A DNA stretch of 64,000 nucleotides from Candidatus Latescibacterota bacterium. Lineage in GTDB: Bacteria; Latescibacterota; UBA2968; UBA8231. Under the pieces are notes generated by a model. That model was not told the origin of the DNA and did no database searches. It was given only the letters and a program-made list of their open reading frames with translations. This document shows positions 1 through 64,000 of the stretch, piece by piece. Numbering within the stretch: the first letter of the stretch is position 1; each line of letters starts with the position of its first letter. The stretch covers positions 1,184,001 to 1,248,000 of the forward strand of contig OZ242214.1 in assembly GCA_965206595.1 (NCBI GenBank). Reading direction: 5' to 3'. The position numbers and the translations under genes are program-made.

Positions 1-2445
1 ATCGGGCGGACCGAGTGTACCCTTGGCCGCCCGATGGGCGCTGTCCCACAGCAGGATATCGCTGCCCTTCTTTTGCGCCAGCCGCCCGACGATGTCGTTG
101 TCGAGATCGATACCGACGGCGCGGGCGAGCCTGAGTGCTTCGTCGTAGGAGAACGCCGGCGCACCGAAGGCGTCCCAGGCAAGCACGAAGAAGGCGGTGG
201 GCGGGTCGAGATCGGCATTGGCCTTGAGGTGGGTCAGTTGCTCAAGACGCCAGCGCTTGACCTCCCGGCGTGCCGCGTCGAGGGCGTCTTCCGGGGTGGC
301 GGCGTAGGGATCCCATTCCTCTTCAAACAGTTCCTGCTGAAGCCGCCGCCGGCGCTCCTCTGGTACCTCACGCGGAGTTCCCCGCTTCAACGGCCAGTGG
401 CGCGAGAATTCTTCCAGGGCAGGACCGAAGGAAGCGAGATACAGATCGACCCCGGTAATGCCGGCCTCTTGGAATCCCTCGACTCGCGTACGAACCGCGT
501 GGGCGACCTTCGGTTCCACGTCTTCCCAATAGACCGAGGTTGAGGTTTCGTAGACCGACGGCCCTTCGCGCACCCCTTCAGCGTATGTCTCGTCCGCACG
601 GGGATGCCGCGGCCGGCAGGCCAGGAAGATGGTGCTGTTGGCCGCGGCCTTGTTCTTGATATGCAGGCTGCCTTCGGCCTCGGTGTTTATGGGCCAGGAC
701 GCGGTGATAACGAAGCCCGATTGCATCAGACCGGTGGTGAGTGCGTCCCAGGCACCGGCCGCCTTGTGGGTGAACATCAAGGTCATGATGCCGTCTGGTT
801 TCAACACCCGACGACACTCGGCGAAGATCGACGCCATTCGCTCCTGGTAGTCGCGCCCTGCGAGCGCTCGGGCGCCCTTGTGTCCTTGGAACCTCGCCGG
901 GTTGGCGACTGCTTCGTTGTCCTTGTCGGTTAGGTGTGTGCGGAACAGCTCGGGGAAGACGTGGCCGGCAGTACGCTTGAGCCAGACGTAGAAGAAGTCG
1001 GACAGCTCGGCGTACATGACATTGTCGTAGTAGGGCGGGTCGATGATTACTGCCTCGATGCTGCCGTCCGCGATATGGTCGAGGCTGTCGCCCGGCTTAC
1101 AGGTGATGGTGATGGGGGGTGAGGTGAACTCTGCTTCATCCGCACTTTCGAACAAATCAAAGCGATCGCCCCTGGACTCCGGGCAAACCAAGGCGACGAG
1201 CTCGTTGATGCACTTGGCTGTCTTGTCGATGGCCCAGTCGTACCCGACGCCCGACACAAGAGGAGCCATTTCGGCGTAAGACCATACAAATGCGAAATCG
1301 TGTCGGTCGAAGATGGACCTGACTCGACCGGTAGTATTGTCCCAACGTCCGGCCCGACTGTTGTAGTTCAGCAAGGTATCGAGCATCAGGGCCAAGTACC
1401 CATACGCCGCTTGCCGAATCTCGTTCAGCTTTCCTGCCTCCCGATCAGCGTCGAGCATTTCGCGAAAGATCTCGACACTGGTGCCGTGGCAAAGAAGCTG
1501 GCGGGGCGAAAATAGATCACGCCATAAAGGTATGCCGTAGCGTTGCGGTTCCGTGGTCTTGTTGCCGTCGGGAATTCTCTCGCTCGGCACCATGTCCAGC
1601 GCCTCCCACTCCGGCAGCTTCTCGGCAAGTGCGGCCTCGATTTCCGCGCTGTTGTCGTCCTCGGAACGGGGCGCCCGGTACCCGCGGACCCATTTATCCT
1701 TTCCGCGCTTCCCGGATTTCAATTTCCTGGCGACGCGTTTCTTGTAGACGACCGCGAAGAGTTGCTCGCCCATCTGGCCGTCCTGGGCTTGGCGCTTGAT
1801 GTCGTCGCCGTCGATGACGCGGCCGCAATCGGAATAGGGGCACGTGCCGTCGCCGCGCGACACCGTGCCGTCCGATTGTTCTGCAGCGGACTCGACAATA
1901 TCGAAGGAGCAGACGCGGTCCTGCTTCCCAGGGCCGGCGCCGAGGTGGGGCTTTAGCCGGACCCCCATGCCTCCGGGCGCGAGCCGCCAGTTGGGTGACA
2001 GGGGCACAAGGCCATCGCAGTAAGGACAGGTGATGGTGCGCGCCCAGAGGTATCCGTCCGGCCGTGTATTGTCGCGCAGCCCGGAGCCGACGGAGGAGAG
2101 ATGGCGGCCTTGAATGGCCTGGACGAGGGAGAGGAATTCCTTCCTGCACAGGGCGGCGGCGCAGCAAAAGGCCGCCTCTCGGCACGTCTCGACCATCTGG
2201 GCCAATCCGCGCACATGATCGTCATGCCAGTGCGTCGCTACGATCAGCCTGACGGTCGTGGAGGGGTCGACCCCGATACTCTCCAGGTACCGCAGGGCAT
2301 GCGGTCGCCCGTCGGGATCGAGGCAGGAGTCAATGACGATCCAGGCGCCGTTGCCGACATGCAGGACGATGCTCTCTCCATAACCAGGACCGAAGACGGT
2401 GACCTCGAAGTCCCCGGGCCCCGGCGGCCCTTCCTCCTGAGTCAC
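1..2445 (-). CDS. Chimeric ORF running off the window: MBL-fold hydrolase N-terminus fused in frame to an N-terminally truncated DUF1156-family adenine DNA methylase
   Basis: Not in the ORF track because it has no stop in the window. Manual translation from GTG 2445 (GTGA overlap with upstream stop): MTQEEGPPGPGDFEVTVFGPGYGESIVLHVGNGAWIVIDSC...VATHWHDDHVRG (MBL HxHxDH), then from ~2075 GYLWARTITCPYC...CPYSDC...IIDPPYYDNVMYAELSDFFYVWLKR...FTHK...WPINTE (DUF1156 methylase body). Confidence 0.85.
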   Translation of the reverse strand, partial: MTQEEGPPGPGDFEVTVFGPGYGESIVLHVGNGAWIVIDSCLDPDGRPHALRYLESIGVDPSTTVRLIVATHWHDDHVRGLAQMVETCREAAFCCAAALCRKEFLSLVQAIQGRHLSSVGSGLRDNTRPDGYLWARTITCPYCDGLVPLSPNWRLAPGGMGVRLKPHLGAGPGKQDRVCSFDIVESAAEQSDGTVSRGDGTCPYSDCGRVIDGDDIKRQAQDGQMGEQLFAVVYKKRVARKLKSGKRGKDKWVRGYRAPRSEDDNSAEIEAALAEKLPEWEALDMVPSERIPDGNKTTEPQRYGIPLWRDLFSPRQLLCHGTSVEIFREMLDADREAGKLNEIRQAAYGYLALMLDTLLNYNSRAGRWDNTTGRVRSIFDRHDFAFVWSYAEMAPLVSGVGYDWAIDKTAKCINELVALVCPESRGDRFDLFESADEAEFTSPPITITCKPGDSLDHIADGSIEAVIIDPPYYDNVMYAELSDFFYVWLKRTAGHVFPELFRTHLTDKDNEAVANPARFQGHKGARALAGRDYQERMASIFAECRRVLKPDGIMTLMFTHKAAGAWDALTTGLMQSGFVITASWPINTEAEGSLHIKNKAAANSTIFLACRPRHPRADETYAEGVREGPSVYETSTSVYWEDVEPKVAHAVRTRVEGFQEAGITGVDLYLASFGPALEEFSRHWPLKRGTPREVPEERRRRLQQELFEEEWDPYAATPEDALDAARREVKRWRLEQLTHLKANADLDPPTAFFVLAWDAFGAPAFSYDEALRLARAVGIDLDNDIVGRLAQKKGSDILLWDSAHRAAKGTLGPPD

Positions 2446-3050
2446 GGACTGAGCGATCGTGAGATTCGCTCCGCCCACTTCCGGCCTTCCTCAAAGTCGG
2501 CAGCAGTCATCCTGGGGAGATCCCGAAAGACTATCTGCGAGACCCGTTTCGTTCCGGATGGCGAACGTTCGTAGCCGATCACCCAGCGAAATATGTCACC
2601 CTCGCGAAGCTTCCCGGCATCATCCTCGGAAATCTCCTCCATCGGGATGGTCGCCTCCTCCGTCTCGAAAGACCTGCCCGCGGTCAGATCCACCAGCCTC
2701 GCCACGAACTCGTCCTCACCGATCTCCACTACATAGCCTTCCCATTCCTGCAACGCGTGAAGGGTTGCAGAAGGTGCCAAGCGTGGGCCCGGCTCTGGTA
2801 GAGCGACAATTCGAGAAATGGCATTGCCATCCTGCCCGGGGCCCTGCAGCACTGGCAGGGTCGCGCTGGCAGTATCCTGATCCCCTGTCCTTGTTGTCGG
2901 GGATGATCGCACGCCCTGCTCCAGGGCCAGGCTGAGCACTTGGTTGAGGTGTCGAACGGGGGGGGCTGGCAAGGCATCCTCATCGAAATCGCTGAGCCCG
3001 CCTCGGTGGTTCCCGTGTTGAGCCGCTGTAGATTGAACTGCATGAGACAT
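2442..3050 (-). CDS. Hypothetical protein with a compact beta-rich (possibly OB-like) C-terminal domain
   Basis: 202 aa; LQEWEGYVVEI...FVARLVDL...GDIFRWVIGY; tightly coupled to both neighbours. Confidence 0.7.
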   Translation of the reverse strand: MSHAVQSTAAQHGNHRGGLSDFDEDALPAPPVRHLNQVLSLALEQGVRSSPTTRTGDQDTASATLPVLQGPGQDGNAISRIVALPEPGPRLAPSATLHALQEWEGYVVEIGEDEFVARLVDLTAGRSFETEEATIPMEEISEDDAGKLREGDIFRWVIGYERSPSGTKRVSQIVFRDLPRMTAADFEEGRKWAERISRSLSP

Positions 3051-3053
3051 GAA

Positions 3054-3749
3054 TCAAGCCCCCTTTGCCAAGGACATGATGTGATCGATGATGGCGTTGC
3101 TCCGGGCAAGTGATTCTTCGAAGTTGGCCTCGAAGAGTTTCATCAATCGCTCGGCGGTCCCCAACTGGGTGCCGTCGATGGCATAGTGATCGTTGACCCT
3201 GACATGGACCCCGTTTCTGCCCTCTCCGACCCGGTGGGATGGCTCCACCGTGACGTTGATCTGACCGCCATCTGGTCTGCCCCCGGGATTGACTTGTGTC
3301 ATCGTCAGGGAGGTCATCCCGCCATCCCGGCCATCGGGGCCGAGGTCGCGCCCCCAGGTGCCCCAAGGTTCAATGGGGGCCAGGGTCCTGCCGATCCGGT
3401 CCCGCTCTGAGAAGTCACGGACCCGGAAGTGAACATCCCGGTTGATTCCCAACGCCGTGACGGGCGTATGGTGCAGGTATTCCTTGAACGTCCGTGCGAC
3501 GAGGTCGCACAAGCGAACGTGCGGAGCCTGCCAGGTCTCGACGATGAATCGCTCATCGGTGACCTGGAGACGAAGCCACTCAGTGGCGAACTCCGTCACG
3601 TGTTGGCTGGCAACCCGGAGATCGGCACTCTCTGCGACACCCTCCGGCAAGAGGCCGTGCAGCGCGAACCAGGCAGGCGTGAAGATGGCGGGATTGAAAT
3701 CGCCGAGGACTACGACGGCGGCGGCGCTGATTTCCGGTTCGATCCTCAT
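3054..3749 (-). CDS. TIGR04255-like sporadically distributed protein
   Basis: 231 aa; VVVLGDFNPAIFTPAW and HTPVTALGIN motifs; in operon. Confidence 0.6.
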   Translation of the reverse strand: MRIEPEISAAAVVVLGDFNPAIFTPAWFALHGLLPEGVAESADLRVASQHVTEFATEWLRLQVTDERFIVETWQAPHVRLCDLVARTFKEYLHHTPVTALGINRDVHFRVRDFSERDRIGRTLAPIEPWGTWGRDLGPDGRDGGMTSLTMTQVNPGGRPDGGQINVTVEPSHRVGEGRNGVHVRVNDHYAIDGTQLGTAERLMKLFEANFEESLARSNAIIDHIMSLAKGA

Positions 3750-3765
3750 GGTATGGGCTCTCCGG

Positions 3766-4245
3766 TCATCGCTTGGGTTCGGTCAAGAGGAAGCGCAAGG
3801 CCGTCAGCACCCGGCGCGGTTGCTTGCGATGCATGGCCATGCCCAGCCAGTACGCCGCCTCCTCCCGTTCCATTGCCTCGATTCCTTCGGTCACCGCCCG
3901 CATGTTGTCGCGGCTGCGCATAGGGGCCAGAGTGCGGAACAACAGCCCTATTGTCAGCGCCAGATCTTCGCTGAGGGCGTAGCCTCGTTTCCTTGTATCC
4001 GCATTTCCCCCGAGCTTGATACCCGACTGGGAAAGCCTCTTCAGCACCCGGTGCTCGACCAACTCGAGGTTCCGGCCCCGAAGCCCCGCAACGCGCTGGG
4101 CGGCGTTCACCTGCGGGGTGGCTTTGGTGGGGATCTGCCAGATTTCATACTCGGCATCGGCCGGGCCGTAGCCACGCACCCGCAACTCGTACCGGGGGGC
4201 TGATGCAGGTGTCTCGACCTGGGTGATTCTCTCTAACCGTGCCAT
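3766..4245 (-). CDS. DUF3780-like small protein of the DUF499/DUF1156 restriction-like system
   Basis: 159 aa; start overlaps the DUF499 stop (TGATG); EEAAYWLG...RRVLTALR motif; position typical of this system. Confidence 0.7.
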   Translation of the reverse strand: MARLERITQVETPASAPRYELRVRGYGPADAEYEIWQIPTKATPQVNAAQRVAGLRGRNLELVEHRVLKRLSQSGIKLGGNADTRKRGYALSEDLALTIGLLFRTLAPMRSRDNMRAVTEGIEAMEREEAAYWLGMAMHRKQPRRVLTALRFLLTEPKR

Positions 4246-7200
4246 CAGGCCTTTGCCTCCGCAGTCGCCGACACATACGCGGCGCCGCTCGCGTACCGGG
4301 AAAGGCGCTCGGTGAGCTTCTCTGCCGCGTCTCCTTGCATGGACAGACCATCGGTGAAGGTCAGCTCGAACCCCGTATTCAGGGTCTTGGCGCTGGCGTC
4401 CCGCAACTGTGGCTCGAGGAATTCCCTCACAGGCTGAGCGTCCGATACCGGGCCTCGGAACTCCAATTCGAAGGACCCACCCTCGCGGGTTTCATAACCA
4501 CCCGTAATGGTGACCATTTTGTCCGCACCGGAAACGGCACCCACGGCACCGAGCAGCCGGAAGGCGTCACCAGCCTCGAACATGCGAATGGTCAAAATCC
4601 CGATGTGCCTGACATCGTGCGCCCGCGCCTGCTCCCACAGCTGGATCAATGCTTCTTTGAGGATACCCTCTGCCGTCAAGGATTCGGGCTCCGAGCCGTC
4701 AGAATCGTCCGAGTGGTCGGAGTCGTCCGAATCGTCGGAGTCGTCAGAATCGTCGGAGTCGTCAGAATCGTCCGAATCGTCCAAGTCGTCGGAGGCGTCC
4801 AAGTCGCCCTCGGGTTTCCGCGGCCACATGCCGGCATTTTTCGCGTAAGCCATGGTAAAGATTACGGACTGCTCATCGATCAGGATGGTGGCCGATGGGT
4901 CTCCTGGGCCAAACAGCAATTCTCCCCGTTGATAGACGTATTCCCCCTGGTCGATTCCTAGCCGGACGCCGCGGATAAAGATGTCGTCACCGATCAGGGT
5001 AGGCAGTGCAGGATCGCGCCGGAACTCATCGCGCAGCGACAGCGTGGTGATCTGGCCTTTCTTGAGCGGCGTTCGGTCCCGTACATAGGACGGCGAATCC
5101 GGCTCGTCCTCGGGAAGGCGCAGTTTCCCCAGGTCTCGCAATGCCCGAACGACCTGTTGCTGCCCTGCCCCGGGTTTATCGGACGCGGAATGGACGTCGA
5201 TAGCCGAGTGGGCGAGATCGACCTCGCTGGTGCCAACCAGGTTCCGGGAAGGGTAGAAAATGTGCCGGTAGCACTGCTGAATAGCGATGGCGAGTTCATG
5301 CTCGGACCGGGCTTCCATCTCGCGCACCCGGTCCTGCTGGTGCTCCGCCAGATCAATGAGGCGGTCCGGCTTTTTCAATTCCCGCAGCGCCAGACGATGA
5401 TGGGTCTTGCGGCGCATCTCCTCCTTGCGGGCGTCGTCGGCGACCACGAACACCAAGCTGTTTCGGAGCGCTCTCAAGGCCGAACCTTCCGACCCTTTCC
5501 GCGCGAAAATCCGTTCGATCAACTCGGGTACGTCCTCGACCGCACTGCCGATGGTCACCGCGTCGTAGGCCAGGAGGACGAGTTTCGGCCGGCCGTCGCC
5601 AACCTCGTCCGGGACGTCGAACGGCCCTCCTGGGAATGACACGGCCTCGAACGTCCTGCCGCCGAATATCTCGCGGATGCGGTCGTTTAACTGAGCGCGC
5701 GCTTCCGCGGCGTCGACGTGGCGCTCTTCACGGCGGATGATCTGAACCAGATTCGCTTCGGCCAGAAAACGCATCGGAGCGCCGGGGCGGTCGTCGAGAT
5801 ATGCGGATTCGGCGATGAACTTCTTCCGCGCTTCGTCGATAAAGCTGAGATCCGTGGTTGGACCTAAAACAGAATAGAGCAACTGCTTCTGCGAAATTCC
5901 CTTCAACGGATCGTTGAAGGCGAGGGTGTGCATGAAGACGGTGCGGGCGACGTACACGGCGTACGGCGGCATGCCGCTGTGATGCGCACTGTCGATCTCC
6001 TGCGCCAACGCCTTCTTCTCGTCCGACCCGGAGGCTACGTCGTTCGAAATGGCCGGCACGTAGGCGGACTGTCCGAGGCGAGTCACGATTTCCTGGCGGA
6101 TCGGCTCGTAGCCCGGATCGATATGGTGAAGATGAATGGCAGTCGCGTCCTTGGGCTTTTCTTCCCAAAGATGCGAAACCGTGCGGGCAAGCAGCCGCAG
6201 CATTCCGCGCACCCGCTGAAAATTGCCCAGGGTTGCGGTCTTGCCTCTCAGGGTCTCCAGAACTTCCGGATGCAGTGGGTAGCTCGAAAGAAAGGTCTCG
6301 ATGGTCCCGGGCCGTGCGGCATCATCTCCCAGAGATTCCCTGTTGGCCGCCCAGAGATCCCGGTAGGCATCTGTTACCGCCGAAATCATGGTGTCATCAA
6401 TCGATTCGAACAGGCGGCGACGGAGCACCTGAACCGTCTCGTCTTCCTCGGTAGGATTCAACAGGGTCGCCTTGCGCGCAGAGACGCTTTCCGCTTCCGC
6501 CATGTGATCGGCGATGAACTGGTTTTCATCGCTGTAGGCGTCGGTTGCCCGCCCGTCCTTGCCGATGGCAAGGGTATAGACGAGGGCGGCCTTGGGCGCG
6601 CTTTCGACAGCCTTGAACAACGAGGTCAGGAAGGCCGTCAACTGGTCCCGGGCGTCTGCGAGGTTTCTCACCTTGCGCAGGTAAACCGAAAGCTCGTCGA
6701 GCAGAATCAGGGTCGGCTCGCCCCCGAACAGTTCCCGCAAGGTCTCGGCTCCAGGGGCGATGCGGCTTTCATCGCTATTGCGCACCCTCTCGTACCCGTC
6801 CTTGCCCGCCAGTGCATAGGCGATCTCGCCCCAAGGAGTGTGGGCCAGAATTCCGTCACCCATGGCCCTGCCGTTGGCCGGGTCCGCGTTTTCTCCATCG
6901 AATGCGGCGACCCGAACCTTCCCCCCCGGAAGCAGGGAAGGGTCGATGAACTCAGAAACATTCGACACACCCTGCATGCCCCGGGCGGCATGGCACAACG
7001 CTATCAGTCCGTGGGTTTTGCCACCCCCGTAAGAAGTGTCCAGCCGGAAGATCGATGCCACCTCACCGCCGGCACCGGTCAGCCTCCGGCACACATTGGC
7101 GAGCAGGTTTCTGAGGCCCCTTGTGGGATAGGTGGTGGAGAAGAAGTGTGCCGGGTCGAGATATTCGGCGTTACCGGAGCCGGTGATGACTTGGGCGAGA

Positions 7201-7286
7201 TCGGCAGCGAAGTCGGCCTCGGTAATCGCTTCCTCCAGAACATCCGAGCGGGGCCGGCATGTTTCGAATATCGTAGGGATGGTCAT
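4245..7286 (-). CDS. DUF499 family AAA+ ATPase (restriction-like defence system)
   Basis: 1013 aa; FAADL, TYPTRGL, Walker A YGGGKTH, Walker B LILLDE, SYPLHPE, FQRVRG. Confidence 0.92.
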   Translation of the reverse strand: MTIPTIFETCRPRSDVLEEAITEADFAADLAQVITGSGNAEYLDPAHFFSTTYPTRGLRNLLANVCRRLTGAGGEVASIFRLDTSYGGGKTHGLIALCHAARGMQGVSNVSEFIDPSLLPGGKVRVAAFDGENADPANGRAMGDGILAHTPWGEIAYALAGKDGYERVRNSDESRIAPGAETLRELFGGEPTLILLDELSVYLRKVRNLADARDQLTAFLTSLFKAVESAPKAALVYTLAIGKDGRATDAYSDENQFIADHMAEAESVSARKATLLNPTEEDETVQVLRRRLFESIDDTMISAVTDAYRDLWAANRESLGDDAARPGTIETFLSSYPLHPEVLETLRGKTATLGNFQRVRGMLRLLARTVSHLWEEKPKDATAIHLHHIDPGYEPIRQEIVTRLGQSAYVPAISNDVASGSDEKKALAQEIDSAHHSGMPPYAVYVARTVFMHTLAFNDPLKGISQKQLLYSVLGPTTDLSFIDEARKKFIAESAYLDDRPGAPMRFLAEANLVQIIRREERHVDAAEARAQLNDRIREIFGGRTFEAVSFPGGPFDVPDEVGDGRPKLVLLAYDAVTIGSAVEDVPELIERIFARKGSEGSALRALRNSLVFVVADDARKEEMRRKTHHRLALRELKKPDRLIDLAEHQQDRVREMEARSEHELAIAIQQCYRHIFYPSRNLVGTSEVDLAHSAIDVHSASDKPGAGQQQVVRALRDLGKLRLPEDEPDSPSYVRDRTPLKKGQITTLSLRDEFRRDPALPTLIGDDIFIRGVRLGIDQGEYVYQRGELLFGPGDPSATILIDEQSVIFTMAYAKNAGMWPRKPEGDLDASDDLDDSDDSDDSDDSDDSDDSDDSDHSDDSDGSEPESLTAEGILKEALIQLWEQARAHDVRHIGILTIRMFEAGDAFRLLGAVGAVSGADKMVTITGGYETREGGSFELEFRGPVSDAQPVREFLEPQLRDASAKTLNTGFELTFTDGLSMQGDAAEKLTERLSRYASGAAYVSATAEAKA
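4697..4806. repeat. 9-bp coding tandem repeat encoding (SDD)n
   Basis: gtcgtccga/atcgtcgga/gtcgtcaga units; protein DDLDDSDDSDDSDDSDDSDDSDDSDHSDDSD. Confidence 0.9.
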
Positions 7287-7525
7287 TGTTTTCGCTCTGT
7301 GGACTCGTTGGTCATCCGGCTCGGCTGCGGGTGAGATGGGTATGAAGCCGGGTGCCGGTCATCAGTCGTTGGTTCCCCCTGGCGGGTGAAAAGACGCCGG
7401 AGAATATGACATAATCTACTAATGGAAAGAACAGGAACCGTGAGAATGGAGGCGGATTTTCTTGATAATTCAGCCTCGAGACGGCACCTTTGAGAAAGCA
7501 CCCTTCACAAAATTGGAGCACTGAC

Positions 7526-8434
7526 ATGGGACTTACCGAAGAACAACTGAAGATGTTCGACAACGACGGCTTCCTGCTGCTGCGGGGCGCCCTCTCGGAC
7601 AGCGACATCGACCCCGTGATCGAGGAGTACGAGGCGCACATCGACCGGCGGGCGAACGAGCTGTTGGCAGAGGGGAAGATCGGGGATCCGCACGCCGATG
7701 CCCCGTTCGACAAGCGGCTCGCCCTGATCAACGACCAGTGTGCGGAGATCTACGACGACCTCGACATATACCGGCTGCGGGGGAAGGCGTCGTTCGAATT
7801 CCTGCTCAACGACAACCTGCTGGGTCTCGTCGAACCCATCGTAGGGCCGGAGATCACCTGCAGCCCGATTCAGCACATCCGCGGCAAGCTGCCGCACGGA
7901 ACGACCAAGGTGGGGGACGGCCACGTGGCGCCCTGGCACCAGGACGCCGGCGTGACCTGGGAAGAGGCGGATCCCCACTTCATCCTGACGGTATGGCTGC
8001 CGATAGTCCCGGCGACGCCGGAAAACGGCTGTCTCCAGATCATCCCCAGGGTGCACAAGACCGGGCTGTGGAAACACGAGACCATCCAGGGCAGGGGGAC
8101 GGTGATCGCCGAAGAGGCGATGCCCGACGTCGAACCGCTGACCCTGCCGATGGAGAAGGGGGACCTGCTGTTGATGAGCAAGGAGATCCCCCATCGCTCG
8201 ACCCCGAACCACACCGACACGGTGCGCTGGAGCATGGACCTGCGATACCAGAAGACCGGCACCCCGACCGGGCGCCCGTTCTACCCGGACTTCGTGGTGC
8301 GCAGCCGCTCGAATCTGGACTCGGTGCTGACCGATCACGGCGAGTGGGCGCGGATGTGGGCAGAGGCCCTGGCAGCTGAGGCGGCCAGGGGCGCCAGGCA
8401 TCACCGCTGGGAGGTAGTGGCGGCCAAATCGTAG
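7526..8434 (+). CDS. Phytanoyl-CoA dioxygenase (PhyH) family protein
   Basis: PWHQD, TVWLP, ENGCLQ and distal His; GGAG RBS before ATG 7526. Confidence 0.9.
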   Translation: MGLTEEQLKMFDNDGFLLLRGALSDSDIDPVIEEYEAHIDRRANELLAEGKIGDPHADAPFDKRLALINDQCAEIYDDLDIYRLRGKASFEFLLNDNLLGLVEPIVGPEITCSPIQHIRGKLPHGTTKVGDGHVAPWHQDAGVTWEEADPHFILTVWLPIVPATPENGCLQIIPRVHKTGLWKHETIQGRGTVIAEEAMPDVEPLTLPMEKGDLLLMSKEIPHRSTPNHTDTVRWSMDLRYQKTGTPTGRPFYPDFVVRSRSNLDSVLTDHGEWARMWAEALAAEAARGARHHRWEVVAAKS

Positions 8435-8537
8435 ACGGCACCACCCGTCGACCCTGTCGCCGGCAAGGCGCCGCCTCGAGCGGCAGGCGCCCGAGGCGGG
8501 CAACGGTTTTCACACAGCTGGACAAGGAAAACGCGGG

Positions 8538-8569
8538 AAAGGCGCGTCTCGAAATCGGGGCGCGCCTTT
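8538..8569. terminator. Probable bidirectional terminator hairpin between convergent genes
   Basis: aaaggcgcgtctcga-aa-tcggggcgcgccttt. Confidence 0.6.
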
Positions 8570-8655
8570 ATTCATGAGGGGCGGCCCCAGCCCCTTTCGC
8601 TTTTTACGGGAAGCCGGGTGAAATCGCCGGTATCGTCGATTCCGGCTAGGGGAAG

Positions 8656-10137
8656 TCAGTCGCCGCCGAGCTCGGGCGGCGGACCTGCATCCTCGTCGAG
8701 GGGGTACACCGGCCGCGAGATGCGCTGGTAGGGGAGCGACTTGAGGTCGGCGCTGGTGCCTCCCGGCAGGTCGACGGCGACGATGCGGGACGCGATGGAT
8801 TCGTAATGGACGCGGAAGCCGTTCGGGGATTTGCACACCACGAGGTCGAAATCGAGCGGCTCCAGTCCCTGGGCCTGGAAGACGCGGCGGCCCACCCACA
8901 TCACCGCTCTTTCGGTGACCATGACGCGGTGCCTGCCCGCGGCGAGCACCGCGGTGAGACCGGCCTCGCCCGGCATTCCCCCTTCGTACGAGAAGTCGCC
9001 GTCGCCGAGGCTCACCACCCTCGCTTCGACCTCGAACGGGGTGTGGCGTTCGCTGTCGATGGTCCCTCCGAGCGGCAGGGTCAGGGTAGCTCCGACACCG
9101 GCCTCCGCGGCCATGGCGACCGCCGGGGCGTCGACGACGGGAACCAGGGCGCGCTTCGAATAGCGGTGCTCGAACAGCCCTCTGAGGACGACGTTGCTGT
9201 CTCCGGGAGCCCCTGACGCGGTCGAGTCCGCGGCGTCGGAGAACACGGTGAGCCCGCCGGTCCCTTCGGCGAGGTGGACCGCCTCGGGCAGGGGGGTCAG
9301 CTCGGCCTGCATGTCGCCGCGGTGGCGCCACATGAAGCGGGCGAGCCGCAGCGCCTCCCGCCGCGCCCGCTGCGGATGGTTGTCCGTGGTGACGACCACG
9401 TTGGAGCGCAGGCCGGGCACGTCGGTGAACGGGTTGCCGATGTTGACCCCCGCGGCCAGGCAGGCGCCGGTCTTCTCCAGCATCTCGCAGTGATGGATCG
9501 CTTCCCCGAAGAGGCCGGTCGCGGTGATGAGATCGTCGCCGCGCACCAGCATCGGCAGCTGGATGCAGGCGGTTGCCGGTTTCACCTTGCCGTCGAGAAG
9601 GCGCAGCAGGTTGCGCGCCGCCCGCTCCCCCGTAGAGACCATGTCGGTGTGGGGGTAGGTCAGCAGCAGATTGACGACGTCGATGCTGTCGAGCAGTCGC
9701 GGGGTGAGGATGGCGTGCAGGTCCATCGGCGCCGTGATCGGCTTTCCGGGGCCGAGGATTTCGCGCACTCCTGCGGCCAGCCGGCCCTCGGGATCGTCCT
9801 CCTCGACCCCGGCCATGGCCCCGTGCAGAAACAGGAAGGCGCCGTCGGCGTCGGCATGGTCGCCCACGGAAGCGAGGATCTCGTCGAGCAGGCGCTCGAG
9901 GTCGGCCGCGGCGACCGGCCCCCCGGTGGCGTCGCGAAAGGCGTGGACCGTCGGTACCAGCTCGATGTCGTCGCGGGCTTCGAGCACGGAGATGCCGCCG
10001 GCGGTGGCGCTGTCGGTGCCGCGCAGCTGGTCGAGGATCTCCCGGCCGCGGCGGATCTGGAAATCCTCGTAGCGCGTCAGCAGGGGGTTGAAGCTGCCGA
10101 CCTCCTCGTAGAGGCCGGCGATGAGGACACGTTTCAA
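8656..10137 (-). CDS. M81 family metallopeptidase (MlrC-like)
   Basis: LHGAM, DPEG, DLHA, TYPHTD, DAADS and C-terminal VCKS motifs. Confidence 0.9.
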   Translation of the reverse strand: MKRVLIAGLYEEVGSFNPLLTRYEDFQIRRGREILDQLRGTDSATAGGISVLEARDDIELVPTVHAFRDATGGPVAAADLERLLDEILASVGDHADADGAFLFLHGAMAGVEEDDPEGRLAAGVREILGPGKPITAPMDLHAILTPRLLDSIDVVNLLLTYPHTDMVSTGERAARNLLRLLDGKVKPATACIQLPMLVRGDDLITATGLFGEAIHHCEMLEKTGACLAAGVNIGNPFTDVPGLRSNVVVTTDNHPQRARREALRLARFMWRHRGDMQAELTPLPEAVHLAEGTGGLTVFSDAADSTASGAPGDSNVVLRGLFEHRYSKRALVPVVDAPAVAMAAEAGVGATLTLPLGGTIDSERHTPFEVEARVVSLGDGDFSYEGGMPGEAGLTAVLAAGRHRVMVTERAVMWVGRRVFQAQGLEPLDFDLVVCKSPNGFRVHYESIASRIVAVDLPGGTSADLKSLPYQRISRPVYPLDEDAGPPPELGGD

Positions 10138-10144
10138 GGGTGCC

Positions 10145-10993
10145 TCAGTCGATCTCGGGCCGGGGCGGATCGGCCCAGTGCCCGCTCGGGTCGCTGCCGC
10201 TGACGACGACCCCCTCGGAGTTCCAGTTGTACTCTGCGCGCACTTCGGTGGCGGCGTAGCGCAGGGTGAGGCCGCAGCGGCGGCGGTCGCACAGGTTCGG
10301 CGCCGAGCCGTGCAGCAGCAGGTCTGAGTGCAGAGATATCTCTCCCGCCTCGAGCTCGACGTCGACGACTCCGTGCCCGAAGCGTTCAGCCTCCGGGACG
10401 GTCTGGTTGAGGATGTTGGCCTCCGACTCGGCGCTGCGGACGAAATCGAGGTGGCCGTGCAGATGTGAGCCGGCGACGAACTGCATGCAGGCGTTTTCGC
10501 GGTCCGCCCTGTCCACGGCGAGCCAGACGGAGACCGTCTTCGAGGGAGTAAGGGGCCAGTAGCTGGCGTCCTGGTGCCAGGAGACGCGCTTGCCGTCGCC
10601 GGGCATCTTGCAGAAGAAGTGGGCGCCCCAGGAGATTAAATCGCTGCCGAGGATATCCCCGACGTAGGCGGTGATGCGCCGATCCCTGAGAAGGTCCCAG
10701 ACGAGGCCGTGCTTCATGTGCGCCGACACGATCGAGTAGCTGTCGGCCCCCTGGCGCTGCGCCTCCTCGAGCCAGCCGTCGAAATGGGCGCGCAGCTGAC
10801 CGATCTCGCCCTCCGGGAACACCTGGAACGGCAGCAGGTACCCCTCGCGGTTGTAGGACTCCAGCTGCCCGGGGCTCAGCTTCTCCCCGGCGGTAGCCGG
10901 CGCGGGGTGAAACCGCAGGTCCCTGTCGAGGGCGGCCAGCTCCTCCTGGGTGGGAAAATGGCGTGGGGTGGAATCCCAGAAACTCTTGCTCAC
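10145..10993 (-). CDS. PhyH family dioxygenase
   Basis: HFFCKMPG, SWHQDASYWP, ENACM, LLHGS; start uncertain (10993 or 11056). Confidence 0.88.
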   Translation of the reverse strand: MSKSFWDSTPRHFPTQEELAALDRDLRFHPAPATAGEKLSPGQLESYNREGYLLPFQVFPEGEIGQLRAHFDGWLEEAQRQGADSYSIVSAHMKHGLVWDLLRDRRITAYVGDILGSDLISWGAHFFCKMPGDGKRVSWHQDASYWPLTPSKTVSVWLAVDRADRENACMQFVAGSHLHGHLDFVRSAESEANILNQTVPEAERFGHGVVDVELEAGEISLHSDLLLHGSAPNLCDRRRCGLTLRYAATEVRAEYNWNSEGVVVSGSDPSGHWADPPRPEID

Positions 10994-11086
10994 GTGTTCT
11001 TTCCGCGCTGCGCTGGGGAAGCTCGCCAATATCAGCCGGCCCAAAGTCGGGGTCAATCGGGGAAGTGGCCTCGGGGCGGGTCTGCA

Positions 11087-12205
11087 TCAGCCGTTGCCGC
11101 CCCAGGCAAGGGACCCGGCCTCGGCGTCGGTCAGTCCCAGGTCGGCCTCTGGCTCGGCGCCGCGGCGTTCCCGCCAGGCGCACAGCACCTCGATCAGCTC
11201 CGGCAGCGACTCCGTGGTCAGAATACTGCGCCGCGTCGCCGAGTTCCTGTCGAGGTCCTTGAAGTAGAGGGCGAGGTGCTTGCGGGTTTCGAGCACCCCG
11301 ACCCGGTCTCCCTTGTGGTGCGCCATCAGCTTCAACTGCTCGATGGCGAGGTCGATGCGCTCCGGCAGTCCGACGTTCCTCCTGCCGGCGAAGATCCACG
11401 GGTTGGCGATGGCGGCGCGCCCGACCATGACTCCGGCGCAGCCGGTCTGCTCGCTCATGGCGACGGCGTCCTCGTAGGTGTGCACGTCGCCGTTGCCGAA
11501 CACCGGCAGGCTTGCCGCCTCCACTGCCGCGGCGATCCAGCCCCAGTCCGCCCTGCCCTTGTATTTCTGTTCCACGGTGCGTGCGTGAACGGCGATCGCC
11601 CGGGCGCCGGCCTCCTCGCAGCGTTTGATCACCTCGACGATGTTGACCGAACCGGCGTCCCAACCGATGCGGGTCTTGACGATTACGGGGATGGAAACCG
11701 CCTCGACCGCGGCGCGCACGGCGCGGTACAGGCGGTCGAGATCCCGCAGGTAAGCTGCGCCGCATCCCTTGCGCAGGATCTGGGGCACGCTGCAGCCGAA
11801 GTTGATGTCGACGAGGTGGCATCCGCGCCTCTCGAACTCGCGCGCCCCCGCGGCGATGAGATCGATGTCGTTGCCGTAGATCTGGGCGGCGAGAAGGGAC
11901 ATTCCGGTGCGGTCGTAGACGGCCGCGTCCGAGAAGTCGAGCAGCCTGCGGGTGCGCGCCGAGTTTTCTCCGATCACCCGGCAGTTGATGAACTCCACCC
12001 CGACGGTGCGCGCCCCCAAGCGGGCGCAGATCAGGCGGAACACCCAGTTCCCCACCCCCGCCATCGGGGCGAGGGAGAGCACCGGCATGCCGGGGCGCAG
12101 AGGGCGCACTCGATGCGGCCCGATCCCGAAGCCGTCACCCGGCTCGTTTTGGGACGGCCCTGGATGCGCCTGCGCCGGTGCTGTTGCGAGGGAAGAGGAG
12201 GACAT
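11087..12205 (-). CDS. dusB: tRNA-dihydrouridine synthase
   Basis: LAPMAG, DINFGC, VKTRIGW, VHART, GNGDV, VMVGRAAIANPW; start may lie further downstream. Confidence 0.88.
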   Translation of the reverse strand: MSSSSLATAPAQAHPGPSQNEPGDGFGIGPHRVRPLRPGMPVLSLAPMAGVGNWVFRLICARLGARTVGVEFINCRVIGENSARTRRLLDFSDAAVYDRTGMSLLAAQIYGNDIDLIAAGAREFERRGCHLVDINFGCSVPQILRKGCGAAYLRDLDRLYRAVRAAVEAVSIPVIVKTRIGWDAGSVNIVEVIKRCEEAGARAIAVHARTVEQKYKGRADWGWIAAAVEAASLPVFGNGDVHTYEDAVAMSEQTGCAGVMVGRAAIANPWIFAGRRNVGLPERIDLAIEQLKLMAHHKGDRVGVLETRKHLALYFKDLDRNSATRRSILTTESLPELIEVLCAWRERRGAEPEADLGLTDAEAGSLAWGGNG

Positions 12206-12254
12206 TGCTGTGCCGGCCGCCGCCGAAGGCGTCCGGGGCCGCGCCGGAACGGGA

Positions 12255-12584
12255 TCAGCTCCCCTGTTGCAGCTGCAGTTCCGCGGCCCTGGCTTTCGAA
12301 GCCTCGGCTTCGGCGATCATGCCCTTGCGCTGGTAGAACATCGACAGACTGATGTGGACGAGGAAGTCGTCGGGATTGATCTCCGCGGCGCGCTTCGCCG
12401 ATTCCAGGGCGGCGTCGAAATCCCCGAGCTTCTCCCAGACGTGTGCCAAGGCCTGGTGGACGTCGGCAAACTCTGGATCGATCTCGAGGGCCCGCCGAAA
12501 AGCGTCGGCGGCGGCCTCGAACTCCTGCCGGGCGTAGTAGTCCAGGCCGGTCATGTAGAGGGACAGTTTGTCGGCTTCGGTCAT
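12255..12584 (-). CDS. Small TPR protein
   Basis: MTEADK...AFRRALEIDPEFADVH...AAEINPDD; ATGA overlap with the adk stop. It is the C-terminal part of track ORF 12255..13208. Confidence 0.85.
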   Translation of the reverse strand: MTEADKLSLYMTGLDYYARQEFEAAADAFRRALEIDPEFADVHQALAHVWEKLGDFDAALESAKRAAEINPDDFLVHISLSMFYQRKGMIAEAEASKARAAELQLQQGS

Positions 12585-13294
12585 TGCCTGGGTTCCGGGG
12601 CCGGCGCCGGGAACTGCTGCCGGATCTTGTCCAGAGAAGGGTTGGACAGAGTTGGGTCGCCGGAGGAAAATGAAGCAGCTACATCCTTGAAGACGGTGTC
12701 TGAATCGGCGTTTCCGTCGACGGTAATCAGCCTCCCCAGGCACCGGTAACGGGCGATCACGGGGCCGGTCTCGCGGTGAAAGGTCGCCATGCGTTCGCGG
12801 ATCACCTCCTCGGTGTCGTCGGGGCGCTGCTCGAGGCGCCCGGCGACCTCGGCCGCGGGCGGGGCGCCGTCGAGGTGGAGGTTGTAGATCGTCCCGGTCA
12901 GCGGGTCGACTCGGCGTCCGGTCATGCGGTGGATTACCGCCTCGTCCGGAACGTCGATGAAGAGGACGCCGTCGAGCTGCAGGCCGCGGCGGTCGAGCAG
13001 TTCTTGGAACGAGTCGACCTGGGGCAGGGTACGGGGGTACCCGTCCATGACGAAGCCATCGCCGACATCCTTCTGGGCAAGGCGCTCGGCGACTAGTTGA
13101 TTCACGTGGTGGTCGGGCACGAGGTGCCCGGTCCGCATGTAGTGTTCCACGAGGACCCCGAGGTCGCTTTGCGAAGCAACGGCTTCCCGCAGCATGTCGC
13201 CGGTGCATACCTGAACGATGCCAAAGTGCTCGACAAGCCTCTTGGCCTGCGTCCCCTTACCGGAGCCAGGGGCACCCAAAAGGATCAAACGCAA
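12581..13294 (-). CDS. adk: Adenylate kinase
   Basis: GAPGSGKGTQ, TGDMLR, DGYPRT, LEQRPDD. Confidence 0.96.
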   Translation of the reverse strand: MRLILLGAPGSGKGTQAKRLVEHFGIVQVCTGDMLREAVASQSDLGVLVEHYMRTGHLVPDHHVNQLVAERLAQKDVGDGFVMDGYPRTLPQVDSFQELLDRRGLQLDGVLFIDVPDEAVIHRMTGRRVDPLTGTIYNLHLDGAPPAAEVAGRLEQRPDDTEEVIRERMATFHRETGPVIARYRCLGRLITVDGNADSDTVFKDVAASFSSGDPTLSNPSLDKIRQQFPAPAPEPRQ

Positions 13295-13307
13295 AAAGCT
13301 GTTCTCC

Positions 13308-13359
13308 TGTAGTGGATCGGGTGGCTGATTTTATGTAGTGGATCGGGTGGCTGATTTTC
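13308..13359. repeat. 26-bp tandem duplication in the adk leader
   Basis: tgtagtggatcgggtggctgatttt(a/c) x2. Confidence 0.9.
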
Positions 13360-13571
13360 GGCGAGGTTGGTTGAGGCGGGAAGCGCCGCATCTGCAGCAG
13401 TGGAGTTAATGCGGGCGGAAACGAATCACTGTATCTAACCAATCATCCGGGGTTTTGCAAGCCCAAGCTCCCTTTTCAGATTTCCGGAAAGTCTCGTGGG
13501 AGGGGCGGACCCCGGCGCGGGGTCACGGAATTGCCCTGTTCCGCGCGGGGCCTCCCAGCCTACCCCTGTTG

Positions 13572-13733
13572 CGGAGAGGCCCGTAGTACCGAGGAAGCCG
13601 GGTAATGCCGGTGGAGGGAAGGGGCCTTGGTTCGAGAGCAGCGGAGGACGGAGGACAGGACATGGGGACTGGCGAAAGCCTAACAGCTCCGGGAAAAGTT
13701 CAGAGACTCCAGACGACGCTACGAACGCGAAGG
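13572..13733 (+). mobile_element. Group II intron remnant (domain II/III region plus first codons of the RT ORF)
   Basis: cggagaggcccgtagtaccgaggaagccgggtaatgccggtggagggaaggggcc resembles the domain III consensus; followed by SLTAPGKVQRLQTTL, an RT/maturase-like N-terminus. No RT core or domain V. Confidence 0.75.
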
Positions 13734-13734
13734 T

Positions 13735-13959
13735 GTGAATGCCGCCTACGAAATCGGGGAGTACTGGGACAAGGTCACGCAAATCGACGTGGTCAACTTC
13801 AGGCAGGACGGCCGCACCGATATCGGAGAATGCAGGTGGGGGGCAGTGCGGTCGGCGGCGTCCTTGGCCGGGGAGCTGCAGAAAAGATCGAGGGCTATCC
13901 GAACCGCCGCGGTGCTGCGCTGCAGGGCCGGGTCCTTACGCGCGGGAAACTGGGGATAG
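13735..13959 (+). pseudogene. C-terminal fragment of a DUF234/ATPase-nuclease protein
   Basis: IGEYWDK..QIDVV...DIGECRWG, a PD-(D/E)xK-like tail. Confidence 0.55.
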
Positions 13960-14129
13960 GCAGGTCTCTGGCAAACGTGAGCTGCCACTCACTCGAAGCC
14001 CTGCACCACTGCAGCGTACAGCGGATAGACCGATAAGGAGCCCGAGTCTCCCACCCGGGGCCTGCACTGATTAAGGGAATGTTTTCCAATATGTTACGCC
14101 GTAGCCCCCCCGGGCGGCGGAGGCGGAAG

Positions 14130-14189
14130 ATTTTGCTTGCTCGACGTGTCCGGATTTTGCTTGCTCGACGTGTCCGATTGTGGTACCCT
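14130..14189 (+). promoter_or_regulatory. Putative sigma70 promoter within and after a 24-bp tandem duplication
   Basis: attttgcttgctcgacgtgtccg(g/a) x2 (14130-14177); TTGCTC-17 bp-TACCCT with upstream TG. Confidence 0.4.
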
Positions 14190-14204
14190 ATGCCATAATT
14201 CCGC

Positions 14205-14292
14205 GTCCGACACGATCACGGCGGCCGCGATCTGGCCACCGCCGTCGCGCCACGGAAGGCCGTCGACTCCACCCATGACCAGAAGCTCCGTG
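14205..14292 (-). repeat. 88-bp inverted copy of 17037-17124
   Basis: Reverse complement matches the 5' coding region of gene 16945..19164 with 4 mismatches (TELLVMGGVDGLPWRDGGGQ). Confidence 0.92.
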
Positions 14293-14318
14293 TAATAACC
14301 TCTCAGAAGGAGGAAGTT

Positions 14319-15251
14319 ATGAGAAAGCCGATCCTGCTCGCAGCAGCGGGCCTTTTCGCCTTCAACTCGGCGACCATAGCCCACGATCCACCGGAATTTT
14401 TGGCTCCGGTCTGGCAGTGGCCGGCTGGCGCCGTGCCGGTACTCGATGCGGACATGTCGGAGTACGACATCGTCCCGAGGGAGTTCTGGCTCCTGTCAGA
14501 GGACCTCATTCAGAACTACGACCAGGCGGAGGCCAGGGTCGCCCAGGGCGAGACGGCCGATCCTGCGAGCTGGGACATGCGTTTCCTCATGAGCTGGAAC
14601 GACGAGACGAACCGCATCTACTTCGCCTACGAAGAATACGACGACTATGAGACTTCCACCCCCCACGACAATTTCGAGTTCGGTCTCGACGCCGACCACT
14701 CGGGGGGCAGCATGTGGTTCGACGGGACGGACGAGGAGAATAATCGCGAGCGGGGCCGCCACGCCCAACCCTTCCACTGGTCCTTCAGCGGGGGTTGTGG
14801 TACTACCCATCGGGGGGTCTTTGGCTGGACTTGGTTCTGGATGACAGAGGCGGACTGGTACGGCGCCCCGAGATATACCGACCACGCGTTCAAGTATACC
14901 GAGGGATCGCCCTGCAGCCTCTCGGAGACCAGGAAGAACGTCGAGTGGTACCAGGTCTTCTGGGACGACTTCAACTGGGCGGATCCCGACGCGCCCCTGC
15001 ACGACTTCGAGGCCGGTGAGATCATAGGCGCGCACCCCCGCCTCAAGGATTTTGATCACAACGAAGAGAATGACGACACTGAGGATGTGCCTCCCGGAAC
15101 GGCAAGCAGGTGGGTGCTCTCGGCGCAAGGCGCCGCGTTCGGCGACGCCGATTTCTGGGCCGATTTTCAGCTCATGGGGGTCGCTGATGACTTCCCCTCC
15201 GCGGTCGAGGAGGACAGCTGGGGCCGGATAAAGGCTTCAGTGGCCAGGTAG
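14319..15251 (+). CDS. Secreted protein, possibly CBM9/DOMON-like, with AVEEDSWGRIK tail
   Basis: AGGAGG RBS; signal peptide; PVLDADMSEY, IYFAYE, DNFEFGLDADHSGG. Confidence 0.8.
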   Translation: MRKPILLAAAGLFAFNSATIAHDPPEFLAPVWQWPAGAVPVLDADMSEYDIVPREFWLLSEDLIQNYDQAEARVAQGETADPASWDMRFLMSWNDETNRIYFAYEEYDDYETSTPHDNFEFGLDADHSGGSMWFDGTDEENNRERGRHAQPFHWSFSGGCGTTHRGVFGWTWFWMTEADWYGAPRYTDHAFKYTEGSPCSLSETRKNVEWYQVFWDDFNWADPDAPLHDFEAGEIIGAHPRLKDFDHNEENDDTEDVPPGTASRWVLSAQGAAFGDADFWADFQLMGVADDFPSAVEEDSWGRIKASVAR

Positions 15252-15273
15252 AACCGCGTCCAACGAACACCAG

Positions 15274-15310
15274 AAATAGGGGGGGGGCTAATCAAGCCTC
15301 CCCTATTTTT
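15274..15310 (+). terminator. Rho-independent terminator
   Basis: aaatagggggggggc...gcctcccctattttt. Confidence 0.7.
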
Positions 15311-16810
15311 ATGTGCGCCATCCCGCTCGGACTTGTCCTCCTCGTCTCCGGCGCTCTCCTCGGTGGCTGCGGGGAGAACGACGCCGAGATGAATCGGCTG
15401 TTGGAGCAGGGAAAGGGTCATTACTGGAAAGGGGAGCACGCCTCGGCGATCGACGTCCTCGAGAGGCTCGCCAGAGATCGACCCGATGACCGGGAAGGCC
15501 ACCTCTATCTCGCCAAGTCCTATCTGTCTCTTGGTCGGCACCAGGAGGCCGAGCGCCAGATCGAGGCGGCCATGGCACTCGCACCCGACGACGCCAGGTT
15601 CTTCGAGCTTCTCGGGATCATCCACACTGCGCGGTTCACTTCGAAACCGTACACCGAGACCTGGCAGCGCCACGGCGAAGACGCCATCGCGGCTTTTCAA
15701 AGAGCGATTGCCCTCGATTCACTGAGGCCCGGTCCCTACTACAACCTCGGCATCATGTACGACTACCTGGACAGCACTCGACTCGCCACCGAGGCCTTTA
15801 TCTCTGCCCTGAGAGCGGACTCCACTGTCGCCCCCGTCCACAAGAAACTCGGCCTCATCTACCGGAATCAGGGTCTTCGGCAGGAAGCGATATCCCCTCT
15901 CGAAAAAGCCGTGCATTACGCTCCCGACGATGCGGAGTCCTACTTCAACCTCGGAATGGCCTACGGCGACATCCGCGATTTCGACAAAGCGGTCGCCAGC
16001 CTCGAAAGAGCGGCTGAACTCAATCCCATAGATCACAAGATCCAACATACTCTGGGCACTATGTACATGCGGCAAGGCCACCAGGAGAAAGGGCGGCGCC
16101 TTGTGGAAAGAGCCAAGCGCATGCGCCAGCTGCTCGGCAGACTCCACGCAGAGGTCACGCCGCCGAGGTACGGAGCCGTCTCACTCGGCTCGGCGAAGGA
16201 TCACTACCACATGGGCCTAGTCCACATGATGGCGGGACGGCTCGATAAGGCCATCGCCGAACTCCGCCAATCCGCCGAGATCGATCGCGACCGCAAGGAC
16301 CCTCAATCGGCGCTGGGCATGGCGCTCCTCGAAAGCGGCAGGGCGGACGAAGCCGTCGTTCCCCTGCAGCGAGCCGTCGAGCTGGATGGGGAGGACCCCA
16401 TCGCGCAGATGCGACTCGGATGGGCCTACCGCGAGCTGGATCGACTTCCCGAGGCGCTGAGGGCTTTCGAGGAGGCGTCCCGTCTCGACACGAGCCTTCC
16501 CGAGGCTTTCTTGAATCGTGCTGACATCCACTTTCGCAGAGGCGATTTTCGAGGATCCATCGGCTTGCTGCGGCGCGCCATCGAGCTGCGCCCGACCTAC
16601 GCCCGGGCTCATCTGAATCTCGGCGCCTCGTACGTGAGGCTGGCCCGGTTCGACAGCGCCGCGGCAGCCTATGAGCGGGTTACGGAGCTGCAACCGGAGA
16701 ACGCCGTGGCTCACCTCTACCTCAGCGATGTGTACGGCACCCTGGGCCGGCCCGACGACAGCGAGCGAATCAAAGAAAGGGCCAGGGAGCTGACACAGCG
16801 GGGGAACTGA
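15311..16810 (+). CDS. TPR-repeat lipoprotein
   Basis: Lipobox LLGGC; many TPR units (YYNLG, YFNLG, HLNLG). Confidence 0.88.
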   Translation: MCAIPLGLVLLVSGALLGGCGENDAEMNRLLEQGKGHYWKGEHASAIDVLERLARDRPDDREGHLYLAKSYLSLGRHQEAERQIEAAMALAPDDARFFELLGIIHTARFTSKPYTETWQRHGEDAIAAFQRAIALDSLRPGPYYNLGIMYDYLDSTRLATEAFISALRADSTVAPVHKKLGLIYRNQGLRQEAISPLEKAVHYAPDDAESYFNLGMAYGDIRDFDKAVASLERAAELNPIDHKIQHTLGTMYMRQGHQEKGRRLVERAKRMRQLLGRLHAEVTPPRYGAVSLGSAKDHYHMGLVHMMAGRLDKAIAELRQSAEIDRDRKDPQSALGMALLESGRADEAVVPLQRAVELDGEDPIAQMRLGWAYRELDRLPEALRAFEEASRLDTSLPEAFLNRADIHFRRGDFRGSIGLLRRAIELRPTYARAHLNLGASYVRLARFDSAAAAYERVTELQPENAVAHLYLSDVYGTLGRPDDSERIKERARELTQRGN

Positions 16811-16888
16811 GGGGCCGTCCGCTTGATCGACGCCTCGGATAGTCATACGTTGCCGTCTTTAATCGACCTTACCTCTTAAGAACGGGGA

Positions 16889-16920
16889 TCGAGCTCCCCT
16901 TTTTCGAGCTCCCCTTTTTC
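16889..16920. repeat. 15-bp tandem duplication upstream of a gene
   Basis: tcgagctcccctttt x2, followed by tggtatag. Confidence 0.85.
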
Positions 16921-16944
16921 TGGTATAGAGGAAATCCTGCGTCG

Positions 16945-19164
16945 ATGTGTAATCCTCTGCTGACAGCGATAGTCAACGTGCGTGCCGGTCTGGTTGCGAC
17001 GTTTCTGGCCGCCTCGATTTCGGCCGCCACGGCGGCCACGGAGCTCCTGGTCATGGGTGGAGTCGACGGCCTTCCGTGGCGCGACGGCGGTGGCCAGGTC
17101 GCGGCCACCGTGATCGTGTCTGACCAGGCGATCGAGCACACGAACACTCCTGGTGGCGTCGTGGACTTCGAGCGCGAGGGGAAAGAGACCTGGATTTTTC
17201 CCTCGGAGGCGGACACGAGTGAGAACATCCTCATCGGTTTCACGTCGGCGTCCAGGGGCGGGAGCGTGGAAACACCGATCCCGTCCTTCGAGATTCTCGA
17301 ACCCGACTTCAGGAACATGCACGACGGCGATGCCAATACGGCCCTCGTCGTCGCGGCGGAGCGTTTCGGAGCATCCGGTGCCAAGGGTCTGATCCTCAAT
17401 TTCGACCTCGGTTCGGTGTTCGCCATCAACCGCATCCGGTTCTCTCCGCGCGCCGCCTTCAGGCGCGACTTCACCAAGGGCTACCAGCTGTTCCTCAACG
17501 ATGGGTCTCCCGAGGCCGTACGGGCTAACAGTCTGATCTGGGACGAAGTGGCAGAAGAAGGGCAGAATGAGGAGGTCGATGTCGACATCCGCTTCGACAC
17601 GAGATTCGTACGCCATATCCGCTTCCGATCCACGGCCCTGCCCACCTTCGAGATCGCCGAGTTCGAGGTGTTCAGCGAGGGGTTTGCGCCACAGGCCCTG
17701 TATCTTTCGGACATCTTCGACTTCGGTGAACCGGCGATCCTCGGAAACCTGCGCTGGGTCCGGGAAAAAATCGGCGACGAGGCCAGGTCTCGGGCTCTGA
17801 TCCGCACCCGGACGGGAATCGATCCCGAACCGGTTGAGTACACCCGCATCGGCGTGCAATCTTCGGGCCGCCAGCTCCGATCGGGCGCCCTCATCACCGA
17901 TGTGCCCATCGATGCCCTGTGGAAGAAGGCCGAGGACGTGGAGGACGCGGACCTGAAGTCGGTGGTGGAAACGCTTCTGGATCACGAATCCCGCGACGGG
18001 CGCGAGGTGTTGCTGGACTTCACCAGTTTGCCGCTGGAGGACCGGCTGCGCCTCGCCCTCGACGAGGACGACTATTTCGACCTCGACGCCGACGAGAGGT
18101 CCGTCATCCGGGACGATCTGACGAACTGGAGCTCGTGGTCGGCGCCCTATCCTCTGGATGGCGTCGTGGACGAAGGCCGGCTCGCGGATCCCCTGGCCGG
18201 AACGCCGGTTGCCTCACCGACGCCGCGACGGTACTTCCAGTTCATGATCCAATTCTTCAACGACAGCTTCAAAGCCGCCACCGGGACCGGGGCCCTTGCC
18301 GTGGACGTGACGAAACCCGCCTTCGCCCAATCACTCATAGCCGAAATCTTCCCGCGCCAAGCCGAGGTCGGCCGGGAGACGGAGTTCACCTACGCCGTCC
18401 TCTACAGATCTGACGGGCGGGATGCCGGGTTCGACCGCTTCGAGGTCAGGACGCCGGTGAGGACTGAGAGCGTCGGCCGGGTCGAGATCTCAGAGCCGGA
18501 TGGAAATGTCACCTTCGCCGACTTCACCGGGCAATCGCTGGCGAATCCACCGGTGACACAGGGGCAGTTCGGCATCGAAGAATCGCGGCAAGACGGGTTC
18601 GTCATCTCCTTCCCCCAGGTGCAGCGGGACAGCACTCTCTTGAAGATCGACTTCAGCAGCGCCGTCCTGCGAGTGGGAACGCGGTTCAGCGGCGGGGCGC
18701 GGAACAGCGCCGACACACTGTTCGCGCATCCGGTGATAGCGGGGAATGCAGCCGATCTGAGCCGTGGACAGCTGGTGGATCCCGACGGGCCTGTCGGCAC
18801 GCTCAAGGAGAGGAACCTCTTCGTGGACGTGCAGGTCGTCGACCAGTTGCTCGTCAATGTCGGCACGGACATCGGCGTCTTCACGCCGAACCAGGACGGC
18901 ATCAACGACACGGTGACCATACAGTACGACGTGACGAACGTCGCGCCGGCGCTCGCAGTAGAGGTGCGGATTTTCGACCTCTCGGGTCGCCTGGTCAGCT
19001 CGCAAACGCAGGGACGCCGCAGCGGCCGCTACCGACACACATGGGACGGACGGAACCAGGCCGGCGAGCTCGTCCCACCCGGCAACTATGTGTACGCCGT
19101 CTCAATGAATGTTCCCGGCTCGGCTGACGCGCAAAGCGCGGGGGTCGTCGGTGTCGCGTATTGA
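16945..19164 (+). CDS. Secreted protein with discoidin-like region and FlgD-Ig/CHU_C-like C-terminal domain (paralog 1)
   Basis: Signal peptide; DGDANT...FDLGSVFAINRIRF; FTPNQDGINDT...IFDLSGRLV...WDGRNQAGELVPPGNY. Confidence 0.85.
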   Translation: MCNPLLTAIVNVRAGLVATFLAASISAATAATELLVMGGVDGLPWRDGGGQVAATVIVSDQAIEHTNTPGGVVDFEREGKETWIFPSEADTSENILIGFTSASRGGSVETPIPSFEILEPDFRNMHDGDANTALVVAAERFGASGAKGLILNFDLGSVFAINRIRFSPRAAFRRDFTKGYQLFLNDGSPEAVRANSLIWDEVAEEGQNEEVDVDIRFDTRFVRHIRFRSTALPTFEIAEFEVFSEGFAPQALYLSDIFDFGEPAILGNLRWVREKIGDEARSRALIRTRTGIDPEPVEYTRIGVQSSGRQLRSGALITDVPIDALWKKAEDVEDADLKSVVETLLDHESRDGREVLLDFTSLPLEDRLRLALDEDDYFDLDADERSVIRDDLTNWSSWSAPYPLDGVVDEGRLADPLAGTPVASPTPRRYFQFMIQFFNDSFKAATGTGALAVDVTKPAFAQSLIAEIFPRQAEVGRETEFTYAVLYRSDGRDAGFDRFEVRTPVRTESVGRVEISEPDGNVTFADFTGQSLANPPVTQGQFGIEESRQDGFVISFPQVQRDSTLLKIDFSSAVLRVGTRFSGGARNSADTLFAHPVIAGNAADLSRGQLVDPDGPVGTLKERNLFVDVQVVDQLLVNVGTDIGVFTPNQDGINDTVTIQYDVTNVAPALAVEVRIFDLSGRLVSSQTQGRRSGRYRHTWDGRNQAGELVPPGNYVYAVSMNVPGSADAQSAGVVGVAY

Positions 19165-21991
19165 CGAACCGCCTGCTGGCAGAGCGATTTTCGCGGCACT
19201 GTTCCTGGGCCTGACGGCCTTGGCGAACGCCCCGGATCTCGACGCCCAGCAGTACGGCGCCCGGCTCGGCGTGCAGGAGGGGGGCGCCATCTCCTTCGAG
19301 CCAAAAGGGTGGGGCGTCCTGTTCGGCGCCCTCGATCCTGTCGTGCGGCGATGGTACGTGCCACAGGAGCTGTACAACGACTACCGGTGGCGGCAATCGG
19401 AATACTCGAACTACGCCCGCCAGTACTATCAGCGCTACGTCGATACCAGGATCAACGGCGACTACTTTTACGATTTCTACGGTGACTACATCGGCTTCGG
19501 TTGGCTGATCTACGACTGGCGGCAGCAACGGCCCTCCTCAGATGGCAGCGGTATTTTCAAGGGCAGGAATTTCGGCAGCTTCTTTACCAACCTCACGGTG
19601 AGCGGCGATTCGCAAGGGCAGTACGGCTATGCCGTCACGGTGGGCACCGAGCTGCGCACCACACTCACGCCCATGACCTTCTCGAAACCGGATTTCAACG
19701 GGGTCCAGATCGACTTCGCGTCGGACCGGTATGCGGCGACGATTCTGGCCTCGCGCATCAGCGACCCGGCCCCTTTTGCCACGACCTCGCCTCTGAGACG
19801 GCGAAACATCACGAGCCTCGTGGGCGGCAGGGCCACGGTCCAGGTCGGAGATCACATCACCCTGGGCGGCACCCTGGTCGATGCCCGCAACGGCAACACC
19901 GCCCTCGAGAGGGGCGACCCGATTGCCGGCAGCCTCACGCTCGGTCAGAGCGGGACGCCGGTGACGGCGATCGCCATCGTCCTGAGCGATGACAGTCCCG
20001 AGGATGGGGAGGGTGGCGCGGCTCTGTTCGGCCACGACGTACAGATCACCGTCAAGGACTTCGACACGGGGCAGGAGACGGTTCACACCCTCGCCGAGGT
20101 GGTGCGGCCGGGAACGGAGTGGCCGGCCGTGGTCGGGGGGTTCGACCGGGAGGGCTATCTCGCCGCCGACGGCACCGAGCGCATAGTCCTGAACTACGAC
20201 TTCACCGATCCCGCCTTCCAACTCCTGCGAGAAGACGGCACCCGGATCGACGCCAGCAACATCATCGAGGTCGAGTTCGAATACGTGCTGGCCAACGACT
20301 ACCGGATCCAGATGTGGTCGAACCGGCAGACCGGCACCGGCGGGGGGGGGGACGTGCCCCAGCCGCCGCTGACTGGTGCCCTCATCGACCAGGCGGAGCC
20401 CGTTCTGTTTACCATCGAGCGGGCGCGGGGCAACGTTGCGCACCTTACCAATGTTCAGGTGGTGAGTTTCCACTACGGTCTGCCCACGGCGAACCTGGTG
20501 GGTGGGTTCACGGTCGAGGCCACGGACTTGCTCGGCTTCGACTTCTACGGCGAGTGGGATCGGAATGTGCGCTATTCGCAGTATCCCAACACCTTTCGCT
20601 TCAGCGCCAACAAAGGGCACGAAATCTCGTCCCGCAGCGCCGAGGCCTCGCTGCTGACGATCTCCAGGCAGGACTACCCTTACTTTGCCTTCGCGGAGCT
20701 CTACTCTATCGACGAGGACTACTCGACGAGCGCGTTCGTCTCCGACAATCAGGGGGACTTCAAGTACGATCAGCCCGTCAGCGTGCTCTACGAATTCGTC
20801 GACGACAACGACGACAACGATCGCCGGGCGGACTGGTCGAGGGCGGGCGGTGGTACGACCGATACGCAGGTCTACCCGGGCTGGGACGAGAACTGGGACT
20901 TCATCTCTGATTTCAACCAGAACGATTCCGGCGCCATTCCGAACAGGATTCCCGACTACGACGAGCCGTTTCTGCGTCACGATGTGGACCGCCCGGAGTT
21001 TCTCTTCGGCATCGATTTGAACAACAATGCCTGGATCGATCGATTCGAGGACGATGACTTACCCGATTACCCGTACAAAGCAGACCGACGGGGCTATAAC
21101 ATCTTCGGGGGAATTCATCTGACGCCCGAGTCCCGGCTGTTCCTGGGCCGAATCGAGGAGGAGATGTTCTCCGACGAGCGCCAGAGCACAGGCACCTACG
21201 CGCTGTTCACTGTCGACAAGGACTACCCGGACCTCGGCCGCGTGCGGGTCTTCGACATGCTCAGACGCGTCGCCGACCGCATCCCCGACGACCGTCGGGC
21301 CTCGGCCTTGTTCAGGGGTGCTCCGCTGCAGCCCCTCGTACCAGACATCCTGCCGGCGCCCGATACGTGGATCAACACGGGCTGGGTCGGCTTCGATTAC
21401 GCAGGGGTCCCGCGACTGAAAATCATCAACAAGCTCAAGCACGAATTCTACAACCAGGAGAAGGGCGCCCGCGACATCGACGGCCGGCCGCTCGACGAGG
21501 TGACCACCTTCTTCGGGCTCGTCAACAAGGTCGAATACCGTCTCGATGCGGCGGGATTGAGTCTGTACCCGAAGCTGAAGAGCGAGTTCCTGTATCAGGA
21601 GGCCTTCGCAGCCGAGGACGACGATCGGCACCACTGGCAGGGCCTGTTCACGCTGATGGCCCGCTTGCCGTTTCTCAGGCGCAGTGAAATCGCCGCCGGG
21701 ATCGAGCTGGCCCGCTTCGCGGAACGCACCGTGGACGAAGAGGCCATGATCGAACAGCGCCTGGCCGGTGAAACCGGGGATCTCCGCTCGGCCGTGTTTG
21801 GCGTTCAGATGTCGAACCGGTCCGAGTATCTCGGCTATCGTCTGACCACTCAGCTTGGCGTCCGAATCACGCGCCTCTCGACAGAACTCATCGAGCTGGC
21901 CCGGACGGATCCGGACATCGTCTTCGCCCGGGAGTGGGAGGGGGAGACGGAGGCCATGAGCTTTTTCACCATTTACGCCGGACTCGAATGA
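19151..21991 (+). CDS. Uncharacterised ~950-aa secreted, putative outer-membrane beta-barrel protein (paralog 1)
   Basis: Signal peptide; Tyr/Trp-rich N-terminus; DDNDDND and GIDLNNNAWIDRFEDD motifs; amphipathic strands; ends FFTIYAGLE. Start approximate. Confidence 0.75.
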   Translation: MSRIDEPPAGRAIFAALFLGLTALANAPDLDAQQYGARLGVQEGGAISFEPKGWGVLFGALDPVVRRWYVPQELYNDYRWRQSEYSNYARQYYQRYVDTRINGDYFYDFYGDYIGFGWLIYDWRQQRPSSDGSGIFKGRNFGSFFTNLTVSGDSQGQYGYAVTVGTELRTTLTPMTFSKPDFNGVQIDFASDRYAATILASRISDPAPFATTSPLRRRNITSLVGGRATVQVGDHITLGGTLVDARNGNTALERGDPIAGSLTLGQSGTPVTAIAIVLSDDSPEDGEGGAALFGHDVQITVKDFDTGQETVHTLAEVVRPGTEWPAVVGGFDREGYLAADGTERIVLNYDFTDPAFQLLREDGTRIDASNIIEVEFEYVLANDYRIQMWSNRQTGTGGGGDVPQPPLTGALIDQAEPVLFTIERARGNVAHLTNVQVVSFHYGLPTANLVGGFTVEATDLLGFDFYGEWDRNVRYSQYPNTFRFSANKGHEISSRSAEASLLTISRQDYPYFAFAELYSIDEDYSTSAFVSDNQGDFKYDQPVSVLYEFVDDNDDNDRRADWSRAGGGTTDTQVYPGWDENWDFISDFNQNDSGAIPNRIPDYDEPFLRHDVDRPEFLFGIDLNNNAWIDRFEDDDLPDYPYKADRRGYNIFGGIHLTPESRLFLGRIEEEMFSDERQSTGTYALFTVDKDYPDLGRVRVFDMLRRVADRIPDDRRASALFRGAPLQPLVPDILPAPDTWINTGWVGFDYAGVPRLKIINKLKHEFYNQEKGARDIDGRPLDEVTTFFGLVNKVEYRLDAAGLSLYPKLKSEFLYQEAFAAEDDDRHHWQGLFTLMARLPFLRRSEIAAGIELARFAERTVDEEAMIEQRLAGETGDLRSAVFGVQMSNRSEYLGYRLTTQLGVRITRLSTELIELARTDPDIVFAREWEGETEAMSFFTIYAGLE

Positions 21992-24906
21992 CGATGGCTG
22001 GCCATCCACGTGCCAGAATTCTCGGGACGAGCGTACTGCTGGCGGCCCTGATTCCCCTCCCCCTGCTCGCTCAAGGGCCGTACGGTTTTCGGATCGGCAA
22101 CCGCGTCGGGGACGAAGTCCTCTACCGTCCCCGGGGGGTGAATATCTACGCAGAGGCCCTCGACCCGACCATCGGTCGCTGGTACCTGCCGGCATCGATG
22201 TTCGGCGAGCGGGGCCGCCGCCAGTGGGAATACACGAACTACGCTTCCGACATCTACAAGCGGTATGTGAGCAGCACACAGGAGGGGGCCTACTTCTACG
22301 ATCAGTACGGCGACCTCATCACGCAGGGGTGGCTGATCTACGACTGGCGCCAGACACAGCCGGCCAGTTCGGGCGGTTCCCAGGTGCTGCAGGATGCGCG
22401 CTACACCAGGTGGTTCGACCGCCTGGTCATCGCCTCCGACGTAAGCGGCGGGCGGGGGTACGCGCTCACCGTTGGGGACGAGATGTTCGCCACTCTCACA
22501 CCCATGACGTTCCGCAAGGCCGGCTTCAACGGACTGGTGGGCAGCTACGCAGCCGACCGTTTCCGCTTCACCGGTGTGCTGTCGAGAATCTCGAACCCCG
22601 CCTTCGGCGGCCTCGTGAGCTTCTCCAATTTTACCAATCTCATGGGCGGCAGGGCGGAGGTGGATGTGGCCGACTTCCTGACGGTGGGCCTGAATTTCAT
22701 CAACAGTCACAACAACAGCGCCACCCGCGACGCCTTCACGGGGAATCCGATGAAGGGGTTCCTCAGCGCCGTGCAGCTGTCCGAGCGGTTGGAGCTTCTC
22801 GTACTGCGGCTGTCCGACGACTCGCCCGAGGACGGCGAAGGCGGAGTCGTCCTCTTCAGCGACGATGTGCAGGTCCACACGACACTCGTGCGCGAGCTGC
22901 CCGATGCGGAGCCTCCCGTCATGGCTCGGATCGATACGGTCATACTGGGCAGCGACATCGGTTTCCAACCCGTCGTGGAGGGTGGCCGGCTGGAGCGCGG
23001 TTTCCTGACGGCGAGCGGAACCGAGGATATCGTGCTCAAGTATCCGCTGGTGGAGCGACCGGAAGCGGATGTGACCGATCTGAGAACACTGCTGATAGAT
23101 CGACTTCGCCTTACACCTGAGGAGGCCGAGGACGCGGTCTCCAACATCAGGGATGTCCGGTTCCGCCTCGTCGTGGCAAACGACTACCGCATCGAGGCGA
23201 CCTCGAACCGGCAGACCGACGACGCTGACGTGCCTCAGTTCCGGCTCGTGACGCGGGCCGAAGGGAACGTGAAGAACGGGCTGAACCGGCAAGAGGTCGT
23301 CTTCGATTACGGCCTGCCGACGGCGAACCAGATCGCGGGGATTTCGACCGAGATCCGCGACTTCCACGGCATCGACTTCTACGGCGAGGCCAACCTCAAC
23401 ACGACCTACCGCAAATACCCCTCGGGCGGGCTCGATAAGCACCGCGCCATCTCCGGCATTCGGGGGGACGAGCACGCCGTCGGCTTCATACTCAACCTGT
23501 CCTGGAGACATGGCCCATGGTCCGTTTTCGCCGAGGGGTTCGGCATGGACGACGATTACACCACGAGCGTGCGTCCTGTGCGAACGGGGGGCCGTACGAA
23601 TTATGATCCAGAGGCCACCAACGTGCTCTACGACTACGTCGACGACAACGACGACAACGACCGGCACCCGGACCAGCTGCGCATCGGCGAGGGCAGTCTC
23701 ATTCCCGATCCGCAGCGGCCGCAGGTGACGATCGAGTCTCGCGGCAGGGCCGATCCCGAAGTCTTTCCGGGTTACGATGAGAACGGCGATTTCATCTCCG
23801 ACTTCAACCAGAACGATATCCCCGGACGGCGGAACTTCTTCCCCGACTACGACGAGCCCTTCCTGCGCTATCACGCCGATCGTCCCCGGTTCCTCGTCGG
23901 GATGGACCTGAACAACAACGGCTGGGCGGAGCGCTTCGAGAACGACGACCAGCCGGACTACCCCTACAAGAAGGACCACTGGGGGCGAAACGTATACGGC
24001 GGTGTCGAGCTCTCTCCGGGAGCGAGATTGAGAGTCGGACAGCTGCGGGAGGAGACCAGGAAAAGCTCACGAGAAAGCGTGGCGACCTACGGACTCGCGA
24101 CCGCCGACGAGGATCGGCCGTGGGGGCGGGTCCGCTTGTTCGACATGCTGAAAAAGGTAGAGGACGACATTCCCGATCACTTGATGCAATGGGTCATCCC
24201 GAGGACGGACTTCGGGCGCGCTGCCACCTCGCGCGGGCGGAACCAGCCGGTGCAGGACCCCCTGGCAGCCGAGGACACCTGGATCAACAGCTTCTACGCC
24301 GACTACCGCTACGACAGCCCCCGCGGCTGGGCGACCTTTCACCGCTTCAAGTGGGAGACCTGGCGTCAGCGTCAGGCTGACGTCGAGGTCACACTCGATG
24401 CCGCCGGCGACACAGTCTCTGTTTTTGATCCCCTCGGTCCGGAGGGACGAAACGGACGGGAGCACTCCGGGTTTACCGGCCTGATCAACAAGGTCGAATA
24501 CGTTCACGACCTCGGACCGATGCAGATCGAGCCGCGATTCAAGAGCGAGTTCCTCAGCGAGACTCCTTTCCGGCGCGATGAGCTCAAACGGCGCTCCTGG
24601 GACGCCATCTTCTTCCTCCAGCTGTCGATGCCGCTGCTCCGCTCGACCCAGCTGCAGGCCGGCTGGGAGCAACGCTTTTTCCACGAACTGATAGAAGACG
24701 AGGACGAACTCGCGGGCCTGTTCAGCGGCGATTTCCGCGGCTCGGTGCTGGCGCTCCAGCTGACGAATCGCAGTGATTACCTGGGCTATCACGTCACGAC
24801 ACAGCTGGGCAGCCGCATCGATCGACGTTCTCTAGAGATCGTCGACGGCGATCGGGACACAGATACCTCCGGTCTGATCTTTCTCACCGTGATGGCGGGC
24901 CTGTAG
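21988..24906 (+). CDS. Uncharacterised putative outer-membrane beta-barrel protein (paralog 2)
   Basis: ATGA overlap with paralog 1; shares ALDP..RWY, GWLIYDWRQ, TLTPMTF, SDDSPEDGEGG, YGLPTAN, DFISDFNQND, PDYDEPFLR. Confidence 0.75.
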   Translation: MTMAGHPRARILGTSVLLAALIPLPLLAQGPYGFRIGNRVGDEVLYRPRGVNIYAEALDPTIGRWYLPASMFGERGRRQWEYTNYASDIYKRYVSSTQEGAYFYDQYGDLITQGWLIYDWRQTQPASSGGSQVLQDARYTRWFDRLVIASDVSGGRGYALTVGDEMFATLTPMTFRKAGFNGLVGSYAADRFRFTGVLSRISNPAFGGLVSFSNFTNLMGGRAEVDVADFLTVGLNFINSHNNSATRDAFTGNPMKGFLSAVQLSERLELLVLRLSDDSPEDGEGGVVLFSDDVQVHTTLVRELPDAEPPVMARIDTVILGSDIGFQPVVEGGRLERGFLTASGTEDIVLKYPLVERPEADVTDLRTLLIDRLRLTPEEAEDAVSNIRDVRFRLVVANDYRIEATSNRQTDDADVPQFRLVTRAEGNVKNGLNRQEVVFDYGLPTANQIAGISTEIRDFHGIDFYGEANLNTTYRKYPSGGLDKHRAISGIRGDEHAVGFILNLSWRHGPWSVFAEGFGMDDDYTTSVRPVRTGGRTNYDPEATNVLYDYVDDNDDNDRHPDQLRIGEGSLIPDPQRPQVTIESRGRADPEVFPGYDENGDFISDFNQNDIPGRRNFFPDYDEPFLRYHADRPRFLVGMDLNNNGWAERFENDDQPDYPYKKDHWGRNVYGGVELSPGARLRVGQLREETRKSSRESVATYGLATADEDRPWGRVRLFDMLKKVEDDIPDHLMQWVIPRTDFGRAATSRGRNQPVQDPLAAEDTWINSFYADYRYDSPRGWATFHRFKWETWRQRQADVEVTLDAAGDTVSVFDPLGPEGRNGREHSGFTGLINKVEYVHDLGPMQIEPRFKSEFLSETPFRRDELKRRSWDAIFFLQLSMPLLRSTQLQAGWEQRFFHELIEDEDELAGLFSGDFRGSVLALQLTNRSDYLGYHVTTQLGSRIDRRSLEIVDGDRDTDTSGLIFLTVMAGL

Positions 24907-26558
24907 TGGCTGGCCGCCGGCTGCTCACCCTGGTCGCCATACTGCACGGACTTGCCGTAGCGGCAAGTTCCGCGTCGGAGAGCAACCCGGTGATCGCCCA
25001 GGTGGGGGCGACGGAAATCACGCTGAGCGACTTGGAGTCGTTTGGCGCCAGCCTGCCGGAGGTCTACAAGGGAGAGGAGCCCGGCGTTTCGTCGGACAGT
25101 CTGTTGCTCGAGAGTCTCATCGACAAGACCGTCCTGCTGCAGCAAGCCAGAGCGATGGGAATCGACGAAGAGCCCTGGTTCGATCCGACGATCTCGCGCT
25201 TTAGAGAGCAGAGAATGCTCATCCTCCACGGACAGCGCGAGATCAACGCCAAGGTCGTCGTCACCGAGCAGGAGATACTGGAGCAATACCGACAGACGCA
25301 ACGCGATCGGGCGCTCCGGTTCGCCGGAATCATGTTGGCGACTCGTGAGGAGGCGCTCGGGGTACTGGCGGAGCTGGAAGAGGGAGCTGACTTCGCCGAT
25401 CTGGCGCGACAGCGCTCGGTCTACGAAGAGACCAGGGACCGGGGTGGAGACAACTTCAAGTACCTGACCAAGGACGCCACCGCGGAGGAGATTAGAGAAG
25501 AGATCTTTCGCCTCGAGGTGGGGGAGCTCTCCGAACCCGTGTCCCTCGCATACAAGGGCGCGAGACACTATGCGATTTTCAAGATACTGGACGAGATGCC
25601 ACTTCCGGTAGCCGAGTCTGAGGATGTGCTGCGGGGAGAGGTCTTTGCTCGAAAACAGCAGGAGCGTGTAGCGGCGGTAAGCGATTCGCTCGTCGAGGCG
25701 TACGCGCCGCAGATCCAGTTCGAAGTCGTTTCCGATCTGCTGCGATCGACCCACTCGACGCCGGGAGACACTGCCGCGGTGGCGGGTATCGACCCGAGCG
25801 TCGTCATCGTCGACTACCGAGGAGGGCAGCTCACGGTCGGAGATCTGCAGAGCATGGCGCCCCAGGGACAGGGATTTGCCGACAGCACCTCCTTCGTAAG
25901 GTATCTTCGAGACCGCGTCATCGTCGATCGACTTCGCCTGGAGGAGGCGCATGCCGCAGGACTGCACCAGGACCCCTCGGTCGTCTCGGCGGTGGAGGCC
26001 GAACGGCAGGACCTGCTCATGAGTACCGTGCGGGATCGGGAAGTGGTCGAGCAGGTGGCGGTCTCACCCGAAGAGGCCAGGGCCTACTACGAAGATCACC
26101 CGGAGCTCTTTCAAACCTTGGACGAGATGGAAGTGATCGAAGTGCTAGTCCCTTCTCCGCAGCTGGCGCGGCAACTGAAGCAAGAGTTGGAACAGGGGGC
26201 GGACCCGGAGGAGCTGGCGACCTCGCACACGTTCCGCAAGGGGCGGGCGCACCACGGAGGTCGGATCAAGCTGGGCACGGTAACGCGCTATCCAGACGTC
26301 TACGAAGCGGCGAAGGAGATGGAGGTCGGCGACATCGGGGGGCCGGTGAAGGTGAAAGACGGATATTCCGTGTTTGTGATCCTCGACCGCAAGTCGCCGG
26401 AGCTCAAGCCGTACCACGATTTTTCCAAGCGTCGCGCCACAGCGTTCGTCACAATGCAGAAAAGATCCCGGGCCTACAAGGACTACGTGCGCCGGTTGCG
26501 GGACAGGTACGGCGTAACGGTCTTCTGGGACGAACTGCAGAAGATCGACAGATCGTAG
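24906..26558 (+). CDS. SurA/PrsA-like peptidyl-prolyl isomerase with two PpiC domains
   Basis: Signal peptide; GADFADLARQRS...GGD, GELSEPV; second GADPEELA...GDIGGPV. Confidence 0.85.
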   Translation: MAGRRLLTLVAILHGLAVAASSASESNPVIAQVGATEITLSDLESFGASLPEVYKGEEPGVSSDSLLLESLIDKTVLLQQARAMGIDEEPWFDPTISRFREQRMLILHGQREINAKVVVTEQEILEQYRQTQRDRALRFAGIMLATREEALGVLAELEEGADFADLARQRSVYEETRDRGGDNFKYLTKDATAEEIREEIFRLEVGELSEPVSLAYKGARHYAIFKILDEMPLPVAESEDVLRGEVFARKQQERVAAVSDSLVEAYAPQIQFEVVSDLLRSTHSTPGDTAAVAGIDPSVVIVDYRGGQLTVGDLQSMAPQGQGFADSTSFVRYLRDRVIVDRLRLEEAHAAGLHQDPSVVSAVEAERQDLLMSTVRDREVVEQVAVSPEEARAYYEDHPELFQTLDEMEVIEVLVPSPQLARQLKQELEQGADPEELATSHTFRKGRAHHGGRIKLGTVTRYPDVYEAAKEMEVGDIGGPVKVKDGYSVFVILDRKSPELKPYHDFSKRRATAFVTMQKRSRAYKDYVRRLRDRYGVTVFWDELQKIDRS

Positions 26559-26563
26559 AGCCC

Positions 26564-26878
26564 ATGCTCGGACCGCGCTCGTCCACTCCGAGCATGTCTT
26601 CGTCGCGATCCCCCTTCACCTGGAAAGGCCTCCTCGTCGGCTGCCTGCTGTCGCTGTTCGCCGGCGCCCCTGGGTTCATCACCGGCCAGATCTGGCTTTC
26701 TGCCTTCGTCGCCTGGCTCCTGAAGGCCGTTACCCTGCAGTACGGTGGCCCTGGTCTCTTCGCCCAGCTGCGGCCGTTCTTCCCGGGCCTCATCCTGGGA
26801 GAGACGACGACAGGCGGCGTGTGGCTCGTCATCGACGGCATAACCGGCAACTACGGCAATCGCATCACGGCCATGTGA
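26564..26878 (+). pseudogene. Internally deleted DUF6785/DUF6784 membrane protein
   Basis: N-terminus SPFTWKGLLVG and C-terminus LRPFFPGLILGE match the two ends of the 47269..49194 protein; more than 500 aa are missing in frame. Confidence 0.8.
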
Positions 26879-26885
26879 GACACTG

Positions 26886-29456
26886 GTGCGCCGCGGGCTT
26901 ATGACCTCATCGATGGGAGCCATCATTCTCGCCCTGTTCTTTCTGTCCGGGGCGTGCTCACTGGTCTACGAGGTCATCTGGGTGCGGATGCTGCTGGTCG
27001 TATTCGGCGTCAGTGCCCACGCCGTCAGCACCGTGCTGGCGTCGTTCATGGCCGGCCTCGCACTGGGCGGGCTCTACTTCGGTCGAGCGACGGACAGGCG
27101 GGCGGAACGGCTGAGGACATACGGGCGACTCGAGATCGCCATCGGCGTGTGCGCCCTCGTCGTTCCTTTCATCATCGGAGCTCTGGACGAAGCTTACGTC
27201 CTCAGCTTCCGGCTCAGCGGTGAGAGTCCCTTCTTCGCCGCCGTCACTCGCCTCGCACTCGCCTTTGCCGTCCTCATCGTGCCGACGACGCTGATGGGTG
27301 CGACCTTGCCCGTCATGAGCAAGTTCGCCGTCGATCGTATTGCGGGCACTGGTTCGACGGTTGGCGGACTCTACGCGGTGAATACCTTCGGTGCTGCCGT
27401 TGGAGTGTTCGTAGCCGCTTTCATACTGCTGCCCAGCGTCGGAGTGACTGGCGCCACCTACCTGGGCGCCGCGACGAATCTGCTCATAGGAGCTACCTCT
27501 CTCCTCCTGAGCCGGACATGGGCGGAGGTGCAAACGCGGGAACACGACATCGCGGCCGAAGAACATCCGGTTGTTCCGAGGCCGACCGTCCGGCACGACT
27601 CTTCCGAGGCTCTTCCGACCTGGATGCGTCCCCTCACACTGGTGGCATTCGGCCTGTCCGGGTTCACCGCTCTGGGCTATGAAGTGGTGTGGACGAGGCT
27701 GTTGACGATTCTCCACAAGGCGGCGACAACGCTGAGTTTCAGCACCATCCTGATCGCCTTCCTCCTCGGCCTCGCCTCAGGTGGAGCCGCCAGCGCACGC
27801 CTCGCGGATCGAGGGCGGGATCCCGCCCTCGCCTTCGGCGCCATCGAGATGCTGATCGGACTCTTCGGCCTCGCCTCGATCGCCCTCCTGGGTGGCGGCG
27901 TCGCCTACTTCAGTTTTCTCGAGAGCGCCTTCAGTCTGTCGCCCGAAGCGGATCTGCTCATTGTCGCCGTCGTCGTCATGTTCGTCCCCACTTTCCTCAT
28001 GGGCGCCGTTTTTCCGATAGCCGTTCGGCTCCAGGTGACCGGACTGCAAAGCGTGGGCCGGCGCATCGGAGACCTCTATGCGGCCAACACCGGTGGGGCT
28101 ATCGCCGGCTCCCTGGCGGCCGGGTTCGTTTTGATCCCCCTCCTCGGGACGCAGTTGACGATTCAGGCCCTGGCGTGGACGAATGTCGTTCTCGGGGTTG
28201 TCCTGCTCCTCGCCGGCCCGCTGACTCGATTGGGGAGAAAATGGGCCCTTGTCGCGGTCTTGGCGCTTCCGGCGGTGGCCCTTGAAGTCGCTGTGCCGGG
28301 GGATCTTTTCGCAAGACTTCTGGATCAGGTCGACCCGCAGGGTGAGCTCATCTACTACAGCGAGGATGTGGGAGGCACGGTCAGCGTCTATCAGATCGCC
28401 GACGGCCATCGCAGCCTGCGGGTGAACGGCACTGGCGAAGTGCGCACCGACCACGCCGCGATGCAGACGTTTCGCACCCTCGGCAATCTGCCTCTCCTAT
28501 TGCACCCCGAGCCCGAGAAAGCTCTCGTCGTGGCCTTCGGCGGGGGCGTGACCCTGTCAGCGGCGGAATTGCACGGTCTGGAGCGTCTCGACTGCGTCGA
28601 GGTCGTACCGGCCGTGTTCGGGGCAGCCGGCTACTTCGCTGAGTACAACAACGGCATCGCCGGTCGCTTCGACTCGTCTCACATCAATTTGATCGCCGAA
28701 GACGGGCGAACCCATCTGCTGCGCACGGACGAGCGCTACGATGTCATCATCTGCGACGCCACCCATCCGACGACGGCGGACAGCTGGCTGCTGTACACCC
28801 GCGAGTTCTACGACCTCTGCCGCCGGGGCTTGAAGGATGGCGGCTTGCTCGCTCAATGGGTGCCCCTTCACGGCCTGACGGCCGAGGATTACAGAGTCAT
28901 CCTGCGGACCTTCAGGTCCACGTTCCCGCACGTTTCGGTATGGCTGAACGAAATCTACACGATCCTGCTCGGTTCCTTCGACCCCCTGCATATCGACTAC
29001 GCCAGGCTGCAGCGACGGCTTGCGCGACCCGAAATCGAGGCTAATCTCGCGCCGGTCGACCTCGGTGACGCCGTTTCCTTTCTCAGCACTCTCGCTCTCG
29101 ACCGGGCGGCCGTAGACCGCTGCGTGGGCAAGGGCCCGATCAACACCGACGCCATGGCCCTGATTGGTTACGCCGACAGCGATGCCTACGGTCTCAACGG
29201 CGTGGCAGCCCTCGAAAGCATGAGGCGCCATCTCATCGAAGAGGTGGACGCCTCCATGCTTTCGGGCGCCTGCCCGGAACAGGTGGAAAGGCTCGAGAAG
29301 CGCCTCGCGGCACGCCGCTACGCCGTCGAGGGGACGATCGCCATGCTCAAGGGTGACAGGAGCAGAGCGCGGGAGCGGTTCTGGCGTGCCGCTGCGATCG
29401 ATCCAGAGGAAAACGTGTCGCGCCGATTGCTCGAGGTGCTGGGCGAACGGCACTAA
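26886..29456 (+). CDS. Fused membrane (MFS-like)/spermidine-synthase-like SAM-fold protein
   Basis: FFLSGACSLVYEVIW, LYAVNTFGA, VVAFGGGVT, EDGR, DVIICD, LYTREFY. Confidence 0.88.
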   Translation: MRRGLMTSSMGAIILALFFLSGACSLVYEVIWVRMLLVVFGVSAHAVSTVLASFMAGLALGGLYFGRATDRRAERLRTYGRLEIAIGVCALVVPFIIGALDEAYVLSFRLSGESPFFAAVTRLALAFAVLIVPTTLMGATLPVMSKFAVDRIAGTGSTVGGLYAVNTFGAAVGVFVAAFILLPSVGVTGATYLGAATNLLIGATSLLLSRTWAEVQTREHDIAAEEHPVVPRPTVRHDSSEALPTWMRPLTLVAFGLSGFTALGYEVVWTRLLTILHKAATTLSFSTILIAFLLGLASGGAASARLADRGRDPALAFGAIEMLIGLFGLASIALLGGGVAYFSFLESAFSLSPEADLLIVAVVVMFVPTFLMGAVFPIAVRLQVTGLQSVGRRIGDLYAANTGGAIAGSLAAGFVLIPLLGTQLTIQALAWTNVVLGVVLLLAGPLTRLGRKWALVAVLALPAVALEVAVPGDLFARLLDQVDPQGELIYYSEDVGGTVSVYQIADGHRSLRVNGTGEVRTDHAAMQTFRTLGNLPLLLHPEPEKALVVAFGGGVTLSAAELHGLERLDCVEVVPAVFGAAGYFAEYNNGIAGRFDSSHINLIAEDGRTHLLRTDERYDVIICDATHPTTADSWLLYTREFYDLCRRGLKDGGLLAQWVPLHGLTAEDYRVILRTFRSTFPHVSVWLNEIYTILLGSFDPLHIDYARLQRRLARPEIEANLAPVDLGDAVSFLSTLALDRAAVDRCVGKGPINTDAMALIGYADSDAYGLNGVAALESMRRHLIEEVDASMLSGACPEQVERLEKRLAARRYAVEGTIAMLKGDRSRARERFWRAAAIDPEENVSRRLLEVLGERH

Positions 29457-29519
29457 CGGGAACACGGCACCATCGGCTTCGGCGAAACGCCCCGAGCCAA
29501 ATGCCGCTGTCGTGGGAAG

Positions 29520-29619
29520 GCGCCTTCTCGGCGACGAGGCCGAGTTTCAGGGGGAGCGCGCCATCATGAAGCCGCCCGAAACCGGCGAGCCGGCAACTTT
29601 CCTTGGGCATCAGTTGTGA
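29520..29619 (+). pseudogene. Possible PhyH fragment
   Basis: LLGDEAEFQGERAIMKPP...ATF resembles the segment preceding the PhyH WHQD motif. Confidence 0.35.
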
Positions 29620-29727
29620 AATGACGATTTGACGGCCGTCAAGCCAACCACAAACCGCCCGCCCGTCACTTGACGCGCGCCTTTGAGAACACTCTTTTTT
29701 TCTCGAAAACATGAGGAAGAGCCCGCT

Positions 29728-32535
29728 TTGAAGTCTCGCCTGTTCGACATAGTCCTCACTGTGACTGCGCTGTCCTCGGGCGCTGCCGAGGCAGAGGATT
29801 ACGGCTCCCGACTCGGGGTGGCGCGGGGAGGCGATGTGAACTTCCAGCCCAGGGGATCGGGGGTGATGTTCGGCGCTCTGGATCCCACCGTCAGGCGCTG
29901 GTACGTGCCTCAGGAGCTGTATCACGAATACCAGTGGCGACATTGGGAGTACAGCAACTACGCCAGGGTAGGGTACGAGCGCTACGTCGATACCAGGATC
30001 GCGGGAGACTACTTCTACGACAACTTCGGCGATTTCATCAGCTATGGCTGGCTCATTTACGACTGGCGTCAGGACCAGCCCCAGTCGCAGGGCAGCAGTC
30101 TCTACAAGGACCCCAGATTCACCGAGTGGTTCAGCGACCTGACGGTGAGCGGCGACGCCCGCGGTCAGTACGCCTACGCCGTGACCGTTGGGAAAGAGAT
30201 CCGGACTACGCTGACACCGATGACCTTTTCCAAACCGAGGTTCAACGGTGTTCAGGTCGACTTCGCGGCCGACAAGTACGCCGCCACCGTCCTCGCGTCG
30301 CGCATCACTGACCCCGGCATTGTCAGGACCCAGACCCCCTCCGTTGCAAGCAGCCACACCAGTCTCATCGGCGGGCGGGCGACCGTTCAGATCGGCGACT
30401 TCATCACCCTGGGGAGCACCCTGGTTGGCGCCAGGAACTCGAATCCGGCTCTCGACATGTTCGACGGCAATTTCATCGCCGGCAACCTGACGGCTGGCCA
30501 GAGCAGGAAGCCCGTCACCGTGGTCGCTGTCGTCTTGAGCGATGACAGCCCCAAGGACGGCGAGGGAGGGGCAGCGCTCTTCGGCCACGATCTGCGTATC
30601 AGGACCAGGGACTTCGAAACCGGGGAGGAAACCGTCCACACCCTCGCCGAGGTCGTGCGCGCGGGCGCGGAATGGCCTGCCGTGTTCGGGGGATTCGTCA
30701 AGGAGGGGTTCCTGGCGGCCGATGGCGTCGAGCGGATCACCCTGAACTACGACTTCAATGACGCGGCCTACATCGGTCCGGACCTGACGAGCATCATCGC
30801 AGTGGAGTTCGACTACATCCTGGCCAACGACTACAGAATCGACATGTGGTCGAACAGGCAGACCGGCCTGAATGGCGAGGAAGATGTACCCTTGCCGCCT
30901 CTGACGAGTGAAGTCTTCGAGCAGCAATCGCCGGTGCTGCTTCCCGTGGAGCGGGCCGAGGGGAACATCAAGGACATCTCCAACGTGCGGGTCGTGCGCT
31001 TCGAATACGGTCTGCCCACGGCCAACCTGGTGGGCGGATTCACGATCGAGGGCAAGAACCTGCTGGGCTTCGACTTCTACGGCGAGTGGGACCGGAACAT
31101 CAGGTACTCCCAGTACCCCAACGCCTCCCGCTTCGCGGCCAATCGGGGACACGAGATCTCCTCACGCAGCGCCGATGCGGCGCTGCTCTCGGTCTCGAGA
31201 CAGGGCTATCCCTACTTCGCCTACGGCGAGCTCTACTCGGTGGCGGAGGATTACTCCACGAGCGCTTTCGTCTCCGACGATGAGGGGGAATTCCAGTACG
31301 ACGTCCCTGCCAACGCGCTCTACGAGTTCGTCGACGACAACGACGACCAGGACCGCCTCCCCGACTGGGCCCGAGCGGGCGCCTCGTTCGTGGACCCGGA
31401 GATCTTCCCCGGCTGGGACGAGAACAACGACTTCATCTCCGACTTCAACCAGAACGACAACACCTCGGTGCCCAACACGATTCCGGACTACGAGGAGCCC
31501 TTCCTCAGACATCACGTAGATCGGCCCGAATTCCTGTTCGGCATCGACCTGAACAACAACGGCTACATCGACCGCTTCGAAGACGACAATCTGCCCGACT
31601 ACCCCTACAAGGCCGACCGCAAGGGGTACAATGTCTTCGGGGGATCACACCTCACGCCGGATGCGCGCATTTTCGTGGGGCACCTCGATGAGGAGATGTT
31701 CTCCGACGACCGCCGCAACCGGACCACTTACGCCATGTTCACCTACAACAGGGACTTCCCTTCGTGGGGGCGGCTGTGGGTCTTCGACATGCTCAAACGC
31801 GTCGAGGACACGATCCCCGAGGATCGGCGGGCGCCGTCACCTTTTCGAAACGCCCCGATCCAGCCCCTCGTCGAGGACATCCTTCCCGCACCGGAGACGT
31901 GGGTGAACACCGCCTGGCTGGGGCTCGACTACACCGCAGTTCCGCGTCTCGAGATCAACAACAAGCTCAAGTACCGGATCTACAACCAGGCGGCCGACGA
32001 CCCGCGCGACATCGACGGGCGGCCGCTGGAGGACGCATCCGTCCTTTTCGGTCTTATCAACAAGGCTGAGTACGGTCTGCCGCTGGGCAGACTCAGCGTG
32101 ACGCCCAGACTCAAGAGTGAGCTCCTGCTCCAGGACGCGTTTGCCCGAGCAGACGAGCCCCGCGAGCACTGGATGGGGCTGGCGGCGCTCGTGTTCCAGT
32201 TTCCCGTGCTGCGGCGGTCACAGTTCACGGCCGGGCTCGAGCTGGCGCAGTTTCACGATCTCGTCCTCGACGAAGAGGACGTCATCAGGCGGGCCGAGCT
32301 GGGGGAAGCGGTCGAGGTCGGCGAGACCCGGGACTTCCGCTCCGCCACCTTTGCCATCCAGTTGTCGAACCGATCCCAGTACCAGGGATTTCACCTCACC
32401 ACGCAGCTCGGCTTCCGGGTCGGCCGCACCTCGAACGAGTTGATCGAGCGGATTGAGCCGGGCCGGTTCGAGCGAGACAGCGAAGGCTTCACGGAGACGG
32501 TGAGCTTCATCACCCTTTACGCCGGGACCGAGTGA
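29728..32535 (+). CDS. Uncharacterised putative outer-membrane beta-barrel protein (paralog 3)
   Basis: GAGGA RBS before TTG 29728; closely similar to 19151..21991 along its length; ends FITLYAGTE. Confidence 0.78.
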   Translation: MKSRLFDIVLTVTALSSGAAEAEDYGSRLGVARGGDVNFQPRGSGVMFGALDPTVRRWYVPQELYHEYQWRHWEYSNYARVGYERYVDTRIAGDYFYDNFGDFISYGWLIYDWRQDQPQSQGSSLYKDPRFTEWFSDLTVSGDARGQYAYAVTVGKEIRTTLTPMTFSKPRFNGVQVDFAADKYAATVLASRITDPGIVRTQTPSVASSHTSLIGGRATVQIGDFITLGSTLVGARNSNPALDMFDGNFIAGNLTAGQSRKPVTVVAVVLSDDSPKDGEGGAALFGHDLRIRTRDFETGEETVHTLAEVVRAGAEWPAVFGGFVKEGFLAADGVERITLNYDFNDAAYIGPDLTSIIAVEFDYILANDYRIDMWSNRQTGLNGEEDVPLPPLTSEVFEQQSPVLLPVERAEGNIKDISNVRVVRFEYGLPTANLVGGFTIEGKNLLGFDFYGEWDRNIRYSQYPNASRFAANRGHEISSRSADAALLSVSRQGYPYFAYGELYSVAEDYSTSAFVSDDEGEFQYDVPANALYEFVDDNDDQDRLPDWARAGASFVDPEIFPGWDENNDFISDFNQNDNTSVPNTIPDYEEPFLRHHVDRPEFLFGIDLNNNGYIDRFEDDNLPDYPYKADRKGYNVFGGSHLTPDARIFVGHLDEEMFSDDRRNRTTYAMFTYNRDFPSWGRLWVFDMLKRVEDTIPEDRRAPSPFRNAPIQPLVEDILPAPETWVNTAWLGLDYTAVPRLEINNKLKYRIYNQAADDPRDIDGRPLEDASVLFGLINKAEYGLPLGRLSVTPRLKSELLLQDAFARADEPREHWMGLAALVFQFPVLRRSQFTAGLELAQFHDLVLDEEDVIRRAELGEAVEVGETRDFRSATFAIQLSNRSQYQGFHLTTQLGFRVGRTSNELIERIEPGRFERDSEGFTETVSFITLYAGTE

Positions 32536-32617
32536 CTTTTTTGGGGGAATGGGGGGAATGGGATGGTGTGTACATGTTGGTATATTAAGTGAGGCCCCTT
32601 ACAGGGGGGTTCCCGCG

Positions 32618-34672
32618 ATGATGAGAATTCCCAACCTCGCCTGTCTGCTGTGCGCCTTCGGCGTGCTGTCCCTCGGTGTACCTCGACCGTCCTCCGCCCT
32701 CGACATCTACCGCATAGGTGGCGCGAATCTCGATGCCCCCGAGCAGTGCGGCGATGTGAACGTGACCTGCCATTTCCTGGAATGGGACGATGTCGTCGAT
32801 GCCGAGAAATTCGGCAGCGCTCACCTCGTGGCGCCGACGCCGGACTTCCTGCAGCCCGAACAGCTCGACCCGAGTGTCAACCTCACTCCCCTCATCCGGG
32901 AGCGGGGAGGATCCATCAGGGTCATGGACCACATCGGCCACTGGTCTGAAGCTCCGGACCTCGATCTCATGTTCGACGGCGACTACGAGACGGCCTACAC
33001 GGGACTCGGGATCTGGTTCCAGCTGTTTTGCGGGAACTGGGATGCCGTGCAGGCCGATTTGAGCGGGCTCCCCGTTACGAGCCCAGAGCGTTCGGACAGG
33101 TGCAGGGCGATCTGGATCCAATTCGGGGAAGAGACGCCGTCTCCCCTGCCGATCAACCGGATCGTCATGCAGCCGTCGCAGACTTTTTTCAACGAGCGCT
33201 TCATCCCCGCCCTCCGCCTGGGCACGAACGATGGTGGGTTCGGCACGGCCGGCGCGCACGACGGGCACGTGGAATGGCGCGGCGGAGCTCGCCTCTATTT
33301 CGACGTGCGCTACGACATCAGGGAGAACACGACGCCCCTTCTCGACCTGAAGCTACCGGACGAACCGGTCGCCGGAATCCTCTTCCAGGCCGTGAACAAC
33401 CTGCCGTGGGAGATCGCCGAGTTGGAGATCTACGCAGACGGGTTCGCCTCGCAGGCGAACTACACTACCCAGCTCATCCCCCTGGGCTGCGACGGCGCCG
33501 ACCTGCTGGACTGCACGCCGGACCACCTGTCGAGCCTGGGTGAGCTGACCTGGGGCGGCGAGATCCCGGAGGGCGCACGGCTGGACCTGTCCATGCGCAG
33601 CGGCGGAGACGACGACCCCAACATTTACTGGCGCAAGACGTTTCGAGGAGACGAGCGCACTGCGCTGGACGCCGCCGGGCGACCGCTGACGCGCAGGGCC
33701 TACGAAAGGCTGGAAGGGGGGGAGAAGGCCGGCACCAGTCCCGATCAACAGAACTGGGAGTTCTGGACGCCGCCGCTCGATTTTGAGACTCGTCGCGCCG
33801 ATCTGGTGGGTGACAGACCGCACGCGTTCGTGCAGTTGCAGGCCGACTTCAGCTCTTCGAAGGCGCAGGCAGGGGCGCGGCTCGACTTTCTGCAGTTCGC
33901 CGTGTCGACGCCGCCGGCGGCCTCACAGGTGGTGGCCGAGATCGAGCCGCAGCAGGTGCCGCTCGCCGAACTGACCCGATTCACCTACAAGCTGCGGCCG
34001 GACATCGGCGAGCGGGATCTGGGGTTCGATACCATCGAGATCGAGACGCCGGTGGCGCCGGCGAGCGTCGATGAGGTTCGTATCGGGCTCGATACGTTGC
34101 GCGCCGGCGAGTTCGGCGTCGATTCCCACGACGGCGAACGGTTTGCGGTGCAGATTCCGCGCATCGGTCCGGTTCAGAGTGGCGATCTGATCGAGGTGGT
34201 ATTCCAGTCCGAGGTGTTCAAGGTGGGTACCGTCTTTTCCGCCCGCGTCTTCGCCAGCGATCGGCCGCACGAGGTGCATCAGCGGGTGACGGCCGGAGAC
34301 GCCGATCCGCTCGCGGACAGCAACTCCCTGACGGTACATCCGGCGCAGATCGGGAAAGCTGTGATCCGTGCGTTCCGGGTCTCTCCGTTCACGCCCAACG
34401 GGGATGGCATCAACGACGTGCTTCAAGTCGAGTACGATCTGGTCAACGTGGCCGGGCAAGTGCCGGCCGCGCTGGGAGTGTTCGATCTGTCGGGCTCGCG
34501 GATCGCCAGCGTTCTCCTTCCCGCCGCCGGCAGTGGTCGCTTTCCGGCCGCCTGGGACGGCACCGACGACGGCAACGATCTGGTGCCGCCCGGTCTGTAC
34601 CTGCTTCGGCTCGAGGTAGAAACCGATCGCGGTTCGGAGACGGCCCTCGCTGCGGTGCCGGTGGTCTACTAG
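32618..34672 (+). CDS. Secreted FlgD-Ig/CHU_C-like CTD protein (paralog 2)
   Basis: Signal peptide; FDGDYET; IAELEIYADGF; FTPNGDGIND...FDLSG...WDGTDD...LVPPGLY. Confidence 0.85.
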   Translation: MMRIPNLACLLCAFGVLSLGVPRPSSALDIYRIGGANLDAPEQCGDVNVTCHFLEWDDVVDAEKFGSAHLVAPTPDFLQPEQLDPSVNLTPLIRERGGSIRVMDHIGHWSEAPDLDLMFDGDYETAYTGLGIWFQLFCGNWDAVQADLSGLPVTSPERSDRCRAIWIQFGEETPSPLPINRIVMQPSQTFFNERFIPALRLGTNDGGFGTAGAHDGHVEWRGGARLYFDVRYDIRENTTPLLDLKLPDEPVAGILFQAVNNLPWEIAELEIYADGFASQANYTTQLIPLGCDGADLLDCTPDHLSSLGELTWGGEIPEGARLDLSMRSGGDDDPNIYWRKTFRGDERTALDAAGRPLTRRAYERLEGGEKAGTSPDQQNWEFWTPPLDFETRRADLVGDRPHAFVQLQADFSSSKAQAGARLDFLQFAVSTPPAASQVVAEIEPQQVPLAELTRFTYKLRPDIGERDLGFDTIEIETPVAPASVDEVRIGLDTLRAGEFGVDSHDGERFAVQIPRIGPVQSGDLIEVVFQSEVFKVGTVFSARVFASDRPHEVHQRVTAGDADPLADSNSLTVHPAQIGKAVIRAFRVSPFTPNGDGINDVLQVEYDLVNVAGQVPAALGVFDLSGSRIASVLLPAAGSGRFPAAWDGTDDGNDLVPPGLYLLRLEVETDRGSETALAAVPVVY

Positions 34673-34677
34673 GAGCG

Positions 34678-37407
34678 ATGGCAATGGTGAGACGATTCGC
34701 CGTGAGTGGTTCCCTTCTGCTGGCGTTGACGGTCGGCGCCCACGGCCAGGACGGACACGACATCCGCGCCAATCAGGTCGTCATCTCCGATGAGGAGCAC
34801 TGGCAGCAATGGCGCTTCCCCGAGGGCACGGTGGACGTGCTCCCGGCAGGCGCAGTGGGGCCTCATTTCTGGAGCAAGGGGACGAGCGTCGCCACAGAGC
34901 ACGATATTGTGCAGAACCTTCGCAGGAATCCGCCCGAGTACCTCTCCAGGAAGGCGCCGGAGGAGTTCGAGCTCCTCGACGCCATCGATGCGGGGTCGAA
35001 TCACCGCGCAACGGCGAATCTCTTCGACGGCGACCCGAGCACCTACTGGGAGCCCTCCTTTCCCGATGACGAGACCATCGATCCGGCATCTCAGGCGTGG
35101 TTTACCGTCGATCTGGGCAAGATCGTCATGGCCGAGAAGATCGTGCTCAAGTTCGTGGACGAGGATCTGGGTGACCCCTTCCTTCTATTCGATGTTTTGA
35201 CGTCGGACGGACAGACGCCCACAGCAGCGCAAGGCGCCGAGAGCCTGGAGTTCGCGCGCGTGCACACGACCCTCGAGCCGAACAAGAGCCAGCGCCAGTT
35301 CGAGATCGATATGTCCCAGTTCAGACGCGTCGACACGGTGGAGAGATGGTGGGCCTTCGAGACCTTTGCAGAGCAACAGGGCTGGCACCCCTCGTTTGCT
35401 GAGGTGACACAGGATCCGGAAGTGCGCAAACGCCTGGTTCGCCACGTGCAGGTCGTCGTTTACGGAAGCGCCTTCAGGCGGGGCCGCCAGGTGAGCGAGG
35501 CGATCTACGATTCGGTGCGGGTGAATGCGCCCCGGGATACGGGGATGGTAGAGTACGTGAAGAAGCTCCTACCGAGTGGAGAGCGGGCGGTCTCGAAGGA
35601 CGTGTGGGAGGAGTTGCCGTCTCACCGGCAGGGACCGGTTCGATACTGGCTCCGCGAACGTCCCAGGCTGGCGGAGCTGGAGGTCTGGTCCAAGGGGGAC
35701 GACATCTTCGAGGGCTTCGCGAGAAGATGCCAGGAGCCGCCGTGCCTGACGTGGACGCTTCCCAATGTGCTCAAACCGCCGGCCACGCTCATCGACGGCG
35801 ATCTGTCGAGTCATCAGAACCTCTCCCTTTATATCGGCCAGACCCCTGATTGGTACAACATGCGTGTCGATCTGGGCTCTCTGTTCTGGGTCGACGGCTA
35901 CCGCCACATGATTCAGTTCCGGGGAACGCCGCACGCCCGCACCCTGCCGGAGTGGGGGCTCGACTTCTCCGACGGCACCCGCGAAGTGGACGGCAGTCTG
36001 AAATGGGACAGGAAGCTCTTCGACGAGACGCCTTTCACGCGATCGCGCATCATCGCCCTCGACGAGGTCGACTTCGAGCCGATCAAGGCCCGTTACATGA
36101 GACTGGAATGGCTCATGCACCCGGAGGGCACGGCGGCTCTCACCGTCAACCTGGCGGAGGTCCAGGTCTTCGGGGAGGGCTACCAACCCGAGGTGACACT
36201 TACTTCTGACCTCATCCGGCTGAGAGGGAACCGCAACCTCTTTGCCATCGAGTGGGATGCCGACACACCCCTTGGCACCGAGGTGGCCCTGCAGACGCGG
36301 ACGGGCGCCAGGCTCGATACGGTGTTCCACTACTTCCGCATCGTCGGCGAAGACACCCTCGAGATCGTCAGGGAGACCGAGGAGGAGGCCAAGAAGGCGT
36401 ACGACAAACTCCGGCTCGGAAAAGGGCCGATCGTGCCCGAGCTGGTCGCCGCCGGTGACTGGGAGCCGTGGAGCGAGCCGTACACCGATCCGGAGGGAAG
36501 CGCCATCACCTCGCCCTCGCCGCGGGAGTACCTGCTCGTCAGGGCGACCCTGCGGTCAGACGATCCCCATACTCGAGCTACGCTCAAGAGCATCCGTCTC
36601 AGCTTCGACAGTCCGGTGGCCCGACGGCTGGTCGGCGAGCTGACACCGGGATTGGTCGAGCTCATGGGAGAGGCCCGACCCTACATTCTCGAGGTAGCGG
36701 TCGACAACCTGACAGCCGGATTCGACGAGCTTCTCGTGAGGCCGCCGGCGGGGATGCAGCTCACCTACGGGACGCTCTACGCCGGCGAGGAGCCGGAGCT
36801 GGCCGAGGCGGCCGATATGAGCGGGCTCGCCCTGTCCGGTGTCGAGACGCTGGCCGAAGGGGACAGTCTCCATCTCAGCTTCCCCGCCATCGAGCGCTCC
36901 GACGACGTGGAGAAGATCAGGCTGGAGTTCACCGGCACTCTGTTCTCGGCCGGCGGGCGCCTGCATGCCAGCCTGCGCCGCAGCGAAAGCGGACAGGGGG
37001 CCTGGCAGCGGGTAGACGAGAAGGTTCCCCGCTCCTCTCTCATGGTACTGGCTACGACGCAGAGTAACGATCTGTTCAAGGACTTGACGATCGATCCGCC
37101 GGTCCTGACGCCGAATGGGGACGGCGTGAATGAAGAATTGACCCTGGCCTTCACCGTCCTGCTGGCTGCTCCCAACACGGCGGTCAAAGCGGAGATCTTT
37201 GATCTGAGCGGGCGGCTTGTGGCTCGCCGCGTCGAGGTGCGCGAGGTGAGCGCAGGGCCTCTCGAGATCACCTGGGATGGACGTGACCAGCAGGGAGCAC
37301 TCGTGCCGCCCGGGGTGTATGCCGTGAGGCTCGGCGTCGATGGTGACACCGGTGATACCGCGCTGACCAGCCTGGAGCTCCTGCGCACCATCGCCGTGGC
37401 CTACTGA
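34678..37407 (+). CDS. Secreted discoidin-like + FlgD-Ig/CHU_C-like CTD protein (paralog 3)
   Basis: Signal peptide; LFDGDPSTYW...VDLG; LTPNGDGVNE...IFDLSGRLV...WDGRDQQGALVPPGVY. Confidence 0.85.
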   Translation: MAMVRRFAVSGSLLLALTVGAHGQDGHDIRANQVVISDEEHWQQWRFPEGTVDVLPAGAVGPHFWSKGTSVATEHDIVQNLRRNPPEYLSRKAPEEFELLDAIDAGSNHRATANLFDGDPSTYWEPSFPDDETIDPASQAWFTVDLGKIVMAEKIVLKFVDEDLGDPFLLFDVLTSDGQTPTAAQGAESLEFARVHTTLEPNKSQRQFEIDMSQFRRVDTVERWWAFETFAEQQGWHPSFAEVTQDPEVRKRLVRHVQVVVYGSAFRRGRQVSEAIYDSVRVNAPRDTGMVEYVKKLLPSGERAVSKDVWEELPSHRQGPVRYWLRERPRLAELEVWSKGDDIFEGFARRCQEPPCLTWTLPNVLKPPATLIDGDLSSHQNLSLYIGQTPDWYNMRVDLGSLFWVDGYRHMIQFRGTPHARTLPEWGLDFSDGTREVDGSLKWDRKLFDETPFTRSRIIALDEVDFEPIKARYMRLEWLMHPEGTAALTVNLAEVQVFGEGYQPEVTLTSDLIRLRGNRNLFAIEWDADTPLGTEVALQTRTGARLDTVFHYFRIVGEDTLEIVRETEEEAKKAYDKLRLGKGPIVPELVAAGDWEPWSEPYTDPEGSAITSPSPREYLLVRATLRSDDPHTRATLKSIRLSFDSPVARRLVGELTPGLVELMGEARPYILEVAVDNLTAGFDELLVRPPAGMQLTYGTLYAGEEPELAEAADMSGLALSGVETLAEGDSLHLSFPAIERSDDVEKIRLEFTGTLFSAGGRLHASLRRSESGQGAWQRVDEKVPRSSLMVLATTQSNDLFKDLTIDPPVLTPNGDGVNEELTLAFTVLLAAPNTAVKAEIFDLSGRLVARRVEVREVSAGPLEITWDGRDQQGALVPPGVYAVRLGVDGDTGDTALTSLELLRTIAVAY

Positions 37408-37597
37408 ACCCGAAAAAGCCGCCACACATGCCCTCGGCGCTCGTCACCCCCGACGGGCGCGGTATGCCCATGCGACGATTGCTCACATCGAGCGCCATCC
37501 CGCTCGGGCGAAGCCGTCGCAGCCTGTCCGACGAAATGCGCAAATCGCCGTCGGGATGTGTCGGCGCTGGCTGCTGCCTTCTCGGCGGAGCACAATC

Positions 37598-38676
37598 ATG
37601 GACAACCCCCGTGGGAACTGGAGCGGAGGAGCCGGGGACGGCAAGACCGCACTCGAGCATGATATTCGCTGCGGCGGCGCCCTACTCAATCAGGAGAGCG
37701 GAGACTGGCCGGCCTACTTTGCGGTCAGCTCCCCCAGCGCCTACAACGCCGCCCGCCCTCACCTGGCCCGAGAGCCCGCAGGGGTCGAATACGCTCGGTT
37801 GTTGGACTGGACCCACCTTCAAAAAATCGCTGACGAGGTACCAGACAAAGTTGGGCTCATCGTCGGGATCGGAGGGGGGATAGCCCTCGACGCGTCCAAG
37901 TACGTCGCGCTGAAGAAGGGGATGCCGCTGGTGCTGGTCCCGATGATCGTCTCGACCGGCGCTATCATCCACAGCATTTTCGCCAAGTGGGACGGCCACA
38001 AGACCATCGGCCCCAGCAGCACGTGGCCCTGGATCGACTTTGACCATGTCGTAATCGACTGCGATCTCGTGCTGCAGGCCCCCTACTATCTGAACACCGC
38101 GGGGCTCGGCGACGTGCTCTGCGGATACGCCGGATTCTGTGAATGGCGGCGGAGCACCAGGCTCGGCATCGGTGAGCCCTTTGATGAGTCTGCCATCGCC
38201 GTTACTTCTGAGTATTCCACCATATCGCCACGGAGTTCCCCGCGACCCTGAACTCGGACGGAGACCTGACGGCGGACAGCATTCGCCTGAATGTGAAAGC
38301 CGTCCAGGACCGGGACGGGAAAAGCCTCCGGCACCCGGCAGCTCCAGCCTCCGATCATGCCCTTTGGCTTGGCGCAGAGGAAGTCAACGGCAGGAGCTGG
38401 ATCCACGGCGAGTTTGTCGCTTTTGCAGCGGTCGTCGTCGCATGGCACTGCGAAGACGACACCGAAACGATCACAGGTTGGCTCGACGTGTGCAAGGTGC
38501 GCTGGCGCCCCGGTGAGATCGGGGTCAGCAGGGATGAGCTGCGCAAGTCTCTCGAATTTGCTCCCAACTACATGTCCGACGCCACCCGCGAAAACGACAT
38601 GCCCTCGAGCTTGTGGACCGAGCCGATCACCGGCGCTCGGTTCGATGCGCTGTGGGAGTTCCTCGAGAAGGCATAG
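37598..38676 (+). pseudogene. Glycerol-1-phosphate dehydrogenase/iron-ADH superfamily gene, frameshifted near 38215
   Basis: GIGGGIALDASKY, AGLGD, HGE split over ORFs 37556..38251 and 38293..38676. Confidence 0.8.
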
Positions 38677-38782
38677 AGCCATTGCCGCCCGCCCTTGTTC
38701 CTTGACTCAAACAGCCGAAAGTCGGTTGCTATTCCGGTCTCCATCCACAAACCGTGCGACTGGCGCCATCCTGGAGAATTGA

Positions 38783-40720
38783 ATGGAGAGAATCACCGCC
38801 ACGGTACCCGTCACCACCCCGCCCTCATGGGCCGTGCAACAGCGGCTCCTGCTGCACACCCTGGAGCGATCTGCCCATCCTTTCTGGGACCGGTACGTGC
38901 GCGACGACGGCGAGCTATACTGGGACGAGAGTTTCGGCGGCGTCAGCCCCGACGATTATGGTTTCGGCGGCAGCAGCCCCGACGATTTCTACGAGGCGTT
39001 CTTCAGCTGGCCCCTCGTCTACCTGATGGGGGGTGGCGACCATCTGCTGGAAATGGCGCATCGCGGCTGGGAAGGGGTCACGCGACTGCTCACCCGGTGC
39101 GGTACCGTGCACAAGGAGTACGCCCGGTGCGAAGACCAGTTCCACCAGTCGGAGAGCGACATCTTCTTCTACCACCTGTGCATGGCCGATCCGGCCAATG
39201 CCAGCCTCGCCATACGGGCGCGACGCTTCGCCGGATTCTACCTGAACGAGGATCCCGAAGCGATCAACTACGATCGCGAGCACCGGATCATCCTGTCGCC
39301 GTTCAACGGCTCGGGTGGCGCTCGCCAGACACCGACTGACGCGCAGCCGCACCCGTTTCGCGCGCGCGAGAACTACGGTCTGCCCACGTACGAACTACCC
39401 GACATCCAGAGCTGGAAGGACACGCAGGACGACGAAAAGGCGAGGCGTGTGGGCGAAGTCATGCACGGACGCTGGTACAGAGGGGACGTGGCCGCCAACC
39501 TCGCGATCTCGAGTCTGGTCACGAACGCCTTCCTGCTCACCGGCGAGGAGAAGTATCGCGACTGGGTTGTCGAGTACACCGACGCATGGATCGAGCGGGC
39601 GCGGGCCAACGACGGGTTGATCCCGGACAACGTCGGTCACTCCGGGGAGGTGGGGGAATACATCGACGGCAAGTGGCACGGCGGATTCTACGGCTGGACG
39701 CTCTATCACGGCTGGTACAACCTGCAGATGACGGTGACCGTCGCAGCCGCCAACGCCTATCTGCTGACGCGGGACAACCGCTACCTGGAATTTCCGCGGC
39801 GTCAGATGGACCGGATACTCGAGCTGGGGCAGATTCGCGATGTCCGGCGCGAGCACATGAGTCTGAGGCACCACTGGATCGGCCAGTTCACGGCCATGGG
39901 CGATCGGACGGAGACCTTGCTGGTGCCGTACCGTTACGGCGACGCCGGTTGGTTCGACTGGCAGCCCCCTTCACCCGTCTTCCTCGCAGCGCTTTGGAAC
40001 CTGTCGATGGCTGACGAGGATTGGCAGCGCATCGAGCGCGTGCGCGAAGCCGAGGCCTACGACTGGAATGCCGTAATCTCCTACCGTACCAAGGAGGATT
40101 CCGGTCACGAGCAACCCTGGCTGCGTTTCCTGGCCGGCGCCAACCCGGACTATCCCGAATGCATCCTGCAGGCCAGCTACCAGCAGGTGGCCTGGCGCCT
40201 TGCCCTCGTTCGGGCCGAGACCGAAGTCGGCACCCATCACGACGTCCACCGCTGGCAAGACACGGACCCGGTTTCGTCCGAGGCCCTCATCCAGCTGACC
40301 CTCGGCGCCCCGCAGCCGATCTACAACGGCGGCCTCCTCCACTGCCGGGTGCGCTACTTCGACCGTGGGGCAAGACGCCCGGGACTTCCCGAGGATGTCG
40401 CCGCCCTGGTCGAGAAGTTGGAGGCCGACCGCACCGTAGTCCGCCTCGTCAATCTCAACCCGCAATGGGACCGCGAGCTGATCGTGCAGGCCGGTGGCTA
40501 CGGAGAGCACCGGTTCACGGACGCGGAGTACGACGCGTTGACGAGTCCCTATCCGGGCCCCCCCAACCGCTATGCGCCCGACCCCACCACGGCGGAGAGG
40601 CGCCGGGTTTCGGTGAACGGCAAGCACCTGCAGGTGGCGCTGCCGGCCGGGACAGAGATGATCCTTGAGCTGGGTACGCAGCGCTACGTGAACGAACCTG
40701 CCAGCGCCGGCCCTTTCTGA
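38783..40720 (+). CDS. Conserved hypothetical 645-aa protein (copy 1)
   Basis: Long ORF with RBS; near-identical to 56138..58075; function not recognised. Confidence 0.85.
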   Translation: MERITATVPVTTPPSWAVQQRLLLHTLERSAHPFWDRYVRDDGELYWDESFGGVSPDDYGFGGSSPDDFYEAFFSWPLVYLMGGGDHLLEMAHRGWEGVTRLLTRCGTVHKEYARCEDQFHQSESDIFFYHLCMADPANASLAIRARRFAGFYLNEDPEAINYDREHRIILSPFNGSGGARQTPTDAQPHPFRARENYGLPTYELPDIQSWKDTQDDEKARRVGEVMHGRWYRGDVAANLAISSLVTNAFLLTGEEKYRDWVVEYTDAWIERARANDGLIPDNVGHSGEVGEYIDGKWHGGFYGWTLYHGWYNLQMTVTVAAANAYLLTRDNRYLEFPRRQMDRILELGQIRDVRREHMSLRHHWIGQFTAMGDRTETLLVPYRYGDAGWFDWQPPSPVFLAALWNLSMADEDWQRIERVREAEAYDWNAVISYRTKEDSGHEQPWLRFLAGANPDYPECILQASYQQVAWRLALVRAETEVGTHHDVHRWQDTDPVSSEALIQLTLGAPQPIYNGGLLHCRVRYFDRGARRPGLPEDVAALVEKLEADRTVVRLVNLNPQWDRELIVQAGGYGEHRFTDAEYDALTSPYPGPPNRYAPDPTTAERRRVSVNGKHLQVALPAGTEMILELGTQRYVNEPASAGPF

Positions 40721-40730
40721 CTCGCACCCG

Positions 40731-41306
40731 CTACTTCCTCTTCTCAACCAGCTCGATCTCGTAGTTGTCGGGGTCGGTGACGAAGGCCATCCGTCGCTCG
40801 TCCTTGAACTTCTCTCGCCAGCCGTCGGGCCAGATCTCCAGACCCTCTTTCTCAGCTCATTTTCTTCAAGGTCGTCGTTCCAGAACCAGAAGGGGATGAT
40901 GCCGAACTCGCGCGGCGGATCGAGGAAGGTTTTAAAGGCTTCGTCGAGACTCATGGAACCCATTCAACGCAGAGGACGCGGAGAGCGCAGAGGGTAGGCA
41001 GGGGGTGCGCCCACCTGGACTTGGCGGTTCGAGTAGTGGGGTGGTTGCGTCATTCGGACGTGGCCCAGCGTTGGCGGAGGGCGTCGCCCCACTCGATCAC
41101 TCTGTCACGAGGACTGCCGTCACGAAGCGGTTGCCGAACCAGTCTGCTTTCGTGTTCGAGAAGTTTCGCTCGACACGATGCAACGGCGTCCGCAAACTCG
41201 GGTTCCGAGGCGATGTTCTTCGTCTCCCACGGGTCGTTGTCGAGATCGAACAGCTGCTCCAGGCCGAGGGCGTCGGGGTCCGGTCCTGGAGGGATGAAGT
41301 CCTCGG
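40731..41306 (-). pseudogene. Deleted duplicate remnants: VOC C-terminus, GH106-like N-terminus, sulfatase 3' end
   Basis: Matches 58086-58208 joined to 59149-59603. Confidence 0.85.
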
Positions 41307-42216
41307 CTGGCCTCCTTCAACAGCCGGGTCAGGCGCCGGATGTCGACACGGGCCAGCTCATCGGCCGTGAGGTATTCAACCAGGACGGCGCGGCTCGCGG
41401 CGCCGAAGAGATCGGCGAAGTGCTGTCGGTATTCGGGAAAGGCCAGGTCGAGGAGACTGATGAGATGACCTTTTTCGGCCTTGGCGGTCTGGGCGCACTG
41501 GAAGCGCAGCCGCGTGAGGTCCCGCAACTGGCGTACCCTGGCGATCGGGAATGGCGCAGACCTTCAGGTGCGTCTCGCGCAACAGATGGGCGATCAACAG
41601 CGCATCGGCACTGTCGGTCTTGGTGCCACGGATGGTGATGTTCCGCCGCGCCGTCACGACCAAGGGGTTGATTACTTCGACCGGATAGCCAGCCTGGACC
41701 AGCGTTTCGGAGAGGACCATTCAGTAATGTCCGGTCGCCTCCATGCCGACGCGGATGTCGGCGGGGGGTTGTCCCGTTTCGGTGAGCCGTTGACGCAGCA
41801 GTTCAACCCCGTCGCGAGAATGCGGCACGGCGAGATTCCGGAAGACGGTCTGGCCGTCCTCATCCAACAGCGTGGCGCGATGGCTTCGTTTCGCCACGTC
41901 GATACCGAGAGTCCACATTGGCGAGCTCCTTGGTCGAGAGACCGAAGCTGCCCACGATCAGGGTGACGCCAGCTGGCACATCCTCGTAGCCAGATCAGGG
42001 AACCGATGTCCCATCAAGCGGTAAGTGCATGTGCTGGCGAGATGGCGGTCTATCCGAGAGGACCGAGCCTCGAGGAAGCGGAAAGCCAACCCCAGCAGCT
42101 TCGCTGATCCAGCGATCGCATCGCTGGCATCGGAAAAGCAAGCACTGAGAGTACGCTGCTGTTCACCGTCTCGCCGGTCACAAACCACCTGAAGTGGTCT
42201 GCACCTATTATACGAG
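41307..42216 (-). mobile_element. IS110-family element copy 1 (3'-truncated, pseudogenised recombinase, intact left end)
   Basis: MWTLGIDVAK...GMEATGHY*...INP...KTDSADA (DEDD domain) with a stop and a frameshift; left end CTcgTATAAT. Confidence 0.9.
41960..42200 (-). ncRNA. Putative IS110 bridge RNA, copy 1 (boundaries approximate)
   Basis: Non-coding leader homologous to copy 2; donor guides at 42015-42024 and 41983-41988; target guides near 42050-42055 and 42073-42083. Confidence 0.7.
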
Positions 42217-42398
42217 GAAGAATAACGGGCATTATCGTTACTTTGGACGAGGTAGTATGGGCCGAAAATCAGGCAGTGTCGAGGGGCGCCGAGGGGGAGA
42301 GGCTGAATCAGATGGTCTCCCGGTCCATCAATCGGGCGGTCTCGATGGCTCAGAAGGGATTGAATGTCGCTTCCGGGCGCGGTCCTCCCCTACAGAAA

Positions 42399-42640
42399 TC
42401 AGATTATGAGCTCTAAAGGGGCGAATTCGAGCTGGGACTGCGGTGAGCGGCGAGGCGGGGCGATTGGTGGTGGACGAGCGGAAAGACCGACCCCTCCCAG
42501 ATAGGCCCGGATGGATGTATGGTCGGTCAGTGCCGCGAGGATCCGCATGGAGCCGCCACATTCATAACATTTGGTCACATCAATGGCGAACACTCGGGCC
42601 AGAAGTGTTGCCCAGGCCAGACGGTGGGCGCGTTGCTGTG
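42399..42640 (-). pseudogene. IS91-like (Y2) transposase C-terminal fragment
   Basis: WATLLARVFAIDVTKCYECGGSMRILA...ARPPPIAP. Confidence 0.7.
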
Positions 42641-42752
42641 GTAGGATGAGAGCTGCGGCAGTCCCGCACTCGCCCGCCCCACTCTTGGTATCCACGGATC
42701 GGAGAGGGTGACCCACTCCTGTCGAAGATCTGTCATCGGTTTTCCGTGGCTG

Positions 42753-43802
42753 CTAAACCCGAACGCGCTGCCAGGGACCGGGCTCTCGACCTCCGCGGCA
42801 GGTGTAGAGAGCGCGGTCCTCACAGGAGACGAGGAGGCTGTCGAGGGTCATGCCGTTGCGGGTTAAACGGTGTCTGCCAAACGGCAACTGATGGATCCAG
42901 GGACCGGGACCGTCGCGGTCGGTGAGGATGCTTTTGGCGGCCGGAACTCCAAGGGGGCACCGTTCGTCGAGGAGTTTCGCCATCCGCGGTCCGCGGTATG
43001 CGGTGGTAGAAGCAGAGCCGCGTTCGAGGCGCTGACGGGACGCTCGAATGGCGCCCTCACACATATAGTGATTGGCGCGGCTCAGCGCATCAGCTGACTG
43101 GTCGACGGTAGTGTAACCGGGCAGACCCTCAACCACGGCGATCGTCCCGTCGGTGTCACCGAGGAAGAAGATGAAACAGCCGGCGTGTTCGACAGAGTCG
43201 AGCCAGCGCAGGGCGGCGTTCACGGTTTTGCGGCGCAGGATCTCAGCGATGACGACATAGGTGGGCACTCCAACTTCGGGTTGGAGTCGCGGCATGTGCC
43301 CCGAGCTCGTCCACATGAGGGACATGCCGTGTTCGTTGATGCCGGCTCCTGCCCACAGACCGGGAAAATGATACGTGAGGACGCGCGGACTGCCCTGGGG
43401 CGCCAGGCGCAGCAAGCCGGCCCAGGGATACAGCTGAGCTCCCCAGTCCCAGTTCATCGCCACGAGGGTCTTTCGACCTCGTGTCGCGCTGCCGGCAGCG
43501 GCGAAGGCTGTGCAGTGGGGCGTGTGATAGATTTCCTCATGCAGGGCGAGGAGGCAGACCTGATCGAGGGTGAGCCCAGACCCGCCGGCAAGGCCCTTCA
43601 TGAAGCGTGCCGAACGCCGCGCCGAGCGCTCCACATGTTTCCAGCAACGGCGGGCATAGCTCAGATTTTCTGTCGACGGGGAGACCTCCTGGTAGTAGAA
43701 GCCGAGCATCTCCGTCGCCCAGCGCTCACCATACTGGCGGCCACATTGTGTTTCGGTGCCTCGGATGGTGTGCACCGGCAGTTTGTCGCGATTGCGGCTC
43801 AT
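42753..43802 (-). CDS. C45 family Ntn-hydrolase/acyltransferase
   Basis: HCTAF nucleophile context, NWDW, GINEHG, RANHY. Confidence 0.85.
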   Translation of the reverse strand: MSRNRDKLPVHTIRGTETQCGRQYGERWATEMLGFYYQEVSPSTENLSYARRCWKHVERSARRSARFMKGLAGGSGLTLDQVCLLALHEEIYHTPHCTAFAAAGSATRGRKTLVAMNWDWGAQLYPWAGLLRLAPQGSPRVLTYHFPGLWAGAGINEHGMSLMWTSSGHMPRLQPEVGVPTYVVIAEILRRKTVNAALRWLDSVEHAGCFIFFLGDTDGTIAVVEGLPGYTTVDQSADALSRANHYMCEGAIRASRQRLERGSASTTAYRGPRMAKLLDERCPLGVPAAKSILTDRDGPGPWIHQLPFGRHRLTRNGMTLDSLLVSCEDRALYTCRGGREPGPWQRVRV

Positions 43803-44065
43803 GTTGACTTCTCTCCACTGCTACCGGCCTGGGTTGCCACCGCCAACCCCGCCGCGATGATAGGCTAGTTCAAGCTTTTCTGACATCAAGGAACCGGAGC
43901 TTCCTCTACCACGATCACACCCTCAATGACGTTGTTAACCCGGAACAGTGGACACCCTGGGGCAATTTCCGCTTCGGTTACCAACCTTCACCCGAACTAT
44001 TTGGACGTCTCACCCCGGAGCGCCGCCAAATCGTCCAACCTCATAAAAACAAGGAGGAAATTACA

Positions 44066-45217
44066 ATGGCAACCATCCTCGCCCAGGATTTTACTACCGT
44101 CGTTCGTTCCTCGGACCCGCAAAACCTCTACATCGGCTCGCCGATGCTGACGAGATTATCGTCCGGCCGGATGATCGCAAGCTTCGAGTGGTTCCGCCCC
44201 TCGCCGGTCTCCACAAGCCTCCCCGGTCAGTTCAAGATCCTTGTGAGCGATGATCGTGGAGAAAGCTGGAGCGAAAAGGCAAGTCTAAGCATCATCTGGC
44301 CGTCGCTTTTCGTTCACGATGATTTCCTTTATGTGATAGGAAGTAGACCCAAATCGCGCGAGATCGTCATCTCGCGTTCGGGTGACGGGGGAGAGACCTT
44401 CACCCAAGAAAAGGTTTTGTACGAGGGACGTTTCCACAACGCTCCGACCCCCGTTGTGATGAAAGACGGTTTTGTTTACAGCGCTTTCGAGACCTGTGCG
44501 ACCGGCCACCGCAGCGAGTGGAATTCTTTGGTAATAGCCGGCGACCAGTCGGGAGATCTGCTCGACCCCTCCGCCTGGAGGATGTCCAATCACCTGGACT
44601 TCCCCGGCGTTCCTCCTACCCTTACCAGGGGCTTTTACAAACCCAGCTTCGAGGACAAAATCGCTGAGGACAGCTGGCTTGAAGGAAACGTCATCGATGT
44701 TGGTGGTGAGATCCGCGTGATCCTACGAACAATTATCGATGCTCACTCTACTGCAGGGCTGGCGGCGGTGTGTGGCTTAGAGGATGATGGTAAGCAGTTA
44801 AGTTACCGCTTCCTGCAGTTCTACCCGATGCCGGGAGCTCAATGTAAATTCTACATCGTTTATGATGATGCCAGCGGTCTCTTCTGGACGACGGTGACTC
44901 GACCTACCAACACCTGGCAGGATAGAGAGCCTCTTAAAAAAATCGGATTCGCCGGGGCCCCGGGAAACGAGCGCCGCATCCTTATCCTCATGTACAGTCT
45001 AGATGCCCTAAACTGGTTCGACGCCGGTTGTGTGGTGATGAGCCGTAGTCCGCTCGAATCCTTCAGTTATGCTTCACAATTAATAGATGGAGACGACCTA
45101 CTGGTGATAGCGCGTACCTCACAAGGGGGGAGGAACCAGCACGACACCAATCTGGTGACCCTTCATCGGGTAGTAGATTTCCGCAACCTCGCACTGGAGC
45201 TGAGGCCGGATATATGA
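44066..45217 (+). CDS. Sialidase-like (BNR/Asp-box) beta-propeller protein
   Basis: SDDRGESW, SGDGGETF and SLDALNW Asp-boxes; AGGAGG RBS. Confidence 0.8.
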   Translation: MATILAQDFTTVVRSSDPQNLYIGSPMLTRLSSGRMIASFEWFRPSPVSTSLPGQFKILVSDDRGESWSEKASLSIIWPSLFVHDDFLYVIGSRPKSREIVISRSGDGGETFTQEKVLYEGRFHNAPTPVVMKDGFVYSAFETCATGHRSEWNSLVIAGDQSGDLLDPSAWRMSNHLDFPGVPPTLTRGFYKPSFEDKIAEDSWLEGNVIDVGGEIRVILRTIIDAHSTAGLAAVCGLEDDGKQLSYRFLQFYPMPGAQCKFYIVYDDASGLFWTTVTRPTNTWQDREPLKKIGFAGAPGNERRILILMYSLDALNWFDAGCVVMSRSPLESFSYASQLIDGDDLLVIARTSQGGRNQHDTNLVTLHRVVDFRNLALELRPDI

Positions 45218-45224
45218 TAAGAAC

Positions 45225-46457
45225 TCAGTCGTCGGCCTCGAAGACGCCCTCCCTATCGATGCGCTCGTAAACCCGCCCGAATTCCTCTGAATCATCGTCC
45301 TCCCACAACTCCATTCGGATGCCTCGAATAGCACCCTCTTCACGCCCGGTCATCGCGGTTATGGCAGGTGTTGCCGAAGTGTACAGTTTCTGGCCGCCTG
45401 GCAGGTGTAGAATGCCGATGTTTCTCGACGACTCCGCGGAACCCTCTGAGCTTTTCGCCGCCAGTTCCGCCAGCTTCTCCTCGTCCACCTCGACGCCCAG
45501 GCCGGGCCCTTGCGGCACCGGGGAGCACCCCTCGGTAACGGGGATTCGCTCTCGCGTGACGTCGTCCTCGTACTGGTCATCCAGATGGATGGAGTGACCT
45601 GTCGCCGTGGGCAATACAGCCGCGATATGCAGCGCGAACGCCTTGGCAAGCGTACCGCCGGTGAGCTGCAACAGGACCTGCGCGTTTGCGCGGGCGCAGG
45701 CAAAGCCGGATACGAGGGTATCGCCGATCGACACGCCGCTGAAGAGGTAGGTGTCGGCCACTCCGGCCTTCACTTCCTGGAGGCCGGAGTGGCCGGCCGC
45801 CACGTGGAAAATCAGGGGGATCGCGACCTTGTCCCGCAGCCTGCACCAGCTGTCCAGATCGCTTTTCGGCAGGGGATCCTCGATATGGCCTACGACTGGA
45901 TGTGATTCCAGCTCTTTGATGAGGGGCAGTACTGTGGCCAGCGTCCGGTTGCCATTAAAGTCGTAGTGAATCTTGAAACCTCTCGGCGCCACTTCCTCGG
46001 CCGCGCGCGTCTGCTCCATCACATCGTGGAACGCAGCGGTGTGCATCTTGAAAACCCGATAGCCCTGCGCGGCGGCTCGCTCGAGCTCGCTGGCGAACTC
46101 AGCGGGCGATGACTGCGCCGTCCAGGCCGCAACCGACACGGCATCGCGCACCTTCTGTCCCATGAGCTTGTAGGCCGGCACTTGGAGGTGTTTGCCCATG
46201 AGGTCGTAGAGCGCTCCGCCCAGACCAGGGTCGAGAGTGTTGTTGATGAAATCAAAAGGGTCACGGCCGATGAGCGGCTCCACTGCTGCTCGGGGTAGCC
46301 CGCCCAGGCGATGGTCGCCGTAGCCCACCAGGCCGTTGTCCGTTTGCAGCTTGTATATGGTGCGGTGTTTGACACCCTGGAATCTCACTTCCCTCCCTTT
46401 ATAGCGACTGGCGAGCCGGGGCCGAATCGGAATTGTGTCGATTTTCGTGATTTTCAT
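45225..46457 (-). CDS. Mandelate racemase/enolase superfamily protein
   Basis: YDLMGK...VPAYKLMG, FKMH, DFN, IEDP, GPGLGVEVD. Confidence 0.88.
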   Translation of the reverse strand: MKITKIDTIPIRPRLASRYKGREVRFQGVKHRTIYKLQTDNGLVGYGDHRLGGLPRAAVEPLIGRDPFDFINNTLDPGLGGALYDLMGKHLQVPAYKLMGQKVRDAVSVAAWTAQSSPAEFASELERAAAQGYRVFKMHTAAFHDVMEQTRAAEEVAPRGFKIHYDFNGNRTLATVLPLIKELESHPVVGHIEDPLPKSDLDSWCRLRDKVAIPLIFHVAAGHSGLQEVKAGVADTYLFSGVSIGDTLVSGFACARANAQVLLQLTGGTLAKAFALHIAAVLPTATGHSIHLDDQYEDDVTRERIPVTEGCSPVPQGPGLGVEVDEEKLAELAAKSSEGSAESSRNIGILHLPGGQKLYTSATPAITAMTGREEGAIRGIRMELWEDDDSEEFGRVYERIDREGVFEADD

Positions 46458-46571
46458 ATCTCAGTTCCTCCTCTCAGTTCCTCCCGAACAGACAGCGAAA
46501 AAGTAGATGTGATGCCGGTTGGCGCCCAACAACAACAGATTTCATGTCCTCCGCTACCCGACTGAAAGTAT

Positions 46572-46776
46572 AGGAATTATGAAGGGCCCTTTTTATTGCA
46601 TGGTCAAGTAGTGGCGGCACCTCTTCCGCCCTTTTTTCCGCCTAGTAGAACAAGTTCCGGTAGACTGCACACAGAGACACGGTCCTCGAGGACCTGCAGA
46701 CCTTGATGGCCGCTAATGCGACACATAGACGACTTAAACCCTTCACAGCAGACTATTGTCGCAGCACGTCCGGGAA
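46572..46776 (+). repeat. ~205-bp repeat, copy A; its left edge is an empty IS110 target site
   Basis: Near-identical to 62682-62886; includes an RBS and MRHIDDLNPSQQTIVAARPG (UvrD/PcrA-like N-terminus). Confidence 0.9.
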
Positions 46777-46777
46777 A

Positions 46778-46899
46778 GCGATCAATCCCTCCCGCGCCTC
46801 GTCGGTCATGATATCGGGATAGGAGATGTACCCGTCCCGGTGAAAGCTGGCGATCTCCTCCGACGTCGGCCCGCTGCGGCGAAAAAGCGAATTCATCAT
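46778..46899 (-). pseudogene. PhyH N-terminal fragment
   Basis: MNSLFRRSGPTSEEIASFHRDGYISYPDIMTDE, cut off at the 205-bp repeat. Confidence 0.6.
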
Positions 46900-47268
46900 C
46901 CTCCGCTGTTGGAAAGGGACACTTCCGGCGCGAGCGTCGGCTCGAACGATGATGCGGCGCTGGCGCCTCAGCGCAACTGCATGGCATCCGAATGGTCCAT
47001 CGAGCCGATTGCCGGCCCCGAAGTGAGGCTAATCCACCTCCCGCGCAAACCCGCCTCGATCTGTTCACCAACTCGCCGGTTCCCTATTATCGCACGACGT
47101 ATACCCCTGCCCTCGTCATCGCGTTCCCCGGTAGGGACCCGACGAGGAAAACTGTGCTCGAAGCGCATACAGATCTCCCATCTCGGGGCCGGAGAGGCCG
47201 TGTCGAGAGGTGATTCGGTCTCCAGGCCGCTGGCTTCCGCGGTTCAATCCAGCCTGCAGCGGGCGAGA

Positions 47269-49194
47269 ATGAAATCACCTTTCAGTCTCCAGGGACTCCT
47301 CGTCGGTACCGCCCTCAGCATCGTCATCGGGCTCGTCGCTCCCTATGGGCTCGTGTTCCAGTACTTTCTCATCGGCTTCAACCCATCCTCTCCGGGCGCC
47401 ATCTTCTTCTTTTTCATCCTCACTCTCTTCGTCAACGCCATTCTCGCTCTCATCCGTCGGCATTTTGCCCTCTCCCGCGCCGACCTCGTGCTCATCTACT
47501 GTATGCTGCTGATGGCCGTCACCATGCCCACGTGGGGACTCGGATTCTTCCTCATCGGCACGATGATCTACCCGTACTACTACGCCACACCCGAGAACCG
47601 TTTCGCCGAGCTCTTTCACGATCTCATCCCCACGTGGATGGCGCCCCAGGATATGCACGCTATCGAGTATTTCTACGAGGGGCTTCCGAAAGGAGCCTCC
47701 ATCCCCTGGGGAGCCTGGGCGGAGCCGATGCTCTGGTGGTTTGCCTTCATCACGGCCCTGGGCCTCATGCTCGTATGTATGAGCGCCATTCTGCACCGTC
47801 AGTGGTCGGTCCACGAGCGGCTCACCTATCCGATGGCGCAGCTGCCCCAGAGCATGATCGAAAAAGGGGACAACGCCGCCTCGCTCGTGGCCCCGTTCTT
47901 CAAGAGCAAGGTGATGTGGCTCGGGTTCGCCATTCCCTTCATCTGCTTCAGTTTCACCGGACTGCACCACTTCTTTCCGGTCGTGCCCCCGTTCCCCTTT
48001 TTCCATGACCGCCTCTGGTGGTTCGATCACACCGTGTGGCTCGTCCTCGCCTTCAGCTTCGCCTGGGTCGGATTCTTCTACCTCGCCAACCTCGAGATCT
48101 CCTTCAGCATCTGGTTCTTCTACGTGATGCTCAAGTTCGAGGAAGGAGTCTTCAAAACGCTCGGTATCGCCAGTACCGAGAAACTCAGCTCGTACGAGTA
48201 TTCCCAGCCGGCGGACCTGACCCACCAGGCGACCGGCGCCGTCATCGTCCTCGTGCTCTACGGGCTGTGGATCGCCCGCGTCCATCTGCGCGATGTGCTG
48301 CGCAATGCCTGGAGCCCGGCAACTGGCGTGGACGACAGTGAAGAGCTGCTGAGCTACCGCACCGCCACGGTCGGATTCCTGGCCAGTCTCTTCTTCGTCA
48401 CCGCCTGGCTGTGGCGCTCGGGCGTGCCCGCGCTCGTGCTGCCCGTGCTCGTCGTGGTGAGTCTCATCTTCTTCATCCTCGTGGCCCGCGTCGTCGCCAC
48501 TGCCGGCGTGGCTACCGCGCGCAGCCCCATCGTCCCGGCCTATTTCATCATCTCCGGCTTCGGCACCTCCATACTCGGCTCCCAGGGGCTCATCGCCCTC
48601 AACTTCACCTTCACCTGGCAGGGTGAATCCCGCACCTCGCCGATGGTGGCCTGCTCGAACGGCCTCAAGCTGGCCGAAACGATCCGGGGCCCCAAGGGCC
48701 GCCTCTTCTGGGGTCTCATGATCTCGCTGGTCTGCAGCCTGGGAGCGGCAGTCTACATCTCACTGCATATGGCCTACACCTATGGTGCCGTCAACCTGGA
48801 CGCGCTGGGCACGGTGGGAGGCCACGGCTGGCCCTACATCGGGCCGACCATAATGGAGATGCCGGAGATGAATGTGCGGGGCTGGATATTCAGGGGAATC
48901 GGCGGGCTCGCGGAGGGGTTTCTGGTCTGGGCTCAGCACCGCTGGTTCTGGTGGCCCCTGCACCCCGTCGGCTTCGCCATCGCCGTGGGCTGGCTCACCG
49001 GCCATATCTGGTTCTCGGCGATGATAGCCTGGGGCATCAAACTGATGATTCTGCACTTCTGGGGACCCGGGATGTTCCAGAGTCTGAGACCATTCTTTCT
49101 TGGTCTCATACTGGGCGAGGTTGCCGTGGCCGGATTCTGGGGGGTGATCTATCACTTCACCACCGAGAAGGGCCACTGGCTGACTGTCATGTGA
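47269..49194 (+). CDS. DUF6785/DUF6784 family polytopic membrane protein (putative transporter)
   Basis: Many TM segments; RQWSVHERLTYPMAQLP, WWPLHPVGF, LRPFFLGLILGE; start at MKSPF. Confidence 0.82.
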   Translation: MKSPFSLQGLLVGTALSIVIGLVAPYGLVFQYFLIGFNPSSPGAIFFFFILTLFVNAILALIRRHFALSRADLVLIYCMLLMAVTMPTWGLGFFLIGTMIYPYYYATPENRFAELFHDLIPTWMAPQDMHAIEYFYEGLPKGASIPWGAWAEPMLWWFAFITALGLMLVCMSAILHRQWSVHERLTYPMAQLPQSMIEKGDNAASLVAPFFKSKVMWLGFAIPFICFSFTGLHHFFPVVPPFPFFHDRLWWFDHTVWLVLAFSFAWVGFFYLANLEISFSIWFFYVMLKFEEGVFKTLGIASTEKLSSYEYSQPADLTHQATGAVIVLVLYGLWIARVHLRDVLRNAWSPATGVDDSEELLSYRTATVGFLASLFFVTAWLWRSGVPALVLPVLVVVSLIFFILVARVVATAGVATARSPIVPAYFIISGFGTSILGSQGLIALNFTFTWQGESRTSPMVACSNGLKLAETIRGPKGRLFWGLMISLVCSLGAAVYISLHMAYTYGAVNLDALGTVGGHGWPYIGPTIMEMPEMNVRGWIFRGIGGLAEGFLVWAQHRWFWWPLHPVGFAIAVGWLTGHIWFSAMIAWGIKLMILHFWGPGMFQSLRPFFLGLILGEVAVAGFWGVIYHFTTEKGHWLTVM

Positions 49195-49200
49195 GACAAC

Positions 49201-49725
49201 TCAGCCCGCGGCGAGGACCTCGCGAACGACCTGCGCCGCCGTCTCGATGTCACCGTCGTCGACGCCGCGATGGGTGAGAAACTTCACGGAACCGGCATCG
49301 AGCACGCTCACTCCGACGCCTCTGGCGAGGACGCGCTCGCTGAACTCCTCCGGCGTCATGCAATCGATGTCCACGCGCACGATGTTGGTTTGCACGGTCT
49401 CCATATCCACGCGGATGCCGTCCATGTCGGCGAGTAGCTCCCCCAGACGTCGCGCCCGCACGTGGTCCTCGGCTAGCCTGGGGATCATGGTATCGAGGGC
49501 GACGATGGCGGCGGCGGCGAAAACCACCGTCACCGCGTCACCCGCGGCTTTCACCTCCCGCACCCGGTCCCGGGCGCCGGCCAGGCTGGCCAGGGGTTCC
49601 TCGCGTGAGCCGGGGTTGTCGTCGCGGCCATCGGGACTCACGTGGAGGACTGCCTTCGCGCCGGCGGTGACCCCGGCGCCGGTGGTGATGGCGGTGCACA
49701 GCATCACGGCACTCCAGAGATTCAC
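49201..49725 (-). pseudogene. In-frame chimera: secreted beta-helix protein N-terminus + threonine aldolase C-terminus
   Basis: LHVSPDGRDDNPGSREEPLASL, then from ~49519 AAAAIVAL...RLAEDHVRARRL...VQTNIV...THRGVDDGDI. Confidence 0.75.
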
Positions 49726-49791
49726 GGGATGATTCTCCTCGAGCCACGCACGGCGACCTCGCCGTTTCGCAGATCGCCCATGGACAATCCT

Positions 49792-50870
49792 CTATGCCTT
49801 CTCGAGGAACTCCCACAGCGCATTGAAGCGAGCGCCAGTGATCGGCTCGGTCCGCAAGCTCGAGGGCATGTCTTTTTCGCGGGTGGCGTCGGACATGTAG
49901 GTGGGAGCAAATTCGAGAGACTTGCGCAGACTCATCCCTGCTGACCCCGATCTCACCGGGGCGCCAGCGCACCTTGCATACGTCGAGCCAACCTGTGATG
50001 GTTTCGGTGTCGTCTTCGCAGTGCCATGCGACGACGACCGCTGCAAAAGCGACAAACTCGCCGTGGATCCAGCCCCTGCCGTTGACTTCCTCTGCGCCAA
50101 GCCAAAGGGCATGATCGGAGGCTGGAGCTGCCGGGTGCCGGAGGCTTTTCGCGTCCCGGTCCTGGAGGGTTTTCACATTCAGGCGAATGCTGTCCGCCGT
50201 CAGGTCTCCGTCCGAGTTCAGGGTCGCGGGGAACTCCGTGACGATATGGTGGAAATACTCAAGTAACGGCGATGGCAGACTCATCAAAGGGCTCACCGAT
50301 GCCGAGCCTGGTGCTCCGCCGCCATTCACAGAATCCGGCGTATCCGCAGAGCACGTCGCCGAGTCCCGCGGTGTTCAGATAGTAGGGGGCCTGCAGCACG
50401 AGATCGCAATCGATTACGACATGGTCAAAGTCGATCCAGGGCCACGTGCTGCTGGGGCCGATGGTCTTGTGGCCGTCCCACTTGGCGAAAATGCTGTGGA
50501 TGATAGCGCCGGTCGAGACGATCGTCGGGACCAGCACGAGCGGTATCCCCGTCTTCAGGGCGACGTACTTGGACGCGTCGAGCGCTATCCCCCCTCCAAT
50601 CCCGACGATCAGCTCAACTCCGTCTGGTAGCTTGTCAGTGATGTTTTGAAGGTGCGCCCAGTCCAACAATCGAGCGTATTCGACCCCGTTGGGCTCTCGG
50701 GCCAGGTGAGGGCGTGCTGCGTTGTATGCGCTGGGCGAGCTGACCGCAAAGTAGGCCGGCCAGTCGCCGCTCTCCTGATTGAGAAGGCCGCTGCCGCAGC
50801 GAATATCATGCTCGAGTGCGGTCTTACTGTCCTCGGTTCCTCCGCTCCAGCTCCCACGCGGGTTGTCCAT
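49792..50870 (-). pseudogene. Second, inverted copy of the G1P dehydrogenase-like gene, frameshifted
   Basis: Closely similar to 37598..38676; breaks near 50260 and 49930. Confidence 0.82.
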
Positions 50871-51142
50871 GATTGTGCTCCTCCAAGAAGGCAGCAGCCA
50901 GCGCCGCTACGTCCCGACGCGCTATTTGTCCGTCGTACAGGCTCTGTCGGCACTGAGTTCCCGGGTCATTTCCGAACCCCAGCGACCGTGAAACCGGCTC
51001 TCCCGTAGAATGCAATTGCACGCATATCTGTTGAGTGTACTCCACCCGGCAAGATGATGCGAGATCGGTAGAAATGGCGAGCAGCCAACTCTATCCCAGC
51101 TTTCAACCAAACTATCTAAAATGCCCTACCGAGGAGTAGATA

Positions 51143-51565
51143 ATGCCCAGACGATTCCAAAGAAAACGAACTGAGGGCTGGAGAATGCCGGAGGGTGCCG
51201 TCTATGTCGGCCGCCCTACCAAGTGGGGTAACCAATTCACCGGTCCTCGTCATGTCGCCGTGGCCAATTATCGCAAGTGGATGAACGAACCTCAGTGGCA
51301 ACAGCTCCGAGAGGCAGCCAAGCGCGAACTCCGCGGCAAGGACCTCGTGTGCTGGTGTCCGCTGGATCAGCCATGCCACGCGTGTACTGAGTGTACTGCT
51401 GGAAATAGCAAACAAACACTAATACGACAAGCTGGCTGTACCGACCTGAAGGACCTAGCTCCGACCGATCAGCTCATCGAGATGCCTCAGCGAAATCGCT
51501 ACCAACTCTCGTCTCGTGGAGAAGCTCTACTGGTAATGCTGAACACAGCCAATTGGGACGCGTAG
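51143..51565 (+). CDS. DUF4326 domain protein, probably with an unrelated tail
   Basis: VYVGRPTKWGN...ELRGKDLVCWCP...CHA. Confidence 0.75.
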   Translation: MPRRFQRKRTEGWRMPEGAVYVGRPTKWGNQFTGPRHVAVANYRKWMNEPQWQQLREAAKRELRGKDLVCWCPLDQPCHACTECTAGNSKQTLIRQAGCTDLKDLAPTDQLIEMPQRNRYQLSSRGEALLVMLNTANWDA

Positions 51566-51583
51566 CCTTCGAAGCTGAGTCAA

Positions 51584-53131
51584 CCCTCTGGTTGCATAAA
51601 AACAGGGCATTTTTCATCTCTGAACTGCCACACTTCACTTGCGGCGTCTCTGAAAATGGGGTATTGATGATGTCGACCAAGACATTTATCGACCCCTTCC
51701 AGGAGGACACCGCAAGTGAAGTGTAGCAAACAAGCCATTTTAGCCCGTTTTCACAAGCTCCCACGTCTTCGCTTCGAGGATCAACAGCTTACCTCCTTTG
51801 CCGGAACGATTGTTTTTCAACTCCTCTTCCAGCGCCTGGATCTCAAGGCTCGACTGAAGCCATGCTTCCCCGCCAAGAGCTCAGCGATCTTTGGTCCCCA
51901 TCTCATTGTAATGTGGCTCATCTTGCATCTGCTGCTGGGCTTCCGGCGGCTGCGCGACGTCGATTATTACCGGGACGATCCCGTGGTACTGCGCTTGTTG
52001 GGCGTACGTCGCCTGCCGGATGTGGCCACCGTCAGTCGCACGCTGGCGAAAATGGGCCCTTCCAGTGTCGAAAAAGTGCGCCACCTGTCTTCGACCTTGG
52101 TGGTGCAAGCGCTCCGGCGCGAACGCTGTCCTCGCCTGACCCTCGACTTCGACGGCTCGGTGTCCTCCACTTGTGGTCATGCCGAAGGTACCGCGGTCGG
52201 CTACCATCCCAAGAAAAAAGGGGCGCGCAGCTACTACACTCTGTTTTGCACGGTGGCCCAAACCGGTCAATTCTTCGATGTCCTTCACCGGCCCGGCAAC
52301 GTCCATGACAGCAAGGACGCTCATGAATTCATGATGAACGTTTTCGATCGCGTGGGCGACGAACTGGCGCACCCCGTGCTCGAGTCCCGACTGGACAGCG
52401 CCTTCTTCAGCCACCACACGCTTACCCTCATGGACCTGTATGGCGTCGGATGCACGATCAGTGTCCCTTGCGAACGCTTTGCGCTACTCAAGGACAAAAT
52501 CGAGGCGCGCCAGCGCTGGTGCTATCTCGATGAGCAATGCTCCTATTTCGAGAGGGACTGGAAACCCAAAAGCTGGCCGGCCTCGTACCGGTTTCTCTTC
52601 GTCGCGCCGTAGGGTACAGCGCCAGACCAAGGAAGCGCTGCAACTGGATCTGTTCGAACCCCGAGCATTCGATCACGAGTACCGCGTTGTGGTTACCAAC
52701 AAGCCGAGCTCGGCACGTAGCGTGCTCCTCTTCCACTATGGCCGCGGCGCTCAGGAAGGGATCTTCGCCGAGGCCAAGCAACAGGCCGGGCTGGATCTGA
52801 TCCCCACCCGACGGCTGCTCGGAAACCGAATGGTTACTTTGGGTGCGATGATGGCCCACAACCTGGGGCGCGAAATGCAGATGCTGGCGCAGGCGCGATC
52901 CAACTATTCGCGTGGCAAACGGCCGGCGGCGTGGACCTTCCAGACCCTGGGCACCTTGCGTCAGCGCTTCCTGCATCGCGCCGGGCGTCTCACTCAGCCC
53001 AAGGGCGAGTTGACCCTGACCATGAACTCGAATCCAAAAATCGAAAAAGATCTGTTGCATTTTCTCGATACACTGAAGGATGCGGCCTGATCACAACCAC
53101 CTCCTTCAAGCTGATTTATGCAACGTTAGGG
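51584..53131 (+). mobile_element. IS1380-family element with frameshifted transposase (51716..53090)
   Basis: Terminal inverted repeats ccctctggttgcataaa / tttatgcaacgttaggg; TCAA target duplication at 51580-51583 and 53132-53135; LTSFAG, LDFDGS, RLDSAF, RGAQE. Confidence 0.92.
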
Positions 53132-53351
53132 TCAACTATGGTCCCAATCAATATTCAGATCGATGAGTAGATTTGACCAACATGGAAGCTCAGACCGTTC
53201 GGATTACCGATCTGAACGACCATTCTTCATCTGCACAGATCGTGTTGACATGGTTCTGACGGCGCCATAGTATGCCGAGCGGATACGGATAGCTCGCTGA
53301 GAGACTGTGCTCGTGAGCTCCTCGTGCATTTCAAGCGAGCGGAGGGAAACC

Positions 53352-55946
53352 ATGGCAGACACCCTGAGAAGCGTCAACACATTGTTGAGAAGACCACCGT
53401 CGAGGTTTGCAACAGCACTGATGCCGCTCGCTGTCGTCGGTGTATTGGTACTGTCTCCCCTTGTCACGCCAGCCGCCGCTCGAACGGAGGCATTTGAAGT
53501 CGGTGATGCCAACAAAGACCAGCTGCCAACCGGCAAGGAGGCTGACGGCATACTCGGCGACTTCGTGATGCGGAACGACCTGATCGAAGCGACTATCTCA
53601 GGCGATCTGCCAAGACGCAAGGCAAATATAGGCGCGTTTTGGGCTGCCATCACACCAGGCTGCGTGTATGATCTCTCCGTACGAGGTTCCAGAAACGACC
53701 AACTCACCCTGTTCTCCCCGTCTTTCCAGCAAGGGGATGTCAATTATGTCCGAATCCTGGATGATGGGAAGTCTGGCAAAGCAAGCATTGAGACGGTCGT
53801 ATCTGCGGCCAGGAACAGTGGTCTCTACAAGCGCCATCTCTATCACCTCCAGGATGGCTGGCGAGGCCTTCTAATCGAGACGACCCTGCGCAACGAAGCC
53901 GATTCGACCCACCGAGTCGGCACGGAGGACCGGCTCGAAGATTTTCAGGCCGATGACCGCAACGTGGGTGAAAATACTGTCATCTACATTACTGATCCGG
54001 CGGACAAGGCGGGGTACGCATTCGGTTGGGTCGCTGAAGCGCCGGTCGATACACTGGAGCTGCTGCCCGGTCAGGAGGTCACCTACAAGCGTTTTCTGGC
54101 CGTCGGCACATCTCCCGCAGAGGCATACGGACTGGTGGTCCAGCGCCAGGGCGAATTCGGCACTGTTTCGGGTGTGATTGTCGGACCCAGCGGGAAAGGC
54201 GTACCGACGGCACACATCGAGATAACAAGCGACGACGACACACTGGCAGCCTATCCCGATGCTGACGGCAGGTTCAATTTTGCACTGCGACCGGGATCAT
54301 ACGATTTCCTAGTGACGGACGTGGGACGAGCGGAGGTACGTCAATCGTTGGCGCTAATCTCCGGTGAGGTCCGATCGCTGAGTTTTGAGATGGACCGGGC
54401 CTCCACCGTCGTCCTAGACATTCGCGATGAGGACGGCAGGAGCATCCCCTGTAAGGTCCAATTCATTGGCATTGAGGGCAACGAGTCACCCGATCTGGGA
54501 CCCAGCACAAGGGCGCACGGGTGTCTCGACCAGTATCACTCGGAGACTGGTCGGTTCGAAGTGCAGGTTCCGCCGGGAGATTACCGCGTCCTGGTAACCC
54601 GCGGCATCGAGTTCGGCCATCTCGAGAAGGAGATACAACTGCGTCCGGGTCGCACCGAGAAAATTCGGGGTTTACTCCGCCGGCTCGTGGACACAGAAGG
54701 TTGGGTCAGTACCGACTTCCACAACCACTCGACGCCCAGCGGCGACAATGTGACCAACTCCCGCGACCGCGTAATCAACCTGGCGGCAGAGCACATAGAA
54801 TTCGCGCCAACAACCGAGCACAATCGGCTCTACGATTGGCAGCCGTTCATAGACGAGCTGGGTCTGGCGGACGAGATTGTGACGATCCCTGGCCTCGAGA
54901 TGACCTTGGCGGGTGCTCACCTCAACGCCTTCCCATTTGTACCGGACCCGTACGCTCAGGATGGGGGAGCTCCGGAATGGCAGTTTGATCCTCGGATCAA
55001 CGCCATCGTGCTGCGCGATTTTCAGCGTTCGTGGGAAGACCTCATGCCGGAGCGATGGGTCCACCTCAACCACCCGAACATGTCGTTGGATTTTGTCGAC
55101 CGGGATAAGGACGGTCGAGAAGATGGCGGCTACCGCGGGTTGGCTGTATTGATTGACGGGGCCGAGGTGTGCGGCAATTGGGAGGTGTGGGGTGAGGACA
55201 TACTGGCTCGTTCACCGTGGCGAGTCGTGACTCGAGACGAGGAGGAGGAAGTGCGGCATCGTCGCGAGTTCATCTGGCTGCAATTGCTCAATCGCGGTCA
55301 TCGTTATACCGCCATCGCAGTATCCGACGCACATACGATCCACGGTAACGGCGTCGGCGGCTGGAGAACATACATTACTAGCAGCAGCGATCGACCGGCC
55401 GATATCGACTGGAAAGAGGTCGTAGGCAATGCCAAAGCCGGTCAGGCTCTGATCACCAACGGTCCCTTCCTCAGGGTCGAGACGGTCGACGGTACGTTGC
55501 CGGGAGGCAGTGCGCGAGCGCAGGGATCAATCGCACTGCGTATCGAGGTACAGTGCACTGACTGGATCGACATCGACCGCGTCCAGATCCTCGTCAACGG
55601 CCGGCAGCACCCAGATCTCAACTTCACGAAGGAATCTCATCGCGACTGGTTCAGCGATGGCGTGGTGAAATTCAACCGAGTCATCGACGTACCCCTAAGT
55701 CAAGACAGTCATATAATCATTGTCGCTACGGGCGAAAACTCGGATCTGTCGGTTGGGTACGGCAGCAGTTGGCAGGCACGGATGAAGCCGGTGGCCTACA
55801 CGAATCCGATCTGGGTCGATGTGGACGGAGGCGGATTCGTGCCTAACGGGGATGATCTCGGTTGGGACTTGCCAGTAATGGAGAAGACGGTGGAGGAAGT
55901 ACGCAAGATGCTTGAAGCCGCCGGGCTGGACGATTCTGGCGTCTAG
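53352..55946 (+). CDS. Secreted CehA/McbA-like PHP-domain metallohydrolase
   Basis: Signal peptide; DFHNHS..SGD, TEHN, HLNAFP, NHP, SDAH, NGPFL, AYTNPIWVDVDG. Confidence 0.85.
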   Translation: MADTLRSVNTLLRRPPSRFATALMPLAVVGVLVLSPLVTPAAARTEAFEVGDANKDQLPTGKEADGILGDFVMRNDLIEATISGDLPRRKANIGAFWAAITPGCVYDLSVRGSRNDQLTLFSPSFQQGDVNYVRILDDGKSGKASIETVVSAARNSGLYKRHLYHLQDGWRGLLIETTLRNEADSTHRVGTEDRLEDFQADDRNVGENTVIYITDPADKAGYAFGWVAEAPVDTLELLPGQEVTYKRFLAVGTSPAEAYGLVVQRQGEFGTVSGVIVGPSGKGVPTAHIEITSDDDTLAAYPDADGRFNFALRPGSYDFLVTDVGRAEVRQSLALISGEVRSLSFEMDRASTVVLDIRDEDGRSIPCKVQFIGIEGNESPDLGPSTRAHGCLDQYHSETGRFEVQVPPGDYRVLVTRGIEFGHLEKEIQLRPGRTEKIRGLLRRLVDTEGWVSTDFHNHSTPSGDNVTNSRDRVINLAAEHIEFAPTTEHNRLYDWQPFIDELGLADEIVTIPGLEMTLAGAHLNAFPFVPDPYAQDGGAPEWQFDPRINAIVLRDFQRSWEDLMPERWVHLNHPNMSLDFVDRDKDGREDGGYRGLAVLIDGAEVCGNWEVWGEDILARSPWRVVTRDEEEEVRHRREFIWLQLLNRGHRYTAIAVSDAHTIHGNGVGGWRTYITSSSDRPADIDWKEVVGNAKAGQALITNGPFLRVETVDGTLPGGSARAQGSIALRIEVQCTDWIDIDRVQILVNGRQHPDLNFTKESHRDWFSDGVVKFNRVIDVPLSQDSHIIIVATGENSDLSVGYGSSWQARMKPVAYTNPIWVDVDGGGFVPNGDDLGWDLPVMEKTVEEVRKMLEAAGLDDSGV

Positions 55947-56137
55947 CAGGCAACGCGCGCAATCACCGCGGATACTGACGAGGGTGTCGTCAGATTCGGT
56001 AAACGACAGCCCTATCGAAGCTTTCTCTGAGTCTCATGACTCAGGGAGTTGGTCAAACTTCACGAGTTCTTGGTAGTAGAGATATCCAACGTCCCTGCGC
56101 ATCAAACCGTGCAACTGGCGCCATCCTGGAGGATCGC

Positions 56138-58075
56138 ATGGAGAGAATCACCGCCACGGTACCCGTCATCACCCCGCCCTCATGGGCTGTCCAGCAGCGT
56201 CTCCTGCTGCAGACCGTGGAAAGATCGGCCCTTCCCTTCTGGGATCGGTACGTGCGCGACGACGGCGAGCTATACTGGGACGAGAGTTTCGGCGGCGTCA
56301 GCCCCGACGATTATGGTTTCGGCGGCAGCAGCCCCGACGATTTCTACGAGGCGTTCGACAGCTGGCCCCTCGTCTACCTGATGGGGGGTGGCGACCATCT
56401 GCTGGAGATGGCGCATCTCGGCTGGGAAGGCGTGACGCGACTGCTCACCCGCTGCGGTGCGGTGCACAAGGAGTACGCCCGGTGCGAAGACCAGTTCCAC
56501 CAGTCGGAGAGCGACATCTTCTTCTACCACCTGTGCATGGCCGATCCGGCCAATGCCAGCCTCGCCATACGGGCGCGACGCTTCGCCGGATTCTACCTGA
56601 ACGAGGATCCCGAAGCGATCAACTACGATCGCGAGCACCGGATCATCCTGTCGCCGTTCAACGGCTCGGGTGGCGCTCGCCAGACACCGACTGACGCGCA
56701 GCCGCACCCGTTTCGCGCGCGCGAGAACTACGGTCTGCCCACGTACGAACTACCCGACATCCAGAGCTGGAAGGACACGCAGGACGACGAAAAGGCGAGG
56801 CGTGTGGGCGAAGTCATGCACGGACGCTGGTACAGAGGGGACGTGGCCGCCAACCTCGCGATCTCGAGTCTGGTCACGAACGCCTTCCTGCTCACCGGCG
56901 AGGAGAAGTATCGCGACTGGGTTGTCGAGTACACCGACGCATGGATCGAGCGGGCGCGGGCCAACGACGGGTTGATCCCGGACAACGTCGGTCACTCCGG
57001 GGAGGTGGGGGAATACATCGACGGCAAGTGGCACGGCGGATTCTACGGCTGGACGCTCTATCACGGCTGGTACAACCTGCAGATGACGGTGACCGTCGCA
57101 GCCGCCAACGCCTATCTGCTGACGCGGGACAACCGCTACCTGGAATTTCCGCGGCGTCAGATGGACCGGATACTCGAGCTGGGGCAGATTCGCGATGTCC
57201 GGCGCGAGCACATGAGTCTGAGGCACCACTGGATCGGCCAGTTCACGGCCATGGGCGATCGGACGGAGACCTTGCTGGTGCCGTACCGTTACGGCGACGC
57301 CGGTTGGTTCGACTGGCAGCCCCCTTCACCCGTCTTCCTCGCAGCGCTTTGGAACCTGTCGATGGCTGACGAGGATTGGCAGCGCATCGAGCGCGTGCGC
57401 GAAGCCGAGGCCTACGACTGGAATGCCGTAATCTCCTACCGTACCAAGGAGGATTCCGGTCACGAGCAACCCTGGCTGCGTTTCCTGGCCGGCGCCAACC
57501 CGGACTATCCCGAATGCATCCTGCAGGCCAGCTACCAGCAGGTGGCCTGGCGCCTCGCCCTCGTTCGGGCCGAGACCGAAGTCGGCACCCATCACGACGT
57601 CCACCGCTGGCAAGACACGGACCCGGTTTCGTCCGAGGCCCTCATCCAGCTGACCCTCGGCGCCCCGCAGCCGATCTACAACGGCGGCCTCCTCCACTGC
57701 CGGTTGCGCTACTTCGACTGTGGGGCCAAACGCCCGGGGCTACCCAAGGATGTCGCCGCCCTGGTCGAAAAGGTGGAGGCCGGCCGCACCGTGGTCCGCC
57801 TCGTCAATCTCAACCCGCAATGGGACCGCGAGCTGATCGTGCAGGCCGGCGGCTACGGAGAGCACCGGTTCACGGACGCGGAGTACGACGCGATGACGAG
57901 CCCCTATCCGGGGCCCGCCAATCGCTATGCGCCCGAACCGATCACGACCGCAAAGCGCAGGGCCGCCGTGAACGGCAAGCATCTGCAGGTGGCGCTGCCG
58001 GCCGGGACAGAGATGATCCTTGAGCTGGGTACGCAGCGCTACGTGAACGAACCTGCCAGCGCCGGCCCTTTCTGA
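56138..58075 (+). CDS. Conserved hypothetical 645-aa protein (copy 2)
   Basis: Near-identical to 38783..40720; GGAGG RBS. Confidence 0.85.
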   Translation: MERITATVPVITPPSWAVQQRLLLQTVERSALPFWDRYVRDDGELYWDESFGGVSPDDYGFGGSSPDDFYEAFDSWPLVYLMGGGDHLLEMAHLGWEGVTRLLTRCGAVHKEYARCEDQFHQSESDIFFYHLCMADPANASLAIRARRFAGFYLNEDPEAINYDREHRIILSPFNGSGGARQTPTDAQPHPFRARENYGLPTYELPDIQSWKDTQDDEKARRVGEVMHGRWYRGDVAANLAISSLVTNAFLLTGEEKYRDWVVEYTDAWIERARANDGLIPDNVGHSGEVGEYIDGKWHGGFYGWTLYHGWYNLQMTVTVAAANAYLLTRDNRYLEFPRRQMDRILELGQIRDVRREHMSLRHHWIGQFTAMGDRTETLLVPYRYGDAGWFDWQPPSPVFLAALWNLSMADEDWQRIERVREAEAYDWNAVISYRTKEDSGHEQPWLRFLAGANPDYPECILQASYQQVAWRLALVRAETEVGTHHDVHRWQDTDPVSSEALIQLTLGAPQPIYNGGLLHCRLRYFDCGAKRPGLPKDVAALVEKVEAGRTVVRLVNLNPQWDRELIVQAGGYGEHRFTDAEYDAMTSPYPGPANRYAPEPITTAKRRAAVNGKHLQVALPAGTEMILELGTQRYVNEPASAGPF

Positions 58076-58085
58076 CTCGCGCCCG

Positions 58086-58427
58086 CTACTTCCTCTTCTC
58101 AACCAGCTCGATCTCGTAGTTGTCGGGGTCGGTGACGAAGGCCATCCGTCGCCCGTCCTTGAACTTCTCTCGCCAGCCGTCGGGCCAGATCTCCAGACCC
58201 TCTTTCTCCAACCGGTCGCAATACGCGATCAGGTCGTCGACGCCGATGCAGGTGTGGATGAGGTCTTCCGGCACTTCCGGTTTGTAGTCGGACTCGGCGA
58301 ACTCCAGCGCGAAATCGTTGCCGGGCAGTTCGAGAAAGGCCAGGCGGTTGCCGGCCGGAGACGACGTCGAGCCCTTCGGTATCAGCGAGTCAGCGAACCG
58401 ATCGCTCCGGAGAGCTTCCAGCCTCAC
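58086..58427 (-). pseudogene. VOC/glyoxalase family gene, N-terminally truncated
   Basis: SPAGNRLAFL...HTCIGVDD...AFVTDPDNYEIEL; the N-terminal His strand is missing. Confidence 0.7.
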
Positions 58428-58696
58428 AGTCTGCTGAACACTTGGGAGAATATCTACGCCGATTGGTCGTCGGAGGAGCTGCAGTACTACTGGAAGAAGT
58501 GAGACCTCGAAGTCGCGGAATACGACAGCAGCTACTACGACAGGCGCGATGAACTAGCTTTCGAGATGGCGGGAGAGGGGGATGAAACGGCGCGATCGGC
58601 TCTACAGCGCGTCGTGGCGCGGAGCGAGGACGCGGGGAAGCGGAAACGGGCGGAAGAGCTGCTGGCGAAGCTCGACTCAGCGTGAGTGGGCGATGG

Positions 58697-59260
58697 GCTC
58701 ATGACCTTCCACGATCCCTCAGGAACCTCGATGCGGAGGATGTCGTGCTGGTGAGGAGAGAGGACGCGGATAGAAACCGGATCGATCGTATCGCCGCCGT
58801 CGACGCGACCGAGAACGGTGCAGACGTGCCGATCGAGGAGGGCTCGACCCGTGTTGGGGCGCTAGAAGCCGTCGTGCGGCCCTTCGACGACGTGTTCCCA
58901 CAGACGGATGCACCGGCCTGCGAAATCGGGGTTCTCCGCCACGACGGCCCCACAAGCGGAGCCTGACGGGTAGGATCCTTCGTCGTAGAGGATAACTTTC
59001 ATGTCGAGAGAAGCGGCTTCCTCTACGACGCGGCGGACGAGTCGGAAGTACTCGTCGGTGAGGTAGCCCACGCGGCGGGAGAGGCCGATTCGCGCGTGGG
59101 GCATGACGCCGCCGAACCCCGCTTCGTGAAACGCACGGAGCTGGCGAATCAGCTCATTTTCTTCAAGGTCGTCGTTCCAGAACCAGAAGGGGATGATGCC
59201 GAACTCGCGCGGCGGATCGAGGAAGGTTTTAAAGGCTTCGTCGAGACTCATGGAACCCAT
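58697..59260 (-). pseudogene. GH106/alpha-L-rhamnosidase-like N-terminal fragment
   Basis: FLDPPREF..IPFWFWN...GFGG..HAR.G...LYDEGSYPSG; TAG at 58862, reading frame continues to ~58697, then is lost. Confidence 0.75.
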
Positions 59261-59346
59261 TCAACGCAGAGGACGCGGAGAGCGCAGAGGGTAGGCAGGG
59301 GGTGCGCCCACCTGGACTTGGCGGTTCGAGTAGTGGGGTGGTTGCG

Positions 59347-60768
59347 TCATTCGGACGTGGCCCAGCGTTGGCGGAGGGCGTCGCCCCACTCGATCACTCT
59401 GTCACGAGGACTGCCGTCACGAAGCGGTTGCCGAACCAGTCTGCTTTCGTGTTCGAGAAGTTTCGCTCGACACGATGCAACGGCGTCCGCAAACTCGGGT
59501 TCCGAGGCGATGTTCTTCGTCTCCCACGGGTCGTTGTCGAGATCGAACAGCTGCTCCAGGCCGAGGGCGTCGGGGTCCGGTCCTGGAGGGATGAAGTCCT
59601 CGGGTTCCTTCGGCCTGTACTCGGTGACGTACTTGAACCGCCCGGTGATGATCGCACGGCCCCAGTAGTTGCTCTCCACGTAGGCATAGTCGGGCCAGTC
59701 TGAGGCACCCCTCTCGAGGAGGGGACGCAGGCTTCTGCCTTGCACATCGTCAGGCGCGTCGACAGCTGCGTAGTCGAGGACGGTTGGGAGGAGGTCGACG
59801 CCCGACACGAAGTGCTCCCGGTCGAATCGCCCGCTTCCCACGTCCAGACGATCGCCAAGGGTTGCGACGATGGTGGGCACGCGGATGCTCTCTTCGTAAA
59901 GCGCGAACTTCTGGAATGTCCGGTGCTGTCCGTTAGCTTCGCCGTGGTCGGCCATGAAGATGATCAGCGTGTTGTCCCGGAAGGAACTCTTTTCCAGGGC
60001 ATTGAGGATCAGGCCGATCTGCTGATCCGCCATTTCTGTGAATCGGGCGTGGTTCCACGCCAGAAAGCGCCATTGCTGGTCTGTCCAGTCAGCGATTCCG
60101 TTGAGGATCCGATGATGGATGAGCGGCTGTTGGCCGCGGCGGAAAACCTGTTGGACGACCGTCTCTCGTTCGTCGTAATCGAAGTTATCGGGCAGGGGCG
60201 GGAGGTCGTTTTCGGAGAAACCCTGCTCTTCGGGTCCGGGGATCGTCTTGACTTCGTGATTGTGCTCGTACTCGCAGATGTCGTGGGGGTTGACGAGGCC
60301 GATCTGAAGGTAGAACGGGTTCTCTGAGTCCCGCCGGTCGAGGAAGTCGATCAGCGCGTGGGTGGAGACGCGATCGTAGTACTCTCCGCCCCCGGCAGCG
60401 ATGTCCCACTTGCCCGTGTAGAGGTTCTGGAAGCTGTCCCGCATGGGTCGCCCGCCGATGTGCCACTTCCCGCAATGAACGGCGTCGTAGTCGCTTCGGT
60501 TTAAGACCTGGCCGAGGTCGGGGATGTCCTCGTGCATCAGGCCGCTGTTGAAGCAGACACCGTTCTCGGACGTGTAGCGTCCCGTCATCCAGCTGGCGCG
60601 AGAGGCCGAGCAGACTGGATCGGCACAGTAGCTACGCATGAAGCTGGTCCCGTTCCGGTGCAGGCGATCCATGTGAGGCGTTCGGACGTGAGGATGCCCG
60701 TAGGCCGATACGACGTTCCACGTCTGTTGATCGGTGTTGATAAAGAGAATATTCGGCCGGTCCATCAC
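59347..60768 (-). CDS. Sulfatase (formylglycine-dependent)
   Basis: PNILFINTDQ, CSASRASWMTG, GKWH, ADHG, YEESIRVP, LFDLDNDPWE. Confidence 0.92.
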   Translation of the reverse strand: MMDRPNILFINTDQQTWNVVSAYGHPHVRTPHMDRLHRNGTSFMRSYCADPVCSASRASWMTGRYTSENGVCFNSGLMHEDIPDLGQVLNRSDYDAVHCGKWHIGGRPMRDSFQNLYTGKWDIAAGGGEYYDRVSTHALIDFLDRRDSENPFYLQIGLVNPHDICEYEHNHEVKTIPGPEEQGFSENDLPPLPDNFDYDERETVVQQVFRRGQQPLIHHRILNGIADWTDQQWRFLAWNHARFTEMADQQIGLILNALEKSSFRDNTLIIFMADHGEANGQHRTFQKFALYEESIRVPTIVATLGDRLDVGSGRFDREHFVSGVDLLPTVLDYAAVDAPDDVQGRSLRPLLERGASDWPDYAYVESNYWGRAIITGRFKYVTEYRPKEPEDFIPPGPDPDALGLEQLFDLDNDPWETKNIASEPEFADAVASCRAKLLEHESRLVRQPLRDGSPRDRVIEWGDALRQRWATSE

Positions 60769-61514
60769 GCCCCTCGCTCGCAGAGGACGTAGGTGGAGAA
60801 CATCGTGGAGACGAGGGCGACGTCACCGGACTCGGTCACCCACCAGTAGGAGGGTGGGAGCCCCTCACCGGAGAGCACGTATCCAGTCAACACGTGCGAT
60901 TCGAACGTCCACGTTTCGAGGGGGTGGATTCGACAGCCGAGCTTGAGCGTTTCGAGGTCTTCGAGAACGGAGAGTCCGCCGACTCTTTCGGTCATTGCAG
61001 GGAGGATGTCGACAAGTGCCCAGATGGTCGTAACGGGGGAGTGGGGCGGCACCTCACCTGCGCCGAACGAGCGTCCTCGTTGGGTTGTGAGTGAAATCGT
61101 CGATTCCTCGAGCGATCCCCGCCAGTCGACTTCGTTGTAGATACCATCGGCGCTGTTGTGTGCCTGGATGCGCCAGGGGCTGCGGAGCGGTCGTAGTGGT
61201 TCGTCTCCGCAAGTGAAGTCGAGGATGAGGCGCTCGCCGCTCGGGGTGTTTTCGTGCGTGACGTGGTAGCGCCAGTCGGCTTCCGTTCGTGTTCGCTCGA
61301 TGACGAGCGAGCCGATGCCAAAATCCGGGCTGTGGCCCCGGTTGAATCCACACCAGAAATTGGGCAGGATGGTGTAGCGATGCGTCTTCGACGTCGCGTC
61401 CGGATCGACGGGTGTGGAGGAGAGGGCCTGGGCCAAAGGTTGAGCGAGCTCAGACCGGACGCCCCAGTGATCCGTCTGGTCGGTGTAATCAACGCTCCAG
61501 TGCAGGTCGTTCAT
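60765..61514 (-). CDS. Hypothetical protein (possibly a C-terminal remnant)
   Basis: 249-aa ORF whose stop overlaps the sulfatase start. Confidence 0.55.
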   Translation of the reverse strand: MNDLHWSVDYTDQTDHWGVRSELAQPLAQALSSTPVDPDATSKTHRYTILPNFWCGFNRGHSPDFGIGSLVIERTRTEADWRYHVTHENTPSGERLILDFTCGDEPLRPLRSPWRIQAHNSADGIYNEVDWRGSLEESTISLTTQRGRSFGAGEVPPHSPVTTIWALVDILPAMTERVGGLSVLEDLETLKLGCRIHPLETWTFESHVLTGYVLSGEGLPPSYWWVTESGDVALVSTMFSTYVLCERGA

Positions 61515-61638
61515 CAGGAAGGCAGGGCTCAGAGTTCAGAGTTCAGGAAGACCTGTACACCATCAGATTGATAAGGCGCGAGATTGGACCCAATGGTGCG
61601 CTCAGGACGGTGAAGAATACGTAGGCTGGTAGGACCGT

Positions 61639-61897
61639 TCACAAGGGTTCGAGCTCGCCCAGCATGGTGGGGACGAGCTCGGATACTGTCGGGTGGATGT
61701 GCATGGCCCGCTGGATGACCGTGTACGGCGCCTTCGCGTACATGACGTCGAGGAGCGCGTGAACGACTTCGTCTCCGTTGATACCCAGGATGGCCGCGCC
61801 CAGGATCTCCTCGGAGTCGGCGTCGACGAACACCTTCATGAAGCCGTCGGTTTCGCTTCGCTCCTTGGCGCGTCCCACATCGGCCATCATCCGTTTG
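61639..61897 (-). pseudogene. Pyridine nucleotide-disulfide oxidoreductase dimerisation-domain fragment
   Basis: GRAKERSETDGFMK...ILGAAILG...HIHPTVSE; no N-terminal domains. Confidence 0.85.
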
Positions 61898-61903
61898 AAG
61901 TAT

Positions 61904-62683
61904 AGACAAGCGGTAACATGTAAATCCCGATCGCGGGCAAATATCTGTTCTCCGTTTAGTTGAGGATAGGGGTGTAGGGACGATTGTTTTTAAGGACGCT
62001 GAAGACAACGTGGAGCATCTTGTTGGCGACGTGGGTGAGGGCGACGAGGTGATGCTTGCCGCGGTCGATTTGCCGTTGATAGACCTGGACAAACAGCGGA
62101 TCATGGCTTTTGAAGACGGCGATCTCCGAGGCCTGCATGACGGCGGTGCGCAGATAGCGACTGCCGCGCTTGGACATCCTGCCGCAGCCGACCTGATCGC
62201 CGCTGTCGATCTGCTTGACGTCGATACCGGCGGGGGACTGTCCCGTTTCGGTGAGCCGTTGACGCAGCAGTTCAACCCCTTCGCGAGAGTGCTGCACGGC
62301 GAGATTTCGGAAGACGGTCTGCCCGTCCTGACCCAACAACGTGGCGCGATGACTTCGTTTCGCCACATCGATACCGAGAGTCCACATTCGGCGAGCTCCT
62401 TGGCCAAGAGACCGAAGCTGCCCACGATCGGGGTAACATCAGCTGACACATCCTCGTAGCCAGATCAGGGAACCGATGTCCCGTCAAGCGGTAAGTGCAT
62501 GTGCTGGCGCGTATGGCGGTCTATACGAGAGGATCGAGCCTCGAGGAACGAATAGCCAACCCCAGCAGCTTCGCTGATCCAGGATACCTCACTGGCATCA
62601 AAAAGCAAGCACAGGAAGTACGCAGCTGGTCGCTGTCTCGCGGGGCCAGACCCAGCTGAAGTGGCCTGCACCTATTATACGAG
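61904..62683 (-). mobile_element. IS110-family element copy 2: internally deleted, both ends intact (non-autonomous)
   Basis: ORF 61956..62387 joins GIDVAK N-terminus to SG...MSKRGSRYLR C-terminus; CT cores at 61904-61905 and 62682-62683; TTTACA in the right end and TATAAT in the left end. Confidence 0.92.
62430..62668 (-). ncRNA. Putative IS110 bridge RNA, copy 2 (boundaries approximate)
   Basis: Contains UUACCGCUUG (equals the element right end), UACGAG (complementary to CT core + left end), UUCCU and GUAUAG (match target flanks), each pair split by a small hairpin. Confidence 0.8.
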
Positions 62684-62886
62684 GAATTATGAAGGGCCTT
62701 TTTTATTGCATGGTCAAGTAGTGGCGGCACCTCTTCCGCCCTTTTTTCCGCCTAGTAGAACAAGTTCAGGTAGACTGCACACAGAGACACGGTCCTCGAG
62801 GACCTGCAGACCTTGATGGCCGCTAATGCGACACATAGACGACTTAAACCCTTCACAGCAGACTATTGTCGCAGCACGTCCGGGAA
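62682..62886 (+). repeat. ~205-bp repeat, copy B (IS110-occupied allele)
   Basis: Near-identical to 46572-46776. Confidence 0.9.
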
Positions 62887-63242
62887 GCCCAGATATTACG
62901 CCACGGGCCACGGTATGGACTCAGGGTCGTGGTTACTGGCACCAAGAGTCTCTTCCAGACCTTCGCGGACGCCCCTCGATCACCGACTCCCTGACGGTGA
63001 TGTCCAGGTCTCTCAAGGGGATGAATTTGCCTCGAATGGGAATGGCCATGACCCTTCTTCGAGTGGCCAATGGGACGACCTGCACTGTCTCGTCGGCCGG
63101 CATGCCCCCGGTGATGGTCTACCGATCTGAGGCCGGCGAAGTGGACGAGATCGAACTGTCCGGTTATCCACTTGGCGTGGAAGGTCGCCCCCAGGACGAC
63201 GACATCACGCTGGTCGTGCTGAAGGTGACTCCCGACTTGTGA
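62826..63242 (+). pseudogene. Chimera: UvrD-like N-terminus + deleted SpoIIE/PP2C phosphatase C-terminus
   Basis: DDLNPSQQ...; VSSAGMPP...GYPLG|...QDDDITLVVLK. Confidence 0.65.
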
Positions 63243-63351
63243 CTGTTCGGTTGTGCTCCCATCTTTGTCATAGACCATCGCCGAGAGAGCTCTCTGTTTG
63301 ACCTAATTCGCTATTAAACAGGTAGTCCCGCAGTATCGAGAGAGATCAGAA

Positions 63352-63555
63352 ATGGCTCGACATGCTGACTACGACCCTTTCGCATGGGTCTACAACCAGC
63401 ACTGGGGGTTCTACGCCTCCCGCGTACTCCCCATTCAGCGCGGCGAGCCGCAGGCTGCTCTGGCAGTGTACCGCGAATTCGTCAAGACCGCTAAGCCCGA
63501 TGACGGACGTCTGAGCGACGTGCGCATGCGCATCGCGCAGCTGGAGTCGCGGTGA
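63352..63555 (+). pseudogene. Chimera: methyltransferase-like N-terminus + TPR-like C-terminus
   Basis: DYDPFAWVYNQHWG...|GEPQAALAVYREFV; stop overlaps the CRTAC1 start. Confidence 0.5.
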
Positions 63556-64000
63556 GCGGCAGTAGTGAACGCGCCCTGAGGTTGATGCTCCCGGCGCTGC
63601 TGGGCGCCGCATCGCTGCCGGCCGGCGAGGGCAATGCGCCTCCCCCGGCGCAACAGACGCCGACCTTCGTCGATGTAGCCGAGGAGAGCGGTGTGGACTT
63701 GCTGACGTTATCGGGCACGCCGTACAAGGCCTACATCGTCGAAAGCACGACGGGGGGCACGTCTGTTTTCGACTACGACAACGACGGCGACGTCGACATC
63801 TACATCGTCAATGGCTCACGGCTGGCCGGCTTCGCAGAGGCTGCCGCACCGCGCGCCACGCTCTATCGCAACGACGGCAACTGGCGTTTTTTCGATGTCG
63901 GGGCTACGGCCGGCGTCGATCACGCCGGCTGGGGCATGGGTTGTACGGCCGCCGATTACAACGCTGATGGCTGGCTCGATCTCTACCTGACCAACTACGG
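63552..64000 (+). CDS. CRTAC1/ASPIC-UnbV family FG-GAP repeat protein (partial)
   Basis: Manual translation: TFVDVAEESGV...IVES..GG...FDYDNDGDVDIYIVNG...LYRNDG...GWGMG...ADYNADGWLDLY. Confidence 0.9.
   Translation, partial: MSGSSERALRLMLPALLGAASLPAGEGNAPPPAQQTPTFVDVAEESGVDLLTLSGTPYKAYIVESTTGGTSVFDYDNDGDVDIYIVNGSRLAGFAEAAAPRATLYRNDGNWRFFDVGATAGVDHAGWGMGCTAADYNADGWLDLYLTNY

Follow-up and report, generated by a model that had tools for sequence, protein, structure and literature searches.

Polysaccharides are taken up in Bacteroidota by the SusC/SusD(-SusE/F) systems together with TonB-ExbB-ExbD, and a few motors serving many receptors is the usual pattern for TonB receptors. Apart from TonB-dependent receptors there are hardly any known cases of energised outer-membrane transport, and the biology of T9SS is known almost exclusively from Bacteroidota. 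The gene cluster considered here suggests that uncultured Latescibacterota possess an undescribed cell-envelope machine, of which it is one copy and which could be a second, independent route of nutrient capture.

The cluster occupies positions 14319..37407 of the window (the whole 64-kb stretch of DNA analysed). All 11 genes of the 23-kb co-oriented array outlined in the earlier note, with their overlaps, were recovered on the + strand, the intergenic gaps being, in order, 59, 134, -14, -4, -1, +5, +7, +271, +82, and +5 bp. The gene order recurs in an independent DNA run (near-identical contigs of 1.3-5.2 kb), and near-identical pieces of the cluster are present in three RNA libraries, as contigs only and without a silent control. 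No sigma-70 promoter was found between 13200 and 33000, terminators were not in excess there, and Rfam gave no match in the 64-kb window.

The first gene (14319..15251) encodes a 310-aa secreted protein with a W-G-x-I-K tail (WGIK protein), probably a CBM9/DOMON-like binding protein and a regular member of the module, found in 62 of 78 related window-type loci from GTDB. It has no Pfam match itself, CBM9_1 being matched by 2 of 45 aligned relatives and by a paralog in the motor operon described below, and solved structures searched with its profile yielded nothing meaningful. Next comes a TPR lipoprotein of 499 aa (15311..16810), recognized by many Pfam TPR matches and by an LGGC lipobox-like motif read from the sequence; its relatives occur in 40 of the 78 loci, according to a profile that also matches generic TPR proteins. 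A periplasmic SurA/PrsA-like chaperone with two PpiC/parvulin domains (24906..26558; Pfam/NCBIfam matches, two Rotamase stretches) is present in 58 of the 78 loci and in 9 of 15 barrel loci of the host genome, against 0.9 expected. Both proteins are thus what the earlier note took them for, as is the membrane SAM-fold enzyme, a fused MFS/spermidine-synthase-fold protein (26886..29456; MFS_1 and Spermine_synth matches), which appears to be a loose passenger and not part of the core (5 of 78 loci; 2 of 15 host barrel loci, p=0.14). The gene upstream of it (26564..26878) is a remnant, as had been proposed, but of another domain: it corresponds to the C-terminal DUF6784 part (aa 578-650) of a full-length DUF6785+DUF6784 membrane protein. 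DUF6785 genes lie near 6 of 15 host barrel loci (2.3 expected, p=0.02). Of the earlier idea of a SusCD-like importer feeding a DUF6785 transporter, the importer branch gains from the ExbBD link described below, whereas the link to DUF6785 is weak and its copy in the window a remnant. GT-C glycosyltransferases and FG-GAP/ASPIC proteins also recur near barrel loci, a pattern compatible with both surface building and uptake; on two contigs, ABC solute-binding genes stand next to the barrels.

As to the three paralogous ~950-aa proteins, barrel A (946 aa, 19151..21991) and barrel A' (935 aa, 29728..32535) are 64% identical, and barrel B (972 aa, 21988..24906) is 40% identical to both. In an unrooted FastTree phylogeny A', a recent duplicate, is sister to A (SH-like support 82), while B, a second conserved subtype, falls in its own clade; B-type barrels were called in 60 of the 78 related loci, some of these calls being ambiguous. 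None of the three matched a Pfam or NCBIfam family above cut-off or the models for PorP/SprF shuttles, which are barrels of about 300 aa (PF11751/TIGR03519), and solved structures searched with the barrel profile gave nothing meaningful. The AlphaFold2 model of A', the protein chosen for modelling (pLDDT 88.9, pTM 0.86), has about 24 strands by our own count on the secondary structure and, as read from strand alternation, carries both large inserts on its outer face; barrel A is likewise predicted to be a ~24-strand outer-membrane barrel that bears a beta domain on the extracellular side and an Asp-rich insert. No Pfam or NCBIfam match to the TonB-receptor Plug domain was found in the three barrels, the first 68 residues not being resolved in the model, and the Plug model matches 24 other places in the host genome. 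The Foldseek ranking begins with FimD/PapC ushers, LptD and SlpA, TonB receptors come low in the fold searches (Z 9.1-9.5), and none of the matches is more than generic (TM-score by query at most 0.27, rmsd about 6 or more, identity 6-12%). Only unnamed clusters were retrieved from the ESM Atlas, the nearest named family, DUF6029 (0.89), being a candidate lead. The model and the fold searches agree with the barrel-like character claimed in the earlier note; they support the prediction of outer-membrane barrels that belong to no characterised family. An MI-APC analysis of covariation between proteins (effective depth 18-75) was discarded, because its positive control failed, with no hairpin pairs inside barrel A.

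The other paralogous trio, P1 (16945..19164), P2 (32618..34672) and P3 (909 aa, a longer subtype, 34678..37407), shows 23-30% local identity, and all three end in TPNxDGxN..FDLSG..WDG..VPPGxY, a C-terminal domain (CTD) attributed earlier to the T9SS kind. The AlphaFold2 model of P2 (pLDDT 89.5), almost all beta, is in line with this attribution: mature residues 553-657 have the T9SS CTD fold and align to the PorU CTD (Z 12.4, rmsd 2.3), residues 412-551 are Ig-like, and residues 57-250 are CBM32-like (Z 14.2, rmsd 2.1), DOC and IFT25 domains scoring similarly; F5/8 folds are thus not confined to sugar binding. P1 consists of an F5/8(CBM32)-like domain, a conserved beta core, an Ig domain and a T9SS-type CTD with terminal Tyr, and P3 combines an F5/8-like domain with the same CTD. 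CHU_C was above cut-off in P1 only, FlgD_ig in P1 and P3, and F5_F8_type_C in P3; TIGR04131 remained below cut-off (28.9 and 17.8 bits vs 35), with no match in P3. For the P core, the fold search brought up a phage tail protein (Z 10.9), and the viral fold library contained no close match to P2. No catalytic domain was matched in the P proteins, nor was SusD, P2 being all-beta with a CTD and not of the SusD/TPR lid fold. The terminal Tyr is present in 376 of 384 complete P ORFs, and other CTD-like proteins end in K/R in 29 of 29 cases. The check for T9SS genes proposed in the earlier note revealed SprA, PorU and the PorV family above cut-off in the host genome. GldL, GldM, and GldN gave no match at E 0.1 in this 93%-complete genome, with controls that held no true positive, and PorP (PF11751) was not found there, its control being silent as well; SprA occurs in 148 of 151 genomes, barrel-bearing or not. 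With signal peptides (read by eye), the modelled CTD fold, and a genome containing SprA and PorV, the P proteins have the predicted attributes of T9SS cargo.

The host genome has 15 barrel loci, the one in the window included; together they hold 33 barrel ORFs, the genome having 62 P reading frames in all. A P gene lies within 10 kb of 14 of these loci against 2.3 expected, and since none of 2000 shuffles reached 14, the pairing is not due to chance. The two families also co-occur in other genomes, as had been anticipated: P genes flank the barrel in all 78 GTDB loci, with 74 adjacencies of a P1-type gene directly before barrel A, and a P3-type gene is present in 53 of them. The 3:3 stoichiometry of barrels and cargo inferred from the window has to be abandoned, as only 3 of the 15 host loci are 3:3, type II loci have one P to 3-4 barrels, 27 of the 62 P genes have no barrel nearby, and a relative, G003, has about 16 barrels with one P beside them; barrel-only loci exist too. 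Among the 60 barrel-less genomes, 36 gave weak P-core matches; two of these matches, on inspection, were propeller proteins with only part of the core in common. When P1 without its CTD and a minor part of barrel A were modelled together, the complex scored 0.58, the best control 0.00, and the runs agreed in at least 73% of contacts, with a partner pLDDT of at least 84. Of 157 solved pairs, 116 came up to the mark set for such scores, as did 2 of 215 mismatched ones; at that mark, scores of 0.60 or less belonged to only 18 of the 157 solved pairs and to both mismatches. The models therefore hint that P1 may bind barrel A. An insertion in P1 accompanies one in barrel A in 123 of 130 pairs, which shared ancestry explains equally well.

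New in this analysis is the link of the barrels to an operon with a motor. In distant relatives they stand in one operon with a PorV-like small barrel, an 1100-aa TPR protein (TPR1100), a lipoprotein, ExbB/ExbD, and a DUF4159 protein with a transmembrane helix (TM-DUF4159). The order in three distant families is P, PorV-like barrel, 1-3 giant barrels, TPR1100, ExbB, ExbD, the small barrel matching PorV_fam with E 3e-9 to 3e-16, below cut-off. The host has such an operon (G000 221291-228894), composed of the lipoprotein, PorV-like barrel, a 1081-aa TPR protein, ExbB, ExbD, and TM-DUF4159. Of 91 genomes with barrels, 90 have TM-DUF4159 and 90 the lipoprotein, and neither gene is present in any of the 60 genomes without barrels; the latter represent four families, so that about two losses might be enough to produce this profile. 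Within 10 kb of the 78 window-type GTDB loci, ExbB, ExbD, TM-DUF4159 and the PorV-like gene were found at none, the lipoprotein at 4 and a TPR1100 match at 1, and we therefore infer that the motor would act on the window's barrels in trans. A single-contig genome with window-type barrels only (G009) keeps the same motor operon, and the lipoprotein, TPR1100 or PorV-like gene is found on 7 of 13 window-type barrel contigs of four deeper genomes; in G003, TM-DUF4159 adjoins 8 of 10 barrel loci. A single helix stands at the N-terminus of this protein and contains a His in 14 of 15 copies (10 of these being near-identical paralogs), which we take to be comparable to the TonB helix motif. At its C-terminal end, the type II lipoprotein has an AgmX/PglI domain (40.4 bits vs cut-off 40). 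The idea that the barrels replace TonB receptors was rejected, the 24 ordinary Plug matches of the host being similar to the 15-36 of barrel-less relatives.

Our tentative reading, to which we assign somewhat less than an even chance, is that the cluster forms the outer-membrane, cargo-facing half of an ExbBD-energised capture/uptake machine with SusCD-like logic, unrelated parts, and T9SS-delivered lectin lids. The level of evidence is that of modelled folds, gene linkages and co-occurrence, on which binding, energisation, substrate and direction are putative. We regard it as unlikely that the giant barrels are instead PorP/SprF-like shuttles or anchors that passively hold T9SS-exported adhesins or lectins for attachment, with no import. 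PMC9143113 and PMC12618676 offer a precedent for such shuttling and anchoring, P1 is almost always directly before barrel A, its CTD type has the PorU fold with a distinct terminal Tyr, and the complex models lean slightly the same way. However, a real PorV-like barrel stands directly behind P in three distant families, which makes the giant barrel an unlikely PorP/SprF equivalent; the ~16 barrels of G003 have one P beside them, passive anchoring leaves the co-occurrence with TM-DUF4159 and the lipoprotein unexplained, and PorP/PorV are 14-stranded (PMC9143113), against ~24 strands here.

An Agl-Glt-like machine, in which an ExbBD-type motor would pull via TPR and TonB-like linkers on an adhesin-carrying barrel trio for gliding or force-dependent adhesion, seems quite improbable to us. 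Its parts list in outline (TolQR-like motor, TPR, three barrels, adhesin; PMC11761067) does match, as do the AgmX/PglI domain and the three position-specific subtypes of type II barrels kept across three loci, and the GldL/M/N searches described above gave no hits; but the barrels match no NCBIfam model, so that for the Agl-Glt parts GltA/B/H, GltC, GltK and CglB the AgmX/PglI domain of the linked lipoprotein is the one shared feature seen, 33 barrel ORFs in 15 loci far exceed the variety that one motility machine needs, and no GltJ/GltG-type cytoplasmic-domain partner was noticed in the loci when these were viewed without a family search. There is little probability, finally, in an energised barrel that secretes or polymerises P in an usher-like manner, or is the exit for a surface polymer, the PPIase being its dedicated chaperone, since the usher, LptD and SlpA likeness is generic, no usher family matched the barrels, the chaperone is a parvulin and not of PapD type, P already has a T9SS-type tail in a genome with SprA, PorU, and PorV, and barrel-only loci exist, although the phage-tail likeness of the P core, the strong linkage of the chaperone to barrel loci and the GT-C enzymes nearby speak for it.

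In the energised capture machine that we prefer, barrels A, B, and A' would be exported by Sec, chaperoned by the PPIase and inserted into the outer membrane, possibly as a hetero-oligomer. P1-P3 would cross the outer membrane via SprA by their CTD, a dedicated PorV-like shuttle reading the Tyr-ended tail. P1 might then dock as a lid on the extracellular domains of barrel A, and P2, P3 and the CBM9-like protein might add glycan-binding surface. Judging from gene linkage and co-occurrence, the motor operon elsewhere in the genome would supply proton-driven force in trans, with TM-DUF4159 in the role of TonB. As the least certain step, this force could open the barrel and take in the captured oligosaccharide or another large solute.

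Among known systems, SlpA, MtrB, LptD, and FimD/PapC are top Foldseek matches of similar size to the giant barrels, but at the low TM-scores and identities given above, and their partner genes were not seen in barrel loci. Agl-Glt (PMC11761067) is similar in its TolQR/ExbBD-type motor, TPR, AgmX/PglI domain, several paralogous barrels and surface adhesin; it differs in that no barrel or adhesin homology is detected and in that the surface part here is T9SS-delivered and the paralogs heavily expanded. T9SS type B (PMC9143113, PMC12618676) shares the CTD fold, the TPNxDGxN motif and the linkage of cargo to a barrel, whereas here the giant barrel does not belong to the 14-stranded proteins of the FadL family, TIGR04131 is sub-cut-off, the tail ends in Tyr, and PorP, GldL, GldM, and GldN were not found in the host, by searches whose controls lacked true positives. 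Like SusC/SusD, the machine would combine a large barrel beside surface glycan-binding proteins, many paralogous loci, and, by gene linkage and co-occurrence, an ExbB/ExbD motor with a single-helix linker; unlike it, the ~24-strand barrel has no Plug match, the partners are T9SS-CTD proteins and not lipoproteins, and the linker ends in DUF4159 instead of TonB_C. We see about an even chance that these are a new class of proton-driven trans-envelope machines, in which hetero-oligomers of ~24-strand barrels are capped by T9SS lectins that have a Tyr-ended signal and a shuttle of their own, with ExbBD driving the whole via DUF4159 as an 'alternative TonB', Sus- or Glt-like and independently evolved, with dozens of copies per Latescibacterota genome and relatives in Ignavibacteria. 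If true, this would give DUF4159 its first role, add a third kind of T9SS sorting tail, and explain why the host devotes so many reading frames (33 barrel, 62 P) to a single module; an unrelated giant-barrel family with ExbBD and T9SS lectins would then represent a second solution to energised outer-membrane transport.

The cluster at 14319..37407 of the window is a real, conserved and undescribed envelope system. As described in the earlier note, it is a 23-kb co-oriented cluster, and all of its 11 genes were found on one strand (forward); the same arrangement was recovered in an independent DNA sequencing run. In the first gene block five junctions overlap or are 7 bp apart or less, and a 271-bp gap precedes the second block. 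The proposed architecture, including the paralog sets, holds, but the 3:3 pairing of barrels with CTD (C-terminal domain) proteins had to be abandoned, since only 3 of the 15 barrel loci in the genome are 3:3. The barrels at 19151 (A) and 29728 (A', type A as well) share 64% identity, while that at 21988 (type B) is 40% identical to each; no Pfam or NCBIfam family matched the window barrels above cut-off. The secreted proteins P1 (16945), P2 (32618) and P3 (34678) show local identities of 23-30% among themselves, and their C-termini match CHU_C/FlgD_ig, with a weak F5/8 match. The supposed DUF6785 remnant is indeed a remnant, namely the DUF6784 tail of a DUF6785-type protein. A full-length DUF6785 gene (~47266-49191) lies between two apparently duplicate stretches, one downstream of P3 (37556-40720, a dehydrogenase-like gene and a gene of a 645-aa protein) and the other at 50259-58075. 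Just upstream of the gene at 14319, encoding the 310-aa secreted protein WGIK, an 88-bp inverted copy (14205-14292), 95% identical to the start of mature P1 (17037-17124), is probably a rearrangement scar. Positions 13570-13750 have very high read depth in all four sequencing runs, yet no second copy in the genome; they gave no Rfam match, and their reading frames resemble a group II intron fragment.

Structure prediction and fold searching, proposed in the earlier note, modelled the ~950-aa proteins as barrels with generic fold matches only. The model of A' (pLDDT 88.9, pTM 0.86, from a 148-row alignment; residues 1-68 unresolved) would have about 24 membrane strands, as counted from its secondary structure without coordinates. 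From the alternation of short and long turns in the same secondary structure, two parts are predicted to be extracellular: residues 217-406 (a beta domain of 190 residues) and residues 484-608 (an Asp-rich insert of 125 residues). The insert carries 14 of the 31 invariant alignment columns and, by analogy, may bind Ca2+. Fold searches with the barrel retrieved only generic barrels, such as SlpA, MtrB, LptD and FimD (TM-scores by query of 0.27 or less); the best Z values were 13.7-13.8, with rmsd of 11-13. The model of P2 (pLDDT 89.5) shows an Ig domain, a domain resembling CBM32 (Z 14.2, rmsd 2.1) and a split core that matches a phage tail protein moderately well (Z 10.9); the fold search with P2 matched no catalytic domain. 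In the same model the CTD has a T9SS-type fold, superposable on that of the PorU CTD (Z 12.4, rmsd 2.3).

GTDB gave at least 639 matches, and at each of the top 78 loci the barrel has a P gene at its side; 62 of these loci also carry WGIK, 58 the PPIase (24906), 29 DUF6785 and 5 the SAM-fold protein (26886). Gene order varies, except for P1 before A (74 adjacencies). In metagenomes 75 of 80 loci have a P gene next to the barrel, the five exceptions ending just upstream of the barrel. In an unrooted FastTree analysis the A and B barrels (type I) are distinct from type II barrels, which fall into three position-specific subtypes, and the two A copies of the window are sisters (support 82). The family comprises 458 clusters at 50% identity (E up to 1e-30), and those relatives that have a name belong to Latescibacterota or Handelsmanbacteria or carry the label Gemmatimonadota, one distant cluster including Ignavibacteria members.

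In the single-contig 7.05-Mb genome (93% complete), 15 loci hold 33 barrel ORFs between them; of its 62 P-core ORFs, 27 are remote from any barrel. For 9 of the 11 genes (barrels and the SAM-fold gene's second-best match set aside) the best paralogs are found mainly together: those of WGIK, P1, A, A', B, PPIase, P2 and P3 share a locus near 3.50-3.53 Mb. The window is therefore one copy of a repeated module. Elsewhere on this contig, a tandem pair of near-identical type II barrels (3746753-3752563) is a very recent duplication, and the barrel at 6373614 is broken into two frames. The tail [ST]W[GAS]x[IVL]K ends 75 ORFs genome-wide (the WGIK profile matches 98) and might serve as another short signal for sorting.

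As to type IX secretion, the check for SprA, PorV and Gld proteins revealed SprA, PorU and two PorV-family genes above their cut-offs, and a local profile gave seven strong PorV-like ORFs; searches of this 93%-complete genome for PorP, GldL, GldM and GldN gave no match, with uninformative controls. SprA is present in 148 of the 151 phylum genomes surveyed. The SprA gene (6656656-6662829) and a second PorU-like gene (5014598-5020123) each lie ~5 kb or less from a barrel/P module. Tyr ends 37 of the 38 P tails caught by motif in the genome (and 376 of 384 complete P ORFs from the loci retrieved), whereas all 29 other CTD-like proteins end in Lys/Arg, which suggests that the P tails form a separate sorting class.

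For P1 (mature 2-600, without the CTD) and barrel A (216-612), the predicted complex scored 0.58 against 0.00 for the best control, with contact agreement between runs of at least 73% and partner pLDDT of at least 84. Among reference pairs, 116 of 157 with a solved complex and 2 of 215 that were mismatched attained the score mark. The prediction gives weak support to binding, because passing scores of 0.60 or less belong to only 18 of the 157 solved pairs but to both passing mismatches. The control of the covariation analysis failed, and that analysis was discarded.

The link between barrel modules and a motor operon is new in this analysis. Barrels occur in 91 of the 151 genomes, and, as the earlier note required, the two families co-occur: a strong P core (E under 1e-12) is found in 90 of these 91 genomes and in none of the 60 others, as are, each, the lipoprotein and TM-DUF4159 (a single-helix protein proposed to be a TonB-like linker); the 60 barrel-negative genomes are four families, so that the profile reflects few independent events. 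In three distant families (G015, G006, G003) the P gene is followed in turn by that of a small PorV-like barrel, by those of one to three giant barrels, and by those of a 1100-aa TPR protein, ExbB and ExbD; in G006 TM-DUF4159 and the lipoprotein come next (the latter is also in G015). The three type II loci of the window's genome retain TPR, DUF4159 and lipoprotein genes. ExbB, ExbD, DUF4159 and the PorV-like gene are in none of the 78 window-type loci (the top 78 of at least 639), and the motor link of these modules would be in trans. In the window's genome and in G009, whose barrels are all type I, lipoprotein, PorV-like barrel, TPR, ExbB, ExbD and TM-DUF4159 form an operon that stands alone. 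In the former (215531-228894) it also includes a curli-CsgG-like lipoprotein and two WGxK-tailed proteins, its TPR protein is TPR1081, and transposase genes flank it. This operon could be the motor of every type I module and, as an ExbBD operon that includes a PorV-like gene, is also a candidate energy source of this T9SS. In four deeper genomes, pieces of the motor operon are found on 7 of the 13 contigs with type I barrels. The single helix of TM-DUF4159 is N-terminal and contains His in 14 of 15 copies, 10 of which are near-identical; most copies have a basic linker. In G003, 8 of 10 barrel loci adjoin its gene and only one adjoins a P gene. TM-DUF4159 has multiplied in G006 and family f10, to as many as 13 matches in genomes with few barrels.

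Motor co-occurrence, the separate PorV-like shuttle, the barrel loci without P and the pattern of many receptors with few motors lead us to favour, tentatively, the cluster as part of a putative ExbBD-energised capture/uptake machine. Many receptors served by few motors is the pattern of TonB receptors. Against such uptake count the lack of a resolved plug in the barrel model and the normal numbers of ordinary TonB receptors. Passive display by the barrels seems unlikely, and an Agl-Glt-like traction machine or an export/assembly channel, equally, less likely still.

Full-text searches, mostly outside subscription papers, found no description of the barrel/P/motor system and no paper joining Latescibacterota/Latescibacteria with type IX secretion/T9SS, or DUF4159 with ExbD and outer membrane; the available part of PMC12635249 has nothing on the phylum. 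A saccharolytic lifestyle, non-specific porins and TonB import of B12 and iron are reported in the accessible text of PMC4454575. Among known systems, the putative capture/uptake machine may be compared with the Agl-Glt gliding complex of Myxococcus (PMC11761067, in part) and with T9SS type B cargo, which has PorP/SprF shuttle-anchors (PMC12618676, in part) and is anchored by PorP-like 14-stranded barrels (PMC9143113, in part).
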